A stretch of DNA of 64,000 bases from IMG/VR virus record IMGVR_UViG_3300006099_000007, positions 1 to 64,000 of that record. One strand, given 5' to 3'. Origin of the DNA: a virus. Lineage: Duplodnaviria > Caudoviricetes. The notes below the pieces were generated by a model. It had not been told where the DNA came from. It was given only the letters and a program-made list of their open reading frames with translations, and searched no databases. The position numbers were made by a program, and so were the translations under genes. Of the stretch, positions 1 through 64,000 are shown piece after piece (the first letter of the stretch is position 1; every line of letters begins with the position of its first letter).

Positions 1-135
1 GGGGCCGTTCCGATCGGTGCTTGTGTGACTGGCGGGGGTATTTTTCTGAAAGTGGAACGGAGTTTTTACGGAACGCAACGCCGTTATTATTAGCATGTTG
101 GAATATAAAAATCCAGCGAAAAACGGAACAGCCAG

Positions 136-156
136 AAAGAGAAAGCGGGGAATAAG
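136..156 (+). promoter_or_regulatory. Module-1 repeated motif, copy 1 (AAAGAGAAAGCGGGGAATAAG)
   Basis: Five near-identical copies, each just upstream of a late gene start (136, 2453, 4308, 10264, 14971). Confidence 0.6.
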
Positions 157-172
157 GAAAAGGAAAAATAGC

Positions 173-754
173 ATGCCAAGACGACCAACGGAAGACAGTT
201 TGAAAGTGCGGGCTCTGGCGAAAGCTCACGGCAAAACGGAGCGCTGGGCCCGGAAACAGCGGGAAAAGAACACGCCCATGTGGCAAGAATTCTGTGAAGG
301 GAAACAGGTGGCCAGCCCGGCAAAACGGGAAGACGCCCAGGAAAGAACGGATCTGGAAAAAGCAGAACTGATTTGCACGGAAGCCTGGGCCGCATGGCAA
401 GGAATGAACGGATTGCTGAACGCGGCCCTGAAAGATCCCGGCAAGCAGGATATTATTCCGTCCCTGGCCCGCGCCACCAGGGAATCCCGGAAACAATGGG
501 AAGACGCCACCAAGCACCGGGAAGCGCTATTGCGTGCGGCGGGATTGTGGATCCCGGTGGAACGGGTCATGGCAATCCGCACACACTTGAAACCGCTTGG
601 ATCCGTCATTGAAAAGCTGGAAGTGAACATTGCGGGCCGCCTGTCTCCGGAAAACCGGCATGAGTTTTACCAAGCCTTTGAAACCGCCATGCCGGAATGG
701 AACACGGGAATACGAAAAATGGATGAATATATCACTAGCCTTTTGCCATGTTAG
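173..754 (+). CDS. Putative terminase small subunit
   Basis: Overlaps the terminase large subunit start; similar to 30883..31491. ATG at 173 chosen because it follows the repeated motif (ORF track starts at 95). Confidence 0.6.
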   Translation: MPRRPTEDSLKVRALAKAHGKTERWARKQREKNTPMWQEFCEGKQVASPAKREDAQERTDLEKAELICTEAWAAWQGMNGLLNAALKDPGKQDIIPSLARATRESRKQWEDATKHREALLRAAGLWIPVERVMAIRTHLKPLGSVIEKLEVNIAGRLSPENRHEFYQAFETAMPEWNTGIRKMDEYITSLLPC

Positions 755-2472
755 AAGATCTCCTATTTCAGCCGCGGGGGAGTGTGGTGGAATGGGTGGA
801 ACGGGAATTGAGGCTGCCGAGGGAAACCTCCCCAAACGCGCCGGGCCCCGTGTCCCTGGACCGTCAGCCTTACATGAGGGAACCGCTGGAATGCCTGCGT
901 AATACCCGGATTGAACACTTGTATCTGGTTTGGGCAGCCCAAACCGGAAAAACAACGCTGGACCTCCTGGCCCTGGCCTATCTATTGGAACACGATCCCA
1001 TGCCCTTGCTATGGGCCCTCCCATCCGATAATCTGGCCGCGCCCTTTTCCCGCAACCGCCTTCAGCCGTTTCTGAAAGCGAATCCCTGCCTTGCCCGGCA
1101 TATCCTCCGGAATCCCGCATCTTTTGCCCCGCTGGAAATGACGCTGGACAATATGCCGATCTACATGACCGGCGTGACCAGCCCTGCCCGTCTGTCATCC
1201 CGGCCCATTGCTTACGTGATCCAAGACGAGGAAGCGAAATTTGAACATATCAACAAAAAAGAAGCGCATCCTTCCGCCCTGATCGAAGAACGTACAAAAG
1301 CCTTTCCGCGGCGGCTGATCATCCATAGCAGTACACCGAATGTTGAAGATGAACCCTACTGGCAGGGCTACAGCCTGACGGATTGCCGGGAATACTTCAT
1401 GCCCTGTCCCCATTGCGGGATGTGGATCCGGTTTGAATTCAGCCGGGCAACGCTGGTTTGGGACGGGGACAGCCTGGAAGAAATTGAAGCCAGCGCCCGC
1501 TATGTCTGCCCGGATTGTTCACGGCCCATTTACGACGCCCAAAAAATAGACATGATGCAGGCGGGCGAATGGAGGGCCACCAATGAAGCCGCGCATCCGT
1601 CCCGGCGCGGGTATCATTTGAATTCGCTTTATTCCCCTTTCGTGTCCTTTGGTCAGTTTGCCCGTAAATTTGTAGAAAGTTCCCGCGCCCTTCTGGCGCA
1701 AATGGAATTACAGAACTTCCGGAATTCCTGGGAAGCCCTGCCTTACTCAAAATATCAGGTTAAAGTGAAAGATCAGGCTGTGGAAGCCCTGAAAACTTCC
1801 GCGTACCGTCGGGGAGAAATGCCCCCCGTGGAACCGCTGTACCTGGTGGCCGGCTATGATCCGGGGGAACTGCAAACGCATTGGGTTGTTTGCGCCGTGT
1901 CAGCCGGCGGGGAATTATGGGTTATCGATTGGGGAACCATCCTAAGTTTCCGGACGGAGGGAGGCCGGAAAGGCGTTGCCGCCCATTTCCCCGGATTGCT
2001 GTATCAGGCAGGGGATCATATCTTTCAGCCGGCGCTGGGATTAGTAGATTCCGGCTGGAGCGCGGAAGCGACCTATACGGAATGCGCCCTGATGCCCGGC
2101 CAGCTTTATCCAACAAAAGGATCCGCCGCGGGTTTTGGCGTCTGGAATCGCACGGATTTGAAAACGCATCCGGGCCTTGAACTGTACACCTATCAGGACC
2201 GGGCCGCAAAAATCGAACTATACGCCGAACGCATTGCACACGGACGCGGCCCTGGGCTGCACCTTCCGGGGAACGCGGATCCGGATCTGATCAGGGGATT
2301 GAGCGGGCAAGTACTAGAAGAGAAACCCGGCAGCCCCAGCCAATGGAAGAAAATTGCCGGAGACCACTATGGCGACTGCGTGAAGCTCTGCATGTTTTCC
2401 TGGTGGGTCCTGAAATCATCCGTCCCGGATCCCGAACCGGAAGAAGAGAGAGAAAGAGACGGCGGGGAATAA
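748..2472 (+). CDS. Terminase large subunit, lambda GpA family
   Basis: Walker A AQTGKT, Walker B QDEE, zinc-binding CPHC/CPDC, C-terminal nuclease motifs (AGYDPG, VDSG, DHYGDC). Confidence 0.93.
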   Translation: MLEDLLFQPRGSVVEWVERELRLPRETSPNAPGPVSLDRQPYMREPLECLRNTRIEHLYLVWAAQTGKTTLDLLALAYLLEHDPMPLLWALPSDNLAAPFSRNRLQPFLKANPCLARHILRNPASFAPLEMTLDNMPIYMTGVTSPARLSSRPIAYVIQDEEAKFEHINKKEAHPSALIEERTKAFPRRLIIHSSTPNVEDEPYWQGYSLTDCREYFMPCPHCGMWIRFEFSRATLVWDGDSLEEIEASARYVCPDCSRPIYDAQKIDMMQAGEWRATNEAAHPSRRGYHLNSLYSPFVSFGQFARKFVESSRALLAQMELQNFRNSWEALPYSKYQVKVKDQAVEALKTSAYRRGEMPPVEPLYLVAGYDPGELQTHWVVCAVSAGGELWVIDWGTILSFRTEGGRKGVAAHFPGLLYQAGDHIFQPALGLVDSGWSAEATYTECALMPGQLYPTKGSAAGFGVWNRTDLKTHPGLELYTYQDRAAKIELYAERIAHGRGPGLHLPGNADPDLIRGLSGQVLEEKPGSPSQWKKIAGDHYGDCVKLCMFSWWVLKSSVPDPEPEEERERDGGE

Positions 2473-2473
2473 G
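2453..2473 (+). promoter_or_regulatory. Module-1 repeated motif, copy 2
   Basis: AAAGAGACGGCGGGGAATAAG directly before ATG 2476. Confidence 0.6.
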
Positions 2474-2475
2474 GT

Positions 2476-2754
2476 ATGAGCGGATTTTCTCAAGAAAGTT
2501 TAGATGCCCTGGCGGAGGCTTACAGCCTCCAGGAACTCAAGGCCAAAAGAAAGGAAGTAGCGGACAAGCTACTTGAACTTGACATGATCACATCCGCCAG
2601 CGGGGGCGGCGGCAGCAGTTACAGCCGGCAACAACGCATGGACGCGGAAAGCCTACTGGCCGCCCTGAACATGGCGATCAAGGCGAAGACGGGGCAATCT
2701 CCGAATCCGGGACAAAGCGTTACCATTGTAGGATTTAGGAATACAGATTATTGA
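2476..2754 (+). CDS. Head-tail joining protein (gpW-like)
   Basis: 92 aa between terminase and portal, the lambda W position; shares GGG.SY motif with 34986..35276. Confidence 0.6.
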   Translation: MSGFSQESLDALAEAYSLQELKAKRKEVADKLLELDMITSASGGGGSSYSRQQRMDAESLLAALNMAIKAKTGQSPNPGQSVTIVGFRNTDY

Positions 2755-2755
2755 C

Positions 2756-4333
2756 ATGAAACGACGCAAGAGAAAATACAAGTTACGCATGAACCGGGCA
2801 GATCTGGGCTCCATGCCGGAGGCCCTGAACCAGCCCCGCGCCCTGTCCCCTCAAATGTTCGGAGGCATCCAGGGCGCCCTGCCCTGGGCTAACGGCATGT
2901 TGTACTGGCCTACGCTGGATGACGCCTCCGAAATGGATGATTATGACCGTGCCGCCGTCATGAGGGCCGCCCGGTATCTGTACAAGAATTCCGGCGTCAT
3001 CCGGAAGGCCGTCCGTGACATTTGGCTATTGCAGGGCTGCCTGATGCCTATTCCTACGACGCAAGACCGGGACTGGAACCGGAAAGCCCGCGCGGCCTTT
3101 CTGGCGCGGGTGGCCAGCCCCGCCGCTTTTGACGTTACGGGAAAATTATCCTGGAAAACCATGCAGGCATGGGCCGAAAGGAAAACCAGCATTGACGGCG
3201 ATTGCCTGTGCGTTCTGGCCCGCGGCCTGGACGGCGGGGGAATGGTGGCCTGGTACAGCGCGCCGAAGATAATCACGCCGCCGGGCCTGGGTAAAGAAGA
3301 CGGCTGGAACCAGGGGGTGAAAACAAACGCACAGGGGCGCCCGGTTGCTTATGGACTGGCAACGGCGCCGGGCCGCTGCATCGTCATCCCCGCCGGCTGT
3401 GCCATCCTGTATCAGCGGGATCCGGATCCGGCAGTCCCACGCGGGGAATCAGATCTAATCCACGCCATCCGGCACGGGGTGGATATTGCGGAAATACACG
3501 GCTTTACGAAAGCCAGCGTGAAACTGTCCGCCGCCGTGGGATTTGTCGAAACGAAAACGGAGGCAGACAAGGCCCCCGGAATGGCCGCCGCCATTGGGGG
3601 CAAAAAGAAACCGGGCTGTGACGAAAAACCGGAAAATCCGGCGCAATCCTTTGAAGTCGTCACCGGCGGCGGGGCCCGTGTAGTCAGCCTTGCCCCAGGG
3701 CGTGATCTGAAAGCCATTTATGACCAGCGGCCATCTCCCAATGTGGCCGCCTTCATCCGCGACTTGCTCGCGGAAATCGCCTACGGCGTGGGACTGGACG
3801 CGGAAGTCCTCTATGACATCAACACGTTAGGAAGCGCGGCGGCCCGGCTGATCCTGTCAAAATTGCGGCGCTGGATCGACGAACGGAAAGACGCGCGGGA
3901 AGTGTACATGAACCGGATTTACCGGCATGTCCTGGCCCTGGAAATGGAGGCGGGGCGCCTCCCCCGCTGTAAAGATCCCGCCTGGGAAAACGTGGCCTGG
4001 GTGGGTCAGCGTGATTTGACGATTGATTTAGGCCGTGAAGGGGGCCTGGCAATCAATCTGATCCGGGAAGGACTGGCTGACGCGGACCGCTGGACGCTCG
4101 CCACGGAGGGCATGACTGCGGAAAGCATTTTGGACCGCCGGGCGGATTTGTTGCGCCGGGCTCATGAAATTGCCGAATCCTCCGGCATCCCCATCACGGA
4201 ACTTTTGCCTGGCGCCATCGGCTCCACACATGCGGCCCATGACGTGCACCCGGGGCCGCCTCCGGAAGACGATGAACCGGAAAATGCCGGCAACGGGGAA
4301 AAGAGCAAAAGAGACGGCGGGGAAAATATATAG
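2756..4333 (+). CDS. Portal protein, lambda family
   Basis: Size and position; PRG.SDL motif, LAPGRDLK..RPSPN, IAYGVGL; homologous to 35273..36805. Confidence 0.88.
   Translation: MKRRKRKYKLRMNRADLGSMPEALNQPRALSPQMFGGIQGALPWANGMLYWPTLDDASEMDDYDRAAVMRAARYLYKNSGVIRKAVRDIWLLQGCLMPIPTTQDRDWNRKARAAFLARVASPAAFDVTGKLSWKTMQAWAERKTSIDGDCLCVLARGLDGGGMVAWYSAPKIITPPGLGKEDGWNQGVKTNAQGRPVAYGLATAPGRCIVIPAGCAILYQRDPDPAVPRGESDLIHAIRHGVDIAEIHGFTKASVKLSAAVGFVETKTEADKAPGMAAAIGGKKKPGCDEKPENPAQSFEVVTGGGARVVSLAPGRDLKAIYDQRPSPNVAAFIRDLLAEIAYGVGLDAEVLYDINTLGSAAARLILSKLRRWIDERKDAREVYMNRIYRHVLALEMEAGRLPRCKDPAWENVAWVGQRDLTIDLGREGGLAINLIREGLADADRWTLATEGMTAESILDRRADLLRRAHEIAESSGIPITELLPGAIGSTHAAHDVHPGPPPEDDEPENAGNGEKSKRDGGENI
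4308..4328 (+). promoter_or_regulatory. Module-1 repeated motif, copy 3
   Basis: AAAGAGACGGCGGGGAAAATA upstream of the protease gene. Confidence 0.6.
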
Positions 4334-4351
4334 GGAAACCTGTATCATATC

Positions 4352-5488
4352 ATGAATAGAAAAAAAACATACCAGTTGCCCATGCTGACCATGCAAGCCG
4401 GAACCTCCGGCGCCGTGGCGGTCGTGGACGTTACCGGGGTTATTGGGTGGGATGACGCCCAATGCCTTGAATTTGCCGATAAGCTGAAAGCCGCCGCCAA
4501 TCAGGGCGCGTCCAGCATCACCTTGCGCGTGAACTCGCCCGGCGGGGACGTTTTTTCCGCGTTGAGCATGTACGATGCCATCCGTTCATGCAAGATCCCT
4601 GTCCGGGCGGAAGTTCATGGCCTGGCCGCCAGCGCGGCAAGCCTGCTGTGCATGGCCGCCGATACGGTAGCTATGAGCGAAAGCGCTAAATTCATGGTAC
4701 ATCAGCCCTATGCGGGCGTTTGGGGGAACCCGGATGAAATCATGAATTATGCGGCCATGCTGATCAAAGAACGGGAACGCATGTTTGCCATCTATGGCGG
4801 AAAATGCGGAAAGTCCTGGGAACAGGTCAGCAATGACCATAAGGCAAGCGTCTATTACAGCGCCGCGGAAGCCATTGCTTACGGCTTTGTGGATGAAGTC
4901 ATCCATGACGACGAAAGCGCCGGAAACGGTGAGGACGACGAAGAAGAAAACGCCGGAGACGAAGACGACGAATCCACAGCCACCGCGGAAACCGGCAACA
5001 ATGACGAAGAAGACGACGAAAGCCCTACAGGGGAAGAAGGGGACGACGAAGACGAAGAAACCGCCCCGGCGGCAGGCATGACCGGAAGCCGCCTGAACCT
5101 GAAAAACGCCGCGGGGGGCATCTGCATGCGTATTTTTGGCCTTACGGGATCCGGGAAGAAAAAGGATCCCTTGAAAGCGCTGAAAATGCAGAACAGCCGC
5201 CTGGCTGCCATGAACAAGGGACTGAAGGCCCAAGTGGCGAAGCTGAAAGCCGCCCAGGATCAACAGGCGGCAATCACGGAACAACTGGTGGAAAAACAGG
5301 TTACGGCCAGATTGGCGTCCCTGAATATTCCCGCTTCCGATCTTCCGTCAGCCACGGAAACCGAAATGACCGCCCCGGCGCAAACGGTAGCCCTGCCCGC
5401 CAGCAGGGAAGAATTCATGTCTCTGACCGTGGATGACCGCCTTGCTGTCACGTCCGCCTATCCGGAGGCCGTGAAAAAATGGCTTTGA
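4352..5488 (+). CDS. ClpP-type head maturation protease with acidic linker and C-terminal scaffold-like region
   Basis: NSPGGDV, GLAASAAS (catalytic Ser), MVH (catalytic His), AEAIAYGFVDEV. Confidence 0.9.
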   Translation: MNRKKTYQLPMLTMQAGTSGAVAVVDVTGVIGWDDAQCLEFADKLKAAANQGASSITLRVNSPGGDVFSALSMYDAIRSCKIPVRAEVHGLAASAASLLCMAADTVAMSESAKFMVHQPYAGVWGNPDEIMNYAAMLIKERERMFAIYGGKCGKSWEQVSNDHKASVYYSAAEAIAYGFVDEVIHDDESAGNGEDDEEENAGDEDDESTATAETGNNDEEDDESPTGEEGDDEDEETAPAAGMTGSRLNLKNAAGGICMRIFGLTGSGKKKDPLKALKMQNSRLAAMNKGLKAQVAKLKAAQDQQAAITEQLVEKQVTARLASLNIPASDLPSATETEMTAPAQTVALPASREEFMSLTVDDRLAVTSAYPEAVKKWL

Positions 5489-5554
5489 ATGCGATTGAGA
5501 TTCCTACGTCCCGGCCCGTCAGACCGGAGAATCAACCAAGAAAGAAATCATACG

Positions 5555-5938
5555 ATGCCAACTCTTTACGGTACAACGCCGGAATTCGGGATCAAAAACA
5601 GCGAATCCGGGATCCTTGTCGAAAGCATGAATTTTGACGGGTCCATGGAGAAATACGAACAGAAGGATCATATGGGAAAAGTCATTGGTGTTTACATCAT
5701 TGACGAAAAATTAAGCTTCAGCATGTCCGGAGCCCTCCCCCTGGGAGGGGATTATACGCTGACCATGGGAAGCACCCTCCTTTTGAATAATACCATTCCG
5801 CCCATTTGGAACAACACGCCCAAAGCCACAACGGTATTCATTGAGACTGTCAAGCGCAGCATGACCAACACGGGCCCCGTGAAACTGGACGTGAGTGGAA
5901 CCGTTTATGCGTTCGGAAGCGCTTCTTCCGAAGAATAA
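5555..5938 (+). CDS. Putative tail tube (major tail) protein
   Basis: Clear homologue of 40703..41083, which lies between tail terminator and chaperone; beta-rich 127 aa. Confidence 0.55.
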   Translation: MPTLYGTTPEFGIKNSESGILVESMNFDGSMEKYEQKDHMGKVIGVYIIDEKLSFSMSGALPLGGDYTLTMGSTLLLNNTIPPIWNNTPKATTVFIETVKRSMTNTGPVKLDVSGTVYAFGSASSEE

Positions 5939-5978
5939 CAACATATTAACATTCAACTATTAGAAAACAAAAAAACAT

Positions 5979-6983
5979 ATGACTATCGCAAATAAAGGAA
6001 ACAAGCCGTTTAATATGAAGGATCTGTTCCCGGTCACCAATTTGACCGACCAGAAGCCCAGCATGCACATGGCGGAAAACACGAACAGCATTGCCGGCCT
6101 GGGCTGGAAAACTGTTGCAAGCAAAAGCCTTGCCGCGGTAAGCGAGGTTTTTGCCCCGCTGGACCGTTATACAACGGACTACACGGACGAAATTGTGACT
6201 TTTGGGCCAGGACGGGCCGTCACGCTAACCATTGAAATTGCCAGGGAAGTAGGGGAAGCCCTCAAGAACCCGGAAGATTGGAACGTTTCAGCCGTCAAAA
6301 CGGATGCCGTCAGCATTGAGTGCAACCGCTACAGCCGCCCGTTCCTGGTCACGTCCTATGACATGGCCGCCGGAAGCCGCCTGGAAGGGAAGCTGAACAA
6401 GGCTATTGAAACCGTAGCCAAGGCCGTCCTGAAGGACTTGCACACGCAGATCAAGACCGCCGCGCCGGAAGTAATTTCCGGCGTGACGCTGGAAAGCTTC
6501 ACGCCGGAATACGTGGCAACCGTGCTTTCCGGACTGATCATCCCGGAAGTGTCCGCCCTGACGGTGAATCCCACCTACCACGCCAAGCTGACGCCTTATA
6601 ACGCGGACAGCCTGAAATTGGAAACCGGCGTGTACGGGATTGGCGGCATTTACAAGGCTACCGGCCTGGAAGCCCTGTCTGACGATAAAAAAACCATTGG
6701 ATATATGGGATATGAAAATGCCATCGGCATCATCAGCCGCCAGCCCTTGATTCCCACCGAAAACGGCGCCATTTTCGTTTCCGAACTGGGCAGCGTCGGA
6801 GGCATCAAGCTTTACCTGAAACAATGGGTTGTGCCTGGGATGGAAGGGGTTATGCACTCCGTAGAAGCCGCCGTGGGAACCGTCGTGGCCCTACCGGAAA
6901 ATCTGCGGTTGTTGAGTACCGCCGCCGCGGCATCCGGAACCGCGTCCGAAAAAGACGCCGGAGAAGAAGACCCCGCGGCATAA
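5979..6983 (+). CDS. Major capsid protein
   Basis: 334 aa downstream of the protease; homologous to 38024..38986 (ALKNPEDWN/ALKNTEDWN, NRYSRP). Confidence 0.75.
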   Translation: MTIANKGNKPFNMKDLFPVTNLTDQKPSMHMAENTNSIAGLGWKTVASKSLAAVSEVFAPLDRYTTDYTDEIVTFGPGRAVTLTIEIAREVGEALKNPEDWNVSAVKTDAVSIECNRYSRPFLVTSYDMAAGSRLEGKLNKAIETVAKAVLKDLHTQIKTAAPEVISGVTLESFTPEYVATVLSGLIIPEVSALTVNPTYHAKLTPYNADSLKLETGVYGIGGIYKATGLEALSDDKKTIGYMGYENAIGIISRQPLIPTENGAIFVSELGSVGGIKLYLKQWVVPGMEGVMHSVEAAVGTVVALPENLRLLSTAAAASGTASEKDAGEEDPAA

Positions 6984-7005
6984 CCTGTCCGGTATTTGTT
7001 GAACT

Positions 7006-7401
7006 ATGAGCCGCCGTCGGAACCGTGCAAACGTCCGGGCGGCGGCCCTTTTTCCGAAATTATCATCAATGAGTGTACGTGAGTTATTAACCGCCGGCGG
7101 GAATGACATGATCCGGGAATTGGGGGAACGTGTACGGCTGTTGCGCAAAGGGAACGTGTATGCGGATTGTTACGCCGTTGTTTCCCCCGCCGCCGTGGGG
7201 TACACCGTGGAAATTGGAGGCGCGGAAAAACAGGTTACGGCACATTGCATGTTGAGAGCTCATGACCTTCCCAAGCTTCCGCGGGCCGGGGACCGCCTCA
7301 CCGTTTCCGCCCCGCTGGGGGATCAGCCGGTCATATATTATATTACCACGGTAACGAGCGGCAACACGGATCCTATGATCCACATGGATCTTGCATCATG
7401 A
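7006..7401 (+). CDS. Head-tail adaptor/closure protein (gpFII-like)
   Basis: Position after capsid; P.AGDRL.V motif; counterpart of 39075..39395. Confidence 0.55.
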   Translation: MSRRRNRANVRAAALFPKLSSMSVRELLTAGGNDMIRELGERVRLLRKGNVYADCYAVVSPAAVGYTVEIGGAEKQVTAHCMLRAHDLPKLPRAGDRLTVSAPLGDQPVIYYITTVTSGNTDPMIHMDLAS

Positions 7402-8168
7402 AAGTCCGTTCGGAATTCAACATGGCCGGCTTCACCCGGCTTTGCCGGGAACTGGAAGCCGGCGCCCAGGAAGCGGCCCATGAAGCCGCCCTGGACTATG
7501 GCCGGATTTTCACCAAAGCGGCTATTGACTGGACGCCGCCTTCAGGCGGGGGAAGAAACGGCGCCCGCGTCCAGGGAGCGGAAGCGAAAAACCGCCAGGA
7601 AACGCGGATCCGCTGGGATATTATGGGCTCTGAATTTGCCAAGCCCCGCTATTACCGTTCCCGCGGCCAACTGATGACTTATGACGACGGAGCGCACCAT
7701 CTTTCCCCGTTCATGCTCGCGCGCCCTAAAGATCCCGTGCTGATTGTGGATCCGCGCACGCACTTGAAACGATTTGGGATGAAACGCGGGCGGAAGGGAA
7801 TGAAGCTGAACTGGCACGGCCCGCGGGCCTGGACGACAAAACAGGCCCTGAACGCGGAATATAAACGGCGCCTGGCCCGCGTGGGGCGCATGGCCGCCGG
7901 ATGGATGGCCGGAGCGGTATTGAGCGGACGGCAAACCGGCATCCCCGCCTGGGTGAAACGCCACGGAACCGGCGGCGGGCGGGCCCGGCTGGTGAACCGC
8001 CGTGGGAAGTGGGAAATAATCATTACCAATTCCACGGCCTACCACCCAAACATGAACTTTATTATCAATCAATTACTTGATGAAGTAGTGAAAGCCAAAA
8101 TACGGAAGCGGGATGAAAAAGTGAAATCATGGCTGCTGAAAAAGGCGCAGTGCACCATGAGGGGATAA
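7398..8168 (+). CDS. Neck/tail completion protein (HK97 gp10-like position), basic
   Basis: Homologous to 39411..40187 (VGRMAAGW, TPP, PAW..RH). Confidence 0.55.
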   Translation: MKVRSEFNMAGFTRLCRELEAGAQEAAHEAALDYGRIFTKAAIDWTPPSGGGRNGARVQGAEAKNRQETRIRWDIMGSEFAKPRYYRSRGQLMTYDDGAHHLSPFMLARPKDPVLIVDPRTHLKRFGMKRGRKGMKLNWHGPRAWTTKQALNAEYKRRLARVGRMAAGWMAGAVLSGRQTGIPAWVKRHGTGGGRARLVNRRGKWEIIITNSTAYHPNMNFIINQLLDEVVKAKIRKRDEKVKSWLLKKAQCTMRG

Positions 8169-8189
8169 CCTCAAACATATCATGAAATC

Positions 8190-9521
8190 ATGATACCTAT
8201 TTTCAAAGCAGGCGATCCTTTAAGCGCAGGAAAATTCAATGCGCTTGGTGACAGCATCCGCCACCTGTCAGAAAACGTCAGCACCGCAGGGGAAATGATG
8301 GTTCCGCAGCATTTTGACGCCCTGCCCCTGCCGGAAATGGATTTTGCGGTCCTGTACCGGAAAGACGACGCGGGGGCCTGGGGCTGGTGTTGCCACCAGG
8401 GGCGCGTAATTGTTAAAGGAAAAGAAAATGTTGTAGGGGAAAAAGAATGGACCCTGATTGCGGGCGATACCTATACCGGGGAAATCAAGCTTGTTGTCAC
8501 GCTGGATGATGCCGGGGAATTTTCTTCCGGCGTGGTCCAGGAAGGAACCGCCACGGAAGGAAGTGGAACCTCCCTGGAATTTTCGTTGGCTACCATTGGG
8601 GAAGAACTTATTTGGAGACATGCCGGGGGACCTGTTTATATTATCCGCCCGGACGAAATTGTCATTAAAGCCGGGAAAGGAATTCAGGCGGAGGAAGACG
8701 AAGAAGACGGCGCAAACGGGAATAAAATAAAAACATGGAAGATCAGCGCCTTGATTGAAGACGCGAAAGAACCTTCCAGCGCGGACTGTTCGCTGATTTA
8801 CGAAGAAAAGGAAGACGGCGGGAACACTGATGGAGATCCTTATAAGCTTAAATTGTTATGTTCTTCTGACGGGTCCGTCAACATTGAGGACAAAGAAGGG
8901 AAGCTGTCTTTATCCGCCCAAAAAGTGGAACCTGGGGATGGGCTGGAATGGAAAAAGGACAAGGACCAGGACGGGAATGACATTGATACGCAGATTTTAC
9001 AGATCAGGATTGATTCAACGGCGGTAGATTCCAAAACGCCGGGGGAAAATGGAAAATGGCCGCTGTCTTTGTCAGTATCTCCGGAGGGTTTGGCCGGGGA
9101 ACTTGATTTAACGGTAGATACCAGCGTTCATGATTTAGGTGGAGGCGCTAAGGTAGGATTGTCCACGGAGGCAGGGGCTCTTTCTCTTATAGTTACTCCT
9201 GGGGGCGACGCGGAAGAATTGAGTTTTCGCACCCCTTTGCGGAAAAATGGAAAATATGTGGTGCTGGATTATGAATCAAGTTGGTCTGATGCTGTCAACG
9301 GTGTGAAGGCAGGCTTGTTTATCCGGAATAATAAATTGGCTGTGGAGCTGTACGCGGAAACGGCGCCGGATGGCTCTGATAGTCTTATAAGCGATTCCTG
9401 GACCGCTCTTGTATGCGACAGCGACCATGCAATACGCCTGCACCGGGACGAAAACGGAAAAATCTATATCCAGCAGGGGGAATGGATTGTGACCTCCAAA
9501 ATTTATTCACCGATAAATTAA
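8190..9521 (+). CDS. Minor tail/fibre-like protein, acidic
   Basis: N-terminal F..G..LSA motif, AGKGI and PGDGL motifs; C-terminus nearly identical to 45973..47835. Confidence 0.5.
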   Translation: MIPIFKAGDPLSAGKFNALGDSIRHLSENVSTAGEMMVPQHFDALPLPEMDFAVLYRKDDAGAWGWCCHQGRVIVKGKENVVGEKEWTLIAGDTYTGEIKLVVTLDDAGEFSSGVVQEGTATEGSGTSLEFSLATIGEELIWRHAGGPVYIIRPDEIVIKAGKGIQAEEDEEDGANGNKIKTWKISALIEDAKEPSSADCSLIYEEKEDGGNTDGDPYKLKLLCSSDGSVNIEDKEGKLSLSAQKVEPGDGLEWKKDKDQDGNDIDTQILQIRIDSTAVDSKTPGENGKWPLSLSVSPEGLAGELDLTVDTSVHDLGGGAKVGLSTEAGALSLIVTPGGDAEELSFRTPLRKNGKYVVLDYESSWSDAVNGVKAGLFIRNNKLAVELYAETAPDGSDSLISDSWTALVCDSDHAIRLHRDENGKIYIQQGEWIVTSKIYSPIN

Positions 9522-9525
9522 ATAA

Positions 9526-10284
9526 ATGAACTACGCAATATTTTTATATCGAGACGATCACCAATGCTTGAAAATATGCATGGAACAAATACGGAGAATA
9601 GACCAGGCCGCCCAATTTTATTTATTTGATGACGCGGCGAAGCCTTTATTTCCGGCACAAGTCCCCACGGGGAACGATATATTTTACAAAATCACCTATT
9701 TTGCCCGCGGGGGGAACCTGAACGGCCTGGAATGCGTGCGCGGCATGCTGGGGTGCATGCTGGACATCCCAGGGGATGATCCGGTCATCAAGATTGACGC
9801 TGATACGCTGCTCATGGATCCGGCGGAAATCACGCGCAGCCTGAAAGACCGCGGAAAGGTGGCGGGAGGGATGCAATGCCGTGTTCCGCTTGCCTGGGCC
9901 GGCTGCTGCTACTGGATCACGCGGGCGGCCATCAAAGCCGCGCTGGAATTGCTGTCCCGGCGGGAATGGCCGGAAAATGCCCGTCAGGAATATCCGGAAG
10001 ACCAGACCATTTCAAAAATTCTGTTATACCTGTACGGGTCCGCCGGGGTGGACGTGCTGGAATTCCGGGGCGGGCGGCGTCTGATTGGCGTCCGGACGTG
10101 TGATCCGCGCGATCTGGCGGAAATCGCCCGCCTGGCGCGCGGCGGCGTGTGCGCGGTGCATTGCGGGCAAATGGCGTTTTATCATCCTATTGTGGAGCGT
10201 GACGGAGGGACGATCCGGGAAGCGTGCGCGCGGATCATGGAAGCCGTGCTGGAAGGGAAGCTGAAAGAGAAAGAGGGGATATAG
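9526..10284 (+). CDS. Glycosyltransferase, GT-A fold
   Basis: N-terminal strand-helix, LFDD, DxD motif KIDAD, GCCYWITR, catalytic-type PEDQTIS; homologue at 47841..48614. Confidence 0.7.
   Translation: MNYAIFLYRDDHQCLKICMEQIRRIDQAAQFYLFDDAAKPLFPAQVPTGNDIFYKITYFARGGNLNGLECVRGMLGCMLDIPGDDPVIKIDADTLLMDPAEITRSLKDRGKVAGGMQCRVPLAWAGCCYWITRAAIKAALELLSRREWPENARQEYPEDQTISKILLYLYGSAGVDVLEFRGGRRLIGVRTCDPRDLAEIARLARGGVCAVHCGQMAFYHPIVERDGGTIREACARIMEAVLEGKLKEKEGI
10264..10284 (+). promoter_or_regulatory. Module-1 repeated motif, copy 4
   Basis: AAAGAGAAAGAGGGGATATAG before ATG 10289. Confidence 0.6.
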
Positions 10285-10288
10285 TTAT

Positions 10289-10747
10289 ATGCGTGAAATA
10301 ACCAATACCACATCCATTGTTTCCGGCGATCTGCCCCAGGCGGAAGTGAACGGCCTGAAAGTCCGCCCTATCAGCCTGTCAAGCATGGCTATGCTGGAAC
10401 TCCTGAATAACTCCTGCCTGACTCAACTGAACCGCCGCCGGGAAGGTCCATCGTTGGAAGACGGCGCGGAGCCTGCGGAAAATCCTCCGGAAAAAATGAG
10501 CATGTACGCCCTGGCGGAATTTGTCTGGATCCACGCGGCGCCGGAAGAAGACGTGGTGCGGCTGGTGGCCGGCGGCGGTTTTGACGATGCGGCAGCCATC
10601 CGCCGGGCCGTCCTGGCCTTTGCCGGAAAAGTGGGTTTTGGCGCGCTGGGGAAAATTGTGGAGGGCATGACGCGCGAAATGAACGCGATCATGTCTGCCC
10701 AGGCGGAGGGGATCAAGGATCCGGACGGGGCGCCCTCAAAAAACTAG
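10289..10747 (+). CDS. Tail assembly chaperone (gpG-like)
   Basis: Homologous to 41619..42116 (LAEF.W.H); ends in a slippery heptamer. Confidence 0.7.
   Translation: MREITNTTSIVSGDLPQAEVNGLKVRPISLSSMAMLELLNNSCLTQLNRRREGPSLEDGAEPAENPPEKMSMYALAEFVWIHAAPEEDVVRLVAGGGFDDAAAIRRAVLAFAGKVGFGALGKIVEGMTREMNAIMSAQAEGIKDPDGAPSKN
10738..10744 (+). other. Predicted -1 ribosomal frameshift site A_AAA_AAC
   Basis: XXXYYYZ heptamer in frame just before TAG; the -1 frame is open into the 10771..10989 ORF. Confidence 0.75.
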
Positions 10748-10770
10748 CGGAGCCGGACGGGTGGGCGGGA

Positions 10771-10989
10771 TTGATTATGATCATGGCCCGCGCGACCGGC
10801 TGGACGGAATACTATATCAAGCACATGCCGTTGAAAATCCTGCTCCAATACGTCCATGCGTGGCTGGTCCAGGAAGGCAATGCTACCCGCTGGGCCTATG
10901 CGGACCGGGCAAAACAACGTGCCATGCGTTCCCGGATTGCTGAAATCATCGAACAGGACAATTCATTTTTAGCTACTTATGGCGATTGA
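10771..10989 (+). CDS. Frameshift extension of tail assembly chaperone (gpT-like)
   Basis: -1 frame relative to 10289; ARATGW and LQYVHA motifs shared with 42110..42325. Confidence 0.7.
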   Translation: MIMIMARATGWTEYYIKHMPLKILLQYVHAWLVQEGNATRWAYADRAKQRAMRSRIAEIIEQDNSFLATYGD

Positions 10990-11731
10990 ACAAGTACAGC
11001 GCAGTTATTGCGTAGTCAATAAAGGGAAAGGGGAACCTGTCTCCGGGGGCTATACGGAAGAAACCTGGGAAGGAACCTGGGCTGAAATGTGCGCCTATGC
11101 GGCCCGCCAATCAGCCGCCGGCGGGGATTTGTGGAATATCACAGCCACCGTTACCCGGAAAGCCGGGGATTTTGCGGAATGCCGGGTGCGCCGCCAGGCC
11201 ATGGACGGGAAGGAAGAGGAAGAATTTGAAATGCCGGGAAGCACCCGTGAAAGTCCGCAGTATTCCCTTTCCGTGACTTGCGTGCCGCAGCCCATTTTAA
11301 CGCACAAACTCGCGGAAAGCTATTCCGGGGAGAAGTTGGACGCCCTGAAAAGGCTGGTGAACGGGGGTTGCATGGGGACCAAGATTGACATATCGAAAGA
11401 CGGGCAGCCGGTCACACAAAAGACCATTAGAAGCATTCTTGGGGATGATAACAGTAAATTGATTGAAAAGATAAAAAAGGGCATCACGAGCTTTTACAGC
11501 CCGCAAATTGTGCTGCAAGTCCGTTACAAAGTAACGGATCCCGGAACGATCAATTATCAGAAAGCCTGCACGATTGCCGCGCCGCCGGGGCCGTTTGAAT
11601 CCCCCTCCGGAAAATTCAACTGGATGAGTATGGGAACGTCCGTGGAAGGATACGGGAAGGAATGGCAAGTAACTGATACATACATGCTTTCCGGTCCGGA
11701 CGGCTGGGACGAAGACATCTACGACAAATAA
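10979..11731 (+). CDS. Tail tip/distal tail protein
   Basis: Homologous to 45238..45969 (QPILTH, LSGPDGWD.D.Y), which directly follows the tape measure gene. Confidence 0.55.
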   Translation: MAIEQVQRSYCVVNKGKGEPVSGGYTEETWEGTWAEMCAYAARQSAAGGDLWNITATVTRKAGDFAECRVRRQAMDGKEEEEFEMPGSTRESPQYSLSVTCVPQPILTHKLAESYSGEKLDALKRLVNGGCMGTKIDISKDGQPVTQKTIRSILGDDNSKLIEKIKKGITSFYSPQIVLQVRYKVTDPGTINYQKACTIAAPPGPFESPSGKFNWMSMGTSVEGYGKEWQVTDTYMLSGPDGWDEDIYDK

Positions 11732-11734
11732 ACC

Positions 11735-12151
11735 ATGAATACCGAAATTGTTGCACAAATTATTGCGGAGGCGCTTCAGGAACGCCCGGAATTCGCCGGC
11801 GTGCCTGTCTGGGAACCAACGGACGGCGAAAAGGAAGGGGACAAGGCCCTTCTGGTGAATGTAACTGGCGCGGATGAAATCATTTCCGGAAATTTCACCT
11901 ACCAAATTTCCGGGGAAATCATGTACCGGCAACGGTACGCGGAAGCGGAGCCCGCCGCCCTGGTGCTGGACGTAACTGCCTTTTCCCGCGCCTGCGCGGA
12001 AGTCATGGCCGCGCTTGCCGGACGCCGGAACGGCCAGGACGCGCCCGCCGCCTGGGCAGTCCTGGGGGCGTCATCATCCCCCGCGCTTGCCGGCACATCG
12101 GAAACGTTCATGGTTTATAAGTGCAGTTACGAATTATTCATTCAATTTTAA
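11735..12151 (+). CDS. Putative tail terminator/completion protein
   Basis: Size and pattern resemble 40184..40648; similarity is weak. Confidence 0.4.
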   Translation: MNTEIVAQIIAEALQERPEFAGVPVWEPTDGEKEGDKALLVNVTGADEIISGNFTYQISGEIMYRQRYAEAEPAALVLDVTAFSRACAEVMAALAGRRNGQDAPAAWAVLGASSSPALAGTSETFMVYKCSYELFIQF

Positions 12152-12166
12152 CAAATTATCAATATT

Positions 12167-12616
12167 ATGCCGGATAAAAAAAACGAAGACGGCGGCGCCA
12201 TCCTGACGCCGGAAGATTTTGACAGCACGCGCAACACGGAACTTGCCGCGTGCCTGATCACATTGGGGTTCCCCCTCCTGAACAACACGCCGGGCTTTTC
12301 CCGCGTGATTGGCGAAGGGATCGCCGGGCCCGGCGGGGCGGTCACCTGGTGGTTTGGGAAACGCAGCCGGGATGGGAAATACACCATGGGAGAAGTGCTT
12401 GCGCGCTGGGAAGACTGGGACTGGCTGAACGATCCGAACAACCTTGATCCTCTGGCCTATATCATCACAGGCTTTCACAACAAGCGGCGGCTGGTGGACG
12501 AAGTGAAAAAGCGGGAAGTCATGGTGCTTGTGCAATCCGGCGCCCGCCATGCCCTGTTTTCCAAAAACTGTTCCCGCGCCACCCTGGACCGGGTAGAGCG
12601 ATTCATAGGATTTTAA
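12167..12616 (+). CDS. Conserved phage protein of unknown function
   Basis: Homologous to 41113..41589 (T.N..LAA.L..LG, GG.VTW.F, WL.DP.N..PLAY). Confidence 0.7.
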   Translation: MPDKKNEDGGAILTPEDFDSTRNTELAACLITLGFPLLNNTPGFSRVIGEGIAGPGGAVTWWFGKRSRDGKYTMGEVLARWEDWDWLNDPNNLDPLAYIITGFHNKRRLVDEVKKREVMVLVQSGARHALFSKNCSRATLDRVERFIGF

Positions 12617-12619
12617 CCG

Positions 12620-14965
12620 TTGGAAGCAATGCCTGACGTAACTGTAACGCTGGGAGCGGATGCCGCTGAATTCAAGCAGGCATTGACGGAAATTCAAGAA
12701 TCTGTGGATGCCCTGGCGAATTCCACCACAGCTAAAACGGCCCGGATTGGCCTTGCATTTTTCGGCGCGAAAGACATGGTTTCTACAGCGGGAGCCGCTA
12801 TTGGCCGCGCTGTTCAAAAAGCCTTTGATTTTGTCGCGCCGTCTGCGGCCATCCAGCGCGTGGAACGTGAATTGACGGGCCTGACAGGCAGCGCGGATGA
12901 AGCAAAGCGCATCCTTGAAACCATCAATGACTGGGCCCTGACCTCCCAATATACCCCCACGGAAATGTTCAAAAACGCCGCCCAGTTAATCCGCGGCGGC
13001 ATTTCCGAAAGTTTTGCACCTGATCTGGTCCGCCAGCTTGCCACGATCGCCCAGGGGGACCAAAGCAAAATGAATGCCCTGGTGGCCGCCATGGTCAAGG
13101 GTTCCGGGGGGCTGAAAGGTTTTAATTCTGAAATCATGGAGGCATTCAACGCCGCCCAGGTGGATCTGATGGGAGCCATGGAAAAAACGTCCGGACTTTC
13201 AGGCTATGCCCTCCAGGAGAAACTGAAAGAAGGAATTGGATTTGATGACGTGGCCGCCGCCATCCGGGAGCTTGCCAAGGAAGACGGCCCCCTGAAAGAC
13301 GCGGAAAAGGAAGTGGGGAAAAGCTGGGAAGGGTTGCTAAAACGGGCGGAAAACGCCTGGGGCAACCTGCAGGAAAATTTTGGCGCCGGCTTGCTGGGGC
13401 CGTTAAGCGCCCTTTTGGAACAAGTGGACACCCGGCTGGTAAAATGGGAGGACGGGGCCACGGAATGGGGCCAAAAAACGGGAATTTTTTTGTTTCGGGC
13501 CGCGGATGCAGCCCTGGCGTTAGGCGAGGCGGCAGGGTATGCCCTGCCCCTCATTGTGGACAACGCAGATCATGTCTCTACGGCTGTACTAGGTATTGGG
13601 GTGGCGTTTCTCACGTCCCGGTCTCAAATGGTGGCCGCCATGGCGCAGACAAAGGGCAGCCTGACGTCCATGTCCTCCTGGGTATTGCTCGCCAAAGGCA
13701 GCTGGGCGGGATTGTGGAATGCCATCCGGACGGGCGCCGCCACGGCGGCGGGCGTGGTCCGCGCCGCAGCGGCGGGAATCGCGGCATCCGTCCGCGCGGC
13801 CATGGTCGCCATCAAGGGCGCCATTATTTCAACGGGGGTAGGTTTGGCCGTGGTGGCGATTGGTGAAGGGATCTCTTACATTTACCGGCAACTTTCCGGA
13901 GCGCCGGCAGCCCCCGCCGGCGGGGATAATGACCAGGAAGCCCGCACCCGTGCGGGCGATCGCGTAAGAAAAGGACAATTTCTTGATAATGAGTGGAGGG
14001 CGTATGAAGAAGGCATGAAAAATGCCAACACGGAAACGGATGTGGACGCCGTGGGGAACAGGATCTTGAACAATTTGCGCCGCGCGGAAGAAGAACTGGA
14101 ATATGTCGCCAAGACCGCCGGCGAAGAATCGGAGGAATGGAAGGATCAGGCCGCCGTGGTGGGGAGCCTGACGGATCTTTACACCCTTTATCAATCGTCC
14201 CGTGAAGAAGCCCTGGCCCGGATCCGGGAACAGGCCGCCGCGGAAAAACGCCTGGCAGAACTCGCCAAGGAACGGGAAAAGGCGGAAAGGGAAGCGGAGC
14301 AGAACCGGAAGAAACTCCGGGAACTGGAAGCCTCCTGGATGAAAAGCGAATCTGACCGTACCTATAAGAAAAAGAGCCTCCGGGAACGCGGGGAATGGCT
14401 GGACCGGGAAGCCCGCGGCATGGGTTCCGAGCCCGGCATGGCCGGCATCACGTCCCGCATTGCCGAATTGTCCCGGCAGGAACCTACGGATGCCGTGATG
14501 AATCAAATTAAGGCCCTGGACGATTTGAGGAAAAAATATGCAGAACTGTCTGACGCCAGAAAAGATTATGAAAAAATGGAATCCGGGGCGCGCCGGAATC
14601 AGGAGTTAATGGCCGCGGAAATAGCGGGGCTTGATCAACGGGCGCAAAAGATCCGGGATGAAATAGCCCTGCGGGAAAAAACGAAAAGCTACCAGGACGC
14701 CGGCATGGATGAAAAGGACGCCGCTGAAATGGCCCGGCGCGACGTAGCGCTTGAACGGACCCAGACCAGGCAGAAATCCCTGGGAGACGGCCCCGGCCTG
14801 AATGACATTATCAAACAAAGCGGCGTTGAGGTAGGCAACGGCGGAAAGAGCCTGGGCCTGTCATCCTCGCTCCTGTCGGCAACGGAAAAGCAAACATTGA
14901 CGTTGAAGGACATACAAAGGATTCTTGAAACCTGGAAGCCCGGCCAGATCGTCCTGGCCGAGTAA
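12620..14965 (+). CDS. Tape measure protein
   Basis: 781 aa, Ala-rich helical protein; tape-measure domain pattern (LTGSADEAKRI..INDWA..S.Y); C-terminal VGNGG shared with 42575..45202. Confidence 0.85.
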   Translation: MEAMPDVTVTLGADAAEFKQALTEIQESVDALANSTTAKTARIGLAFFGAKDMVSTAGAAIGRAVQKAFDFVAPSAAIQRVERELTGLTGSADEAKRILETINDWALTSQYTPTEMFKNAAQLIRGGISESFAPDLVRQLATIAQGDQSKMNALVAAMVKGSGGLKGFNSEIMEAFNAAQVDLMGAMEKTSGLSGYALQEKLKEGIGFDDVAAAIRELAKEDGPLKDAEKEVGKSWEGLLKRAENAWGNLQENFGAGLLGPLSALLEQVDTRLVKWEDGATEWGQKTGIFLFRAADAALALGEAAGYALPLIVDNADHVSTAVLGIGVAFLTSRSQMVAAMAQTKGSLTSMSSWVLLAKGSWAGLWNAIRTGAATAAGVVRAAAAGIAASVRAAMVAIKGAIISTGVGLAVVAIGEGISYIYRQLSGAPAAPAGGDNDQEARTRAGDRVRKGQFLDNEWRAYEEGMKNANTETDVDAVGNRILNNLRRAEEELEYVAKTAGEESEEWKDQAAVVGSLTDLYTLYQSSREEALARIREQAAAEKRLAELAKEREKAEREAEQNRKKLRELEASWMKSESDRTYKKKSLRERGEWLDREARGMGSEPGMAGITSRIAELSRQEPTDAVMNQIKALDDLRKKYAELSDARKDYEKMESGARRNQELMAAEIAGLDQRAQKIRDEIALREKTKSYQDAGMDEKDAAEMARRDVALERTQTRQKSLGDGPGLNDIIKQSGVEVGNGGKSLGLSSSLLSATEKQTLTLKDIQRILETWKPGQIVLAE

Positions 14966-14970
14966 GGGCA

Positions 14971-14991
14971 AAAGAGACGGAGGGGATATAG
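14971..14991 (+). promoter_or_regulatory. Module-1 repeated motif, copy 5
   Basis: AAAGAGACGGAGGGGATATAG before ATG 14996. Confidence 0.6.
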
Positions 14992-14995
14992 TTAT

Positions 14996-16651
14996 ATGCA
15001 AGAGCCCGCTACATTCAATTTTTCCGCCACGGCACATGTTCCGGGGGAGCTGGTTTTGACGCTTGATCCGCCGGAGGAAGTGGATCTGGCCGGTTGCGCG
15101 GTCCGCGCCGCCGTTGCTATGTCCGGCGGCTGTGTCCGGCTGCTGGATTGCAGCGCCGTCAATCCCGAAAATATTGTTGCCATCAATTTTCCCGGACTTT
15201 CCGCCGGCTGGGCTTTTTATGACGTGTTCCTGACCTTCCCCGGAGGCGCGGAAATGCCGCTCCTGAAGGGGGAAATAGATATTGCCCAACGTGTCACGCC
15301 GGCGGATCCGCAACAACGGGCGGAATGGTACGTAACGGCCACCCTGCCCGGTGCGGAAACGGGCCGGGTGGAAATTATTTTGGCACAAGGCCCCCGTGGC
15401 CCCCAAGGGCGGCCAGGGGACAAGGGAGAACCGGGAACCCTGGAATCCAACGTTGGCGATGTGGACATTGGAGGGGCCCTGACCGCTGAATCGGCTACCA
15501 TCAACGGGCCATTGATCGCCGGGAGGCCGGATGGCACCGTCAGCGGGGGGACTTGTAATCAGATTTACGGCATCACGAGATTTTGGCAGTCCCTTGATGT
15601 ACGGAGTGGAGGTTGGTGGCGTGGAACAATGATGTATGAAACGGGCATGCTTAACATTGCCCAGGGGGCAAGCCTGAACTGTATTGGACCCGCCACTTTT
15701 GCAAGCACACTTAACGCTAATGGCGGCGTCAATATTCCGCTTGCCGTGGGGGCACCGACAGCCACGGGGGTGGTTAATCGCCTGTACGCGGCGGGCATGG
15801 CCGGAGTGACAGACATTTTTTCCCTTCATTTTTACCTTAATACGGGCAGTATTACAGCCACCGGGACGGCGCAAACTTCTGTTCTTGTCGCTGGGCTGTA
15901 CGCGCGGGTGAACGTTCCTGCGAATACGCACAGCACGATCGTTTGTGCTTTTACAGGACCGGCCGGGCAATGGAATTATTCTAGTTTTGCGGGTTTTTCT
16001 ATCCCCTGGCAATTAACGGGCGCGGGAAAGTTGACTATTGGCATAGGGAGGGGGAGCAAGGCGACGCGGAAAGATTTAACGCTGGATTCTTACAGTATCA
16101 TCCCCGGAAATGATCTGGCCTACAATACCGGCGAAATTCTGGATATTACGTTTGACAATGAGCGCGATGCGGCGCGTGGCGGGTATGTCGTCCGCGTACG
16201 GGAAATATACGCAGCCGAGACCGCGCGGAAGTGGATGGTAAAGACCACAACCAGCTTTATCCCGGCGACGCAAAACGAGCCAATTCCCTATATTGTCAAT
16301 AAAGTCATTTATCATCAATATGCCCCCCGATCGTACAATGCCGGGGATTATGGGGACGCCTATGGCTCATTGTATTTGATGACAGGCGGGGGAAGCAGTC
16401 AGCAACTTTGGAAGATTGCCGCGGTGCGCGGCGTGACCACCTTTGAAACGGGCACGGGATTTTCCACGCTTGTAACAGACATGACGGGAATTTCCGGTGG
16501 ATCTGTCAGCGTGTTTGTTGGGGCGGCGGAGCGCACCAACTACCAGCCCGGCAACGTCAATCCGGTTTATTACGCTCTGGAAGCTTTGGCTGTCAATGCC
16601 ATTGAATCCGAGGAAACGGCTGATTTTGTGGACATTAACATTCCCTTGTAA
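14996..16651 (+). CDS. Tail fibre/receptor-binding protein
   Basis: N-terminal baseplate-attachment-like domain, short collagen repeat GPRGPQGRPGDKGEPG, Gly/Thr-rich beta C-terminus. Confidence 0.75.
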   Translation: MQEPATFNFSATAHVPGELVLTLDPPEEVDLAGCAVRAAVAMSGGCVRLLDCSAVNPENIVAINFPGLSAGWAFYDVFLTFPGGAEMPLLKGEIDIAQRVTPADPQQRAEWYVTATLPGAETGRVEIILAQGPRGPQGRPGDKGEPGTLESNVGDVDIGGALTAESATINGPLIAGRPDGTVSGGTCNQIYGITRFWQSLDVRSGGWWRGTMMYETGMLNIAQGASLNCIGPATFASTLNANGGVNIPLAVGAPTATGVVNRLYAAGMAGVTDIFSLHFYLNTGSITATGTAQTSVLVAGLYARVNVPANTHSTIVCAFTGPAGQWNYSSFAGFSIPWQLTGAGKLTIGIGRGSKATRKDLTLDSYSIIPGNDLAYNTGEILDITFDNERDAARGGYVVRVREIYAAETARKWMVKTTTSFIPATQNEPIPYIVNKVIYHQYAPRSYNAGDYGDAYGSLYLMTGGGSSQQLWKIAAVRGVTTFETGTGFSTLVTDMTGISGGSVSVFVGAAERTNYQPGNVNPVYYALEALAVNAIESEETADFVDINIPL

Positions 16652-16653
16652 TC

Positions 16654-17061
16654 ATGAGTAACGCAGAAATACAGATACATTTTCCCCGGCCCGGCGAATG
16701 GGAAGAATTTACCTTGACGCCCATTTACCAGGCCGCGGGCGGTTATCGACCTCCGGCGCGCTTTACGCAGGACAATATACCCGTGGATCAAGCCCCGGCG
16801 ATGCGGGCGGTAGTTGCCGCTCTGGTGGGGCTGGGTGAGGACTGGCAAGCGGGACAGGTTTGGGCGCGGTTGAAAGAGATTTGCGCCAGGCAGGGGGATG
16901 ATCCTGTGCGGACGGTGGAAACCGTGGATTTGACCGTGGAGGCCGTCAACTCTCAAGGGGGCCGCCGGATTTTCACAGCCCGTGACTACCCCGAATTTAC
17001 GGTTTCTTCACCCGCCGCCGTGGACTTTTTCAAATACTTCACAAAGCAAAACCATGAGTAA
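16654..17061 (+). CDS. Fibre-associated protein (chaperone-like)
   Basis: Immediately after the fibre gene; highly similar in DNA to 50567..50986. Confidence 0.55.
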   Translation: MSNAEIQIHFPRPGEWEEFTLTPIYQAAGGYRPPARFTQDNIPVDQAPAMRAVVAALVGLGEDWQAGQVWARLKEICARQGDDPVRTVETVDLTVEAVNSQGGRRIFTARDYPEFTVSSPAAVDFFKYFTKQNHE

Positions 17062-17371
17062 ATTAAGTGACGAGCAAAAGCAGGCCGCCCTTGAGGCGGG
17101 GAAGCAGGGCATGAAAGATGCCTACGAAAAAAGCAAAACTAAAACCGGCCTGAAGTGGTGGGAACGCCTTTTGTGGGTAGTCCTGGCAGGTGCTGCCTAT
17201 GCGGCTTCCGCTCTGCTGGGTGGCTGCGGCCATTCCGTTGACGTGACGCCGAAAAAGACGGTGGTATGCAAGGACGGTTCCTGCCTGGTGCTGGAGCCGG
17301 GGCATATCTCCTATTCCCAGGCCCAGCCGGAAACGGACGTTCCGCCCGTCGTTCAATCCCTGAAAAAGTGA
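17054..17371 (+). CDS. Putative lipoprotein (spanin-like)
   Basis: Hydrophobic segment followed by lipobox LLGGC; mature part almost identical to that of 50983..51450. Confidence 0.5.
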   Translation: MSKLSDEQKQAALEAGKQGMKDAYEKSKTKTGLKWWERLLWVVLAGAAYAASALLGGCGHSVDVTPKKTVVCKDGSCLVLEPGHISYSQAQPETDVPPVVQSLKK

Positions 17372-17375
17372 AGCC

Positions 17376-17654
17376 ATGACCGGATCTGTTGTCAACGCGG
17401 GCCTGCTGGGGGCTAATGCCCTGTCCGTGATTGCGTCCGTCACGTCAGGCAACCCGTTTTTGGAGTACATCCAGAACGGGGCGAGCGTGGCCGCGGTTAT
17501 GGGAATTTTTCTGTGGCGGGAAATGAAACGGGCGGAACGTTATGAGCGGCTTTATGACGAAGAACGCAAAAAACGCATTGATGCGGAAAATAAATGTTCC
17601 GGCTGTGAGTTCGTCCGCAAGGCGCATGAAGAATTCCTGGACAACAGGGACTAG
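17376..17654 (+). CDS. Holin-like membrane protein
   Basis: Hydrophobic N-terminal half, charged C-terminus, directly before the endolysin. Confidence 0.45.
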   Translation: MTGSVVNAGLLGANALSVIASVTSGNPFLEYIQNGASVAAVMGIFLWREMKRAERYERLYDEERKKRIDAENKCSGCEFVRKAHEEFLDNRD

Positions 17655-17657
17655 TTT

Positions 17658-17685
17658 CAACTGTAAAGTTTTTCTTACAAGTTCC
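17658..17685. repeat. 28-bp element CAACTGTAAAGTTTTTCTTACAAGTTCC, copy 1
   Basis: Exact copy at 51686..51713; imperfect inverted repeat. Confidence 0.85.
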
Positions 17686-17710
17686 AACCATTTAACAATT
17701 AAATAATTAT

Positions 17711-18403
17711 ATGATTATCAAAGAATATCAGGAATTCAAACCCGTTCAGCGAGCCCTGGGGCTGAAAGCGGATGGTTTGCCGGGGCCTAAAACGCTGGCC
17801 GCCGTAGCTCTGAAATTGCGCTGTCATGAAATATGGTCCGCGGTCCAGGCCGCCGTGAACGTGACGCCTGACGGCATCCCCGGCCCTGCCACGGCCCGCG
17901 GCATTGCCGCCGCCCTGGACATTGCCCTGCCCCGGTCCTGGCCTGACCAGGCAACCGTCCGTGCCGGTCTTTCCATTTTTGGCCGTGCAGGAGATGAAAA
18001 CAACCTTGTTTCTATTGTCCCCCCTTATCCTTTATATTATGAGGGGCGGCCCGTGAAAACGATCCGCGTGCATCAGGCGATTGCCCAGGACGTTCAGGCG
18101 GCCCTGGCGGAAGTCCTGGCCGCGTATGGCCTGGACCGGATCCGCGCGCTTCACCTGGACCAGTATGGCGGATCCTACAATGACCGCAGCACGGCCGGAG
18201 GCAAAAGCAAGAGCATGCACGCCTGGGGGATTGCCCTGGACTTTGACCCGGAACGGAACAGTTATTCCTGCAAGGCCCCCCATGCCGGGCTTTCCCGCCC
18301 GGAGTGTGAAGAATGGTGGAGGATTTGGGAAGCCCATGGGGCCGTTTCCCTGGGCCGTGAACGGAATTATGACTGGATGCACCTTCAGTTCGCGCGGCTG
18401 TAA
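17711..18403 (+). CDS. Endolysin: peptidoglycan-binding repeats plus M15-family peptidase
   Basis: DG..GP.T repeats; zinc peptidase motif SMHAWGIALD and DWMHLQF. Confidence 0.88.
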   Translation: MIIKEYQEFKPVQRALGLKADGLPGPKTLAAVALKLRCHEIWSAVQAAVNVTPDGIPGPATARGIAAALDIALPRSWPDQATVRAGLSIFGRAGDENNLVSIVPPYPLYYEGRPVKTIRVHQAIAQDVQAALAEVLAAYGLDRIRALHLDQYGGSYNDRSTAGGKSKSMHAWGIALDFDPERNSYSCKAPHAGLSRPECEEWWRIWEAHGAVSLGRERNYDWMHLQFARL

Positions 18404-18448
18404 AACAGTAATCTTTTGAGCGTCAAAAAATTACAGAGTAAAAATATC

Positions 18449-18477
18449 TTGCGGAAAGTTCCGTTTTTCTGTATATT
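18449..18477 (+). promoter_or_regulatory. Sigma70-like promoter for the small peptide gene
   Basis: TTGCGG-17 bp-TATATT. Confidence 0.5.
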
Positions 18478-18522
18478 TGCCGTGCCGGGTTGGTCCCGGA
18501 ACTAAGAAAGGAGGTGTAATAT

Positions 18523-18585
18523 GTGATAATAGACTGGCATTCAATACAACGGCTGATTGAGCTTTTGATAGTTCTGTTCAGCTGA
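18523..18585 (+). CDS. 20-aa hydrophobic peptide MIIDWHSIQRLIELLIVLFS (candidate type I toxin)
   Basis: Strong SD AAGGAGG, GTG start, upstream promoter, downstream hairpin; absent from the ORF track because it is under 60 aa. Confidence 0.45.
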   Translation: MIIDWHSIQRLIELLIVLFS

Positions 18586-18592
18586 CAAAAAA

Positions 18593-18620
18593 GGCCCCGG
18601 CTGTTCCAGCAGCCGGGGCC
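18593..18620 (-). terminator. Intrinsic terminator (probably bidirectional)
   Basis: GGCCCCGGCTG/CAGCCGGGGCC stem preceded by A6. Confidence 0.75.
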
Positions 18621-18748
18621 GATTGTTTAGAAGGTGAACATGTGATGTTCGGCAATCAATACGTCCTTACTATGCTCTTTTTGCCGGATTTGTCAAGCGT
18701 GCGGTTGTCATGCTGGCGCGGCTAATAATGCCGCTTTTTTTATCATCG

Positions 18749-20479
18749 TCAGGATATTTGAAACGTATATTTTTTGCTACGCTTCTTCCCGCGGGAATCC
18801 CATTTGACGGTGCGGCCGTCATTTAATTTGAATGTCTTCCCTCCGTAGGTTGAATTAAGAAGGAAGGAAAAGCGTTTGTTGGATGCCTGGGTGAGTTTGT
18901 AACGGGGTATCTTGCTTTCATGCCCGGTTTCGTCCGTTTCCGTCACGTATTCCGTACGTGCGTCAATAAGAGATTCAAATGAGTTGCGTTCAATGCAGAT
19001 TTCTATGATTTCGTCCCATTTGATTTCTCCGTATGTTTCACCGGGCTTCAGGCGTGCCACCGCCGTTTGCACCAAGTCGCGCATGTCCTGAAGGTTTTGG
19101 TCTCCGCCTCCGTATATTTCATCAGGACGTTCCCCGAACGGATCGCCAATGCCAAGCAGGGAGACAATGCCCGCAATAATGGATGATGTGCGTTGAAACC
19201 CTGCTCTTGTTTTGTCCGGCATGGGCCGTTTTTGCTCTATCCAGTTGCGAACAAACGCATGCAGGCAGGCCAGCAGTTCTGCCCGGTTGCCGGAGTCCTG
19301 AATGGTTTCAAGGTCAATGACGCGCTGAACTGTCCGGTCCTGGGGATTGGATTCTGTCAAATTCAAGTCGCATATCAGCAGCCGGGAAGCAAGGTCTGTG
19401 TTCCACTCCAGGGAGTTTCCGGTGATGAAGACGGTGGCGCAGTTTTGCTTGGTAACAAGAGATTGCGTATGAAATGGGCGTATGTCTTGGGAGACGGAAG
19501 AAATGAAGGATTCTAAACAAGTAGATTGCAGCTTGCCGCGCAGGTTGTCAAAATAGACGTAGGGCGCGCGGGTGTTAAGGATGGTGTTCAAGACGCCCTG
19601 AAGCTTTTCGTCGTCATAATACCATGGATGTTTTGCGTTATTGTTGTACGTGATGCCGGTGGCAAGGTCTGCCAATAGTGATTTGCCGGATCTTTGAGAA
19701 TTGGAGGTATAGACATAACCAAGTCGAGGTGAGGACAAAGGGAGCATGGCGGATGCGTACAGGGCGACGCAGGCGCAGGTATGGACCGCAAATGAGCGGG
19801 ATGTGGCGGATGTGGCCCGTTCCTGGAGGTCAGAGGAAGACCAGTCCAGGAAGGGGAATTCTTTATGCCAGTTGCGCCAGATAAGCAAGGCTTGCTCCAA
19901 CGGCATTTCCGTGTCGTAGTCCACGGCGGTTTTCAGGGTGTAGATCTTACTTTCCGGATCATAGCCGCGTTGGTTGAGGTGGTAGGAGCCATTAGGGAGC
20001 ATGGCCGGGGTGATTTGGTCGTGGATTTTGATCAATTCCGGGATGGCCGTGAGGAATTCCATGGATGAAAGGGTGAGCTTTGCTAGCGGTTCCTTCATGG
20101 GCTGGTAAACGAGCGTTGAATCATCTTTGGAGCGGAAAGCGCACGGGCAGATATATTTTTCCGCGGCGGAAATGAAATTGTTGGGGTTAAGGTACACGGT
20201 TTTGCCGTCGTCTGTGATATACACAGGAGAGCCGGCCAGATTATAAATAGGGGCATTGGCGCGTTGGAGGGCTATGGCAACACGTTCGCACCATTGGGGG
20301 GTTGTCGTGCCATTTTTGGAGGGCATGGCAACTTTGATTCTTCCGTCCGGTGTAAGGTCGTCTCCGGCAGGGGCGGGGCCTGGTTGCTCCAGACCGGCCA
20401 GAAATTGCTGAAGATCCGCTCCGGAGGCGTTGGTTAGCAAATTTTGTAATTTGAGAATAAGTTCTTGGGGGGAAGTCAT
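18749..20479 (-). CDS. Replicative NTPase/helicase, SF3/P4-primase-associated type
   Basis: Walker A QRSGKS, Walker B YVYFDN, motif C FITGN; ATG at 20479 overlaps the primase stop (ATGA). Confidence 0.7.
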   Translation of the reverse strand: MTSPQELILKLQNLLTNASGADLQQFLAGLEQPGPAPAGDDLTPDGRIKVAMPSKNGTTTPQWCERVAIALQRANAPIYNLAGSPVYITDDGKTVYLNPNNFISAAEKYICPCAFRSKDDSTLVYQPMKEPLAKLTLSSMEFLTAIPELIKIHDQITPAMLPNGSYHLNQRGYDPESKIYTLKTAVDYDTEMPLEQALLIWRNWHKEFPFLDWSSSDLQERATSATSRSFAVHTCACVALYASAMLPLSSPRLGYVYTSNSQRSGKSLLADLATGITYNNNAKHPWYYDDEKLQGVLNTILNTRAPYVYFDNLRGKLQSTCLESFISSVSQDIRPFHTQSLVTKQNCATVFITGNSLEWNTDLASRLLICDLNLTESNPQDRTVQRVIDLETIQDSGNRAELLACLHAFVRNWIEQKRPMPDKTRAGFQRTSSIIAGIVSLLGIGDPFGERPDEIYGGGDQNLQDMRDLVQTAVARLKPGETYGEIKWDEIIEICIERNSFESLIDARTEYVTETDETGHESKIPRYKLTQASNKRFSFLLNSTYGGKTFKLNDGRTVKWDSRGKKRSKKYTFQIS

Positions 20480-21690
20480 TTTTTGGGAGGGAGTAAGGGG
20501 GTGAGAGATTGGAGGGCAGCATTGAGGCCGTAGGTGGTGCAGGCTGCGGCGGCTTGCTGGATCAAGGGAACCGGCCATTCATCCGGCCGGGCAACGATTT
20601 CCGCGGCGCGGGTTGTCCAGTCCTGTTCTACGTTGCGGAGCGGAGTGGCGTAGAGTAAGGGGCGCAGGGTAGGGCGCGGGTTGAAATACAAAAGTTCCTG
20701 AAGTTTTTCCTGGCCGTTTACGGTGCGATAACAGCCGGGCAGCCGCGGCATGACAAGATGATTTGTGAGGGCCTGGATGTCTGCGCCAATGAGGGCTAAG
20801 GCGGGCTTTATCTGGTCCACATACCCGCGCCATTCTTCGTGTGTGGCTGCTTCCAGGCGGAAGAGTACATGCAGAGATCGGGATCCGGAGAAGGTGATGG
20901 AGACAATGGGGAGGGGTAGAGTAATGAGTGCCTGGAGCCATTGCTTCACGTCGTCCATTTGATCTGATTCCAGCAAGGCATGACGCCAGGTGAGGACGCA
21001 TTCTGAAGAGCGGCGGCTTTTTTTCCCGTCCCTGACGCGGAAAAATCCGTCCACGGGCTGCCCCAGGAAGATAATGCCGTCCGGCGCGGCCGTGGGAATG
21101 TGTTTGGCCTGGTCTGGCCAGAGGCATTGACCTTGCGTTTTTCGGTCGGCAAAAATGATTGTTTTTTCACCGCGTGCCGTATCAAACAGGGCGCGTAAAT
21201 ACAGATCCGGCGTAACTATGGCCGGATCTGTGGCGGAGATGTTGGCGAGGAAATAGCGGGATAATACTGGAGCCCCTTTTTCCGCCAGGGTGGCAATGAC
21301 GGAAGAATCAAGCTGCGGGACTGGCGGCGGCCCTGTGGGGGCCTTGGGTGGCGGGTTGTATTTGGCTGGTCCCTTGGCTATGCGTTTAGAGGGGGGCAAG
21401 GTAGTCGGTTCCGGTTTTTTGCGTCCTTGGGATTTGTCGGTGCCGTAGTTACCCTTGGGGCGGCGCGCCGCGTCTTCCAACTTGCGCCGGAGTTCCTTTT
21501 CATTCCAAGGCGGTTCGCACCGGGCGTTAAATGATAACAGGATAGGCCAGGCTTCATCCAAAGATAGATTGTAGTCGTTTACAAGGATGCGGCATGCGCG
21601 GAAGGTTGCCGCATGGCCGCCAGAACCGGAAACAGCCGGTTCCAGGGTATCAATATGTTTTTGTGCGCGGGAAATGGCGTCCATGGTCAA
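20476..21690 (-). CDS. DNA primase (AEP/RepB-like) with N-terminal PriCT-like domain
   Basis: N-terminal SGSGGH..TF.AC....PPW.EKEL pattern; catalytic LLESD and FSGSRSLH motifs. Confidence 0.75.
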   Translation of the reverse strand: MTMDAISRAQKHIDTLEPAVSGSGGHAATFRACRILVNDYNLSLDEAWPILLSFNARCEPPWNEKELRRKLEDAARRPKGNYGTDKSQGRKKPEPTTLPPSKRIAKGPAKYNPPPKAPTGPPPVPQLDSSVIATLAEKGAPVLSRYFLANISATDPAIVTPDLYLRALFDTARGEKTIIFADRKTQGQCLWPDQAKHIPTAAPDGIIFLGQPVDGFFRVRDGKKSRRSSECVLTWRHALLESDQMDDVKQWLQALITLPLPIVSITFSGSRSLHVLFRLEAATHEEWRGYVDQIKPALALIGADIQALTNHLVMPRLPGCYRTVNGQEKLQELLYFNPRPTLRPLLYATPLRNVEQDWTTRAAEIVARPDEWPVPLIQQAAAACTTYGLNAALQSLTPLLPPKK

Positions 21691-22271
21691 AGGTCAAGAT
21701 TGAGTTCCGGGTGTTTGCGTGTGCGGTGGGCGGGGGTGTCCTGCTTCTTTTTCCTGCGGCGTTTCTTTTGGGCCTTCCGGCTGGTCCAGGAAACTTGTGC
21801 GAGCTTGTGCAGGGCGGTTTTACCGTATTTGTCGATAAGAGCTTGAGCTTGGGCGGGTGTTAAGGAGTCCAGGAAAGCGTTGCAGGCATGCGCCCGCATG
21901 GATGATGCGCTGATTGTGTCGCTGGTCAGCAGAGCGAGATCGGAATGAGACAAGTTTTTTACTGATTCCGGGCAGTATAGTTTGGCGAGTTTGTAAACAT
22001 TCCGGGTGACGCGTTGCGGGTGGTAGCCGTTACGGAAGATGATAGTGAAAATTCCGATAAGGATATGTAGGCGGGCGTCCGCTATTTCTTCTTTCACCAC
22101 GTCAAGCTGATGATGATTCAAACCGCATTCATAGAGTTCTTTTGAGAGTTCAGGGAGGATGGGAGCGGCATCAAAAGGCGCATTCCATTGTTCCTGCGTT
22201 TCGCCGTAGGCGTGCAGCAGGTAGTCCAGCCAATCGCCGTAAACGTGTATAACAGAGGGGCTGGAACTCAT
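21687..22271 (-). CDS. Hypothetical phage protein
   Basis: Co-directional with the primase and overlaps its start; basic C-terminus. Confidence 0.6.
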   Translation of the reverse strand: MSSSPSVIHVYGDWLDYLLHAYGETQEQWNAPFDAAPILPELSKELYECGLNHHQLDVVKEEIADARLHILIGIFTIIFRNGYHPQRVTRNVYKLAKLYCPESVKNLSHSDLALLTSDTISASSMRAHACNAFLDSLTPAQAQALIDKYGKTALHKLAQVSWTSRKAQKKRRRKKKQDTPAHRTRKHPELNLDL

Positions 22272-22328
22272 AATGCACCCTCCTTCCAAGATAAGGCTTG
22301 CTCCAAAAGTGGAACTAAAAACAAGATG

Positions 22329-22499
22329 TTTACTACATTTTTTACTACGCTAAAGGCGTAAAATGTTGAAAGTAAACATGGAGGCGGGAGCGGGAATCGA
22401 ACCCGCGAGTTATTCCGGCATATATTCAGGGGGTATTTTGTCATGGTTTTACTAGGTTTTTTTATGTTTGTTGTTGATGGATTTACTACGCTGTACTAC
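22329..22499. other. attP-like site: tRNA-Cys-type 3' end core (22379..22407) with TTTACTAC arm repeats on both sides
   Basis: Reverse complement reads GCGGGTTCGATTCCCGCTCCCGCCTCCA (T arm, acceptor strand, CCA); TACTAC repeats at 22331, 22343, 22484, 22494; integrase adjacent. Confidence 0.8.
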
Positions 22500-22508
22500 G
22501 TTGCTCCT

Positions 22509-23525
22509 ATGGCATCCTACTACAAGCGCAAGGATAGTCCCTATTATTGGGTTGGCGTGATGCGTCCGGATGGGCGGCGGAAATACCGTGCGACAAAAAT
22601 CAGGCATGACCAGCCTGGGGCCCTGCGGCGTATTCTGGAATATGTGCGCGGACTGGAGAAAGAGGAACAGATGGCCCGGAATGAAGATGGCCGCCAGTTG
22701 TTCAAGGCGTGGGTGCCGGCGTTCCTGGAAGAGTTTCAACGTGAAGGCACGCGCCGCCGTTATCAGGTGGCGTGGAGGCATTTGGATTTGTTTTTCAGGC
22801 TCCGGGATGTTCAGCATCCGGGGGAAGTGGATTATAACCTGTTGAAAGATTATGTGGCTTTCCGGACGGATGCGGCCATGGCTAAGGAGTACGGTTGGCG
22901 CGCGTGTACCCGCAATAGTGCCATTCTGGAGCTGAAGGTGCTGGGGCGCATCATGACGGAGGCGGTAAGGAAGGGCTATATTTTCGCAAACCCGTGTTAT
23001 CACATGGGCTTGAGAAAAGACCCGGCGCGGGAGAAAAGGGAAATCACGAAAGAAGAAGAACGGCGCATTGCGGAAGCCTTGAAAGAAGCTCCGGAATGGA
23101 TGCGGGATTCTTTCATGATTGCCATGAAGCAGGGATGCCGGCTGAAGGAAGTTCAGGTGCCCGTGGAACGGGTGGATCTGGAACATGATACTATCCGTTT
23201 TCTTGGCAAGGGGGGCCGGATGCACGAGGCCCCTTTGCATCGGGACATTAGGCCGATTGCGGAAAAGGCCATGCGGGAGGGGCGTTCCTCCCTGGTTAAG
23301 TTGCCGGGGAACGCAAGCAAGCAATGGTGCCAGTTTTTTGACGATTTGGGGATGCCTGATTTGAGTTTCCATTGTACGCGGGTAACGGTAGTGACCCGGC
23401 TGGCGCGCGCGGGCTTTTCTGAAGGGCAATGTATGCAATATGTAGGGCATGCGTCGGAGCTGGTACATGCGATTTACCGCAAACTGAAAGCGCGTGATGT
23501 GGCTCAATTAGGTGATGTTTTGTAG
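22509..23525 (+). CDS. Tyrosine integrase
   Basis: GCRLKE (R), FHCTR (HxxR), VGH and C-terminal Y; adjacent to att. Confidence 0.92.
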   Translation: MASYYKRKDSPYYWVGVMRPDGRRKYRATKIRHDQPGALRRILEYVRGLEKEEQMARNEDGRQLFKAWVPAFLEEFQREGTRRRYQVAWRHLDLFFRLRDVQHPGEVDYNLLKDYVAFRTDAAMAKEYGWRACTRNSAILELKVLGRIMTEAVRKGYIFANPCYHMGLRKDPAREKREITKEEERRIAEALKEAPEWMRDSFMIAMKQGCRLKEVQVPVERVDLEHDTIRFLGKGGRMHEAPLHRDIRPIAEKAMREGRSSLVKLPGNASKQWCQFFDDLGMPDLSFHCTRVTVVTRLARAGFSEGQCMQYVGHASELVHAIYRKLKARDVAQLGDVL

Positions 23526-23788
23526 GCGTCAAGGTTGCGTTGCGGAATGCCGTGGGGGCCGGTAGGGCTTTTGCGTTCTTTGTACGGGCGGAATTCCGGG
23601 TTTGCTTTGAGCCATGCCAGGGCGTCTTTAATCAGGATGCGGCCGCCTGGGAACGGGCAGCCCCATTTTTTCATTGCGGAGGTGAAAGCCATGGTAACTC
23701 CAAGCGCGGCGGCAAGCTGGGTCTGGTTAAGCAGCCGCGGGGAGTTGCTCGGCAAGTTGCGGAGTTCTTCTTTTTCTTTTTGGGTCAT
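23504..23788 (-). CDS. Excisionase-like HTH protein
   Basis: LLNQTQLAAALGV helix-turn-helix; convergent on the integrase. Confidence 0.6.
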   Translation of the reverse strand: MTQKEKEELRNLPSNSPRLLNQTQLAAALGVTMAFTSAMKKWGCPFPGGRILIKDALAWLKANPEFRPYKERKSPTGPHGIPQRNLDAYKTSPN

Positions 23789-23806
23789 TGGTGTGTGTGG
23801 GGGGGG

Positions 23807-24157
23807 TTAGAGGTGGATGATATAAGGGGTGATGGCCGTGCAGGGGAGGCCGTGGCGTTTGATGTGGGCGGCGTAGGGTGATGTTGGGATGTGGTGGCGG
23901 CAAAAGGTTCCGGAAGTCCGGTGGGTTTGCAAGTAACAGGTTTCCCCGTCCGTTCCGGATCGGCGGCTGATGACGCAGGCTCCTAAATTGAGGGGGGTGG
24001 CCGTTACTGTAGTGTCGGTAATGTCCGGATCGGCGGCATTGATTTTGTAGTCAATTTTCTGTTCCGGTGCCCATAGCTGGCAGTTTCCGCAGCATTGGCA
24101 AGAGGTGCCGTTGAAGTTGTCTTCAATGTAACTTGTTTCTATTTTGTAAACATACAT
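23807..24157 (-). CDS. Hypothetical Cys-rich protein
   Basis: ORF in the early leftward operon; CQCCGNC motif. Confidence 0.5.
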   Translation of the reverse strand: MYVYKIETSYIEDNFNGTSCQCCGNCQLWAPEQKIDYKINAADPDITDTTVTATPLNLGACVISRRSGTDGETCYLQTHRTSGTFCRHHIPTSPYAAHIKRHGLPCTAITPYIIHL

Positions 24158-24208
24158 AATTTTCTAATAAAAGGATATTTATGTTGATTTCTAGCGTGAT
24201 GGAGTTCT

Positions 24209-24454
24209 TCATAAGAAAATTTCTTTTCCTTCCAGTTGTTTTAATATCTTATCCCTTCTTTTGCGGGCCACGTATAGATCTCGGGTACTGAGAAGTTTTT
24301 TTATGATTTTGTTTTCTTTTCCATTAGTGAGATATAGAACGATATGAAACCCGTCTTTGTCTAGCCAGAGGTTATAGTTGTAGTCATAGTCATGTATGGG
24401 TTTGGAGATAAGCCGGTAGTAGTTGTCGGTTTCTTTATTATGTTCTGTATTCAT
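24209..24454 (-). CDS. Hypothetical protein (low GC)
   Basis: Tightly packed leftward ORF cluster. Confidence 0.55.
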   Translation of the reverse strand: MNTEHNKETDNYYRLISKPIHDYDYNYNLWLDKDGFHIVLYLTNGKENKIIKKLLSTRDLYVARKRRDKILKQLEGKEIFL

Positions 24455-24460
24455 ATTCTT

Positions 24461-24667
24461 TTATTTGTAAGATGTCTGTGATAGATAGATAAGTTTTGAT
24501 GTGGCGTCGTTCGGAGTGTCGCCGTAAGCTTTTTGGGTTATCCATATTCCATTAAGACGGTAGGCGCGCCACTTCCGCGAACCTTCTTTTGTGATGAAAA
24601 TTTTAGTTCCTTTGACTCTTAGAGCATCCTGTTTTTTTGAATAGGTATAGTCGTATTTGGTGGTCAT
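24461..24667 (-). CDS. Hypothetical protein (low GC)
   Basis: Tightly packed leftward ORF cluster. Confidence 0.55.
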   Translation of the reverse strand: MTTKYDYTYSKKQDALRVKGTKIFITKEGSRKWRAYRLNGIWITQKAYGDTPNDATSKLIYLSQTSYK

Positions 24668-24852
24668 TTTTTTCTTCTTTTCCGGTTGAGTATTTTTCTT
24701 TTAATTTCCTTCCAGTTGTTGCCGATGGAGCCGGTGCATATATCCTTGACTATGGAGCCGTCATACATTGCTTCAATGTGCATGGCGTCAATTTTTAAGT
24801 GGGCTTTCCATACGTTAAGGCCGTATTTCCTTCTTTTGGCCGGAGCTTTCAT
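24664..24852 (-). CDS. Hypothetical basic protein (low GC)
   Basis: ATGA overlap with the next ORF. Confidence 0.5.
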   Translation of the reverse strand: MKAPAKRRKYGLNVWKAHLKIDAMHIEAMYDGSIVKDICTGSIGNNWKEIKRKILNRKRRKK

Positions 24853-24872
24853 AGTGATATTTGATTAAGCGT

Positions 24873-25280
24873 TTAATCCTCAGGCAACGGATATTCCGGA
24901 AACATGATTATTTCCCCTTCATCTATTTGTTTATTTAGGCAACTTGCTTCCTTTTCGAGTGCTTTTATTTGTTCACGGATTCTTAAAAACCGCTGAATAG
25001 CAACATTATTTTCCGCTTCTTGCGGCGAGATGCGGAAGGCAATCTGTTTGGCCCTTTTTCCTGATTTGTCCATGCCGTCCTTGCGGATATTGAAAGTGTA
25101 AAAAGCACTCCATTTCCCTGTAGTGGTAACAGCGAAAAAATTTTTCATATAGGCGCAAACGACAATGCCAAAATCCCAATGTGCTTTCCCTTTCTTTTCG
25201 TAAGGCGATGATGAAGGCTCAACAAGGAAGCGTATCAGTTCGCCGTTTTTGACGTCGTCAAATTGTCTTGTCCTTTTCAT
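24873..25280 (-). CDS. Hypothetical protein with C-terminal coiled coil
   Basis: Leftward cluster; start at 25280 assumed (track gives 25301). Confidence 0.5.
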   Translation of the reverse strand: MKRTRQFDDVKNGELIRFLVEPSSSPYEKKGKAHWDFGIVVCAYMKNFFAVTTTGKWSAFYTFNIRKDGMDKSGKRAKQIAFRISPQEAENNVAIQRFLRIREQIKALEKEASCLNKQIDEGEIIMFPEYPLPED

Positions 25281-25284
25281 GGGA

Positions 25285-25506
25285 TTATTTAATTTCTTCA
25301 AGGTAGTCTAAAGCTCCTGCTATGCATTCCGCGGCCTCCGTCATGGAACAAATGGCATCTACAGATTTCTTTATGCGGCTGATCTTCTGTTCCGGAAGGT
25401 TAGCATGATACTCTTCTTCTTTCTCCATGATAGTTTCCAGTCGGGAATGAAGGTTCTGGAGTGCTTTATGCAGTTTTTTTATCTCTTTGCGGCGTTGTTT
25501 ATTCAT
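25285..25506 (-). CDS. Small coiled-coil phage protein
   Basis: MNKQRRKEI..L...L..L pattern common in phage early genes. Confidence 0.6.
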   Translation of the reverse strand: MNKQRRKEIKKLHKALQNLHSRLETIMEKEEEYHANLPEQKISRIKKSVDAICSMTEAAECIAGALDYLEEIK

Positions 25507-25550
25507 GTTTTTTCTTGGTGGGAGGTGGTTGTTGGTGGTAGGGTGTTTTT

Positions 25551-25757
25551 ATGGATAACTTTGATGATTATATTGACTTAGTTTTAGTATCTGGAAGGCA
25601 TATCATAGTAGGGTGGAATTCTATTGTTTCCGTTGAGTATGGGGGCGTGAAGGGAGAGCCTGTACGGATTTCTCTGATGAATGGTTTGGTGTTTGAGTTG
25701 AAGTCTGACCAATGGGATTTGCTGATGTTGAGGATTGATAAGGGATATTTGGAGTAA
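25551..25757 (+). CDS. Hypothetical protein, opposite strand
   Basis: Protein-like composition, but overlaps the 3' end of 25621..26265. Confidence 0.35.
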   Translation: MDNFDDYIDLVLVSGRHIIVGWNSIVSVEYGGVKGEPVRISLMNGLVFELKSDQWDLLMLRIDKGYLE

Positions 25758-26265
25758 AGCGGGAATCCCAGTTCGTCAGAAGGGAAGAGGTTTGTTCCGG
25801 GGTGAGGTGATAGGCGGAGCGCAAAATGTGTTCTATGCGGTAGCGGGCCGCGTGGCCAGGTTCGTAAGTTGTTTTTTTGAGCCAGAGGGCCGCGCGGGTG
25901 TAGTTGTCTTCAGGGGCGTCCGTATTTTTTTCTTCCGGCGCGGTCCATAGGGGATCATAGGCAAGGTAAGTCGTGAAGCCTTTGCGGGCGGTGGCTATGA
26001 TAAGACGCTCGGAATAGTAGCCCCCTTTGTGCTCTTCCAATATGGAGGGGGTGATGGCGTGGAATGTAAGGATTCCGTGTTCGGTGTAGTAGAGCCGGCA
26101 GGAATTGGTTTCTAGCAGGTGTTGATGGTGCGGTGTTCCTACAGGGAAAGGAATAGTCCGGATGATTGCCCGGTCTGTGAACTCTGCGAGATCCAACAAG
26201 GGATGAAGGGGAGTATTTTGCGTGGGGGTGTTCATGGTGGTTCCTTTTTTGTGTTCTGTACTCAT
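25621..26265 (-). CDS. Hypothetical protein
   Basis: Co-directional with the early operon; C-terminal 40 aa look low-complexity. Confidence 0.5.
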   Translation of the reverse strand: MSTEHKKGTTMNTPTQNTPLHPLLDLAEFTDRAIIRTIPFPVGTPHHQHLLETNSCRLYYTEHGILTFHAITPSILEEHKGGYYSERLIIATARKGFTTYLAYDPLWTAPEEKNTDAPEDNYTRAALWLKKTTYEPGHAARYRIEHILRSAYHLTPEQTSSLLTNWDSRFTPNIPYQSSTSANPIGQTSTQTPNHSSEKSVQALPSRPHTQRKQ

Positions 26266-26291
26266 ATTTTTTTGATGGTTGGTTGTGGTTG

Positions 26292-26501
26292 TTAGGCGGC
26301 GGGGCGGTTGCGGCGATCACGCAGGAGAATGAGGCGGCCTATGAAGTCCGCAAAAGTGCGGGCGAGCATTTCCGGACTTGCACCGGGGTTAGCGGCGGCG
26401 TGCATGTCCATGAGGGCCGCGTGTTCCTCCGCAGTAAAGGGGAGATAGACTAGTTGGGTGGTCGTTTGATTCGGATTTGTATGAGATATATTACATTCCA
26501 T
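26292..26501 (-). CDS. Small regulator-like protein (Cro/RHH-like), cassette A
   Basis: Divergent from the HTH gene 26602; ends NRPAA like 27014..27199. Confidence 0.45.
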   Translation of the reverse strand: MECNISHTNPNQTTTQLVYLPFTAEEHAALMDMHAAANPGASPEMLARTFADFIGRLILLRDRRNRPAA

Positions 26502-26601
26502 GAATGATTGAATATAGATTTATTCACATTTAGTCAAGACGTAAATGTAATGTAATTCACATTTTTGCGTTTCTTGATTGACAAAATAAGAATTTTTCTA
26601 C

Positions 26602-26958
26602 ATGTTTTCGCCCATGAAGAATGATGAGGTCAAGCAGTGGCTGAAGAGCTGTGGCAAGAATGGCGTTTGGCTGGCAGCCCAGTTGGGCCGCACAACGGCC
26701 TCCATTTATAAATGGCTGAATGTTCCCGGCGCAGATGTGCCGCGCGCGCATGAGAAGCTGATTTCTTTGCTGATGGAGAAGGAAGCGGCGGCCCGTGTGG
26801 ACCGGGAGAAGCATGAGGTGTGCTGCGGTTTTACGGAGGAAGAATTTTCCCGGTTGTCCGCGCATGCGGCGGTGCAGGGAATGACAGTGGAAGAATGGGC
26901 CTTGCATTTGTTGAGAGGCTTGACGTTTTTCCCGCGGGATGGGCGGGACAGTGAGTGA
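26602..26958 (+). CDS. HTH transcriptional regulator, cassette A
   Basis: WLAAQLGRTTASIYKWL HTH plus C-terminal FTEEE..AA..G.TVEEW; paralogue of 27309..27662. Confidence 0.7.
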   Translation: MFSPMKNDEVKQWLKSCGKNGVWLAAQLGRTTASIYKWLNVPGADVPRAHEKLISLLMEKEAAARVDREKHEVCCGFTEEEFSRLSAHAAVQGMTVEEWALHLLRGLTFFPRDGRDSE

Positions 26959-27013
26959 CGCCGCAGGTGCGCGGCGTTATTCAGCTTTTTTTGATGGTTG
27001 GTTGTGGTTGAGG

Positions 27014-27199
27014 TCAGGCGGCGGGGCGGTTGAGGGTGGTGGTTTTTGATTTTGAATATTGGTCCAGGGCGTATGAGATGATTCCGTGGACCAGGTCTTT
27101 CACCGGGATATGGATGTGTTCAGCAATGCCTTCCAATGCCTGGAAGTCTTCTTCCTTCAGCCGGATGATGAGGTTGGTTTGTAATGATGTCGTAGCCAT
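27014..27199 (-). CDS. Small ribbon-helix-helix-like regulator, cassette B
   Basis: LIIRLKEEDFQALEGIAE...VKDLVHGII RHH pattern. Confidence 0.55.
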   Translation of the reverse strand: MATTSLQTNLIIRLKEEDFQALEGIAEHIHIPVKDLVHGIISYALDQYSKSKTTTLNRPAA

Positions 27200-27308
27200 G
27201 GTTTTTGATTACAACAAAGTTGCTCGTCAGTCAAAATATTTTTACTCAAAAGTTGTCATTCGGGAAAATTGTTTGACCTGCCGTGCAATTTTGTTGTAGT
27301 GTCCGGGC

Positions 27309-27662
27309 ATGGAAAAATTTAGAGATGAGCTGAAAAGTTGGATGAAAGAATCAGGAAAAAGCCGTGACTGGGTGGCTGAAAAATTGGGTGTTGGTAAAAG
27401 AACAGTAGATTCTTGGTTTTCCTATAAGCAGATTCCAGAAAAAAAGCAAAAGTTGCTCCGGGAATTGATGGAGAAAGAGCAACAACCGAAGCAGGTTGAG
27501 ATCAGTATGGATTTTACGCCGGAACAACTGGAAATGATCCGTCAGGCTGCGGCGTTGAGGGGGGAAACTCCCGGAGAATGGTGTGAGCGGGCGATTAAGG
27601 CCTTAACTGCTGTGTCCGTAGCCCTGAATGATTATCACCGGTTAGGCGGGAAGGGAGGATAA
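27309..27662 (+). CDS. HTH repressor-like regulator, cassette B
   Basis: SRDWVAEKLGVGKRTVDSWF Xre-type HTH plus the same C-terminal domain as 26602..26958. Confidence 0.75.
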   Translation: MEKFRDELKSWMKESGKSRDWVAEKLGVGKRTVDSWFSYKQIPEKKQKLLRELMEKEQQPKQVEISMDFTPEQLEMIRQAAALRGETPGEWCERAIKALTAVSVALNDYHRLGGKGG

Positions 27663-27690
27663 AAAAGCCGTGCCTGGTGAGAGGCACGGC
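27661..27690 (-). terminator. Intrinsic terminator
   Basis: GCCGTGCCT/AGGCACGGC stem preceded by A6, downstream of the BRCT gene. Confidence 0.65.
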
Positions 27691-27709
27691 GGAAGGAAAT
27701 GCAGATATA

Positions 27710-28633
27710 TTATAGAACTTCTCTTAGTAGCTCTTCACGTTTTTTCCCCGATTCTATTTCCGCTTCTTCCCAAAATTCCTGTTCTGTGATGATAACAGTA
27801 GGAGAACCCGGTTCCATAGCATGGGCCAGTTTTCCGCCGATATTTCCGTGTTTGTAAGCTGTTGACCCTTCAGCGCACCATATCAGGAGGTCTGCTCTGG
27901 AGCTTTTACTTGATATTCCGCCGCCTAAATTTTCCACAATTTTTTCTAAATGTTTCCGTTGCGCATAAGGTGATTTCCCGGTGAATAGGCACCAAGTCCT
28001 TTTGAAAGCCGGCCAGTTTTTTGATTCATGGGAGGCGGTGCGTTGGCGAGATATCCATGATTCTGATTTTGCAAGAAGAGTATCAGAACCAAAAGGTTTA
28101 AGAAAAAGTAACATGCGGATTTTTCCTTTTCCTGTTTCTAAATAACTGGTCATGATTTCCCGCGCGGTTTTATAGGGTTGCCAAGTAGATATTTTTTCTG
28201 ATTCAGGAGGCAAAAAAGAAATAAGACGGGAGATAAGTTCTGCGGTGATTGAAGATGAATAGCTGAGGGAAAACAAGTGTTTAGCAAGGTGATTCCATAA
28301 ATGATTGTAATAAAGGAGTTTTTCTTTATCTCGGCTAATGGGATTTCTGTCTTGTATCATTTTAAGAGATAAATTCCAGAAATCATAAGGAGAGAGGTTT
28401 TGTTCTTTTATAGCCCATAAAACTTCTGAAGCACCTGGCTGTTTTTTTAATCTTTGAAGAGTTGGAAGCACTTCTGGAATATCATCTAGATTTGGAGAGA
28501 GATTTAACAAATCGCAAGCAAGCATATATCCTGTAAATTCAAACAGGCAAATATCTGTTTTGCGAGAACCGCAGTTGTGAATGAATAGGGGGTTATCTTC
28601 GCTGTCAGATAGCGTATATGAAATGGTTACCAT
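27710..28633 (-). CDS. Low-GC accessory protein with C-terminal BRCT domain
   Basis: CLFTGK..RKHLE..VENLGG.I..S.RADLLI...GGKL..A.....IITEQEFW BRCT pattern; start 28633 assumed. Confidence 0.7.
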   Translation of the reverse strand: MVTISYTLSDSEDNPLFIHNCGSRKTDICLFEFTGYMLACDLLNLSPNLDDIPEVLPTLQRLKKQPGASEVLWAIKEQNLSPYDFWNLSLKMIQDRNPISRDKEKLLYYNHLWNHLAKHLFSLSYSSSITAELISRLISFLPPESEKISTWQPYKTAREIMTSYLETGKGKIRMLLFLKPFGSDTLLAKSESWISRQRTASHESKNWPAFKRTWCLFTGKSPYAQRKHLEKIVENLGGGISSKSSRADLLIWCAEGSTAYKHGNIGGKLAHAMEPGSPTVIITEQEFWEEAEIESGKKREELLREVL

Positions 28634-28646
28634 GATTGCAGGATGG

Positions 28647-29045
28647 TTATTTTTTGACGATACAGACAAGAAGCTTGATGATGCTGGCAGCAACAAGCCA
28701 CCCCATGGAAAGAAGAAGGGCAAGCAGGATAATAAGGCCAAATCCGGCCAGAGGTATGCGGGATATTTCCGGTACTGGATAAGTGCGGATGCCGGTGATA
28801 AGAGTTCCGATGAAGGTTAATACCGCAAAAAAGATGCAGACATTGGCCGTTCCGGTGGCAAGGGAAAGGGCGGATTCCTGTTCAGAGGCTTTATCCTTTC
28901 CCTTTTTGGAATTGGGGGCTGTCTGGCTGATGACGGTAGGAATAGCCGTGAAACTGTGCTGGCAGTGCGGGCAAATGCAGGGCTTGCCGACATAGTGATC
29001 CGGGCAGGTGATATTATTGTTACAGTTTGGACAAGTAGTGTTCAT
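28647..29045 (-). CDS. Zinc-ribbon membrane protein
   Basis: CPNC...CPHC at the N-terminus, two hydrophobic helices at the C-terminus. Confidence 0.7.
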   Translation of the reverse strand: MNTTCPNCNNNITCPDHYVGKPCICPHCQHSFTAIPTVISQTAPNSKKGKDKASEQESALSLATGTANVCIFFAVLTFIGTLITGIRTYPVPEISRIPLAGFGLIILLALLLSMGWLVAASIIKLLVCIVKK

Positions 29046-29199
29046 TGGTGAAATATCCTATATTTAGCTTAATTTTGAAGGTGCGGACAAGTTTTTTTTA
29101 TAATGTTAGAATTGATGCTGGCCAAGCAGAGTGAAGGGGAAAACATAAAAAGCCCATGGCTGGAGCCATGGGCTTGCGGGAAAAAGCTGGTGTGACAAG

Positions 29200-29571
29200 T
29201 CAGATGAGGGCAAGATTGTTATCCTGCAACGCACTCTGAAGACGTTCCGCTTCCTTTGGAGTGAGGGGCGTCCGGTTTTTGATACGGGCATTCAGGGTAC
29301 GTTGTTCCAAGCCAATGAGCCGGGCTATGGCCGATTTATTGAGCAGGGCGGAGGCGCGGGCCAGGCTTTCAATAGTAGGGGGAGGAAGGGGAATGGGGCG
29401 GTTGATGGCGCGGGCCGTTTCCAGCCAGTCCTGAATAGCGCGCTTGGCTTCCGCCAGGGCAGCTTCTTCCGTAGGGCCGTCCGCCATGCAGCCGGGAAGC
29501 TGGGGGACGGTGGCGATGAAAGAGGCATCTTCATCGCTCCATTCGATGTTGATCGTGTAGTGCGGGGTCAT
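29200..29571 (-). CDS. hicB: HicB-family antitoxin with C-terminal HTH
   Basis: EWSDED..FIA.VPQLPGC.ADG.T.E.AL..A..AI..WLE signature. Confidence 0.9.
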   Translation of the reverse strand: MTPHYTINIEWSDEDASFIATVPQLPGCMADGPTEEAALAEAKRAIQDWLETARAINRPIPLPPPTIESLARASALLNKSAIARLIGLEQRTLNARIKNRTPLTPKEAERLQSALQDNNLALI

Positions 29572-29828
29572 AGCGTTTTATGGAGGTTGTATTGGTTGAT
29601 AATGGTTCTTATCTGTTTGAGCTGGTAGGGTTTGGCTTTTCCATTGGGGCCGGGTTGGATGTTAATAATCTCTGGGATCTTTTCATGCCAGGCGACCATA
29701 TGGGAACCTCCAGTTTGCCTGAATTGAAAATGGAGATGGGAGAGCAATTTGGTTGCTTCTTCAAAAGTGACGTTCCCTGTTTTGTCAGGGTTCATGATTT
29801 TTTCCAGAAGCTTTTTCTTGCTGCTCAT
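29568..29828 (-). CDS. hicA: HicA-family mRNA interferase toxin
   Basis: GGSH catalytic motif, KAKPYQLKQI; upstream of and overlapping hicB. Confidence 0.9.
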   Translation of the reverse strand: MSSKKKLLEKIMNPDKTGNVTFEEATKLLSHLHFQFRQTGGSHMVAWHEKIPEIINIQPGPNGKAKPYQLKQIRTIINQYNLHKTL

Positions 29829-30034
29829 GTTTCGATATTACCTTTTTTAGAAAATCAAGCAAGGAAAATATTTCTCAATTTAGAAATATGAAGATTCCAG
29901 ATAGGAGTTTGTTACGGATGAATGAGTTTGGATGACTCTCTGAAGCTGGCCTTTTTTCTCTTTCTGCTCAAATAGTTCTTGCCTTTTGGCTTCCGACGGT
30001 GTTTACTCCCTTGCGCAGTCCCTGCAAACCTAAT

Positions 30035-30110
30035 GTCGCGTTCGTCTAGCGGTCCAGGACTCCCGCCTTTCACGCGGGCAACACGGGTTCGAGTCCCGTA
30101 CGCGATGCCA
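30035..30110 (+). tRNA. tRNA-Glu (anticodon TTC), CCA encoded
   Basis: Full cloverleaf: acceptor GTCGCGT/ACGCGAT, anticodon arm CCCGC-CTTTCAC-GCGGG, T arm ACGGG-TTCGAGT-CCCGT. Confidence 0.96.
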
Positions 30111-30127
30111 GTTTCTCTATTCTTTCC

Positions 30128-30159
30128 GGCGTCATGAGCAGTTCATGACGCCTTTTTTT
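30128..30159 (+). terminator. Intrinsic terminator after tRNA-Glu
   Basis: GGCGTCATGA/TCATGACGCC stem plus T7. Confidence 0.85.
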
Positions 30160-30882
30160 GTGTTCTTCCGCGTCGTTGCCGCGTGCCGTTCTTCCCTTTC
30201 TCCCGCCTTCTTCTCCTTGTCCGTTTTTAAGGCGTTTTCACACTTTCATTTTAGATTTGGGAAGCGTCGTTCCTGTCCGAGAACGGCGCGCTTTTGTGCG
30301 GATTGAAAGGGGGCGTGGGGTTTTGAAGAGTGCTTCGCAAGGAGGAACATGCCGGAGCGTGGGCAGATAACGGCGCGTTTTTGAAACGTGGCGCAGGATG
30401 ACGGCGCAGGGAATAAGCGTTTGATGATAAGATGAATATGTATCTTATAGCGTACTTGCGTACTTATTACCGGATAATAACGGATAGAAGAATGATATAT
30501 AAAAAAGATTCCGAAAAGAAAACACGGGGCAAGGGCGCGAACGGCACGCAGGCAAGGCCGGCATGGGGAAGGCAGGGCCGCCATGCGGGCGCATGATGGC
30601 AGGTGCCGGGTGGGCGGCAAGGAATCTTTTAATTGAGGGGCCCTGATCGCGGAGTTCGGCGGACACAGGGAAAGGCGGGAGTGTTCATGAAGGGATTTTT
30701 TTAGCGCACCATGAAGGGGAATGGTCATGTTTTTGTTCGCGTGGGTCTGCGGTTTTTTCGCAAAAGCGGACGGATGGCGGCGTTTTTTTCGTCTTCCGGG
30801 CGGCGGACGGGGGAAAGAGGCTGATTTGGAGGGCGTTTTTTCGTTTTTGAAAATTTCGCTTAATAGTAGAGGGAGCGAAGTT

Positions 30883-31491
30883 ATGGGACAGAAGAGAGAC
30901 AGAGTAAACGGCGCGCTGAAGAAGGCTTTCGCGGAGAAGAATGGAAAGTCTTTGCGTTGGGCGCAGATAGAAGCGGCCAAGGATTCCCCTGCATGGAGGG
31001 GTTTTCTGGCAGAGCAGTTTCCGCCGTCACCTGCGAAAGCGGACGGAGGCGGCGGAGAGGGCGCGCCCATGGGCGGCGCGTCCGATTTGGCGCGGGCAGG
31101 GGAGGCGAAGGAAAGCGCATGGCAGATTTTGAAGAGGATGGAAGAGCAACTGGAAACGGCCGCCCGGTCCGGTGACGTGGGGTTGATTGCGTCGTTCACC
31201 CGTGCCGTGCGCGAAGCGCGCGCGAATTGGGAGCGGGCCGGCCTGCATGAGCAGAGGCTTCAGGAGGCGGCCGGAAGTCTGGTGCCGGTCCATGTGTTTC
31301 ACGAGATGCGGACGCGGGGCGTTGCGCCGCTGGCGGAGCTGATGGCGCAGCAGAGGGACTTTATTGGTTCCCGGCTGGAGGCGGCCGGACGGCCGCGTTT
31401 TTATGAAGCCTGGGACGAATGGGCGCGGGAGTGGAACAGGAAGATTGATGACCTGAACGCGGAAATAAACGGATTGTTGAATCATGTTTAG
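30883..31491 (+). CDS. Putative terminase small subunit
   Basis: Overlaps the terminase large start; resembles 173..754; ATG after SD GAGGG. Confidence 0.6.
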   Translation: MGQKRDRVNGALKKAFAEKNGKSLRWAQIEAAKDSPAWRGFLAEQFPPSPAKADGGGGEGAPMGGASDLARAGEAKESAWQILKRMEEQLETAARSGDVGLIASFTRAVREARANWERAGLHEQRLQEAAGSLVPVHVFHEMRTRGVAPLAELMAQQRDFIGSRLEAAGRPRFYEAWDEWAREWNRKIDDLNAEINGLLNHV

Positions 31492-33229
31492 CAAGTTGAA
31501 GATACATGAGAAGCCGGGCGTGGTGGAGTGGGCGGAAAGATGCCTGGTCCTGCCGCGGGAGACTTCACCGAACGCGCCGGGGCGGTTTTCCACGGCGCGC
31601 ATGCCGTATATGCGGGAACCGCTGGAAAGCATCAGGGAAGAGGGGTTGCAGCATATTTACTGGTGTTTCGGCACGCAGTCCGGCAAGACGGTTTCGCTGT
31701 TGATTGCGGCGGCGTATTTTATTGACAATGACCCCGCGCCCATGTTGTGGGCGTTGCCTACGGAAATTCTTGCCAGGTCGTTTTCACGGGCGCGGCTCCA
31801 GCCGCTTATATCCAAGAATGATGTGCTGGCGCGGCATAAGCGGCGTGACCCTGACGCCTTCACGGCGGCGGAAATGCGCCTGGATTCCATGGAACTTTAC
31901 ATGGTTGGGGTGTCGGAGCCGGGCAATTTGTCCAGCAGGCCCATTATGCGCTGCGTGATGGACGAGGAAGCGAAGTATAAGCATGAGAATAAGGAAGAAG
32001 CGCACCCGGTGGACCTGATTGAAGAGCGCGCGAAGGGCTTTCACCGGTATCAGATTCTGCATGCGTCCACGCCTTCTTCCGAAGATTCTTATTTCTGGCA
32101 GAATTTTATTACCACGGACATGCGGAAGTTTTATGTGCCGTGTCCGCGCTGCGGGGAAATGATGCCCCTGGAGTTTAGCCGGAATACGGTGCAATGGGAA
32201 AGGCGGGAGGATCTGGAAGGGGATGCGCTGGCGGATTGGGTGCAGGATCATACGTTTTACGTGTGCCCGCATTGCGAGGGCCGGGTGGAGGATTGGGAGA
32301 AGATTGGGATGATGGAAAAGGGGGAGTGGCGGCCGACGAATCCGAACGCCTCCCGCGCGCGGCGGGGGTATCACCTGAATTCCCTTTATTCCCCGTTTGT
32401 GACATGGGGGCAGACGGCGCGGAAGTTCATCGTGGCTCAAAATGACCTGTTCCGGCAGGTGGCCCTGCACAATTTCCGGAACGGCTGGGAGGCGTTGCCG
32501 TTTACGCAGTATGAAATCAAGGTGGGGGATGACAGTGTGCGGGGGCTGCGCGGTGTGTGCCGGCGCGGAGAGTTGCCGCGGCATTATTATTATATGGTAG
32601 TGGCCTATGACCCCGGCCAGAATCAAACTCACTGGGTGGCGCAGGCGATAGGGCGCGGCGGGGAAACATGGGTGGTTGATTGGGGGACCCTGCTGGGCAT
32701 CAGCACGACGGACGCGACGCCGGGCATAGGGGCCCATTTTGAAAGCCTGGAGTGGGGCGGGGTGCGTCCTGATTTTGGGCTGATTGATTCCGGGGATTGG
32801 GCGCAGAAGGTTTATGACGAGTGTTATAAGTATTACGGCAAGCTATGGCCTACGAAGGGGAGCGGCGCGAATTTCGGAAGCTGGAATGTTAGCGAAGTGA
32901 AGTCGCATCCGGGGCTGGAGCTTTATTTGTACGTGGACCGCACCGCCAAAATGGAGCTTTACGCGGGGCGCATCCAGAAAGGGGCGGCTCCGGCCCTGCA
33001 TTTGCCGGAAGATGCGGATCAGGATTTGCTGGCCGGATTGTCCGGGCAGCAGCTTGAGAAGCCAAGGGGCGGCGGCCTGGCGCAATGGCGGAAGCTGCCG
33101 AATGACCATTATGGAGACTGCGTAAAAATCGGGCAGGTGTCCTGGTGGGTGCGGCGCGGGGATTTTTACGCGGAAGAAATGAACGCGATTGAAGAAAGGA
33201 AGCAGAATGAGGGAGTACCGGAAGAATGA
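31484..33229 (+). CDS. Terminase large subunit, lambda GpA family
   Basis: TQSGKT, MDEE, CPRC/CPHC, YDPG, IDSG, NDHYGDC; long identical stretches with 748..2472 (LPRETSPNAPG, GYHLNSLYSPFV). Confidence 0.93.
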   Translation: MFSKLKIHEKPGVVEWAERCLVLPRETSPNAPGRFSTARMPYMREPLESIREEGLQHIYWCFGTQSGKTVSLLIAAAYFIDNDPAPMLWALPTEILARSFSRARLQPLISKNDVLARHKRRDPDAFTAAEMRLDSMELYMVGVSEPGNLSSRPIMRCVMDEEAKYKHENKEEAHPVDLIEERAKGFHRYQILHASTPSSEDSYFWQNFITTDMRKFYVPCPRCGEMMPLEFSRNTVQWERREDLEGDALADWVQDHTFYVCPHCEGRVEDWEKIGMMEKGEWRPTNPNASRARRGYHLNSLYSPFVTWGQTARKFIVAQNDLFRQVALHNFRNGWEALPFTQYEIKVGDDSVRGLRGVCRRGELPRHYYYMVVAYDPGQNQTHWVAQAIGRGGETWVVDWGTLLGISTTDATPGIGAHFESLEWGGVRPDFGLIDSGDWAQKVYDECYKYYGKLWPTKGSGANFGSWNVSEVKSHPGLELYLYVDRTAKMELYAGRIQKGAAPALHLPEDADQDLLAGLSGQQLEKPRGGGLAQWRKLPNDHYGDCVKIGQVSWWVRRGDFYAEEMNAIEERKQNEGVPEE

Positions 33230-33602
33230 CGTGCTGGAGAGGCTGAAGGCGGCTTTGGAAGCAGGGCTGTATAAGGCGCGGTTGCTGAAAAAGCATGGGC
33301 TGCCTCCGGATACGCCGGCGCGGCTGTTGGAGGGGGAATGGCTGCACCCTGAATGCGCGGGGCTGAATGCGGCGTGGAAAGATTTTTGGGACAAGCGGCA
33401 GGCGTTTTTCTGGACGTTGAAACAGTACCACGCGGAGCGGGGCCGGGAGGTTCCGGAATTGGTGAAGGTTCTTTTTGATGCGTTCGTAGAACGGTTGTCG
33501 CTGGCGTTTGATGAAGAGGCGTTGAGGTCGGCTTTTCAGGATGTGCTGGAACAGGTGGAACAGTCTGTTACGGATGATGTGCAAATGGAGTTTTATTTTT
33601 AG
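33207..33602 (+). CDS. Hypothetical helical protein inserted after terminase
   Basis: Overlaps the terminase stop; no counterpart in module 1. Confidence 0.55.
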   Translation: MREYRKNDVLERLKAALEAGLYKARLLKKHGLPPDTPARLLEGEWLHPECAGLNAAWKDFWDKRQAFFWTLKQYHAERGREVPELVKVLFDAFVERLSLAFDEEALRSAFQDVLEQVEQSVTDDVQMEFYF

Positions 33603-33695
33603 TGCGGGTTTTCCCGGTGGTGTGGTATAGTCCGGGCCGTTGACGGCAGGGAAGGGCCCTGCCGTAACGCTTAACCCCTAAATAGAAAGGTTTAT

Positions 33696-33761
33696 ATGCT
33701 CTATGTAAACCCCCTGTTGCTTGAGTGGCTTGGGCAGGTGCTTGTGCTCCTGATTGGCTAG
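33696..33761 (+). CDS. 21-aa hydrophobic peptide MLYVNPLLLEWLGQVLVLLIG (candidate type I toxin)
   Basis: SD AGAAAGG, upstream TGGTATAGT -10 and leader hairpin; not in the ORF track. Confidence 0.5.
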   Translation: MLYVNPLLLEWLGQVLVLLIG

Positions 33762-33806
33762 TCAAGCCCTCCCTCCCGAGTGCAAGCGGGAGGGAGGAAA
33801 AAGGGG

Positions 33807-33910
33807 TTGACGTTTTTCTTATATATGCTATAGGAGAATCAGCAGGGATTATAGAGCATCCCGCCTTTCTAAATAAACCCCGCGCCGTTGCACCGGTGCG
33901 GGGCTTTTTT
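33807..33910 (+). ncRNA. Candidate antitoxin sRNA or fold-back element for the 33696 peptide
   Basis: ATAGAGCAT (33851) and CCTTTCTA (33864) are complementary to the peptide's start region and SD; ends in a CCCCGC/GCGGGG hairpin plus T7. Confidence 0.4.
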
Positions 33911-33992
33911 TGTGGAAGATTTTTCAGGAGATCCCGAACCAGGCGGACCGGTTTGATGCGGATGGTGTTCAACTGGAGAGCGGGGAAGAGTG

Positions 33993-34892
33993 TTATTCTC
34001 CGTTTCTCTTAAGCTCTTTTAAGAAAGCTTCGTGTTCATCCGAAATGACTTCAAACGTGTTGTTGGTTGGTTTGACCCTACTGACATTTATTTGATCATC
34101 ATAAGAAATTTCATCGCTATAGGTGATTTTTATACCATTTTTTTCTCCTAAAGTAAGAGCGTTGATGCGTGATTGCGTCAATCCTTCAGGATAAGGGCAG
34201 TGCATCCCCAACATAACGCTTTTTATATACAGATTGAATCCTCTGATGAATACTAAACTATCTTCTACTTCTGCGGGAAATGAAGTTGGGATAATAATGC
34301 GTTGTTCTTTTTCATATGTCCAAGATTCATTTTTTGTAATAAAAATAGGGTTTATTTTGAATTCTATTTGATCTCCAGATGTAGTATATCCTGATAAAAT
34401 TCCATCGAATTTGGCACGTTCGTTCTGATAGTCAATATCCCATAGTATAACATAATTAGTTATTTCTTTTGTTTTTGGATTTTGTTTCGAAAAAAAATAG
34501 TCTCCTTCATGTTCTACCATCAATCGCCTATATATATAGGGATGCTCTTCTTTAGGATCTGATATTCTATTATAACTTTTTTGTTCCGGGAGCGAGGGAA
34601 ATCTGAAATGCACACAGCATCCTTTATGGTTATCAGCATAGTGTGCCCACATGGTGGGTGATTTATAGGTTTTGGTAAAGCTCAGGAAGCCGTATTCCTT
34701 ACGCAAATGATTGCTATCGAAAGAGGTATATCCGTCTGGCAATTTTGTTGGCGGGGCTGACATGAATTCGAATGGATCATTGCATTCTTCCGGGAAAAGG
34801 ACTTTGAGGCGCCCCTTTTCCAATGTTTTAATCATGTTCTCATAGGACATGAAGATGTAGGCATCAATGTATTTTATATTCTCTCCTGTCAT
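33993..34892 (-). CDS. DUF2971-like protein (low-GC moron)
   Basis: NDPFE and SFT......MWAHYADNHKG.C and K...W.YE.E.R signatures; opposite strand, AT-rich. Confidence 0.75.
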   Translation of the reverse strand: MTGENIKYIDAYIFMSYENMIKTLEKGRLKVLFPEECNDPFEFMSAPPTKLPDGYTSFDSNHLRKEYGFLSFTKTYKSPTMWAHYADNHKGCCVHFRFPSLPEQKSYNRISDPKEEHPYIYRRLMVEHEGDYFFSKQNPKTKEITNYVILWDIDYQNERAKFDGILSGYTTSGDQIEFKINPIFITKNESWTYEKEQRIIIPTSFPAEVEDSLVFIRGFNLYIKSVMLGMHCPYPEGLTQSRINALTLGEKNGIKITYSDEISYDDQINVSRVKPTNNTFEVISDEHEAFLKELKRNGE

Positions 34893-34962
34893 GGGAATAT
34901 ATGGAAAGATATGTGAGAAAGGAAGTCAATGACATTCGGGCGTTGTGGCGGATGATAGCGGG

Positions 34963-34986
34963 TTTTGAAAAAGCTCCTGAAGGGTA
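34963..34986 (+). promoter_or_regulatory. Module-2 repeated motif TTTTGAAAAAGCTCCTGAAGGGTA, copy 1
   Basis: Exact copies at 36809 and 48590; one mismatch at 40643. Confidence 0.7.
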
Positions 34987-35276
34987 TGAACCCTATTGTA
35001 CAGGCTTATGTGGAAAATTATGATTTGCCGGATTTGCAGGGAATGCTGCGGGAAAAGCTGGCGATTCTGGAAGGGCGCAAGGAAATAACCGGGGCCTCCA
35101 CAGGCGGCGGAACGTCCTACACCGCGCAGGAGACCATGAATTTAAAGGACCATATAGCCTGCTTGCAGGAGGCAATCACGGTCAAGAAGATGGAGGAAGG
35201 GGATTTTTCCGGCCTGGCCGCCGCGGATGACGGCGTGCGGGAAGTGCGGTTTGACCATACCATAACACGCTTTTGA
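34986..35276 (+). CDS. Head-tail joining protein (gpW-like)
   Basis: Homologue of 2476..2754; directly before the portal. Confidence 0.6.
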   Translation: MNPIVQAYVENYDLPDLQGMLREKLAILEGRKEITGASTGGGTSYTAQETMNLKDHIACLQEAITVKKMEEGDFSGLAAADDGVREVRFDHTITRF

Positions 35277-36805
35277 CCATGGGCAGGAACAGAAGGAAGG
35301 TGTATGCCGGGGCGCGCCGCGGTCATGGCGCGCGGGTGAAGATGAACCGGGAACCGGAAACGGCGCGGAGGGAGATGTGGGGAGGGTATGCGGCCGCGTT
35401 GCAGTTCGGAGGCTCCAGCGTGTTATACTGGCCTACGCTGGACAGCCGGTTTGAAGTGGATTCCTGGACGCTGGACCGGGTTTGGCGGAATGCGCGGAAT
35501 CTGGAAGCGAATTCCGGGCTTGCCGGGAAGGCCGTGGCGGATGTGGTGGAGTTGCTGGGCTGGCTGGTGCCCCATGCCTGCACGGCGGATGAAGACTGGA
35601 ATCATGAGGCGGACCAGATTTTTATGAATCGGGCCGTGAATCCGGAATTGTTTGACGCCCGCGGAGAGCTGAATTTTTTTACGGCGCAGATATGGAGCGA
35701 GCGGCAGCGCGTGATTGACGGCGATATGCTGACGGTACTGACCAGCGGGCCGGATGACGGCGGGGCGTTCGCGTTTTACGAGGCTCCGCAAGTGCAATCT
35801 CCGGCTGATGGGGGGCAGGCGTGGAATTGCGGCGTGATGCGGGATAAAAACGGGAGGACGGCGGCTTACGGGCTGCGGCATCCGGACAAGGGGGAGGTGA
35901 CGGTGATTCCGGCCCGTGATGCTATTTTGTACCGGCACAACATGGGCGGAGGGAAGCCGCGCGGCCTGTCCGATTTGCACCGCGCTATCCGGAATTTGCA
36001 TGATGAGGCGGATATTGTGGGGTATGTCAAGCAGTCTGCCAAGCTGGCCGCCTCCGTTGGGCTGGTAGAAACGGGGGACGCGGAGAAACGGCCGGGCATG
36101 GGGACCGTGGGCAAGGTGTCCGTGGGGCCGGACGGGCGCAGGGTGGAGCAGGTGTTAGGGGGGCCTACTGTCCACCAGCTTCCGCCCGGCCGGGATTTGA
36201 AGGTGCTGACGGATAACAGGCCGTCTCCTAATGTGATGGCGTTGCTGAAGCATTTGATGGATGAGGTGGCTTATGGCATCGGGCTTTCTCCGGCGTTGCT
36301 GTGGGAGCCTGACAAGTTGGGAAGCGGCGGCATCCGGTTTGTGATGCAGAAGCTGAAGCGTTGGCTGAAAATCAGGCATGCCTACAGGCAAATGTGGTGC
36401 GTGCGGGTGTGGCGTTTCATGCTGGCGCGGGAAATGGCCCTGGGACGGCTGCGCTTGTGCCGGGATCCGCATTGGGTGCGGTGCCTGTGGACGCCCATGA
36501 GCGACATGACTATTGACCTGGGCCGGGAAGGGAATCTGATGATTAACCTGGTGGATTCCGCTCTGGCGGATCAGGATGGCTGGTGCCTTGCCAATTACGG
36601 ATGCACGTTTGAGGAAATCGTGAATAACAAGATACGGAATTTGAAGATGGCTAAAGAAGCCTGCGCCCGGAACGGACTGACCCTGCAAGAGGTGATTCCG
36701 GGAGCGAACCGCGGCGGGGTAGCCGCGGCGGCGGAGAAACCGGAAGATGAAGAGCCGGGAACGGGCGGCGGGGAAGAGGAAGATGGCTTGCATCCCCATG
36801 AATAG
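35273..36805 (+). CDS. Portal protein, lambda family
   Basis: PRGLSDL, LPPGRDLK, RPSPN, DMTIDLGREG; homologous to 2756..4333. Confidence 0.88.
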   Translation: MTMGRNRRKVYAGARRGHGARVKMNREPETARREMWGGYAAALQFGGSSVLYWPTLDSRFEVDSWTLDRVWRNARNLEANSGLAGKAVADVVELLGWLVPHACTADEDWNHEADQIFMNRAVNPELFDARGELNFFTAQIWSERQRVIDGDMLTVLTSGPDDGGAFAFYEAPQVQSPADGGQAWNCGVMRDKNGRTAAYGLRHPDKGEVTVIPARDAILYRHNMGGGKPRGLSDLHRAIRNLHDEADIVGYVKQSAKLAASVGLVETGDAEKRPGMGTVGKVSVGPDGRRVEQVLGGPTVHQLPPGRDLKVLTDNRPSPNVMALLKHLMDEVAYGIGLSPALLWEPDKLGSGGIRFVMQKLKRWLKIRHAYRQMWCVRVWRFMLAREMALGRLRLCRDPHWVRCLWTPMSDMTIDLGREGNLMINLVDSALADQDGWCLANYGCTFEEIVNNKIRNLKMAKEACARNGLTLQEVIPGANRGGVAAAAEKPEDEEPGTGGGEEEDGLHPHE

Positions 36806-36808
36806 CAA

Positions 36809-36832
36809 TTTTGAAAAAGCTCCTGAAGGGTA
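36809..36832 (+). promoter_or_regulatory. Module-2 repeated motif, copy 2
   Basis: Exact 24-bp copy upstream of the protease. Confidence 0.7.
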
Positions 36833-36846
36833 CAGAACAGTAATAA

Positions 36847-37968
36847 GTGATGAATAAGATTGTTTTTGCGCAGATGGCGGCACGGCTGGAAGGCGGTGCC
36901 GGTGAACAGAAAAAAACGGGCATGCTTGCCTTTTCCCGCATCATGGAGGCGGAAGAGAAGGTAGGGGTGGCTACCATTTCCGGTTATATCGGTTACGGCA
37001 ATGCCACGGTTGACGAATTTACGAAGCACCTTGAAGAGCTGAAGGCGGAGGGGTGCACGAAGTTTGAAGTCATCCTGAATTCCATGGGCGGCAATTTGTT
37101 TGAGGCGTCCGGGATTTACGACATTATCAAGGGGTGCGGGATGGAGGTGACGGCCAAAATTTACGGGGTAGCCGCTTCCGCCGCGACGCTGATTGCCTGT
37201 GCGGCGGGCCGTGTGCTGATTTCGGAAAATTCCCGTTATATGGTCCACCGGGCGCGCGGGTGCGCGGTGGGGACGGTGGAAGAGATTGAGGCTTACGCGG
37301 CGGATCTGAAGGACGCGGAAGGGCAAGTGACAGGCATTTACGCGGGGCGTACCGGAAAGAGCCCGGAAGACGTGCTGGCCGTGCTGAACGCGGAGACGTG
37401 GATGAACGCGGAAACGGCCGTGAAGGAAGGCTGGTGTGACGAAGTGATTTCTCCGTCCGCTGCGGAGTCCGGCCAAAAGGAAACGGCCGCGCCGGGGAAA
37501 GAAGAGGACGGCGGCGGGGAAGAGGAAGACCCTGACGAAGAAGAGAAGGGAGGGCCGCCGCAGAATTACACGGTATTGCGCCGCATGATGGCCGCCGTGG
37601 GGCTTGCCGGGAAAAACAGCGTGGAGGAACTGGAACGGGAAGTTGCCCGGCTGGTGGCCGAAAACGAAAGGCTGGCGGCGGAAAATGACGGGTTCCGGGG
37701 CATGCAGGGGCAGCAGGCGCGCGTGATGGAGGCGCACGAGCGGGAATTTGAGCAACGCGTGAAGGAGGCCGTTGTGCGGGAAATGGCGGTTATGGGGGTT
37801 GCTCCGGTAGGGTTGCCGCCCGCGGAGGGAGCCACGGAAGAGCACGGAAAGAAAGAACCTGCCATGACGAACGAAAAGCTGAGGGAGATGGCCGCGCAGG
37901 ATGCGCTGGAATGGATTATGGGGCATCCGCAGGAGGCCGCGCGGCTGGCGGAGCAGCCGGGGAAATAG
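36847..37968 (+). CDS. ClpP-type head maturation protease
   Basis: NSMGG, GVAASAAT, YMVH, ETWMNAE.AV..GWCD. Confidence 0.9.
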   Translation: MMNKIVFAQMAARLEGGAGEQKKTGMLAFSRIMEAEEKVGVATISGYIGYGNATVDEFTKHLEELKAEGCTKFEVILNSMGGNLFEASGIYDIIKGCGMEVTAKIYGVAASAATLIACAAGRVLISENSRYMVHRARGCAVGTVEEIEAYAADLKDAEGQVTGIYAGRTGKSPEDVLAVLNAETWMNAETAVKEGWCDEVISPSAAESGQKETAAPGKEEDGGGEEEDPDEEEKGGPPQNYTVLRRMMAAVGLAGKNSVEELEREVARLVAENERLAAENDGFRGMQGQQARVMEAHEREFEQRVKEAVVREMAVMGVAPVGLPPAEGATEEHGKKEPAMTNEKLREMAAQDALEWIMGHPQEAARLAEQPGK

Positions 37969-38023
37969 CATCTTGGCCGCCATAGATAGATTTTTACTAA
38001 CAAAACGCAAACATAAATAAAAT

Positions 38024-38986
38024 ATGAACAAGAAAACATTGATGAACATCCCGCGGAATGCCGTGATGGAAGGAAATGATGTCGCCGCTCTGAACTGGAC
38101 CATTGTTTCACAGGCGGCTATTGCCACCCTGGAGGAAGAATTGGCTTCAATCAGCCGGTTTTCTCTGGATGTCTCCGGCGAATTCAAGACGGACGGCGAT
38201 TCCGTCAAGGTGGAAGTGATTGACGGAGCCGGGGAGGCGTTGAAAAATACGGAAGACTGGAATCAAAGCGAGCTGAAAACCAGCTCCGTTTCCGTGACGC
38301 TGAACCGTTATTCCCGGCCGGCTGGCCTGTCCTATAAGGAAAGGAAAAGCGGGGTGCAGCTTGCGAATAAAGTGCAAACGCTTGTGCGGACGGTCGCCAA
38401 AGCGTTTTGGAAGGACCTGATGGCCGCCATAGCCGATTCCGGGGCGGAAGTGGTGAATATTGGCCCGCGGGCCGGGTTCAAGCCGGAAATGATGGCGGAT
38501 GTGATTTGGCCGTCCATGACTAATGGCGCGGATGCCGTTTATTTGGACCGGATGTATTATTCCAGGCTGATTCCCACGAATGCGCTTGCTCTTAACCTGG
38601 CGGACGGGGCTTATTCCATTCCGGGGGGAATTCACTACGTGGAAGGGGTGAACGTGCTTGCCGGGAATGCCGGGGTTGGTTTTGCGACGCGACCGGACGC
38701 GCTGGCCGTTGCCGTCCGTCTTCCGAATATTGACCCGAAGCTGAATTTGGAAACGCAGGTGGTGGAATCTCCTAAGCTGGGGATTTCCCTGCTGCTGAAG
38801 TGCTGGCCTGACCAGGGGACGGAAACGGTTTACATTTCCGCGGAGCTTTTGGCCGGCGTGGCGGTGGGCAATAAGAACCATTTGCGACAGCTTTCCGGCG
38901 CAGCTCCGGAGACGGAGGCGGAAGGTGGAAGCGTTGAGGACGGCGGCGGGGAAGAAACAGGGCCGACTGAAGAGGAAGGGGCCTGA
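38024..38986 (+). CDS. Major capsid protein
   Basis: Follows the protease; homologous to 5979..6983; followed by a terminator. Confidence 0.78.
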   Translation: MNKKTLMNIPRNAVMEGNDVAALNWTIVSQAAIATLEEELASISRFSLDVSGEFKTDGDSVKVEVIDGAGEALKNTEDWNQSELKTSSVSVTLNRYSRPAGLSYKERKSGVQLANKVQTLVRTVAKAFWKDLMAAIADSGAEVVNIGPRAGFKPEMMADVIWPSMTNGADAVYLDRMYYSRLIPTNALALNLADGAYSIPGGIHYVEGVNVLAGNAGVGFATRPDALAVAVRLPNIDPKLNLETQVVESPKLGISLLLKCWPDQGTETVYISAELLAGVAVGNKNHLRQLSGAAPETEAEGGSVEDGGGEETGPTEEEGA

Positions 38987-39025
38987 CGGGTTTTTGGCGG
39001 AATCATAGGTAAAAGAGAGCAAAGG

Positions 39026-39063
39026 ACCGGCGCGCGGGGTGTCAATTCCGTGCGCCGGTTTTT
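39026..39063 (+). terminator. Terminator after capsid gene
   Basis: ACCGGCGCGCGG/CCGTGCGCCGGT stem plus T run. Confidence 0.65.
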
Positions 39064-39074
39064 GTTGAACGGAT

Positions 39075-39395
39075 ATGAGCTTATCAGGAGAAATAAAAAA
39101 ATTGCTGGACCTTGGGGATCATGAGCAGGAAGAAGCCTGGGGGGAGCGCGTGACGGTGGACGGCCAGGAATGCCGGGGCGTTTTTGCGCCGCTGGAAGGC
39201 TGGTATGAGGTGGAGCTTGGAGGCCGGGTGTGCAAGGTGCAAACGTCCCTGCGCGTGCGGCGGAAGGCGTTGAAGGGCGTTCCCGCGGCCGGGCGGAAGG
39301 TGGTGGCGGTCCGAAGCGGTAGGGCCTTCCGCATTGCGCGGGTGCGTGACTGGGCCGGAGACGTGGCCCTGGTGCTGGAGTTGTCCGAAGTATAG
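39075..39395 (+). CDS. Head-tail adaptor/closure protein (gpFII-like)
   Basis: 106 aa, VTVDGQE..GVF pattern, canonical position. Confidence 0.6.
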   Translation: MSLSGEIKKLLDLGDHEQEEAWGERVTVDGQECRGVFAPLEGWYEVELGGRVCKVQTSLRVRRKALKGVPAAGRKVVAVRSGRAFRIARVRDWAGDVALVLELSEV

Positions 39396-39410
39396 CCGGA
39401 AGGGGGGCGA

Positions 39411-40187
39411 ATGGCGCAAGTCAGGTATAAAGTGGATATTTCCCGCGTGCTGAAAAGGCTGGCGGAGGTGAAGAAGGTGGGGGCTGACGGCATCAGGGAA
39501 TTGACCCTTGAATATGCCAAGAGGGCCGCAAGCAAGGCCATACGCACCACGCCGCCGAACAGCCTGAAGAATGGCGGAAACGGAAAAAGAGCGTTGGAGG
39601 AACATATTGCGCGGGATATTGGCGGGGATCCGTTGGAAACGGATGTGAGGATGAAGCGCGGTGAGGATGGAAGGCCGGTGCCCTATGCTTACCCCCGGAA
39701 GAAGCGCGGCGGGGTGTTGCTGGGGGTGCGCGGGAAAAAGTTTAAGGGCATGGCCACCGTTTCCGCGGATGCGTTTTTGCGGAGCCATACCCTGCTGAAA
39801 ATGGGCCGGAAAAGCAGCGTGCGCGTGCTGAAGGGCGGCGGCCTGATGTCTCCGGGAGTGGCGCAGGCGGGAGACGTGCGAAGGGCTTTGGCGGAGCGGC
39901 GGCGGCACGTGGGGAGGATGGCGGCCGGGTGGCTGCGGGGCGCGCAGGTGGCCGGGCTGAAGAAGGTGCCCGCGTGGATCGCGCGGCACGCCTCCCATTA
40001 TGACGGCGCGGCTTCTTTGACGGTTCAGGGCGGCCGGGTGCGGTTTGAGATGGAGAATTGCCCGGAATATCCTGACCGGGGGCAGCTTTCCCGCGTGGCG
40101 GCGTATGCGCTGAATTCTGCGGGCCGGGATATGCGGAAGGTAATCAAGGGGTATGTGGCCAAGTTGAAAAAGGAGCTTAATTCATGA
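39411..40187 (+). CDS. Neck/tail completion protein
   Basis: Homologue of 7398..8168. Confidence 0.55.
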   Translation: MAQVRYKVDISRVLKRLAEVKKVGADGIRELTLEYAKRAASKAIRTTPPNSLKNGGNGKRALEEHIARDIGGDPLETDVRMKRGEDGRPVPYAYPRKKRGGVLLGVRGKKFKGMATVSADAFLRSHTLLKMGRKSSVRVLKGGGLMSPGVAQAGDVRRALAERRRHVGRMAAGWLRGAQVAGLKKVPAWIARHASHYDGAASLTVQGGRVRFEMENCPEYPDRGQLSRVAAYALNSAGRDMRKVIKGYVAKLKKELNS

Positions 40188-40648
40188 TGACACAGGCAGA
40201 TTGTTTGATTAAGGCGGTGATTGCGTGCCTGGAGGCGCGTTTTCAGGAAGACAGGGGGAACACGGAACGGGGGATTCCGGACGGGTTCCCGGTGCCGTTG
40301 AAGATGGCGGTGGACGAAGACCGGGAAGGGAAGGAATATGCGTTGTTCCAGGCGGCGGAAATGGAGGAAATTGTGGCCGGGTACTGTACGTATCACGCCG
40401 GAATATCCGTGGATTTGCATTTGGACGCCAATGACCGGACGGCGGATGAAATACGGATGTTGCAGGCGTGGATGGAAGAGCGGCTGAAGGAAGTGGACCG
40501 CGCCGGGCTGAATGCCGTGGAGAGCCCGCGGCCCTATCGGAATTTCCTGGTCATAGGCAAGGTAAGGCTGGGGCCCGCGCAGGATGCGGCGGCGGAGGAA
40601 GGCGCGTTTGCGGTGACTTGGAAAATGACGGTGCCCGTGCAGTTTTGA
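40184..40648 (+). CDS. Putative tail terminator protein
   Basis: Canonical position before the tail tube gene. Confidence 0.5.
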   Translation: MMTQADCLIKAVIACLEARFQEDRGNTERGIPDGFPVPLKMAVDEDREGKEYALFQAAEMEEIVAGYCTYHAGISVDLHLDANDRTADEIRMLQAWMEERLKEVDRAGLNAVESPRPYRNFLVIGKVRLGPAQDAAAEEGAFAVTWKMTVPVQF

Positions 40649-40666
40649 AAAAGCTCCTGAATGGTA
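40643..40666 (+). promoter_or_regulatory. Module-2 repeated motif, copy 3
   Basis: TTTTGAAAAAGCTCCTGAATGGTA upstream of the tail tube gene. Confidence 0.7.
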
Positions 40667-40702
40667 GATAGATGAACTCTAACACGAAAGGAAATAGATT
40701 AT

Positions 40703-41083
40703 ATGCCTGCACATATTGGAGACGTGCCCAAATACGGTATTGATTCGCCGGAACAGGGTATTTTTGTTGAGTCGATCGACTTTGACGGCCAACAGGAAAT
40801 TTATGAACAGAAAAACAATGTTGGGAAAAAGTGTGGTTTGGTGATTGTAGATGAAGAACTTTCTTTTTCCATGTCCGGCGCGGTTTTATCAACCGGCTCT
40901 TCATCTTTGAAGATGGGGGGGACGCTGGCGCTTGCCAATGAAATTCCGCAGATTTGGCACACCCCTCCCACCGGAACCACGGTCTTCCTGAAGGGGGTGA
41001 AGCGCAGTTTGAAGAACACGGACGCGCAGAAGATGGACGTGAGCGGCACTGTTTACGGGTTCGGGTCGTCTTCGGCTGTCTGA
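40703..41083 (+). CDS. Putative tail tube protein
   Basis: Homologue of 5555..5938 (DE.LSFSMSGA, DVSGTVY.FGS). Confidence 0.6.
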   Translation: MPAHIGDVPKYGIDSPEQGIFVESIDFDGQQEIYEQKNNVGKKCGLVIVDEELSFSMSGAVLSTGSSSLKMGGTLALANEIPQIWHTPPTGTTVFLKGVKRSLKNTDAQKMDVSGTVYGFGSSSAV

Positions 41084-41112
41084 AGCTTGAATAAAAAAGT
41101 TAGATAGTAAGA

Positions 41113-41589
41113 TTGATGAATGCCGCAGACAATAAAAAACTGGAAAGTGATGTGGTAGTTTTTACCGAAAACGCCTCCAGATACGAAACGGAAAACACCA
41201 TGCTTGCCGCGTTGCTGCTGACGCTGGGAGTAAACATGAAATGCACGTCCGGAAGCGTGCTGATAGGCAGCGGCGCGCGCCTTTCCGCGCCGGGCGGGGT
41301 GATTACCTGGCAATTTGAGCCGAAAAGCGAAGATGGAAGGTTTAGGACGGAGGAAGTAATCAAGCTTTTCGGGGATAAGAATTGGCTGACTGACCCGGAA
41401 AATGAAAGCCCGCTGGCTTACGTGGCGTGCGCGTTCCATAATTACAAGCGGCTGCTGGATTTTGTGAAAAGCCAGGTGCCGCTTGCCGTCATCCGCAAGG
41501 GGAAAAGGAAGGCCCTGGTGCGGTTGGATGCGGATCCGTATTGGCAGGGCGTGGCGGAGGGTTTTCTTGGCGGCCGGCCTTTAATCTAA
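41113..41589 (+). CDS. Conserved phage protein of unknown function
   Basis: Homologue of 12167..12616. Confidence 0.7.
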   Translation: MMNAADNKKLESDVVVFTENASRYETENTMLAALLLTLGVNMKCTSGSVLIGSGARLSAPGGVITWQFEPKSEDGRFRTEEVIKLFGDKNWLTDPENESPLAYVACAFHNYKRLLDFVKSQVPLAVIRKGKRKALVRLDADPYWQGVAEGFLGGRPLI

Positions 41590-41618
41590 CTTAATTGACA
41601 ACCAAAAAAGCAAGAAAG

Positions 41619-42116
41619 ATGGAACTACAGGAACATGAAAGGCGCGCCCTGACGGAAGCGGCGTTGATCGGGGGAAATGAATTCCGCTGGAAGAGCTACC
41701 GGCTGCGGTGTATGACCCTGGGGAGCATGCTGCAGTTGCAGCGCATCGGGAATCCTTACAGCCGCTTGGGGGAAATTAACCTGGGCCCAGATGAAAACGG
41801 GCGGCATCCGTCCATGTGGGAAGCCCTGGGCGTAACCGACAAGGCGCAAATTGTCTATTATCTGGCGGAATTCCTGTGGGTCCACATGGGAAACCGGGAG
41901 GAAGTCAGGGAAGGGGTTTTTGCGCCGGAGGAAGACCGGCGCGCCCTGGTGGAAGCGGCTGCTATGAACATTCCCGGCCGGGATTTGGTGGAACTGGAAT
42001 GCGCCGTGCTGGGGGATATAGAAGTGATTCAGGCGGGCATGGTGAATCCGGAGCCGGAAGGGGAGGATGAAGAGGACCCTTTAGGGCGTGGCCGTCCTGG
42101 GGCGCGGCCATGCTGA
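41619..42116 (+). CDS. Tail assembly chaperone (gpG-like)
   Basis: Homologue of 10289..10747; slippery site near the end. Confidence 0.7.
   Translation: MELQEHERRALTEAALIGGNEFRWKSYRLRCMTLGSMLQLQRIGNPYSRLGEINLGPDENGRHPSMWEALGVTDKAQIVYYLAEFLWVHMGNREEVREGVFAPEEDRRALVEAAAMNIPGRDLVELECAVLGDIEVIQAGMVNPEPEGEDEEDPLGRGRPGARPC
42077..42083 (+). other. Predicted -1 frameshift site C_CCT_TTA
   Basis: XXXYYYZ heptamer in frame; the -1 frame reads PFRAWPSWGAAMLMTVARATGW into 42110..42325. Confidence 0.72.
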
Positions 42117-42325
42117 TGACGGTGGCGCGTGCCACGGGCTGGCCGGAGCGGGAAATTCTGTGGGAAATTCCGCTGGCGCGGCTGGTGCAGTACGTGCATG
42201 CGGTCTGGAGCTATGACGCGACGCCGTGCCGGTGGAGCTGCTACACGGAACCCTCCGGGCATGTGGGGGACGTGCTGGAGCAGGCCCGGGAAGCGTGGAG
42301 AAAACAGGTGGAGGGGCTGGAGTGA
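42110..42325 (+). CDS. Frameshift extension of tail assembly chaperone (gpT-like)
   Basis: Homologue of 10771..10989. Confidence 0.7.
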   Translation: MLMTVARATGWPEREILWEIPLARLVQYVHAVWSYDATPCRWSCYTEPSGHVGDVLEQAREAWRKQVEGLE

Positions 42326-42335
42326 TCCGGCCTCT

Positions 42336-42536
42336 TCATTTTTTGTGGCAGATGAGCCAGAAAATAAGGATGGGAATAAGGATGATAGCCCAGCTTGCCG
42401 GATCTGTCAGTATTTCCAGAAGAGGCAGGAAGAAGCCAAGAAGGAAAATGATTCCGATAATGAAGATGATCACAAGACCTGTTTTTTGTAACAGATACAG
42501 CAAGATTTCCATGATGGAGGAAAACACGAAATCCAT
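42336..42536 (-). CDS. Small membrane protein moron
   Basis: 66 aa, two hydrophobic helices, AT-rich, opposite strand between chaperone and tape measure genes. Confidence 0.6.
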   Translation of the reverse strand: MDFVFSSIMEILLYLLQKTGLVIIFIIGIIFLLGFFLPLLEILTDPASWAIILIPILIFWLICHKK

Positions 42537-42574
42537 TTAATTATTTTTTATATTATCAGTCAATGTAAAATATT

Positions 42575-45202
42575 ATGAGCGAAGGCGCAGTTATTAAAAT
42601 AGATGGTGATGCGAGCGGCTTTATTGCCGCAACGGAGGAAAGTAAGAGAGCGGCAAGCGGCATGTCCGAAGCCTTACAGGGGGCCGTGGGCGGAAGCACA
42701 GGGGAGGCCGTGAAGGGGCTGAAGGGCATGGATCAGGAGGGCCGGAAGGCGTGTAAACGGCTGAATGCGGGGCTTATCAATATGAGTGCCACTATTACGG
42801 CGGTAGGGGCCGGCATTAACGGCCTGCGGGCAGGCTGGGGCAAGTTTTCCGCCATGCTGGCGGGCGGGGATGACCTGGAGAGAGTAACCCGGCGCATGGA
42901 GGCATTCACGGGCGGCGCGTCAAGCGCGGCGGAAGCGGCGCGGGATGTGGTGGATTTTGCTGATACGCCTCCATTCGGGCTGGAGGAAACGCAACGGGCG
43001 GCGCAGTTGCTTCTTGGTTGCGGCGTCAGGGCGAGCGAGTTAAAAAGCACATTGGAGGCTCTTGGTAATGTGGCTGCGGGCGGCGGAATGAGTTTGGAGC
43101 AAATAGGCATCCGTCTTTCTAAAGCTTTCCAAACTGGCCGCGTAACTATGGAAGTTTTGGAGCCGCTAATGAATAGCGGTATTAACGTTATGGGCGTGCT
43201 GGGTCAACGAACAGGAAAGACCAGGGCGGAATTGCAAAAGATGATGACGGAGGGAACAATTGGTTTCCGGGATTTGAAGGGGGCTTTAGTCTCCATGGGA
43301 TCTGCCGGAGGGCAGTTTGCGGGAGCCATGGAGAAAAATACGCAGGACATTGAGAACAGGGTGGAGACCCTGAAAGGCAAGGTTGGGGCCTTGAGCCGGG
43401 TTTTTGCTGAACCGGTAACAGGCGGCATCAAAGATGCTATGGACTCCATAGGCGCGTCATGGTCCGGTCATGGTCCGGAGGTGGAGCGCGGCTTGAGGAA
43501 AACGGGCGAATTGCTGGGTCAAATCGTGAAAGCGGCCGCGCCTATTATTTCCGTAGTAGGAAAAGGGCTGGCAACGGTAGCCGCGGGCGGCGATCGGCTT
43601 CACGGGATGCTCCGGAATGGAATTTTGGCGTGGGTAGCGTGGAAGGCGGCCGGCAGTTCCGCCGGGGCAGCAGTAGGTCAGGCTGTGCTGTCTGCGGGGA
43701 GGACGTGGCAAACAGGATTTAATAATGCGCTTGTGTTATCCGGGCAGAGGACGCGGAGCGTGATGGGGGATATACAGGCATTAGGGGCTTCTGCTCGTTC
43801 GCAGGCGGCGCGGATGGGGGCTGCGTTTAAGGGGGTGGGGGCAAGTTTGGCTTCCGGCTTGAAGGGGCCGGCCATTATGGGAGCTATTGCGGCTATTTCC
43901 GTAGCCGTGGAAGAGCTTTACAAGGCGAGCCATGAGGCAAGCGGGGTGGCCTCAAAGGGAGAAATGGACAAAAAGAAAAATTTCAAACGGTCTAATGATG
44001 ATTTTGATGAACGCGTGTGGAAGATGGCCGGAGAGGCGGCCAGCAAGCAGGACGTGGGGCGCGTCATGGATGAATATGACGCTGAAATTAAACGCCTGAA
44101 GCGCGAAGAAGAAGACCTGCTGGCGGAAGATCCGCTGGGGAGAATGACGGTTGCGGTGCAGGATAGGCTGGTGCTGTTGCAACGTGAGCGGAAGGAGTTG
44201 CAGCAGGTGGCGGAAGCGAACGCGAAAGCGGCGGAGACGCGGGAACGGGCGGCGCAGCGCGGGCAGCAGACGGAAGAGGCACGGAAGAAGACGCTGGAGA
44301 AAATCAGGGAAATACAAGATGAATTGTTATCCCTGGATTATGACCGGGCGGAAGAAGAGAGGGAGAGGCGGCGCAGCGGAATGGGGCTGGAGGACCGGAA
44401 AAAAGACCTGCTGGGAGGATATGGGAGCATGGAGGGCCTCAAGAAGGCCATTGCGGAGCAGAAAGCCCTGCTGGATGGCGGGGACGCCGTGGACGGCATG
44501 TTGAATCTGGAGGGGGTGGAATCCAGAATCAAGAGCCTGTATGAATTGCTTGGCAAGGTGGAAGAGGTGGATCGTGAAATAGTGGAGCGGAATAAGGAAT
44601 GGGACAAGGCGGAAGCCAAACACCAGAAGCAGGCTGCCCTGCTGCGCGCGGAAATTCACGGGCAGAAGGATAAGCTGCGCGTGTTGCAGGAGCAGGCGCG
44701 CGTGCTGGAGCTGCAAAACCAATATGAGGCGGATGGCATGAGCAAGGCCCGCGCCGGCGCGGCGGCCCGTGAAATAGCCGCCCTGGAGCAGAACAGGAAC
44801 CGGGCGCAGACCGGGCGCGAATACCGCCGGCAAATGGCCCTGTTGAAAGCTCAGGCGGAGGGAAACAAGGCGGAAGAGCGGCGGCTGAAGATGGCGGAGC
44901 GCATGAAGGAAATTTATGACCAGCAGCGCGGCTTGGGGATAGACAGGAAGACGGCCATGAGGCGTGCCCGCGGCATGGCCGGGTTGGAGGATATGGTGGA
45001 GCGGCGGAAGGACCGGAAGGAAGGGAGCGGACCCATAGCGGACAGTCTGGCGCAAGTGGGCGGCGGGGGCCGCTCCATGATGGGGAGCATGCCGCAACTT
45101 ACGGAAGCGAGGAAGCAGACAAATTTGCTTCAGCAGATCGTGAAAAACACGGGCGCGGGGCGGAGGGAAACCCTGAAAACGGCGGCCAGGCTGGGATATT
45201 GA
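42575..45202 (+). CDS. Tape measure protein
   Basis: 875 aa; tape-measure domain (FADTPPFGLEE..RAAQLL), coiled coils. Confidence 0.88.
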   Translation: MSEGAVIKIDGDASGFIAATEESKRAASGMSEALQGAVGGSTGEAVKGLKGMDQEGRKACKRLNAGLINMSATITAVGAGINGLRAGWGKFSAMLAGGDDLERVTRRMEAFTGGASSAAEAARDVVDFADTPPFGLEETQRAAQLLLGCGVRASELKSTLEALGNVAAGGGMSLEQIGIRLSKAFQTGRVTMEVLEPLMNSGINVMGVLGQRTGKTRAELQKMMTEGTIGFRDLKGALVSMGSAGGQFAGAMEKNTQDIENRVETLKGKVGALSRVFAEPVTGGIKDAMDSIGASWSGHGPEVERGLRKTGELLGQIVKAAAPIISVVGKGLATVAAGGDRLHGMLRNGILAWVAWKAAGSSAGAAVGQAVLSAGRTWQTGFNNALVLSGQRTRSVMGDIQALGASARSQAARMGAAFKGVGASLASGLKGPAIMGAIAAISVAVEELYKASHEASGVASKGEMDKKKNFKRSNDDFDERVWKMAGEAASKQDVGRVMDEYDAEIKRLKREEEDLLAEDPLGRMTVAVQDRLVLLQRERKELQQVAEANAKAAETRERAAQRGQQTEEARKKTLEKIREIQDELLSLDYDRAEEERERRRSGMGLEDRKKDLLGGYGSMEGLKKAIAEQKALLDGGDAVDGMLNLEGVESRIKSLYELLGKVEEVDREIVERNKEWDKAEAKHQKQAALLRAEIHGQKDKLRVLQEQARVLELQNQYEADGMSKARAGAAAREIAALEQNRNRAQTGREYRRQMALLKAQAEGNKAEERRLKMAERMKEIYDQQRGLGIDRKTAMRRARGMAGLEDMVERRKDRKEGSGPIADSLAQVGGGGRSMMGSMPQLTEARKQTNLLQQIVKNTGAGRRETLKTAARLGY

Positions 45203-45237
45203 AATAGCCGCTAAATGATAGAGAGATAATAATAAAT

Positions 45238-45969
45238 ATGGGAAGAAAAATTAACATTAAGAAGCGGGAAACGCATGAAAAGACGCTGGAAATAGAACGG
45301 GGGGATGAAGGGGAAGTAAGGGCTGTGGGGAGGATTGTTTACACGGACAATCAGGAGGGCTGGAATGCCCGATGCCCGTCAATAGGGTCCGCTTATCCTG
45401 ATGATGCCGCTTTGAGGCTCAAAAAGATAAGCATGGAAGGAATGGAGGGGGATATGGTGAGGGTGACGCTCTATTACGAGTTGCCGCGGGAAACGTCTTT
45501 TGAATTCGGTGGAGGGGAGGAAGTGGAATATTCCATGGATTATTCCTGCTCTGAACAGCCGTTGCTGACGCATCCGGCCTTTCAGGATATAGACGGAGAA
45601 GAAAAAGATGCGTTGATGGCTATGGCGTCCGGGGCTTCTCCTAAAGATACGTTCGGGCAAGATGATAAGGTGATTGAGGATGCCGTGAAATCGGAGGCCG
45701 GGAAGAAGGCCATGGAAAAGATGCGTAAAGGGCAGGTTAGTTTTTTGTGTCCCGGAGGGGTTTTTTCCGTCACTTCTACCGTTCAGGCGTTGAGCATGGC
45801 CGGGGTTGGAAAAAAAGGGGCTCCGGGCAGCGGCGCGCCCGCAGTAAGCGGAAAATATAATTGGATCAAAGAGGGCGTGAGCGGCCGGAGGACGGGAACC
45901 GGGAATTGGCGTCAGACGGTTTCCTGGAGGTTGAGCGGGCCGGATGGCTGGGATTCTGATTTGTATTGA
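45238..45969 (+). CDS. Tail tip/distal tail protein
   Basis: Directly after the tape measure gene; homologue of 10979..11731. Confidence 0.55.
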   Translation: MGRKINIKKRETHEKTLEIERGDEGEVRAVGRIVYTDNQEGWNARCPSIGSAYPDDAALRLKKISMEGMEGDMVRVTLYYELPRETSFEFGGGEEVEYSMDYSCSEQPLLTHPAFQDIDGEEKDALMAMASGASPKDTFGQDDKVIEDAVKSEAGKKAMEKMRKGQVSFLCPGGVFSVTSTVQALSMAGVGKKGAPGSGAPAVSGKYNWIKEGVSGRRTGTGNWRQTVSWRLSGPDGWDSDLY

Positions 45970-45972
45970 CTT

Positions 45973-47835
45973 ATGATTAGCTGGCCGTTTTTTAATCAAG
46001 GGGAAGAGTTGAGCGCGTCTAAGTTGAGGCGTCTGGTTAAGGGGTGCCGGGAGCTGGAGCAGTTGGCTAAATCTTGCCGCTTGCAGAACGGGGTTGGTTA
46101 CACGTTTAACCGGGGGCTGGGCGGCACGTCATTAACCATAAGACCAACGGGGGGAAGGAACAAAGCAGGAGAAGGCGAGCCGTTTACGCTGAAGAGGCTG
46201 GAAAAGGGGGATGCGGGATATAAGGCGTATTTCTGGCCCGGCATGGTTTTTGAAGTGCATCCGGGAGGCGTGCGGCGCATTAAGCCGGAACTTAACGGGG
46301 AAAAGATGGATCAGGCGGAGGAACCGCCTTTTTTATCCGTTCAAGGAGGGGATAAGGTATTTTTGTATCTTGAGCGGAGCGCGGATAACCATGATTGCAT
46401 TACTTATGCGGAAGTGACGGCGGAGGAAATAGGGCTGGCGCGCGCGGTCAGAATTTATCTTGGGGAATTCAAGGAAGAAACGAATGAAGCCGGAGAAAAG
46501 ATCCTGAAGTATCATGAGGCGTGGAGCGGCCATGTCCATTACGCGCAAAGCTCATTGAATGAAGGTTGGAGGGTGGTAGTTGATACGGATGAAGAGGGCG
46601 CGCCGGATATGGCCTATGTGAAGAAGGGCGATATTTACATAGCCGGGCAACTGGCGCAGCGCGGCGGGGGCACCTGGGAGGTGGCACCGAAAGAAGAGGG
46701 GGAAATTTGGCTGGAAGTGAAATGCACCGGGGATGGCGTCATTAAAAGTGCGGAACTGAAAGAAACGAAAGGATCTTCCAAGCCGCTCCAGTATGTAGCG
46801 GAACCGGATGATGAAGAAGCCGAAGAGGAATTCACTTATTGCTTCCTTTTGGCGAAGGTGGAGAAGATTGAAGAACCCTTGCCGGAGGATGGTAATTTGC
46901 CGTCTCTGGTATCGGTAAAACAGTATGCCCTGGGAGCGGTTTATTGCGGGGTTGCTCCTGATGAATTGGGGTTGAAAGCCGGGAAGGGGATAGAGATTGT
47001 GGATTCAGCGGAAGAGCGGGAAAAAGAAATTGCCGCTCTTATCGAGGACGCAAAGGAACCTTCCAGCGGAGATTGTTCCCTGATTTATGAAGAAGAGGAA
47101 GGCGCGGGGGAGGGTGAAGAAGGCGGTGAAAAAGGGAACAAGGGAAAACCTTACAAATTCAAGCTTTTGTGTGCTTCTGATGATTCTGTGTTGCTCAAAG
47201 AAGAAGATGGACGCATTTATTTTTCCGCATCCGGTAAAATGCCGGAAGCGGGGGATGGTCTTGAATATGAAAAGCAGCAGAACGGAGAAGGAATGGAGGA
47301 AGAAACTGATATATTAAAAATAAAAATTGATTCCTCCGTAGGTTCCAGCGTGGATGATGGCGGGAAATGGCCGGTGAATTTGTCCGTATCTCCAGCCGGG
47401 CTAAAGGGGGAATTGGATTTGACTGTGGACACGCAGAAGCATGACGTGGGCGGAGGCTATAAAGTGGGCTTGTCTGCGGCGGACAGGGGTACTTTGTCTT
47501 TGGAAGTAACTCCCGGAACTCCGGAAGAATCATTGTCGTTCCGTGCTCCACTCCGTCAAAATGGGAAATATGTGATTCTGGATTATGAATCAAGTTGGTC
47601 TGATGCCGTCAACGGTGTGAAGGCAGGCCTGTTTCTGCGGAATAATAAATTGGCTGTGGAGCTGTACGCAGACACGGAGCCGGATGGCTCTGATAATCTT
47701 ATAAGCGATTCATGGACAGTGTTGGCTTGCGATAGCGACCACGCAATACGCCTGCACCGAGATGAAAACGGAAAAATCTATATCCAGCAGGGGGGCTGGG
47801 TTGTAACCTCCAAAATTTATACACCGATAAATTGA
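45973..47835 (+). CDS. Minor tail/fibre-like protein, acidic
   Basis: Longer homologue of 8190..9521. Confidence 0.5.
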   Translation: MISWPFFNQGEELSASKLRRLVKGCRELEQLAKSCRLQNGVGYTFNRGLGGTSLTIRPTGGRNKAGEGEPFTLKRLEKGDAGYKAYFWPGMVFEVHPGGVRRIKPELNGEKMDQAEEPPFLSVQGGDKVFLYLERSADNHDCITYAEVTAEEIGLARAVRIYLGEFKEETNEAGEKILKYHEAWSGHVHYAQSSLNEGWRVVVDTDEEGAPDMAYVKKGDIYIAGQLAQRGGGTWEVAPKEEGEIWLEVKCTGDGVIKSAELKETKGSSKPLQYVAEPDDEEAEEEFTYCFLLAKVEKIEEPLPEDGNLPSLVSVKQYALGAVYCGVAPDELGLKAGKGIEIVDSAEEREKEIAALIEDAKEPSSGDCSLIYEEEEGAGEGEEGGEKGNKGKPYKFKLLCASDDSVLLKEEDGRIYFSASGKMPEAGDGLEYEKQQNGEGMEEETDILKIKIDSSVGSSVDDGGKWPVNLSVSPAGLKGELDLTVDTQKHDVGGGYKVGLSAADRGTLSLEVTPGTPEESLSFRAPLRQNGKYVILDYESSWSDAVNGVKAGLFLRNNKLAVELYADTEPDGSDNLISDSWTVLACDSDHAIRLHRDENGKIYIQQGGWVVTSKIYTPIN

Positions 47836-47840
47836 TAAAA

Positions 47841-48614
47841 ATGAATTACGCAATATTCTGTTATAGAGAAGATTATAAATGCCTTGAATTGTGCGTTAAG
47901 CAAATTCGGCGGGCGGATTGTAATGCCAGAATTTATTTATTTGATGACGGGGCGCGCCCGTTAGAGCCGGGGCAGATACCCGCGGGGAAGGATGTGAGTT
48001 ACAAAGTGACGTATTTTCCCCGGCGTGGAAATTTGAATGGTCTGGAATGTGTGCGGGGCATCCTGGGCTGCATGCTGGATATACCGGGCAAAGAGCCTGT
48101 GGTGAAGATAGATGCAGATACCTTGCTTATGGATAAAGCTGAAATTGTCCGATCCCTGAAAGAGCGGAACAAGCTTGCCGGGGGCATGCAATGTGCCGAG
48201 CCTCTGGCGTGGAGCGGTTGTTGCTACTGGATGACCAGGGCCGCCATGAGGGATGCTCTGGAGCTATTGGCGCAAAGGGAATGGCCGGAGGGGAAGCAGA
48301 AGTACCCGGAAGATGTGACGATCTCTCAAATTGTGACTTATCTCTACGGGAGGGAAGGCGTAGATATGCTGGAGTTCCGCGGAGGGCGTCATTTAATCGG
48401 TGTACGGACATGTGATCCGTCCCTGCTGGTCAAGATTGCGGAAATTGCCAAGAGCGGGGTATGTGTCGCTCATTGCGGGCAGATGTCTTTTTACCGGCAA
48501 TTTCAAGAGCAATATGGGGAGACGCTGCGTGAAGCGTGCGCGCGGGTGATGTGGTGGATATTGCATGCTAGCGGTCCTGATTCCAAGACTTTTGAAAAAG
48601 CTCCTGAAGGGTAG
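47841..48614 (+). CDS. Glycosyltransferase, GT-A fold
   Basis: LFDD, KIDAD, SGCCYWMTR, PEDVTIS; homologue of 9526..10284. Confidence 0.7.
   Translation: MNYAIFCYREDYKCLELCVKQIRRADCNARIYLFDDGARPLEPGQIPAGKDVSYKVTYFPRRGNLNGLECVRGILGCMLDIPGKEPVVKIDADTLLMDKAEIVRSLKERNKLAGGMQCAEPLAWSGCCYWMTRAAMRDALELLAQREWPEGKQKYPEDVTISQIVTYLYGREGVDMLEFRGGRHLIGVRTCDPSLLVKIAEIAKSGVCVAHCGQMSFYRQFQEQYGETLREACARVMWWILHASGPDSKTFEKAPEG
48590..48613 (+). promoter_or_regulatory. Module-2 repeated motif, copy 4
   Basis: Exact 24-bp copy upstream of the fibre gene. Confidence 0.7.
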
Positions 48615-48615
48615 G

Positions 48616-50574
48616 ATGGAGCTTTATTTGGATATTGAGAGCGGGATTTTTCGGAACCGCACGGGTGATGAAAATATGAATTTGTGCGGGGTGCGTCTTG
48701 TCCGCAGGCAGGATGTGCCCGTGTCTTTATCCTTTTTGGGGCGTGAGCTTGAGGCCGGGCGCGTCACGTTGGCGGCCTATCATAAAAGTAACGGGCAGTT
48801 ATTGGCTTACCAGGAAGGGCAAATAACGGGCGGGACCGTGGAAATGGTGGTTGATTTTGATACACAGGAAATACGGGGGGCGGCCCGGGAAGCGGAGGGC
48901 AAAACTATAGAGGCGCGGGTGGCTGTGCTGGTGGAGACGGAGGAAGGGAAAGGTGTTTATCATTCTCTTCCGTTGAATTTCTATTTGGAGCCGGGGTTGA
49001 TAGGAGATGAGCATTTGCCGAATTCTGCCCGGCCGGAATGGGAAATGATGTATGAAACTGTGTTGGAAAGAGCCGAAGAAACGGAAGGTTATGCAGGTTC
49101 CGCTTTGGCCTCCAAAAGGGCCGCCGCCGCTTCCGAGGCCGCCGCCGGCACGTCCGCAACCAACGCGGCCCGTGACGCTAAGAGTGCCCATGAAGCTAAA
49201 ACGGCTGTGGAGTCGCTGGCTACCACTTGGCCGGAAACGGTCAGCAATGGAAAGCAACAGATTATTGAGGCCAAGAATGAGGCTGTTACTGCTATTCAGG
49301 ACAAGCAAGCCAATTCTGTTCTTGCCGTGGGGAGAGCACAAAAAACTGCTACGGATAAGATTTCCGGAGCGCAGGCGGGCGCCGTTTCCGCCGTTCAGGC
49401 GGCGGGAAAGGAAGCGCAAGGAACAATCACGCCCCTTGTCCAACGTGTCGAAACCGCTAAAGAGGCTATAGATCAGGCGGAGGGTCGCATCAATACGGCC
49501 GCGACTAATGCCGCGAATTCTGCCACTAGCGCGGGCAACTCTGCAACAGCGGCGGCTAATGCTCTGGCGGCTATTCCGCAGGTGGACGAATCCGGCAACA
49601 TGACGCTTCCCGGCAATATCACTGCCGCGGGAGGCACGTTTGACGGGACCGTCAACGCCAACGGCGGCATCAACATCCCGCTGGCCGTGGGGGCGCCGAC
49701 CAATGAATCCGGCGTTAATCGCCTGTACGCTTCCGGGCTGGCCGCCGTGACGGAGGCGTTTTCTCCTCAGAGTTTCCTTTCTGATTTTAATTTGTACGGC
49801 GAGAGCGTCGCCGTAGAACAGACGGTTCCCGGCCAGGTGTGGCGACTCCGCAAGATGTCCGCATATCCGGGAACAATTCAGATTAACCTGATAAATCCAT
49901 TTTTAGGAGTATCCAATTATTCTGGATGGAGCGGGTTTGTCCTGCCAGTCGCTTTGGGCAATACCGGCAGTACTGCCGCCCGCAAACTGACTTTCTCGTT
50001 GGGAAGGCCGGGAAATTTCGTCAAGAAGACGGCGGCGGAGATGGATATGTTCACGCTGTCTCCGGCCTCCGGTAGTACCGCGAGTTTCCCGCGGTTTGTT
50101 GATGTGACGTTTTACATGGTTAATGACGCGTCCATGAATCCGGCGGGTTATCCGGTGAGGGTGAGGGAACTCGTCTATGATTCCACTCAGGCCAAGTGGT
50201 TATGTTATGAAACGCTTTCCGTTTTCCCGTCCACCAATACCAACCCGTCCTGCAATATGTTTCTTTCTTATCAACAGGATAGGCCGGGCCGCGACGTCAG
50301 AGCGGGATTGTGGATTGGCTCTAATGCGGCGGATTCTCGCCGTTTGTTGTGCATTGCCGACATGCACGGCGTTGTTGACACGTTCTCCTGGACTGGCGTT
50401 GGGGCTTTGTATTGGGATAGCGACGGGACCAATACGCATAGTTATCTTGGAGCGATGCGGCAGATGACGGCTCCGGGGTATAACCAGCCTAATGGGGCTT
50501 ATGATGCGTTCCGGGCGTTGGAAACCCGGTTGATACAGTCAACCACCGTAACAGAATTTACACCTTATGAATAA
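48616..50574 (+). CDS. Tail fibre/receptor-binding protein
   Basis: N-terminal attachment domain, Ala-rich coiled coil, shared NANGG.NIPLAVGAPT motif, distinct C-terminus. Confidence 0.75.
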   Translation: MELYLDIESGIFRNRTGDENMNLCGVRLVRRQDVPVSLSFLGRELEAGRVTLAAYHKSNGQLLAYQEGQITGGTVEMVVDFDTQEIRGAAREAEGKTIEARVAVLVETEEGKGVYHSLPLNFYLEPGLIGDEHLPNSARPEWEMMYETVLERAEETEGYAGSALASKRAAAASEAAAGTSATNAARDAKSAHEAKTAVESLATTWPETVSNGKQQIIEAKNEAVTAIQDKQANSVLAVGRAQKTATDKISGAQAGAVSAVQAAGKEAQGTITPLVQRVETAKEAIDQAEGRINTAATNAANSATSAGNSATAAANALAAIPQVDESGNMTLPGNITAAGGTFDGTVNANGGINIPLAVGAPTNESGVNRLYASGLAAVTEAFSPQSFLSDFNLYGESVAVEQTVPGQVWRLRKMSAYPGTIQINLINPFLGVSNYSGWSGFVLPVALGNTGSTAARKLTFSLGRPGNFVKKTAAEMDMFTLSPASGSTASFPRFVDVTFYMVNDASMNPAGYPVRVRELVYDSTQAKWLCYETLSVFPSTNTNPSCNMFLSYQQDRPGRDVRAGLWIGSNAADSRRLLCIADMHGVVDTFSWTGVGALYWDSDGTNTHSYLGAMRQMTAPGYNQPNGAYDAFRALETRLIQSTTVTEFTPYE

Positions 50575-50986
50575 TTCAGAAATACAGATTCAGTTCCCCC
50601 GGCCCGGCAACTGGCAGGAATTCACCCTGACGCCCATTTACCGGGACGCGGGCGGTTATAGACCTCCGGCCCGCTTTAATCAGGACGATATACCCGCGGA
50701 TCAGGCTCCGGCCATGGAGGCCGTCGTTGCCGCGCTGGTTGGACTGGCGGAACCGTGGCTGGCGGTGCAGGTGTGGGCGCGGCTGAAAGAGTTTTACGCT
50801 CCGGAGGAGGATGACCCCATGCGGACGGTGGAAGCCGTGGATTTGACCGTGGAGGCCGTTAATCCCCACGGGGGACGCAGGGTGTTCACTGCCCGTGACT
50901 ACCCGGCTTTTATCCTGACCGACCTCGCCGCCGTGGCGTTTTTCAATTTCTTCACTACCCCTACCAATAACAACATAATCAAATGA
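50567..50986 (+). CDS. Fibre-associated protein (chaperone-like)
   Basis: Near-identical to 16654..17061. Confidence 0.55.
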   Translation: MNNSEIQIQFPRPGNWQEFTLTPIYRDAGGYRPPARFNQDDIPADQAPAMEAVVAALVGLAEPWLAVQVWARLKEFYAPEEDDPMRTVEAVDLTVEAVNPHGGRRVFTARDYPAFILTDLAAVAFFNFFTTPTNNNIIK

Positions 50987-51450
50987 CTACTAACAATCAA
51001 TGCAATCACGCGGAGGCAATAGCTAAGGACCTGTACCATACCTATGCCATCGCCAAGAACCTGTCCACGCATAGGCCGATGCTGGAATACGCTGACCTTT
51101 CGGACGATGATAAGGCCGGATGGCTGGCTGTTGCACATCAAGCGCTACCAACCATTGCAGAACATGCGATGGAAGATGTAAGGAGCTACCTCACCGGGCA
51201 GGCCAAGACCTCCACCGGCTGGAAGAAAGCCCTCTATTGGGCCGGGGTGGGTATTGTCGGCGCCATCCTTGGCGGTTTGGGAATGTCCCTCTCCGGCTGC
51301 GGGCACTCCGTGGACGTGACGCCGGAAAAGACGGTGGTCTGCAAAGACGGCTCCTGCCTCGTCATTGAGCAGGGGCATATCTCCTACAGTCAGGCCCAGC
51401 CGGAAACGGACGTTCCGCCCGTTGTTCAGATCGTACCTTCCAAGAAATAA
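50983..51450 (+). CDS. Putative lipoprotein (spanin-like)
   Basis: Hydrophobic helix plus lipobox LSGC; mature part matches 17054..17371. Confidence 0.5.
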   Translation: MTTNNQCNHAEAIAKDLYHTYAIAKNLSTHRPMLEYADLSDDDKAGWLAVAHQALPTIAEHAMEDVRSYLTGQAKTSTGWKKALYWAGVGIVGAILGGLGMSLSGCGHSVDVTPEKTVVCKDGSCLVIEQGHISYSQAQPETDVPPVVQIVPSKK

Positions 51451-51454
51451 GGCC

Positions 51455-51682
51455 ATGTGCAAACCCCTCAAGGAATATCTGGGAGTGATCCGCGATTATA
51501 CGCGTGAGATCGTCACTTTCGGCGGTTTTGTGATAGCCGTGTTCATCTACCTGGATTTCCGCGAGGTGGTGAAGGAACAGGCTACCAACGCGGCCCATAC
51601 GGCGGAGATCCTGCGGACGATGGATACCCGTCTCCAGCATTTGGAGAATTACCACCAGCAACAGCTTAAACAGCGAGATTAA
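51455..51682 (+). CDS. Holin-like single-TM protein
   Basis: One TM helix plus coiled coil, in the lysis cassette; not similar to 17376..17654. Confidence 0.45.
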   Translation: MCKPLKEYLGVIRDYTREIVTFGGFVIAVFIYLDFREVVKEQATNAAHTAEILRTMDTRLQHLENYHQQQLKQRD

Positions 51683-51685
51683 TTC

Positions 51686-51713
51686 CAACTGTAAAGTTTT
51701 TCTTACAAGTTCC
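51686..51713. repeat. 28-bp element, copy 2
   Basis: Identical to 17658..17685. Confidence 0.85.
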
Positions 51714-51751
51714 CTTTATCTCATAGCCAATAGTTTATAACTTAATTAACC

Positions 51752-51937
51752 ATGCCGGAACGATACCTTTATTTACTCGTCATTGAAACTCCCGGACGCA
51801 AGCAGGAGATGCACATGCTGCACAGCAGGAAGCAGCGTACAGCCTACAAAGCCCAACACGCGGAATGGCATCTCAACAGCACCTACGTGGAGTATGACTT
51901 GCCGGAACATCTTATTAACCAATACCTGAACAAATGA
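51752..51937 (+). CDS. Hypothetical protein
   Basis: 61 aa; ATGA overlap with the amidase start. Confidence 0.5.
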   Translation: MPERYLYLLVIETPGRKQEMHMLHSRKQRTAYKAQHAEWHLNSTYVEYDLPEHLINQYLNK

Positions 51938-52476
51938 ATATCGCTTTAGACATCGGACACGCCAAAGGAACCGGAGCTCGTGGAAACGGGCTGGAAGAGC
52001 ACGACGTGGCATGTGTGATAGCACGCCATCTTTTTGCGCAGTTGAAGGATATGGGACATACCGTCCATGTTCTTGACTTTCCGGACAAAGGCAATACGGA
52101 AGACCTGAACGCCACCATCAAGGTTGCCAATGCGGACGGATACGACTTCGGTATTTCCCTGCATTGCGATTGCGCCCATGACAGACAGAATGCCTGTGGC
52201 GCTCATGTATGCTTTTATCCTGGATCTGTTCAGGGAAGCCGCCTGGCCGCCTGTATCGCCGAGCCTCTGGCAGACCTTCTGCCGGGACGAGCCAATACGA
52301 TTCAAGCCCGGCCGGGGCTGGCCATCCTCAAGCAGACTCGTATGCCATGGGTATTGTGCGAATGCGGGTTTATCAGTAACGCCGGGGATGCGGATATCAT
52401 GAAGCATCATCCGGAGAGCATTGCCAACGCGATTGCCGAGGGCGTCCGGGATTTTACGGCGCAGGAGCTTGTTTAG
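51934..52476 (+). CDS. Endolysin, N-acetylmuramoyl-L-alanine amidase (Amidase_3)
   Basis: IALDIGH, LEEH, ISLHCD, LCECGFISN zinc-binding and catalytic motifs. Confidence 0.9.
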   Translation: MNIALDIGHAKGTGARGNGLEEHDVACVIARHLFAQLKDMGHTVHVLDFPDKGNTEDLNATIKVANADGYDFGISLHCDCAHDRQNACGAHVCFYPGSVQGSRLAACIAEPLADLLPGRANTIQARPGLAILKQTRMPWVLCECGFISNAGDADIMKHHPESIANAIAEGVRDFTAQELV

Positions 52477-52495
52477 TTGTTTTCCATTAGTTGTT

Positions 52496-52705
52496 ATGGG
52501 ATCTATTTTCAAACCTAAAGTGACACAGGCTCCGGCTCCGCCGGTAGTAGAAGAGCCGCTGAATCCGACGGCTACGGAGAAGTCTGTTTCCGATGCTTCG
52601 GAGGATGTTCAGACCAAAAGTAAGCGCAGGTTGAAGCTGTCCGATACGGTGAATAATCCGAATCTGTCCGGCGGTTTGTCCACGTTGCGCAAAACCCTGG
52701 GATAG
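52496..52705 (+). CDS. Small virion protein upstream of portal
   Basis: MGSIFKPK..APAPP pattern typical of the pre-portal gene in podophages. Confidence 0.55.
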   Translation: MGSIFKPKVTQAPAPPVVEEPLNPTATEKSVSDASEDVQTKSKRRLKLSDTVNNPNLSGGLSTLRKTLG

Positions 52706-52710
52706 CAGCC

Positions 52711-54360
52711 ATGGAGGTACGCGATTACATTTCCCTGGCAGATAATCTGCGCACGGAACGCGCCGCTTTTGAAGGCGGCTGGGATGAAATGCGCCGTATT
52801 ATCATGCCCAGGGCTACGGGCAACGCTTATCCCGACCGCGTACCTGATCACAGCGGTGGATTGGAGCATAGCGACGTCGCCAATAACAGCCTGAAGAAGC
52901 TGGCATCCGCCCATTTGACTTATATTACGCCTTTGGACAGGCGCTGGTTTACCTTGCGCCCGGTAGGTTTTAATAAGGATGGGAATCAGGCTTTGAATGA
53001 TTGGTACAGCAAGGTTACGGAGGTGATGGAGCGGGAACTTGCCGTTTCCAATTTTTATTCAGTGATTCATGAGGTTTACCTTGATCGCTGCCTGACGGGA
53101 ACCGGCTGCATGTTTGCCGAGATGAATATTAACAGGCAGCTGATTTTCCGGCACATTCCCACGGGAACTTACGCTATCGCGGAGTCGGAGTCAGGGGATG
53201 TTGATACGCTGGTGCGCTGGTTCCGGCTGACGGCTCACCAGGCGGCGCAGAAGTGGAAGGAGGAGGCTCTGGGCCCAAAAGTGCGGAGAGCGCTCAAGGA
53301 TGCCAGGAGACGCTATACGGATTCTTTCGAGTTTGTGCAATGCGTCCTGCCTAACCCGCAGGGCAAGCTGTTGTCCGACCATGTGCCGCCTGGCAAGAGA
53401 GCGTGGAAGGACGTCATTATTTCGTTGGACGATAAGAAGATTGTGTTTGAGAGCGGTTTTTTCGAATTTCCGTTTCTGGTGACGCGCTTTCTGCGCTGGG
53501 GAGACAGCCCCTACGGGGTGGGACCGGCATGGTTCGCGCGGCGCACGATCCGCATGGCTATCGACATGGAGAAGATTCTTTACACGCTGGGACAGACAAA
53601 GGCTTATCCGAGGCTTTTCCTGCTGGCAGAGCAGTATGGGGAGGTGGATTTGCGCGCCGGAGGCAGGACCGTCATTTCTCCGGAAGCGGCGGAACTTGGC
53701 TTGCCGCGCGAATGGGGCACACAAGGGGAGTATGATATCGGGCTGGAATACCTGCGGGGCCTGTACGCCAAGATTGAAGAGGCTTTTTACGTTCCCATGC
53801 TGGAAACCGTTTCCCGCATCGACCGCCAGATGACGGCTACGGAGGTGGCGGCCCGGGAAGCCGAGAAGGTGCTTGGGTTTACGCCTTCTTTTACGTTGTT
53901 TGTGAGCGATTTCAGGATGATGTGCCAGCGTATTATGGCCCTGTTGTACCGCGCCGGGAAACTTCCGGAGCCGGTTCAGGGCGTGTTTGAGGTCAACCGG
54001 CGGGGCGCTCCTACACGCCTGGCCGTCCCCCAGGTTCAGTTCATGGGCAAGATTGCCCAGGCGATTGCACGTACACAGACGGACGGCTTGATGACGGCTC
54101 TTGAGTCTATCGGCACTTTGTCGCAGATGACCGGCCGACCGGAGCTGCTGGATATTGTGAATCTCAATAAGGCCGGGGAATTGATTTACGATTCCAAGGG
54201 CGCCCCGATGGAGTGCAAGGCGACAGAGGATGAGGTGAAGGAGAAGGAGACTGAAAGGAAGAATCAGCAGGAAGCGGCCATACAGGCAGCCATTGCCGAA
54301 CAGTCCTCCGTGGCTAACAGGAATAATGCCCAGGCCCAGCAGGCTTTACAAACGACATGA
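52711..54360 (+). CDS. Head-to-tail connector (portal), T7 gp8-like
   Basis: 549 aa; RW F.L, FP..V.R......YG.GP, MTATEV...EK..LG motifs. Confidence 0.9.
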   Translation: MEVRDYISLADNLRTERAAFEGGWDEMRRIIMPRATGNAYPDRVPDHSGGLEHSDVANNSLKKLASAHLTYITPLDRRWFTLRPVGFNKDGNQALNDWYSKVTEVMERELAVSNFYSVIHEVYLDRCLTGTGCMFAEMNINRQLIFRHIPTGTYAIAESESGDVDTLVRWFRLTAHQAAQKWKEEALGPKVRRALKDARRRYTDSFEFVQCVLPNPQGKLLSDHVPPGKRAWKDVIISLDDKKIVFESGFFEFPFLVTRFLRWGDSPYGVGPAWFARRTIRMAIDMEKILYTLGQTKAYPRLFLLAEQYGEVDLRAGGRTVISPEAAELGLPREWGTQGEYDIGLEYLRGLYAKIEEAFYVPMLETVSRIDRQMTATEVAAREAEKVLGFTPSFTLFVSDFRMMCQRIMALLYRAGKLPEPVQGVFEVNRRGAPTRLAVPQVQFMGKIAQAIARTQTDGLMTALESIGTLSQMTGRPELLDIVNLNKAGELIYDSKGAPMECKATEDEVKEKETERKNQQEAAIQAAIAEQSSVANRNNAQAQQALQTT

Positions 54361-54608
54361 AGACAGACCCCACCAATAAGTACGAACAGTACATGAAGCG
54401 CCGCAGAAGGATTTTCCGGGAAGCATTCAGGAATCCGGAAGTCCTGGAGGAGCTGAAGAGACATTTCCAGACCGATCTTCCCTGTTTCCAGGGGAAGGCC
54501 GGTTCTTACGACCCCCTTGACGCTATGCGTCGAGACGCCTACCGCGAGGTGGTTTTGTTCATCGAAGCGGTCATGGGCAATCATTACGAACCAGAAGAAG
54601 AGATATAG
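54357..54608 (+). CDS. Small conserved podophage protein (Bbp19-like)
   Basis: F.NPEVLEELK...DP...R.AYREVV.FI between portal and scaffold. Confidence 0.6.
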   Translation: MKTDPTNKYEQYMKRRRRIFREAFRNPEVLEELKRHFQTDLPCFQGKAGSYDPLDAMRRDAYREVVLFIEAVMGNHYEPEEEI

Positions 54609-54618
54609 AAGAAGTACC

Positions 54619-55371
54619 ATGATTTTATTTAAGTTGTACCATAACCGGTTTCTTTTTGAAGAGGCTCCGGAGAATGGAGGCGGTGGCGGAGGAGGTTCCG
54701 CCGCCCCTTCCGCTTCCGGACGTCCCAGCCTGGCTAATCCTGCACCGGAGCCGACTCCGGCGGATGATGAGCAGCCGAACCCTCCTCCCCCATCGGATCC
54801 GGGTTCTCCGCAGGGAGATCCGCCTTCCCAGGGGGATTACGTGTTGACGTTCGATGATACGTTTTCTGGAGACGAGACGCTGCAGCAGTTGCTGACCGAG
54901 ACCGGCAAGGCCCACGGGCTTCCTGTCGAGGGGCTTTCCGCGTTTATCAAGGATATGGATGCGCGTCTGGCGGCCAAAGCGACCGAACAGAAGCAGGCGC
55001 AGGATGCCGCCATGGAAGAGGCCTGGAGACAGCTGGATGGAGAGTGGGGCCGGGACAGCGACGCACGCCAGATGCGCGCCGTTCAAATGGCCGGGAGGTT
55101 GTGCCGCATGGCCGGTATCGACCAGAGCGTGTTTAATGAGATGGGCATTGCCGATCATCCGGCCATGTACAGGATTCTGGATGCAGTAGGCCGGATTCTG
55201 GACGAGCCGGCTCTTCCGGCGCCTCCCGGACGGCAGGAACAGCAGGCCCGCGGCGAAGCCCGGCGCATGATGCACGATCCGGAACACCCGGATTATTCGG
55301 CATTCCACGATTGCGACCATCCGCGTTTTGCCGAGGTGAGGGCCAAGTATATGCGACTGATGGGTGCGTAA
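54619..55371 (+). CDS. Capsid scaffolding protein
   Basis: Pro/acidic N-terminus, WG.D, HP.MY.IL, C-terminal HPDY...HP..V; canonical position. Confidence 0.7.
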   Translation: MILFKLYHNRFLFEEAPENGGGGGGGSAAPSASGRPSLANPAPEPTPADDEQPNPPPPSDPGSPQGDPPSQGDYVLTFDDTFSGDETLQQLLTETGKAHGLPVEGLSAFIKDMDARLAAKATEQKQAQDAAMEEAWRQLDGEWGRDSDARQMRAVQMAGRLCRMAGIDQSVFNEMGIADHPAMYRILDAVGRILDEPALPAPPGRQEQQARGEARRMMHDPEHPDYSAFHDCDHPRFAEVRAKYMRLMGA

Positions 55372-55392
55372 GCAGATATTGCTTTTCCAGCA

Positions 55393-55428
55393 AGCCCTGT
55401 TTCCTTTTTGGGAGCAGGGCTTTTTTAA
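55393..55428. terminator. Bidirectional terminator between scaffold and integrase
   Basis: AAGCCCTG..CC/GG..CAGGGCTT stem with T run. Confidence 0.65.
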
Positions 55429-56564
55429 GGAAGAAGTTCCGGTAGGGATTCCGCAGCGGAGCGCAGCTGATCCACGGAGGGGCGGATGTACACGCTATGC
55501 ACGGCGGAAGAGTCATGCCCCACCAGCTCCATGGCCAGCCCCTGCGATACGCCTGATGCCTGCAACAACGTGGCCGCCGTGGCCCGAATGCTGTGGAAGG
55601 ACTTGCTGTTCATCCTCCTTCTGCGGCCGCCGGCCGCTCCATGCACCACGCCGATGCCATGGGTGCGCAACAGGAGGCCGAATTGATAGGACGCGCCATC
55701 CCCCAGGGCCAGCAGGGGCGCGTGAAGTAGTTCATCCGCCGGTTCCCCCGCTTCCTTCCAGCGGGCAAGCGCCCATTGGTAAAAGCCTTCTCTCATGGGC
55801 TGGTCCATCCAGCGCCCCGTTTTGCCCGTGTCAAAGCGCACGATGCGGCGTTCCCAGTCAAACTGATTCCAGTTGAGGCGCAGAATATCCCCCAGCCGCT
55901 GGCCGTAGGTTTCAAACGAGCAGCGTACCGCGGAACTCCACAGGGGCGGGAAATGCTCAATCATGTAGCGGATCTCGTCGAGTGTGAAGGCTTCCTTGTG
56001 CAGCTTTTCCCCGGCACGGTCCGGGGGAATGGAAACGCCGGCGCACGGATTGCGGTCAATTACTTCTGAATCCACGGCATCCGCGAATGCCTGGGAAAGA
56101 ACGGACATATCCTTGTACACAGTCTTTTGCCGCACCAGTTCGCGGCGAGCCGCCACAAAGCCTTTGATGTCCGCCTTGGTGATCAGGCGAAGGGGGGCGT
56201 TCGCCCGCGCCCCCAGATACTCGTAAAAATGCTTGCAGGCGGTTCTGGCATTGTAGGCCGTCTGTTCGGAGACAAGAGCCGCCTTGCGCCCAACAAATCC
56301 GTCACACCAAGTCCGCACGGAAACATTGTTGTGCACCTGGTATTCTTCCGCTTCCGCGCAGGCTATCTGCACGCCCCGCTGGTAGGCGATACGTTCCGCC
56401 AGCTTGGCCGTGATGCGGTCTCCCTCGAACTCGCCGCCATTCACAGGAACTTTCGTGGAACGGCGCTTCATCTTGCCGTCCGGCCCCTGAAATGTCACCA
56501 TCCAGTAGGGCGAGGATTTTTCCTTGTTGATGGACAGACGCCCCTTGTAAAAAGGTTTGCTCAT
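55425..56564 (-). CDS. Tyrosine integrase
   Basis: GQRLGDI (R), SFHSIR (HxxR), LVGHDS and C-terminal Y. Confidence 0.92.
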   Translation of the reverse strand: MSKPFYKGRLSINKEKSSPYWMVTFQGPDGKMKRRSTKVPVNGGEFEGDRITAKLAERIAYQRGVQIACAEAEEYQVHNNVSVRTWCDGFVGRKAALVSEQTAYNARTACKHFYEYLGARANAPLRLITKADIKGFVAARRELVRQKTVYKDMSVLSQAFADAVDSEVIDRNPCAGVSIPPDRAGEKLHKEAFTLDEIRYMIEHFPPLWSSAVRCSFETYGQRLGDILRLNWNQFDWERRIVRFDTGKTGRWMDQPMREGFYQWALARWKEAGEPADELLHAPLLALGDGASYQFGLLLRTHGIGVVHGAAGGRRRRMNSKSFHSIRATAATLLQASGVSQGLAMELVGHDSSAVHSVYIRPSVDQLRSAAESLPELLP

Positions 56565-56566
56565 AC

Positions 56567-56759
56567 CTGTAATATCTTCTGTAATGGTTTTGTAATAAGG
56601 TTCGCGTAAGAAAACCTACACGAACCTTATTCATAATCCCCTACGTTATCAAGGTTTACGTAGGTTTTCTTACAGAAACTTTTGGCGGAGAGAGTGGGTG
56701 TTAAGTTTATTTCTATAAATAATTTGCTTCAATTTGTAACACTTCTGTAACGTCTGTAT
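56567..56759. other. attP-like site: tRNA-Ser-type 3' end core (56683..56698) with YTGTAA arm repeats on both sides
   Basis: Reverse complement CCCACTCTCTCCGCCA; CTGTAA/TTGTAA at 56567, 56579, 56590, 56734, 56745. Confidence 0.7.
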
Positions 56760-56799
56760 GACAGAGACAAGATGCCGAATTGGAGATTCTGCAACTGAA

Positions 56800-56817
56800 T
56801 TGACACTCGGCAACTTG
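56800..56817 (+). promoter_or_regulatory. Module-3 repeated motif, copy 1 (TTGACACTCGGCAACTTG)
   Basis: Related copies at 58383 and 63457, each before a structural gene. Confidence 0.55.
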
Positions 56818-56849
56818 CAAATGTGCGGTTTCTGTCCCCTGATGGAAGC

Positions 56850-57818
56850 ATGCCAAGTAATTACACTTTACCCATCTCCGATCTTTATCAGGAGACTTAC
56901 GATAACCAGTGGCAGGAGCAGGTTCAGCAGGCTACGTCCCGCCTGGAACGTTTCTGCGTGATCAAGTCCGGTTTGACGGGCAAGCTCCAGGAGTTCAGTT
57001 TTGTCGGTACTACGGAGCTGAATGAGAAGCAGGGCCGGATGCAGGATATTGTGTTGGACGAGCTTGATTATTTCAAGCGCCGGATGCTGCCGGTTAGTTT
57101 TTCGAAGCATTTGGGCTATGATGAGGATGACGATATTTTCCTGCACGGCCTGGACGCTCCCGTGACGCAGACGATTAACGCGCTGAAGTACGCGGCTGCC
57201 CGCAAGATGGACGATGTTTTGTTCGGCCTGAAGAAGCAGGGAGGGGTATATGTGCCGTCCAAGGGCGGCATTTTCGGGACGGCGTTTGCCGGCAATGACG
57301 GCATGGAACAGCTGGAATTGCTGGAGGCTAATGTGGTGGCAGTCGATTATACCGGCGGCACGGCTAAGGATTGCCCGCTGACGATTGAGAAGCTGAACCG
57401 TGGTATTACGCTGCTGCAGGAGAACGGGATTCTGGATGATGCTTCCAATGCCTACGGCGACCAGGTGTGCTGCGCGATTACTCCCCGCATGCGCGAGGCC
57501 CTGATTAATGACGAGCGTCTGCAGAAGGCGGATTTCGGTTTTTCCTCCCTGCGCAAGAGCAACGGCGCCCTGGATCCGATTATGGGGATTCAGTTTATCA
57601 TTGCTCCCAATTTGCCGCTTGACGAGGACGGGGATATCATTTGCCCGATGTGGATGAAGAATTCCCTGTATTTCGGTTCTTGGAAGCAGAATAAGGTGAC
57701 GGTGGAGAAGCGCTCCGATAAGGAGGACACGATCCAGATCGGCCTTAAGACGATTATGGGAGCCACCCGCATGCGCGAAGAGGCGTTTGTGCAGATTAAG
57801 TGCAAGCAGCTTTCTTAA
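56850..57818 (+). CDS. Major capsid protein (podophage type)
   Basis: Y...W...VQQ..SRL, KR....F, GYD..D pattern; followed by a decoration-like gene and a terminator. Confidence 0.8.
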   Translation: MPSNYTLPISDLYQETYDNQWQEQVQQATSRLERFCVIKSGLTGKLQEFSFVGTTELNEKQGRMQDIVLDELDYFKRRMLPVSFSKHLGYDEDDDIFLHGLDAPVTQTINALKYAAARKMDDVLFGLKKQGGVYVPSKGGIFGTAFAGNDGMEQLELLEANVVAVDYTGGTAKDCPLTIEKLNRGITLLQENGILDDASNAYGDQVCCAITPRMREALINDERLQKADFGFSSLRKSNGALDPIMGIQFIIAPNLPLDEDGDIICPMWMKNSLYFGSWKQNKVTVEKRSDKEDTIQIGLKTIMGATRMREEAFVQIKCKQLS

Positions 57819-57850
57819 TTAGGATAACAACACATTTTATTTTATTGATT

Positions 57851-58306
57851 ATGGCAACGTATCAAACAGTTATTGCAGAGAAACAGCTTGCCCTTGCGGA
57901 TCGGACCGGCCTGCCGACGGTGCCGCAGCTGGCGGCCATCCATACCGGCGCCGGGGTCCATGTGGCTACGGCGGAGTTCATCATGCCCGCGTCCCTGGCG
58001 GCCGATGACCTGATCGCCATTTGCAATGTTCCCTGTGGAGCCCGCGTGCTGCCGCAGCTTTCCCATGTCGTTTCCGAAGGCGTGGGGACGCTGCAGCTGA
58101 CCGTGGGAACGAAGGAGGCGGCGGATGCTTTTTCCGCCTCCCTGACCGTGACCGCCGCCGGGACTTATCAGTTGACGAAGGGTTCCCAGGCGGTTTCCAC
58201 GGGGCCGGTGGATGCTGTGACGATGGTTTACGCGAAGGTGGGCGGAACACCGGCGGTGACCGCCGGCAAGAAGCTTGTTTTTGCTATTGCTTACGGTATT
58301 CAGTAG
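57851..58306 (+). CDS. Capsid decoration/minor capsid protein
   Basis: 151 aa, Ala/Thr/Val-rich beta protein directly after the capsid gene. Confidence 0.55.
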   Translation: MATYQTVIAEKQLALADRTGLPTVPQLAAIHTGAGVHVATAEFIMPASLAADDLIAICNVPCGARVLPQLSHVVSEGVGTLQLTVGTKEAADAFSASLTVTAAGTYQLTKGSQAVSTGPVDAVTMVYAKVGGTPAVTAGKKLVFAIAYGIQ

Positions 58307-58330
58307 TTTTTTTTCCGTCGGTTTGTCCAT

Positions 58331-58362
58331 AGGGCCGTCTCTGCATGGAGGCGGCCCTTTTT
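58331..58362 (+). terminator. Terminator after capsid genes
   Basis: AGGGCCGTCTC/GAGGCGGCCCT stem plus T run. Confidence 0.75.
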
Positions 58363-58382
58363 GCTGTTCCGGAGAAGAAACG

Positions 58383-58400
58383 TTGATTTTCGCCAACTTG
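58383..58400 (+). promoter_or_regulatory. Module-3 repeated motif, copy 2
   Basis: TTGATTTTCGCCAACTTG. Confidence 0.55.
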
Positions 58401-58435
58401 CCCCGGTTGAACGCCCTGGGTTATGTTCAGGGGAA

Positions 58436-61400
58436 ATGAAGAGGATTTCCTTTAATGGAGGCGAGCTTTCGCCCGGGATTGCCGCGCGTCCGGATCTGGA
58501 TGTTTATCATCGCGGGGCGTCCGTGCTGGAGAATGTGGATGTTTCCCAAACGGGGGGAGTTTCCCGGCGGCACGGGATGAGGAGGGTGGCCGCCGCTTTG
58601 GAGGGTTCCCTTCTTCTTCCCTATGTTTATTCCACCAATGACCGTTTTCTTGTGGAGGTGGCTCCTTCTCTGCTGCGCGTGTTGTCCGTTGAGGGGGATG
58701 TGGTTGCCTCCCTGCCTTCCGTGTGGACGGCGGCTGACGTTGCCGCCCTGCGCCACAAGCAGGTGAACAGCATGTTGTTTCTGGCCTGCCCTACGCATGA
58801 GCTGATGGTGCTGAGACGGGATGACGAGGGCATGTTTTCCCTGGCGCCCTATGAGTTTAAGGCCCGCCCCTGGCGGTATGAGGAGTTCCGGGATTTTCCG
58901 GTGCGCCTGACGCTGGATGAGGGGTGTTACAGGGTGTCTTTCGGGGAGCATGCGTCCGATGCGGACGCGGCGGTGAATGAGGGGGATGTGATGCGCGTCC
59001 AGGTGACGGTGCCCCAGCAGACCGGGTTCAGCACGGGGGCCGTGATTCGCCAGGGCTGGGTGGTTGCCGGGGCGTTTACGGCGGCCAGCGCTTTCACGGC
59101 TGGGAAAAAGCTCTGCCTCAATGAGGGGAGTTATTGGTCCTGGTGGACGTGCGACAGGGATTTTAACGGGGCGGCGGATTTTGTGGACGGCCTGACGTCT
59201 CCGGCGGATTATCCGGAGCATTTTCATAAGGGCGTGATTTGCCATTCCAATACGATTACCTGCAAGGGGACATGGAAGTTTTGGTGCAGTAAGGAGTGGT
59301 ACGGCACGTATGCCGTGGAGCGGCGTTTTCCCGATGAGGATTGGCAGCTGCTGGGGACGTCCACTTCCATGGTTGGCTCGGCTTCCAATTTGCAGATTAC
59401 CGGGGACGAGAGCGAAGAGGAGTGCTACCTGCGCCTGATGTTGTATGAGTCCCGGCTTTCCAGCGGTTCCGATCCCAGCCAGGGGTTTCCTCCGGACAGC
59501 TGCGGGAATAAGCTGGTGGTGGATGCTTATAAGAAGGATGTGGTGCTGCGGCTGCGTTCCGGCTCCCGGCCTGCTTCCATACAGCGGTTTTCGGTTCCCG
59601 CCACGCCGGCGTTGCGGCATTTCCTGACCTGTACGGCGTCTTCCATCCGGGCAAGCCGCGTGTGGGTGGATGAGGTGGAGGTTCCGGGGGCGTCCGCCGT
59701 GCTGACGCTGGGGCCCGACGGTGTTGACGTGACGCCCAGGGGGCTGCCCGCGGATGCGCTGGAGGACGGGAAGACGGTCCGGTTTGCCTGGACGGAGCCG
59801 CGCAAATCCGGGGCCGTGACGCTGGACGCCCGCGGGATGAGGACGGATTTTTGGCCAGCCGGGGCGAGGTTTGACGTGAATGTGACGGGGAACGCCCTGA
59901 CCGGAATGGGTGAGGGCGCGGTGGTTCGGTTGACGGCCTGGTCCGCCGGGGATGCGCAGTTTACGACGGTTTGGAAGAGCAGTGCGGATGTGTATACCGC
60001 GCCGGCCAGCGGGTTTTATACGGTTAAGGTTGTTCATGATAAGGGCAGTACGCTGGAGGCTGCCGAGTGTCAGGCGGAGTTTTCCGGGGTGGCTTCCGGG
60101 GTGGTGAAGCCGGAAGTCCGGGAGGAGATGTCCGCGGCGGGGTTGTCCACCAGCGACGTGTTGAAGTTGACGCTGCCTTTGGAGGGCGATGCGTATGATT
60201 ATTGCGTGTATGCCGGGTTGCCCGCAGTGAATGCCCTGGTGGTTGACGGGGAGCGTTTTTCCGGGGAGTGTCCGTTGTCCAGAGAGGGGCGGACGCTGAC
60301 GGTGAGGCCCAGGGGGCTGACGACGGATGATGTGGGCGCCGGGAGCATGGTGCGCCTGGAGTGGACGCAGGCGGCGGAGTCCGTCAATAAGAGCGGGAAC
60401 GGGAATGCGGCCAGCATTTTCATGAGCCGTTTTTTAACGGCGGGTACGGTGGTGACGCTGCAGGGATGGAGGTCTGTCCAGTCGGGGATGGAGATTGTGC
60501 TGCCTTCCACGATCAAGGGGATGTCCGGCGGCAGGTATGCGGAGGTGTTCAGCGCGATGGAGGAGGCGTCTTACACGGTGCCGGAGGATGGTTTGTTTTT
60601 GATTAGCGTACAGGCATGGACGGAGAGTAATGTGAAGTTGCGTTCCCGGGTGCGGGTGGAGGTGCCGGCCTGCACGGCGTGGATGGAGGCGGAGGCTGCC
60701 GAGGTGACGGCTTCCGCGGAGTATTCTCTTTGGGATAATGTTTCCGCGGTTCCGGAGGGGGTTCCTCCGTCCGGGGAGTCGTTGATGTGGAGTTTCGCGG
60801 CGTTCCGGGGGGTGTACGGGTTTCCTTCCCTGGTGGATGTGTTTCAGCAGCGCCTGGTGTTGGCCGCTACGCAGGCCCAGCCGCAGACGGTGTGGTTGAG
60901 CAAGACGGATGACCTCAACAGTTTCGAGGTGGGGAAGCAGGATGATTCCGCGCTGGCTTTGACGTTGAGCACCACAACGCAGAACAGGATTTGCTGGCTG
61001 ATGGCGCAGAGTTCCCAGCTGCTGCTGGGGACGGCGGACGCGGAGTGGACGGTGTCCGGGGGCCAGGGGGTGATGACTTACGCCAACGCGCGGGCGGACA
61101 GCCACGGGTTTGTGGGGTCTTCCGATGTGCCGGCCCTGATGGCGACCGATAAGGTGCTGTATGTGGAGAGGGGCGGCGGACGGGTGTATCAGTACGGGTA
61201 TGATTATGAGAGCGACGGGTTTGTGTCCCGCGATTTGACGGTGTTCGCCGATCATGTGCTGGCCGGCGGCGGCGGGGTTACTTCCGGGGATTTTATGAGG
61301 AAGCCCCACCCGCGGGCGGTGATGACCCTGGCGGACGGCACGCTGGCGCTGATGACTTATAATAGCATGCACCAGGTGCATGCCTGGCACCGTCACAGGA

Positions 61401-61825
61401 CGGAGGGGCGGATGTCCAACGCCGTGGTGCTGCCCAATGGGACCGGGGAGGATTTGCTGTTTGTGTCCGTGGAGCGTGAGGATGGGCGGTTTGTGGAGGT
61501 GTTTGATCCGGACGGCCCGTTTGTGGATGCCGGCGCGTGGGATTTTACGTCCACGGTGGTGACGAATGCGCTGGATGTGGCGGAGTCCCTGGGCAGGGAT
61601 AGACAGGCCGCGGCCGTGCGCGTGTTTTTTGCTTCCGATACGGCCCCGGCCGGTATTGAGGTGTCCAATGACGGGAGCGCCTGGGACCGGTTGAGCAAGA
61701 CCAGGACGATGGAACGGGGATGGCATGAGGTGCTTCCGTCCGCCATGTGGAGGCGGGATGTGCGGTTTGGCATCCGGGTTTCCGGGGACCGCCCCCTTGA
61801 GTTTTTAGCTGTTGATACGCAATGA
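58436..61825 (+). CDS. Tail tubular protein B (nozzle, T7 gp12-like) with large insertion
   Basis: SFNGGELSP..R.D.DVY N-terminus; FPSLV.VFQQRL, W.S...D...F, YVERGG, DLTVFADH motifs. Confidence 0.88.
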   Translation: MKRISFNGGELSPGIAARPDLDVYHRGASVLENVDVSQTGGVSRRHGMRRVAAALEGSLLLPYVYSTNDRFLVEVAPSLLRVLSVEGDVVASLPSVWTAADVAALRHKQVNSMLFLACPTHELMVLRRDDEGMFSLAPYEFKARPWRYEEFRDFPVRLTLDEGCYRVSFGEHASDADAAVNEGDVMRVQVTVPQQTGFSTGAVIRQGWVVAGAFTAASAFTAGKKLCLNEGSYWSWWTCDRDFNGAADFVDGLTSPADYPEHFHKGVICHSNTITCKGTWKFWCSKEWYGTYAVERRFPDEDWQLLGTSTSMVGSASNLQITGDESEEECYLRLMLYESRLSSGSDPSQGFPPDSCGNKLVVDAYKKDVVLRLRSGSRPASIQRFSVPATPALRHFLTCTASSIRASRVWVDEVEVPGASAVLTLGPDGVDVTPRGLPADALEDGKTVRFAWTEPRKSGAVTLDARGMRTDFWPAGARFDVNVTGNALTGMGEGAVVRLTAWSAGDAQFTTVWKSSADVYTAPASGFYTVKVVHDKGSTLEAAECQAEFSGVASGVVKPEVREEMSAAGLSTSDVLKLTLPLEGDAYDYCVYAGLPAVNALVVDGERFSGECPLSREGRTLTVRPRGLTTDDVGAGSMVRLEWTQAAESVNKSGNGNAASIFMSRFLTAGTVVTLQGWRSVQSGMEIVLPSTIKGMSGGRYAEVFSAMEEASYTVPEDGLFLISVQAWTESNVKLRSRVRVEVPACTAWMEAEAAEVTASAEYSLWDNVSAVPEGVPPSGESLMWSFAAFRGVYGFPSLVDVFQQRLVLAATQAQPQTVWLSKTDDLNSFEVGKQDDSALALTLSTTTQNRICWLMAQSSQLLLGTADAEWTVSGGQGVMTYANARADSHGFVGSSDVPALMATDKVLYVERGGGRVYQYGYDYESDGFVSRDLTVFADHVLAGGGGVTSGDFMRKPHPRAVMTLADGTLALMTYNSMHQVHAWHRHRTEGRMSNAVVLPNGTGEDLLFVSVEREDGRFVEVFDPDGPFVDAGAWDFTSTVVTNALDVAESLGRDRQAAAVRVFFASDTAPAGIEVSNDGSAWDRLSKTRTMERGWHEVLPSAMWRRDVRFGIRVSGDRPLEFLAVDTQ

Positions 61826-63435
61826 CGGAGCCTGCGAAGACGAGACCGGATTGGAAGGAGCTGCTGGCCGACAGGTGGTGGCGCCTTAATCATTTGTATT
61901 GGATTGAGGATAAGGAGGGCCGGATGGTGCGCTTCCGCCCGAATTGGGCCCAGGAGGAGCTTTTTCACGGGCTTTGGTTCCGCAATACGATTTTGAAGGT
62001 GCGCCAGCTGGGGATTTCTACGTTTTGCGCCATTTATATGCTGGATCTTTGCCTGTTTGGGAGGAATCAGCATTGCGGGATTATTGATAAGACGCTGGAG
62101 GACGGGGAGGCCAAGCTGCGCAAGATTGCTTTTGCTTATGAGCATTTGGATTTTTTGCCGGAGAATCCGACGATGGAGGACCGGGCGCTGGCTGCTTTGG
62201 GGAGGATGGTTAAGGAGGGGTGCGCTGTGGTGGAGAAGAGGGCCACCCGCATGGCCTGGTCCACGAACGGGTCTGTTGATGTAGGGGTTAATTTGCGCGG
62301 GTCCACTCTCCAGTTTTTGCATATTTCCGAGTTTTCCTATACGGCGCTGCATGATCCGGCCAGGGCCAGGAAGATCCGCACGGGCGCGTTGAATACCGTT
62401 GGCAAGAGCTGCGTGGTGGTGATGGAGTCCACCCACGAGGGAGGGAAGGCCGGGCTGGCTTACCAGTTGATGGAGCAGGCTATGGAGATGGTGGGCAAGC
62501 CTCTTTCCAGCCTGGATTTCAGGTTTTTCTTTTTTTCCTGGATTCAGCATCGGGAGTATTGCCTGGAGGGGGTGGAGCCGAGGCTGGATGATTTTTTGCG
62601 GGATTATTTTTCCGATTTGAAGAGGCGTTACGGGATTGAGTTGTCCGAGGGGCAGAAGGCGTGGTACGCTACCCAGTACAGGATTAACGGGGCGGAGGTG
62701 AAGCAGGAGTTTCCCACCGTGCCGGAGGAGGCTTTGCAGACGTCCGTGGAGGGGGCTATTTACGGGAGGTGGATTTCTGCCCTGCGGGCCGAGGGGAGGA
62801 TCGCAGCCGAGTTTGAAGTGGATGACGTGGCTCCGATTTATGCTTCCTGGGATTTGGGGTTGAGCGATTTTATGGCGATTTGGCTTTGGCAGGTGGTGGG
62901 CGGCAGGTATTACGCGCTGGATTATATTGCCGGGAATAATCAGGCGGTTGATTATTACGTGGGGCAGATCCGGATGAGGGAGAGGGAGTTCGGGCCTGTC
63001 GCCCTGCACCTGCTGCCGCACGATGCGGCCAGGAGGGATTTTTCCAAGACTTCTTTTGAGTCCGTGCTGCAGCGGGCCGGGTTCCGCACGGCGATCGTGC
63101 CGCGCACGTCCGATGTCTGGACCGGGATTAACGCGCTGCGGAATATGCTGCGTTTTTGCGTGTTTCATGAGCGCTGCAACCGGCGCCCGGAGATTGACGG
63201 GCAGAAGTATGTTTCCGGGGTGGGTTCCCTGGAGTATTACCGCAGTTTGCCGCCGGGGTCCAACGGGTGCGTGCGGGAGATGCCGCTTCATGACGCCTGT
63301 TCCCATGGCGCGGATGCCGCACGAACCTTTGCGGAGGCGGTGAGCCGCGGCCTGGTGTCCGGTCATGCAGGGGAGCCGGAGAAGGTGAAGAGGCCTCACA
63401 GACGCCCCGACGCTCTGGAGGGGATGCTTTATTGA
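61822..63435 (+). CDS. Terminase large subunit (KxRQxG family)
   Basis: KVRQLGIST Walker A, HISE Walker B, MEST coupling motif, ASWDLG nuclease, HD..SHGADA. Confidence 0.9.
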   Translation: MTEPAKTRPDWKELLADRWWRLNHLYWIEDKEGRMVRFRPNWAQEELFHGLWFRNTILKVRQLGISTFCAIYMLDLCLFGRNQHCGIIDKTLEDGEAKLRKIAFAYEHLDFLPENPTMEDRALAALGRMVKEGCAVVEKRATRMAWSTNGSVDVGVNLRGSTLQFLHISEFSYTALHDPARARKIRTGALNTVGKSCVVVMESTHEGGKAGLAYQLMEQAMEMVGKPLSSLDFRFFFFSWIQHREYCLEGVEPRLDDFLRDYFSDLKRRYGIELSEGQKAWYATQYRINGAEVKQEFPTVPEEALQTSVEGAIYGRWISALRAEGRIAAEFEVDDVAPIYASWDLGLSDFMAIWLWQVVGGRYYALDYIAGNNQAVDYYVGQIRMREREFGPVALHLLPHDAARRDFSKTSFESVLQRAGFRTAIVPRTSDVWTGINALRNMLRFCVFHERCNRRPEIDGQKYVSGVGSLEYYRSLPPGSNGCVREMPLHDACSHGADAARTFAEAVSRGLVSGHAGEPEKVKRPHRRPDALEGMLY

Positions 63436-63456
63436 GATGCGGCAGGGATAGAAACA

Positions 63457-63474
63457 TTGATTCTCGCCAACTTG
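63457..63474 (+). promoter_or_regulatory. Module-3 repeated motif, copy 3
   Basis: TTGATTCTCGCCAACTTG. Confidence 0.55.
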
Positions 63475-63506
63475 AAGGAAGTCCGCCCTCATGCGATTGT
63501 TGGGGA

Positions 63507-64000
63507 ATGGATAAGCTGACGTTTTTTTCACAGTGCCTTTCCCTGCTGGGGGATCAGGAGTTTGTGATGGATTCCCCGGCGGCCAGGGCTTGCGAGTTGT
63601 GGTTTCCATCCGTGATGCTGGAGGCCGTTTCCTATGGCCCGTGGTCGTTTGCCACGAAGGAGGCCGTGCTGGCGTGCCCGGAGGGGAACGGCCGGTTTCC
63701 GCTGCCGGAGGATTGCCTGAAGTTGTTGAAGGTGGAGGCCAGGCGCTGGCGCATGGCCGGCCGCGTGGTGATTTGCGAGGAAGCTCCTTCCCTGCTGCAG
63801 GTGCGGTTTTTGTCCAATGAGGCGGCTTTGGCAGAGATGCTGCCGGATCATGAGCCTTTGTTTGTGGAGGCCGTGAAGTGTTTGCTGGCTTCCAAGGTGG
63901 CGGCCACGGTGACGGGCAAGCCGCAGAATGTGGGCGTGTTTTTGGAGTTGTACAGGGGGTATGTTGCCGACGCCCTGTATCACGATGTGAGCCAGCGCGG
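63507..64000 (+). CDS. Tail tubular protein A (T7 gp11-like), partial
   Basis: Translated by hand (no stop in window): MDKLTFFSQCLSLLGD...W.FA.K...LPEDCLKL...LF.EAV..LLASK.A. Confidence 0.75.
   Translation, partial: MDKLTFFSQCLSLLGDQEFVMDSPAARACELWFPSVMLEAVSYGPWSFATKEAVLACPEGNGRFPLPEDCLKLLKVEARRWRMAGRVVICEEAPSLLQVRFLSNEAALAEMLPDHEPLFVEAVKCLLASKVAATVTGKPQNVGVFLELYRGYVADALYHDVSQR

Follow-up and report, generated by a model that had tools for sequence, protein, structure and literature searches.

A 79.5-kb viral record with three virion gene sets is most likely a misassembly of three Akkermansia phages within a shared fibre/lysis cassette

The virus record IMGVR_UViG_3300006099_000007, a 79.5-kb contig (to position 79528) in which three virion modules are accompanied by two attP sites, neither of them split, is probably a short-read assembly chimera of three distinct, co-occurring temperate Akkermansia phages. 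The stretch analyzed here, its first 64,000 nucleotides (the window), consists of parts of three separate, well-attested Akkermansia phages in a chain: the late-gene half of a siphophage resembling Moulinsart (A, 1 to ~18.3 kb), one full circular unit of ~34 kb of a common tRNA-Cys-integrating prophage, running through its own attP (B), and, counted to the end of the contig, 30 kb out of a ~42-kb temperate podophage, likewise running through its own attP (C). All three are identifiable in their natural gene order, their attP sites are unsplit, the joints between them lie in shared DNA and the resulting linkages are unique to this record; the joining most likely took place in the assembler instead of in the cell. 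The original prediction had read the stretch as three complete virion modules. Three structural sets are indeed present, but only B is a complete phage, A being short of ~12 kb and C of ~11 kb, with replication and lysogeny regions of their own absent from both the A and the C part. No host DNA was found across the full 79.5-kb contig, and neither circularity nor terminal repeats were found when looked for. Genes were called from PHROG profile matches, with Pfam for integrase 1, while the capsids of sets 1 and 2 were assigned by position only, as they have no PHROG match; host genomes were reached by a tRNA-Glu pattern search.

Phage A fills positions 1-18300 on the plus strand, and its match to ON453896 333-15752 has 95.5% identity. 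It opens with a small ORF that is a TerS candidate (95-754), followed, all on the same strand, by the genes for TerL (748-2472), portal (2756-4333), protease (4352-5488), capsid (5979-6983, by position), tape measure (12620-14965), fibre (14996-16651) and endolysin 1 (17711-18403), of which TerL, portal, protease and endolysin are backed by PHROG matches. Akkermansia phage Moulinsart (ON453896), a prophage of A. muciniphila YL44, shares the late gene order and is 95.5% identical to window 1-15409, its fibre C-terminus and lysis genes being 84-88% identical to the window up to 18713. Past that point Moulinsart continues into its own repressor/toxin, regulators, methyltransferase, primase and a different integrase-like region, whereas the window passes into phage B genes. 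In strain YL44, Akkermansia prophages occupy three separate loci (PMC10197239). The closest relative of A is a prophage inside a 322-kb host contig (L145), which differs from the window by 0-4 mismatches per 100 nt as far as ~18300.

The block at 18.7-30.9 kb, comprising replication genes, an integrase gene, early genes and a tRNA-Glu, forms one phage, B, together with structural set 2. The replication block (18749-22289, minus strand, PHROG matches) contains a helicase-like gene (18749-20578) and a primase gene (20476-21690), both PHROG-assigned, and a 200-aa gene (21687-22289) on the P' side of the first att site, attP1. Then come tyrosine integrase 1 (int1, 22443-23525, plus strand, with Pfam domains Phage_integrase and Phage_int_SAM_5), an early/regulatory region (23504-29891, PHROG matches) with small genes on the minus strand (23504-26501), an HTH regulator (27309-27662, PHROG) and a HicB-like gene (29200-29571, PHROG), and a tRNA-Glu(TTC) on the plus strand (30035-30110) that is identical to the host tRNA-Glu and has a terminator hairpin behind it. 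The packaging, head and tail genes (30721-49588, plus strand) start with a TerS candidate (30721-31491) and proceed through TerL (31484-33229), portal (35273-36805), protease (36847-37968), capsid (38024-38986, by position), tape measure (42575-45202), a 620-aa tail protein (45973-47835), a glycosyltransferase-like gene (47832-48614) and the N-terminal part of a fibre gene (from ~48565/48620), with PHROG matches for TerL, portal, protease and tape measure. As no fewer than 14 independent IMG/VR contigs, five of them with isolate/MAG-style ids, have the region 23.5-30.9 kb in one unbroken piece with set 2, the junction once placed at 30.1-30.9 kb is interior to phage B, and the module borders drawn in the original prediction have to be moved. 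The same finding disposes of a joining of phages at their packaging ends, because 30.1-30.9 kb, upstream of terminase 2, lies inside B and the real joints, which fall in the fibre/lysis cassette, are not terminase-proximal.

The natural order of B follows from its integrated relatives. Its replication block comes after the B fibre/lysis genes in six B-type contigs, and in genome G166 a remnant of this block adjoins tRNA-Cys. The canonical B-type prophage, IMGVR_UViG_3300027542_000792 (loci L070 and L077), corresponds at 96% identity to window 22379-49624 followed directly by 15491-22408, and lies between host tRNA-Glu and an intact tRNA-Cys; L077 itself matches window 35974-49624 at 96% identity and then runs straight to the equivalent of 15491-22408. 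The window therefore carries one circular permutation of B. Gene content as in the window, at 96% identity, characterizes the B-type Akkermansia prophages (among them 3300027542_000792, 2835279802_000003 and 2848755655_000001), which share int1, early genes, an internal tRNA-Glu, head, tail, fibre, lysis, helicase, primase and the 200-aa gene. In these relatives the prophage sits within tRNA-Cys, its att is split and host DNA flanks it at either end, whereas B in the window is circularly permuted, has an intact attP and is bounded by foreign phage DNA at both ends. No relatives of B were found in the GenBank phage collection. We considered the tRNA-Glu as a host island between prophages and rejected this, since it is internal to B-type prophages, two of which (L068, L070) keep the host copy outside attL; the one tRNA between the modules is phage-borne.

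Set 3 fits a T7-like/podophage virion module, a morphology predicted from its portal, capsid, tail tubular and internal ejection protein genes (PHROG 332, 3437, 376 and 394, together with a lysozyme-domain internal protein and a 3275-aa protein) and from the absence of tape measure and tail tube genes from the set. The portal and scaffold region of phage C (52711-55371, plus strand; PHROG 332, 458 and 3742) holds a podophage-type portal (52711-54360) and a scaffold/protease-like gene (54517-55371), both with PHROG matches. Tyrosine integrase 2 (int2, 55425-56564, PHROG 1) lies on the minus strand, and the late part (56823-64000, on to 79528, plus strand) comprises the capsid (56823-57818), a tail protein (58361-61825), TerL (61822-63435), a further tail protein from 63432 and, past the window, a lysozyme-domain internal protein and a 3275-aa protein. 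C-type podophages of Akkermansia are represented by a 41.9-kb integrated prophage of G166, with which the C part is colinear, by IMG/VR contigs of 41-45 kb and by a free form, IMGVR_UViG_3300029873_000030. At 82-99.7% identity they have the gene order of the window, namely fibre, lysis, portal, scaffold, int, att, capsid, tail, TerL, internal proteins and giant protein; in the window, B structural genes take the place of both their ~11-kb early region and the fibre N-terminus specific to C. Among 22 C-type IMG/VR relatives, all 22 carry the fibre/lysis cassette directly before the portal, which means that position 52.5 kb, originally taken for the border between siphophage and podophage, is no border.

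The attP1 core (22379-22408, minus strand) is identical to the final 30 nt of host tRNA-Cys(GCA), with arm repeats TTTACTAC at 22329, 22341 and 22482, and the attP2 core (56683-56698, minus strand) is the 3' end of tRNA-Ser(CGA), flanked on both sides by arm repeats CTGTAA(T/C). Core 1 is split in the integrated relatives L070/L077, L068 and G166: the int side (L070, L068) reads host tRNA-Glu, 23 nt, core and int, and the other side (L077, G166) reads 200-aa gene, core and the remaining tRNA-Cys. Ten C-type contigs break off at int2, precisely at the position matching 56564, and five part from the window at the core. Contig L043 has int, core and an intact tRNA-Ser, diverging from the window at 56698; the C-type prophage of G166, located ~100 kb from the tRNA-Cys locus, has att2 split between 56685 and 56776; and L039 has core 2 unsplit, as in the window. 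Both sites in the window are intact attP sites, with P and P' arms around the core, and not attL/attR, as the original prediction had recognized from the tRNA 3'-end cores beside the two integrases. A search of the whole 79.5 kb returned each core once only, and no attL/attR pair. With unsplit attP sites, no such pair and no host DNA, the view that the phages' own integrases did not put them here holds.

Tandem lysogeny at tRNA-Cys would have a hybrid phage (A late genes with B-type replication and integrase genes) and a B-type phage integrate successively at the same core, leaving a rebuilt attP-like junction between them, with the C part needing a separate event. In lambda dilysogens, tandem integration leaves a P'-core-P junction between the two prophages. 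The window has one at 22379-22408, and with the block at 15.5-18.7 kb common to A-type and B-type phages a hybrid is conceivable; we nevertheless regard this course of events as very unlikely. A site-specific tandem array of n prophages is expected to contain n+1 cores, with host-joined attL and attR at its ends, and the contig has each core once and neither end. B-type replication genes follow the A late genes in none of seven A-type contigs. Core 1 and an int1 homologue are both absent from A-type phages, Moulinsart included, and the A-B order is therefore not explained by integrase-mediated tandem lysogeny. Neighbors in the chain do not share an integrase and att site, as A lacks core 1 and int1 and C uses tRNA-Ser or tRNA-Gly, and the phage borders fall in the fibre/lysis cassette, away from the cores; the B-C joint and the unsplit attP2 would also be left unexplained.

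Both joints lie inside a fibre-RBD/holin/endolysin cassette (17.7-18.4 kb and 49.5-51.7 kb) that is mosaic in all three lineages. The A-to-B switch zone is within endolysin 1 (17700-18400, plus strand), where A-type and B-type phages agree to 97% or more: in the mismatch profile A-type L145 diverges after ~18300-18496, and B-type contigs are near-identical to the window from ~17700 onward into the helicase gene. Closure of the B circle at 15491 was considered, L077 having the same fibre C-terminus, and was rejected on the mismatch profile against the closer A-type L145, which puts the switch at 17.7-18.4 kb. At the second joint, an 82-nt stretch in the fibre gene (49507-49588, plus strand) is the overlap of two phage types: the B-type match stops within the fibre, L077 being identical to 49588, and L119 and L125, which carry another phage type's receptor-binding part, are identical from 49507. 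Beyond it extends a mosaic of fibre C-terminal part, small genes (50567-51450), holin-like region and endolysin 2 (51934-52476), together 49589-52476 on the plus strand, standing between the B and C parts. A sliding best-match scan found this cassette to be common to A, B, C and other Akkermansia phages, with the best match switching every 250-500 nt. C-type contigs L034-L036 show 99.6-100% identity from 51293/51685, and the 420 nt at 51293-51713 are present also in B-type L075 and in phage Chantilly. The B-to-C switch lies somewhere within 49.5-51.7 kb. A search for the native home of the poorly matched segment at 50.5-51.25 kb gave a CRISPR spacer only. No ORF is interrupted or shifted out of frame at either joint.

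Many genomes and metagenomes contain A, B or C by itself as an ordinary prophage. The linkage of B to the C portal is present in none of eight B-type contigs, B structural genes lie upstream in none of 11 C-type contigs, and the pattern across the 49.5-kb fibre joint has no match in IMG/VR and none in JGI metagenomes. This counts against a single composite element building several virion types, which the original prediction had entertained, as does the want of replication and lysogeny regions in the A and C parts. Three virion gene sets that share a strand and are not separated by host genes would suit such an element, or a deliberate end-to-end concatenation of binned contigs, but concatenation would not yield seamless in-frame joints at homologous positions within genes, and we hold both to be highly improbable.

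Assemblies of related, co-occurring phages yield chimeric contigs with joints in near-identical shared segments. The record resembles such virome and metagenome contigs in that its joints lie within DNA of high identity in the parents (endolysin 1, 49507-49588 and 51293-51713), the sides of each joint match different independent genomes, the ends coincide with mosaic boundaries and independent assemblies lack the long-range linkage. Near-identity over 700 nt at endolysin 1 and over 420 nt or 82 nt at the second joint is of a kind that would confuse a de Bruijn graph. For such a chimera, B and C at least would have been present in the sample in an excised (circular or replicating) form. The assembly path would start in the late genes of siphophage A, cross to B in the near-identical endolysin segment at ~17.7-18.4 kb and run once around circular B (replication genes, attP1, int1, early genes, tRNA-Glu, head, tail and fibre N-terminus); it would then cross to podophage C in the shared fibre/holin/endolysin cassette at 49.5-51.7 kb and follow C through attP2, the contig ending at the start of the C early region. 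The assembly chimera, which the original prediction had set up as its null hypothesis, is the best-supported explanation. Against it stands that, among the relatives found, the sole two-sided identical overlap at the fibre joint is 82 nt, a length that modern assemblers with long k-mers and 150-nt reads usually resolve; a chimera therefore needs a B parent natively bearing this receptor-binding part, and none was present among those relatives. The intact in-frame ORFs at the joints are predicted equally by real recombination.

Such recombination could have produced an in vivo cointegrate, in which circular B and C entered an A-type prophage or replicating concatemer by Campbell-type homologous recombination via the cassette, giving the layout A-left, cassette, full circle of B, cassette, full circle of C, cassette, A-right, with the contig stopping inside C. 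Lambda-type double lysogens and the homology-driven insertion of a phage into a resident prophage leave an intact attP with phage genes to its left and right, and the genome that has entered is a complete circular permutation bordered by the shared homology. The window conforms: B is a full-length permutation of ~34 kb opened in the cassette, diverged cassette copies lie on both sides of it (15.5-18.4 kb and 49.5-52.5 kb), and neither attP site is split. Across siphophage and podophage lineages the cassette clearly serves as a hotspot of natural recombination, with in vivo exchange happening at these points, and a tRNA-Glu inversion isomer in L055 and G166 documents in vivo recombination involving B-type prophages; both speak for a cointegrate. 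The proposal that the phages stacked through shared fibre/lysis DNA was therefore right about the positions of the joints, but by sequence alone its product is indistinguishable from a chimera. However, the double-lysogen and insertion cases involve related phages, with host flanks and attL/attR at the array ends, whereas the record combines three different morphotype lineages, lacks host DNA throughout the 79.5 kb, terminates in phage DNA at either end and shows linkages seen in no other genome or metagenome record examined. A cointegrate also requires two rare homologous insertions by phages with apparently intact integrases and free attB sites, should be unstable, as intact attP sites, active integrases and matching attB sites in the chromosome lead to deletions and inversions, and exceeds the packaging length of phages with genomes of 31-42 kb. 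We consider a cointegrate unlikely, and judge it equally doubtful that the array is real, that is, that a siphophage and a podophage, both temperate, joined a resident third prophage by homologous recombination via a receptor-binding/lysis cassette common to all Akkermansia phages, bypassing their own integrases, to form a multi-virion island with live attP sites.

Were the array real, it would mean that prophages of different morphotypes in an important gut commensal can stack through homology, without recourse to their integrases. As matters stand, the three-phage composite is most likely an assembly error and not a new element, and its value is mainly that of a warning: a viral contig that is long, free of host DNA and of seemingly high quality can consist of three genuine phages misjoined where they have a host-range/lysis cassette in common, and chimeric records of this kind would inflate estimates of genome size and gene content in viral catalogues. 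The analysis also yields a correct map of a very common tRNA-Cys-integrating Akkermansia siphophage with its own tRNA-Glu, and one of a ~42-kb temperate podophage with int-attP within the head operon. It further shows free exchange of the fibre C-terminus and lysis genes between no fewer than three or four lineages of Akkermansia phages. A comparably implausible hybrid occurs elsewhere in these assemblies: IMG/VR record 3300029707_000381 (L058/L085) switches from B to A at a shared glycosyltransferase gene and hence has two tape-measure genes.

The record is a single 79,528-bp viral contig, of which the window covers the first 64 kb; it has neither terminal repeats nor N runs along its length, and its host association is with Akkermansia. 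The three virion sets of the original prediction are real, each having its own TerL, portal and further virion genes. Set 1 (1–18.4 kb) comprises TerL, portal, ClpP-type protease, tape measure, fibre and endolysin and belongs to phage A, a close relative of Akkermansia phage Moulinsart, to which window positions 1–18713 are 84–95.5% identical. Next come genes for a helicase-like protein, a primase and a 200-aa protein (18.7–22.3 kb, minus strand), tyrosine integrase int1 (22443–23525) and, up to 29.9 kb, small early genes, regulators and a HicB-like gene. Set 2 (30.7–52.5 kb) consists of TerL, portal, protease, tape measure, fibre and endolysin. The first gene of set 3, at 52711, is a podophage-type portal; a scaffold/protease-like gene, integrase int2 (55425–56564, minus strand), capsid, tail proteins and TerL come next, and past the window end the set goes on with an internal protein that has a lysozyme domain and with a protein of 3275 aa. 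As detailed below, the contig is the late half of A, one full circle of siphophage B and three quarters of podophage C, joined at homologous positions of a shared fibre-RBD/holin/endolysin cassette; it contains no host DNA.

The junction proposed at 30.1–30.9 kb lies within B: at least 14 independent IMG/VR contigs with TerL2 relatives, five of these having isolate- or MAG-style identifiers, carry 23504–30879 in one piece with the sequence from 30882 on. This stretch includes the only tRNA of the window, tRNA-Glu(TTC) at 30035–30110, identical in sequence to a tRNA-Glu of Akkermansia genomes; taken earlier for a lone host gene between modules, it is phage-borne. In six contigs with relatives of the 620-aa tail protein, the B fibre is followed by fibre C-terminus, lysis genes, helicase, primase, 200-aa gene and core, the best case being contig 3300027542_000792, of which locus L077 matches window 35974–49624 with its positions 1–13640 and window 15491–22408 with positions 13646–20562 (96%). 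B is therefore a prophage of 33–34 kb with the integrated order core, int1, early genes, tRNA-Glu, head, tail, fibre, lysis, replication genes, core, and the window holds exactly one circular permutation of it. B is common in IMG/VR, and no relatives were found in the GenBank phage collection searched. Over window 20000–48000, in phage B, GC skew is strongly positive (0.17–0.33) independent of gene orientation; it is lower in the A part (0.03–0.15) and at 50–58 kb (0.02–0.12). A 24-nt box, TTTTGAAAAAGCTCCTGAAGGGTA, occurs four times (34963–34986, 36809–36832, 40643–40666 and 48590–48613; three exact copies and one with 1 mismatch, chance expectation 0), always in phage B and on the plus strand. 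Each of the three exact copies lies shortly 5' of a late gene start, making the box a candidate late promoter or regulatory element, and it also points to the ATG near 48620 as the true start of the fibre.

Two unbroken attP sites had been proposed, correctly, since integrated relatives are split where the window is not. Core 1 (22379–22408), directly upstream of int1, matches in reverse complement the 3' end of a tRNA, namely the final 30 nt of host tRNA-Cys(GCA), which in Akkermansia chromosomes is followed after 23 nt by tRNA-Glu. Integrated relatives are split exactly at this core: in L070 and L068 the host tRNA-Glu is followed by 23 nt, the core and int1; L077, from the opposite end of the L070 contig, has the 200-aa gene, then the core and the remainder of tRNA-Cys; and host genome G166 keeps a 2.8-kb remnant with the 200-aa-gene side fused to tRNA-Cys. 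At core 1 of the window both arms, P' and P, are joined, hence an intact attP. Core 2 (56683–56698), beside int2, is the 3' end of tRNA-Ser(CGA). Relative L043 has an intact tRNA-Ser at this position and diverges from the window at 56698, four C relatives diverge at 56685, adjoining tRNA-Gly, ten end where int2 starts, and the C-type relative in G166 has its att site split, with the two ends 41.9 kb apart; L039 has core 2 unsplit, as in the window. The entire contig has a single copy of each core. The tRNA-Glu of B-type prophages equals the host tRNA-Glu located 23 nt past the tRNA-Cys attB, the two copies being inverted (window 22379–30110). The order int(−), core(+), 23 nt, tRNA-Glu(+), terminase side is found in L055 (1921–4574; IMGVR_UViG_3300029732_000278) and in the G166 remnant (L029 9617–12621; G166:C1:1689617–1692621), and is the inversion isomer expected of recombination between both tRNA-Glu copies. 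Such an inversion sets the att cores inverted to each other, which should block excision and lock the prophage in place.

Phage C is a temperate podophage of roughly 42 kb, some 30 kb of which is present, permuted through attP2. This size follows from the integrated G166 prophage, ordered capsid to giant protein, 11-kb early region, fibre, lysis, portal, scaffold, int, together with the contig's right end (79528), which falls where that early region begins; the early region itself is not in this contig. In all 22 portal relatives the portal is immediately preceded by fibre C-terminus, small genes and endolysin, and farther upstream lies DNA unrelated to this contig. C is common in IMG/VR, the GenBank phage collection giving small cassette matches only. 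The int2-attP2 unit lies between the scaffold and capsid genes (window 54517–57818), a placement kept in 22 of 22 relatives that divides the head operon between both ends of the integrated prophage.

At the A-to-B joint, the closest A-type relative, L145 (a prophage carried on a host contig of 322 kb), has 0–4 mismatches per 100 nt to ~18300 and has diverged by 18496, and B-type contigs are equally close from ~17700 on into the helicase gene; the switch thus falls inside endolysin 1, where the A and B lineages are at least 97% alike. At the B-to-C joint, B-type L077 is identical to 49588, and identity to another phage type (L119/L125) spans 49507 to ~50500. No close relative was found for 50.5–51.25 kb; 51293–51713 is common to B-type L075, phage Chantilly and C-types, and C-types L034–L036 are 99.6–100% identical from 51293/51685. 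These positions place both joints in the one cassette, along which the best-matching relative switches every 250–500 nt among A, B, C and other lineages. Window 51101–51134, inside a 155-aa cassette gene (50983–51450), is matched at 34/34 nt by a CRISPR spacer. The spacer belongs to an array of 62 repeats in L149 (IMGVR_UViG_3300029014_000107), and the repeat, GTCGCACTCCGCAAGGAGTGCGTGGATTGAAAC, resembles type I-C. An extra fibre/lysis cassette copy, 70–84% identical to window 50308–52445, opens IMGVR_UViG_3300027542_000792 (L129 1–2150), ~8.6 kb left of the host tRNA-Glu bordering the canonical B-type prophage. The genes between had no Pfam matches, and the copy may be the end of another nearby prophage.

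The order A-B-C, the lack of host DNA and the two intact attP sites are predicted both by joining in silico and by joining in the cell. We consider an assembly chimera the probable origin. B and C would have been present in the sample as excised circles, with reads running through attP, and the assembler would have taken wrong exits from a three-way repeat. One argument is that the linkages are unique to this record: A leads into B replication genes in none of the seven A-type contigs reaching past the cassette (Moulinsart, L091, L093, L134, L141, L143 and L145), B leads to the C portal in none of eight B-type contigs, B structural genes precede the C portal in none of 11 C-type contigs with ~10 kb upstream, and a pattern with anchors either side of the fibre joint at 49.5 kb has 0 matches among IMG/VR and JGI metagenome contigs. 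A second is that the joints lie in near-identical segments of 420–700 nt, longer than short reads, although the overlap documented at the fibre joint is only 82 nt, which would count against a chimera; this explanation would be comfortable only if the sample's B phage naturally bore this receptor-binding part, with the crossing farther right. The arrangement is similar to lambda dilysogens and homology-driven prophage cointegrates, and circular B and C genomes might have joined an A-type prophage by homologous recombination. We regard this as unlikely, since two rare events would be needed, in phages that have intact integrases and attB sites free for them, and since live attP sites should make such an array unstable; both points favour the chimera. 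The contig does not belong with integrase-made tandem arrays, and tandem integration at tRNA-Cys is ruled out as the cause of the A-B adjacency, neither core 1 nor an int1 homologue having been found in A-type phages. In strain YL44, three induced Akkermansia prophages occupy three separate chromosomal loci (PMC10197239). The tandem three-module composite originally proposed is most likely not a real genomic feature. A chimeric origin is also favoured by a similarly implausible B-to-A switch in a sister contig, IMGVR_UViG_3300029707_000381 (L058 and L085; 29,998 bp), itself likely a further chimera. It runs through B early, head and tail genes as far as the tape measure and 620-aa protein, switches at a shared glycosyltransferase gene and continues with the tail genes of A, among them another tape measure and the A fibre, so that it has two tape-measure genes. 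The pair of tail-protein and glycosyltransferase-like genes at this crossover is common to A (8190–10284) and B (45973–48614) at 70–84% nucleotide identity, and occupies a different place in the tail module of each.
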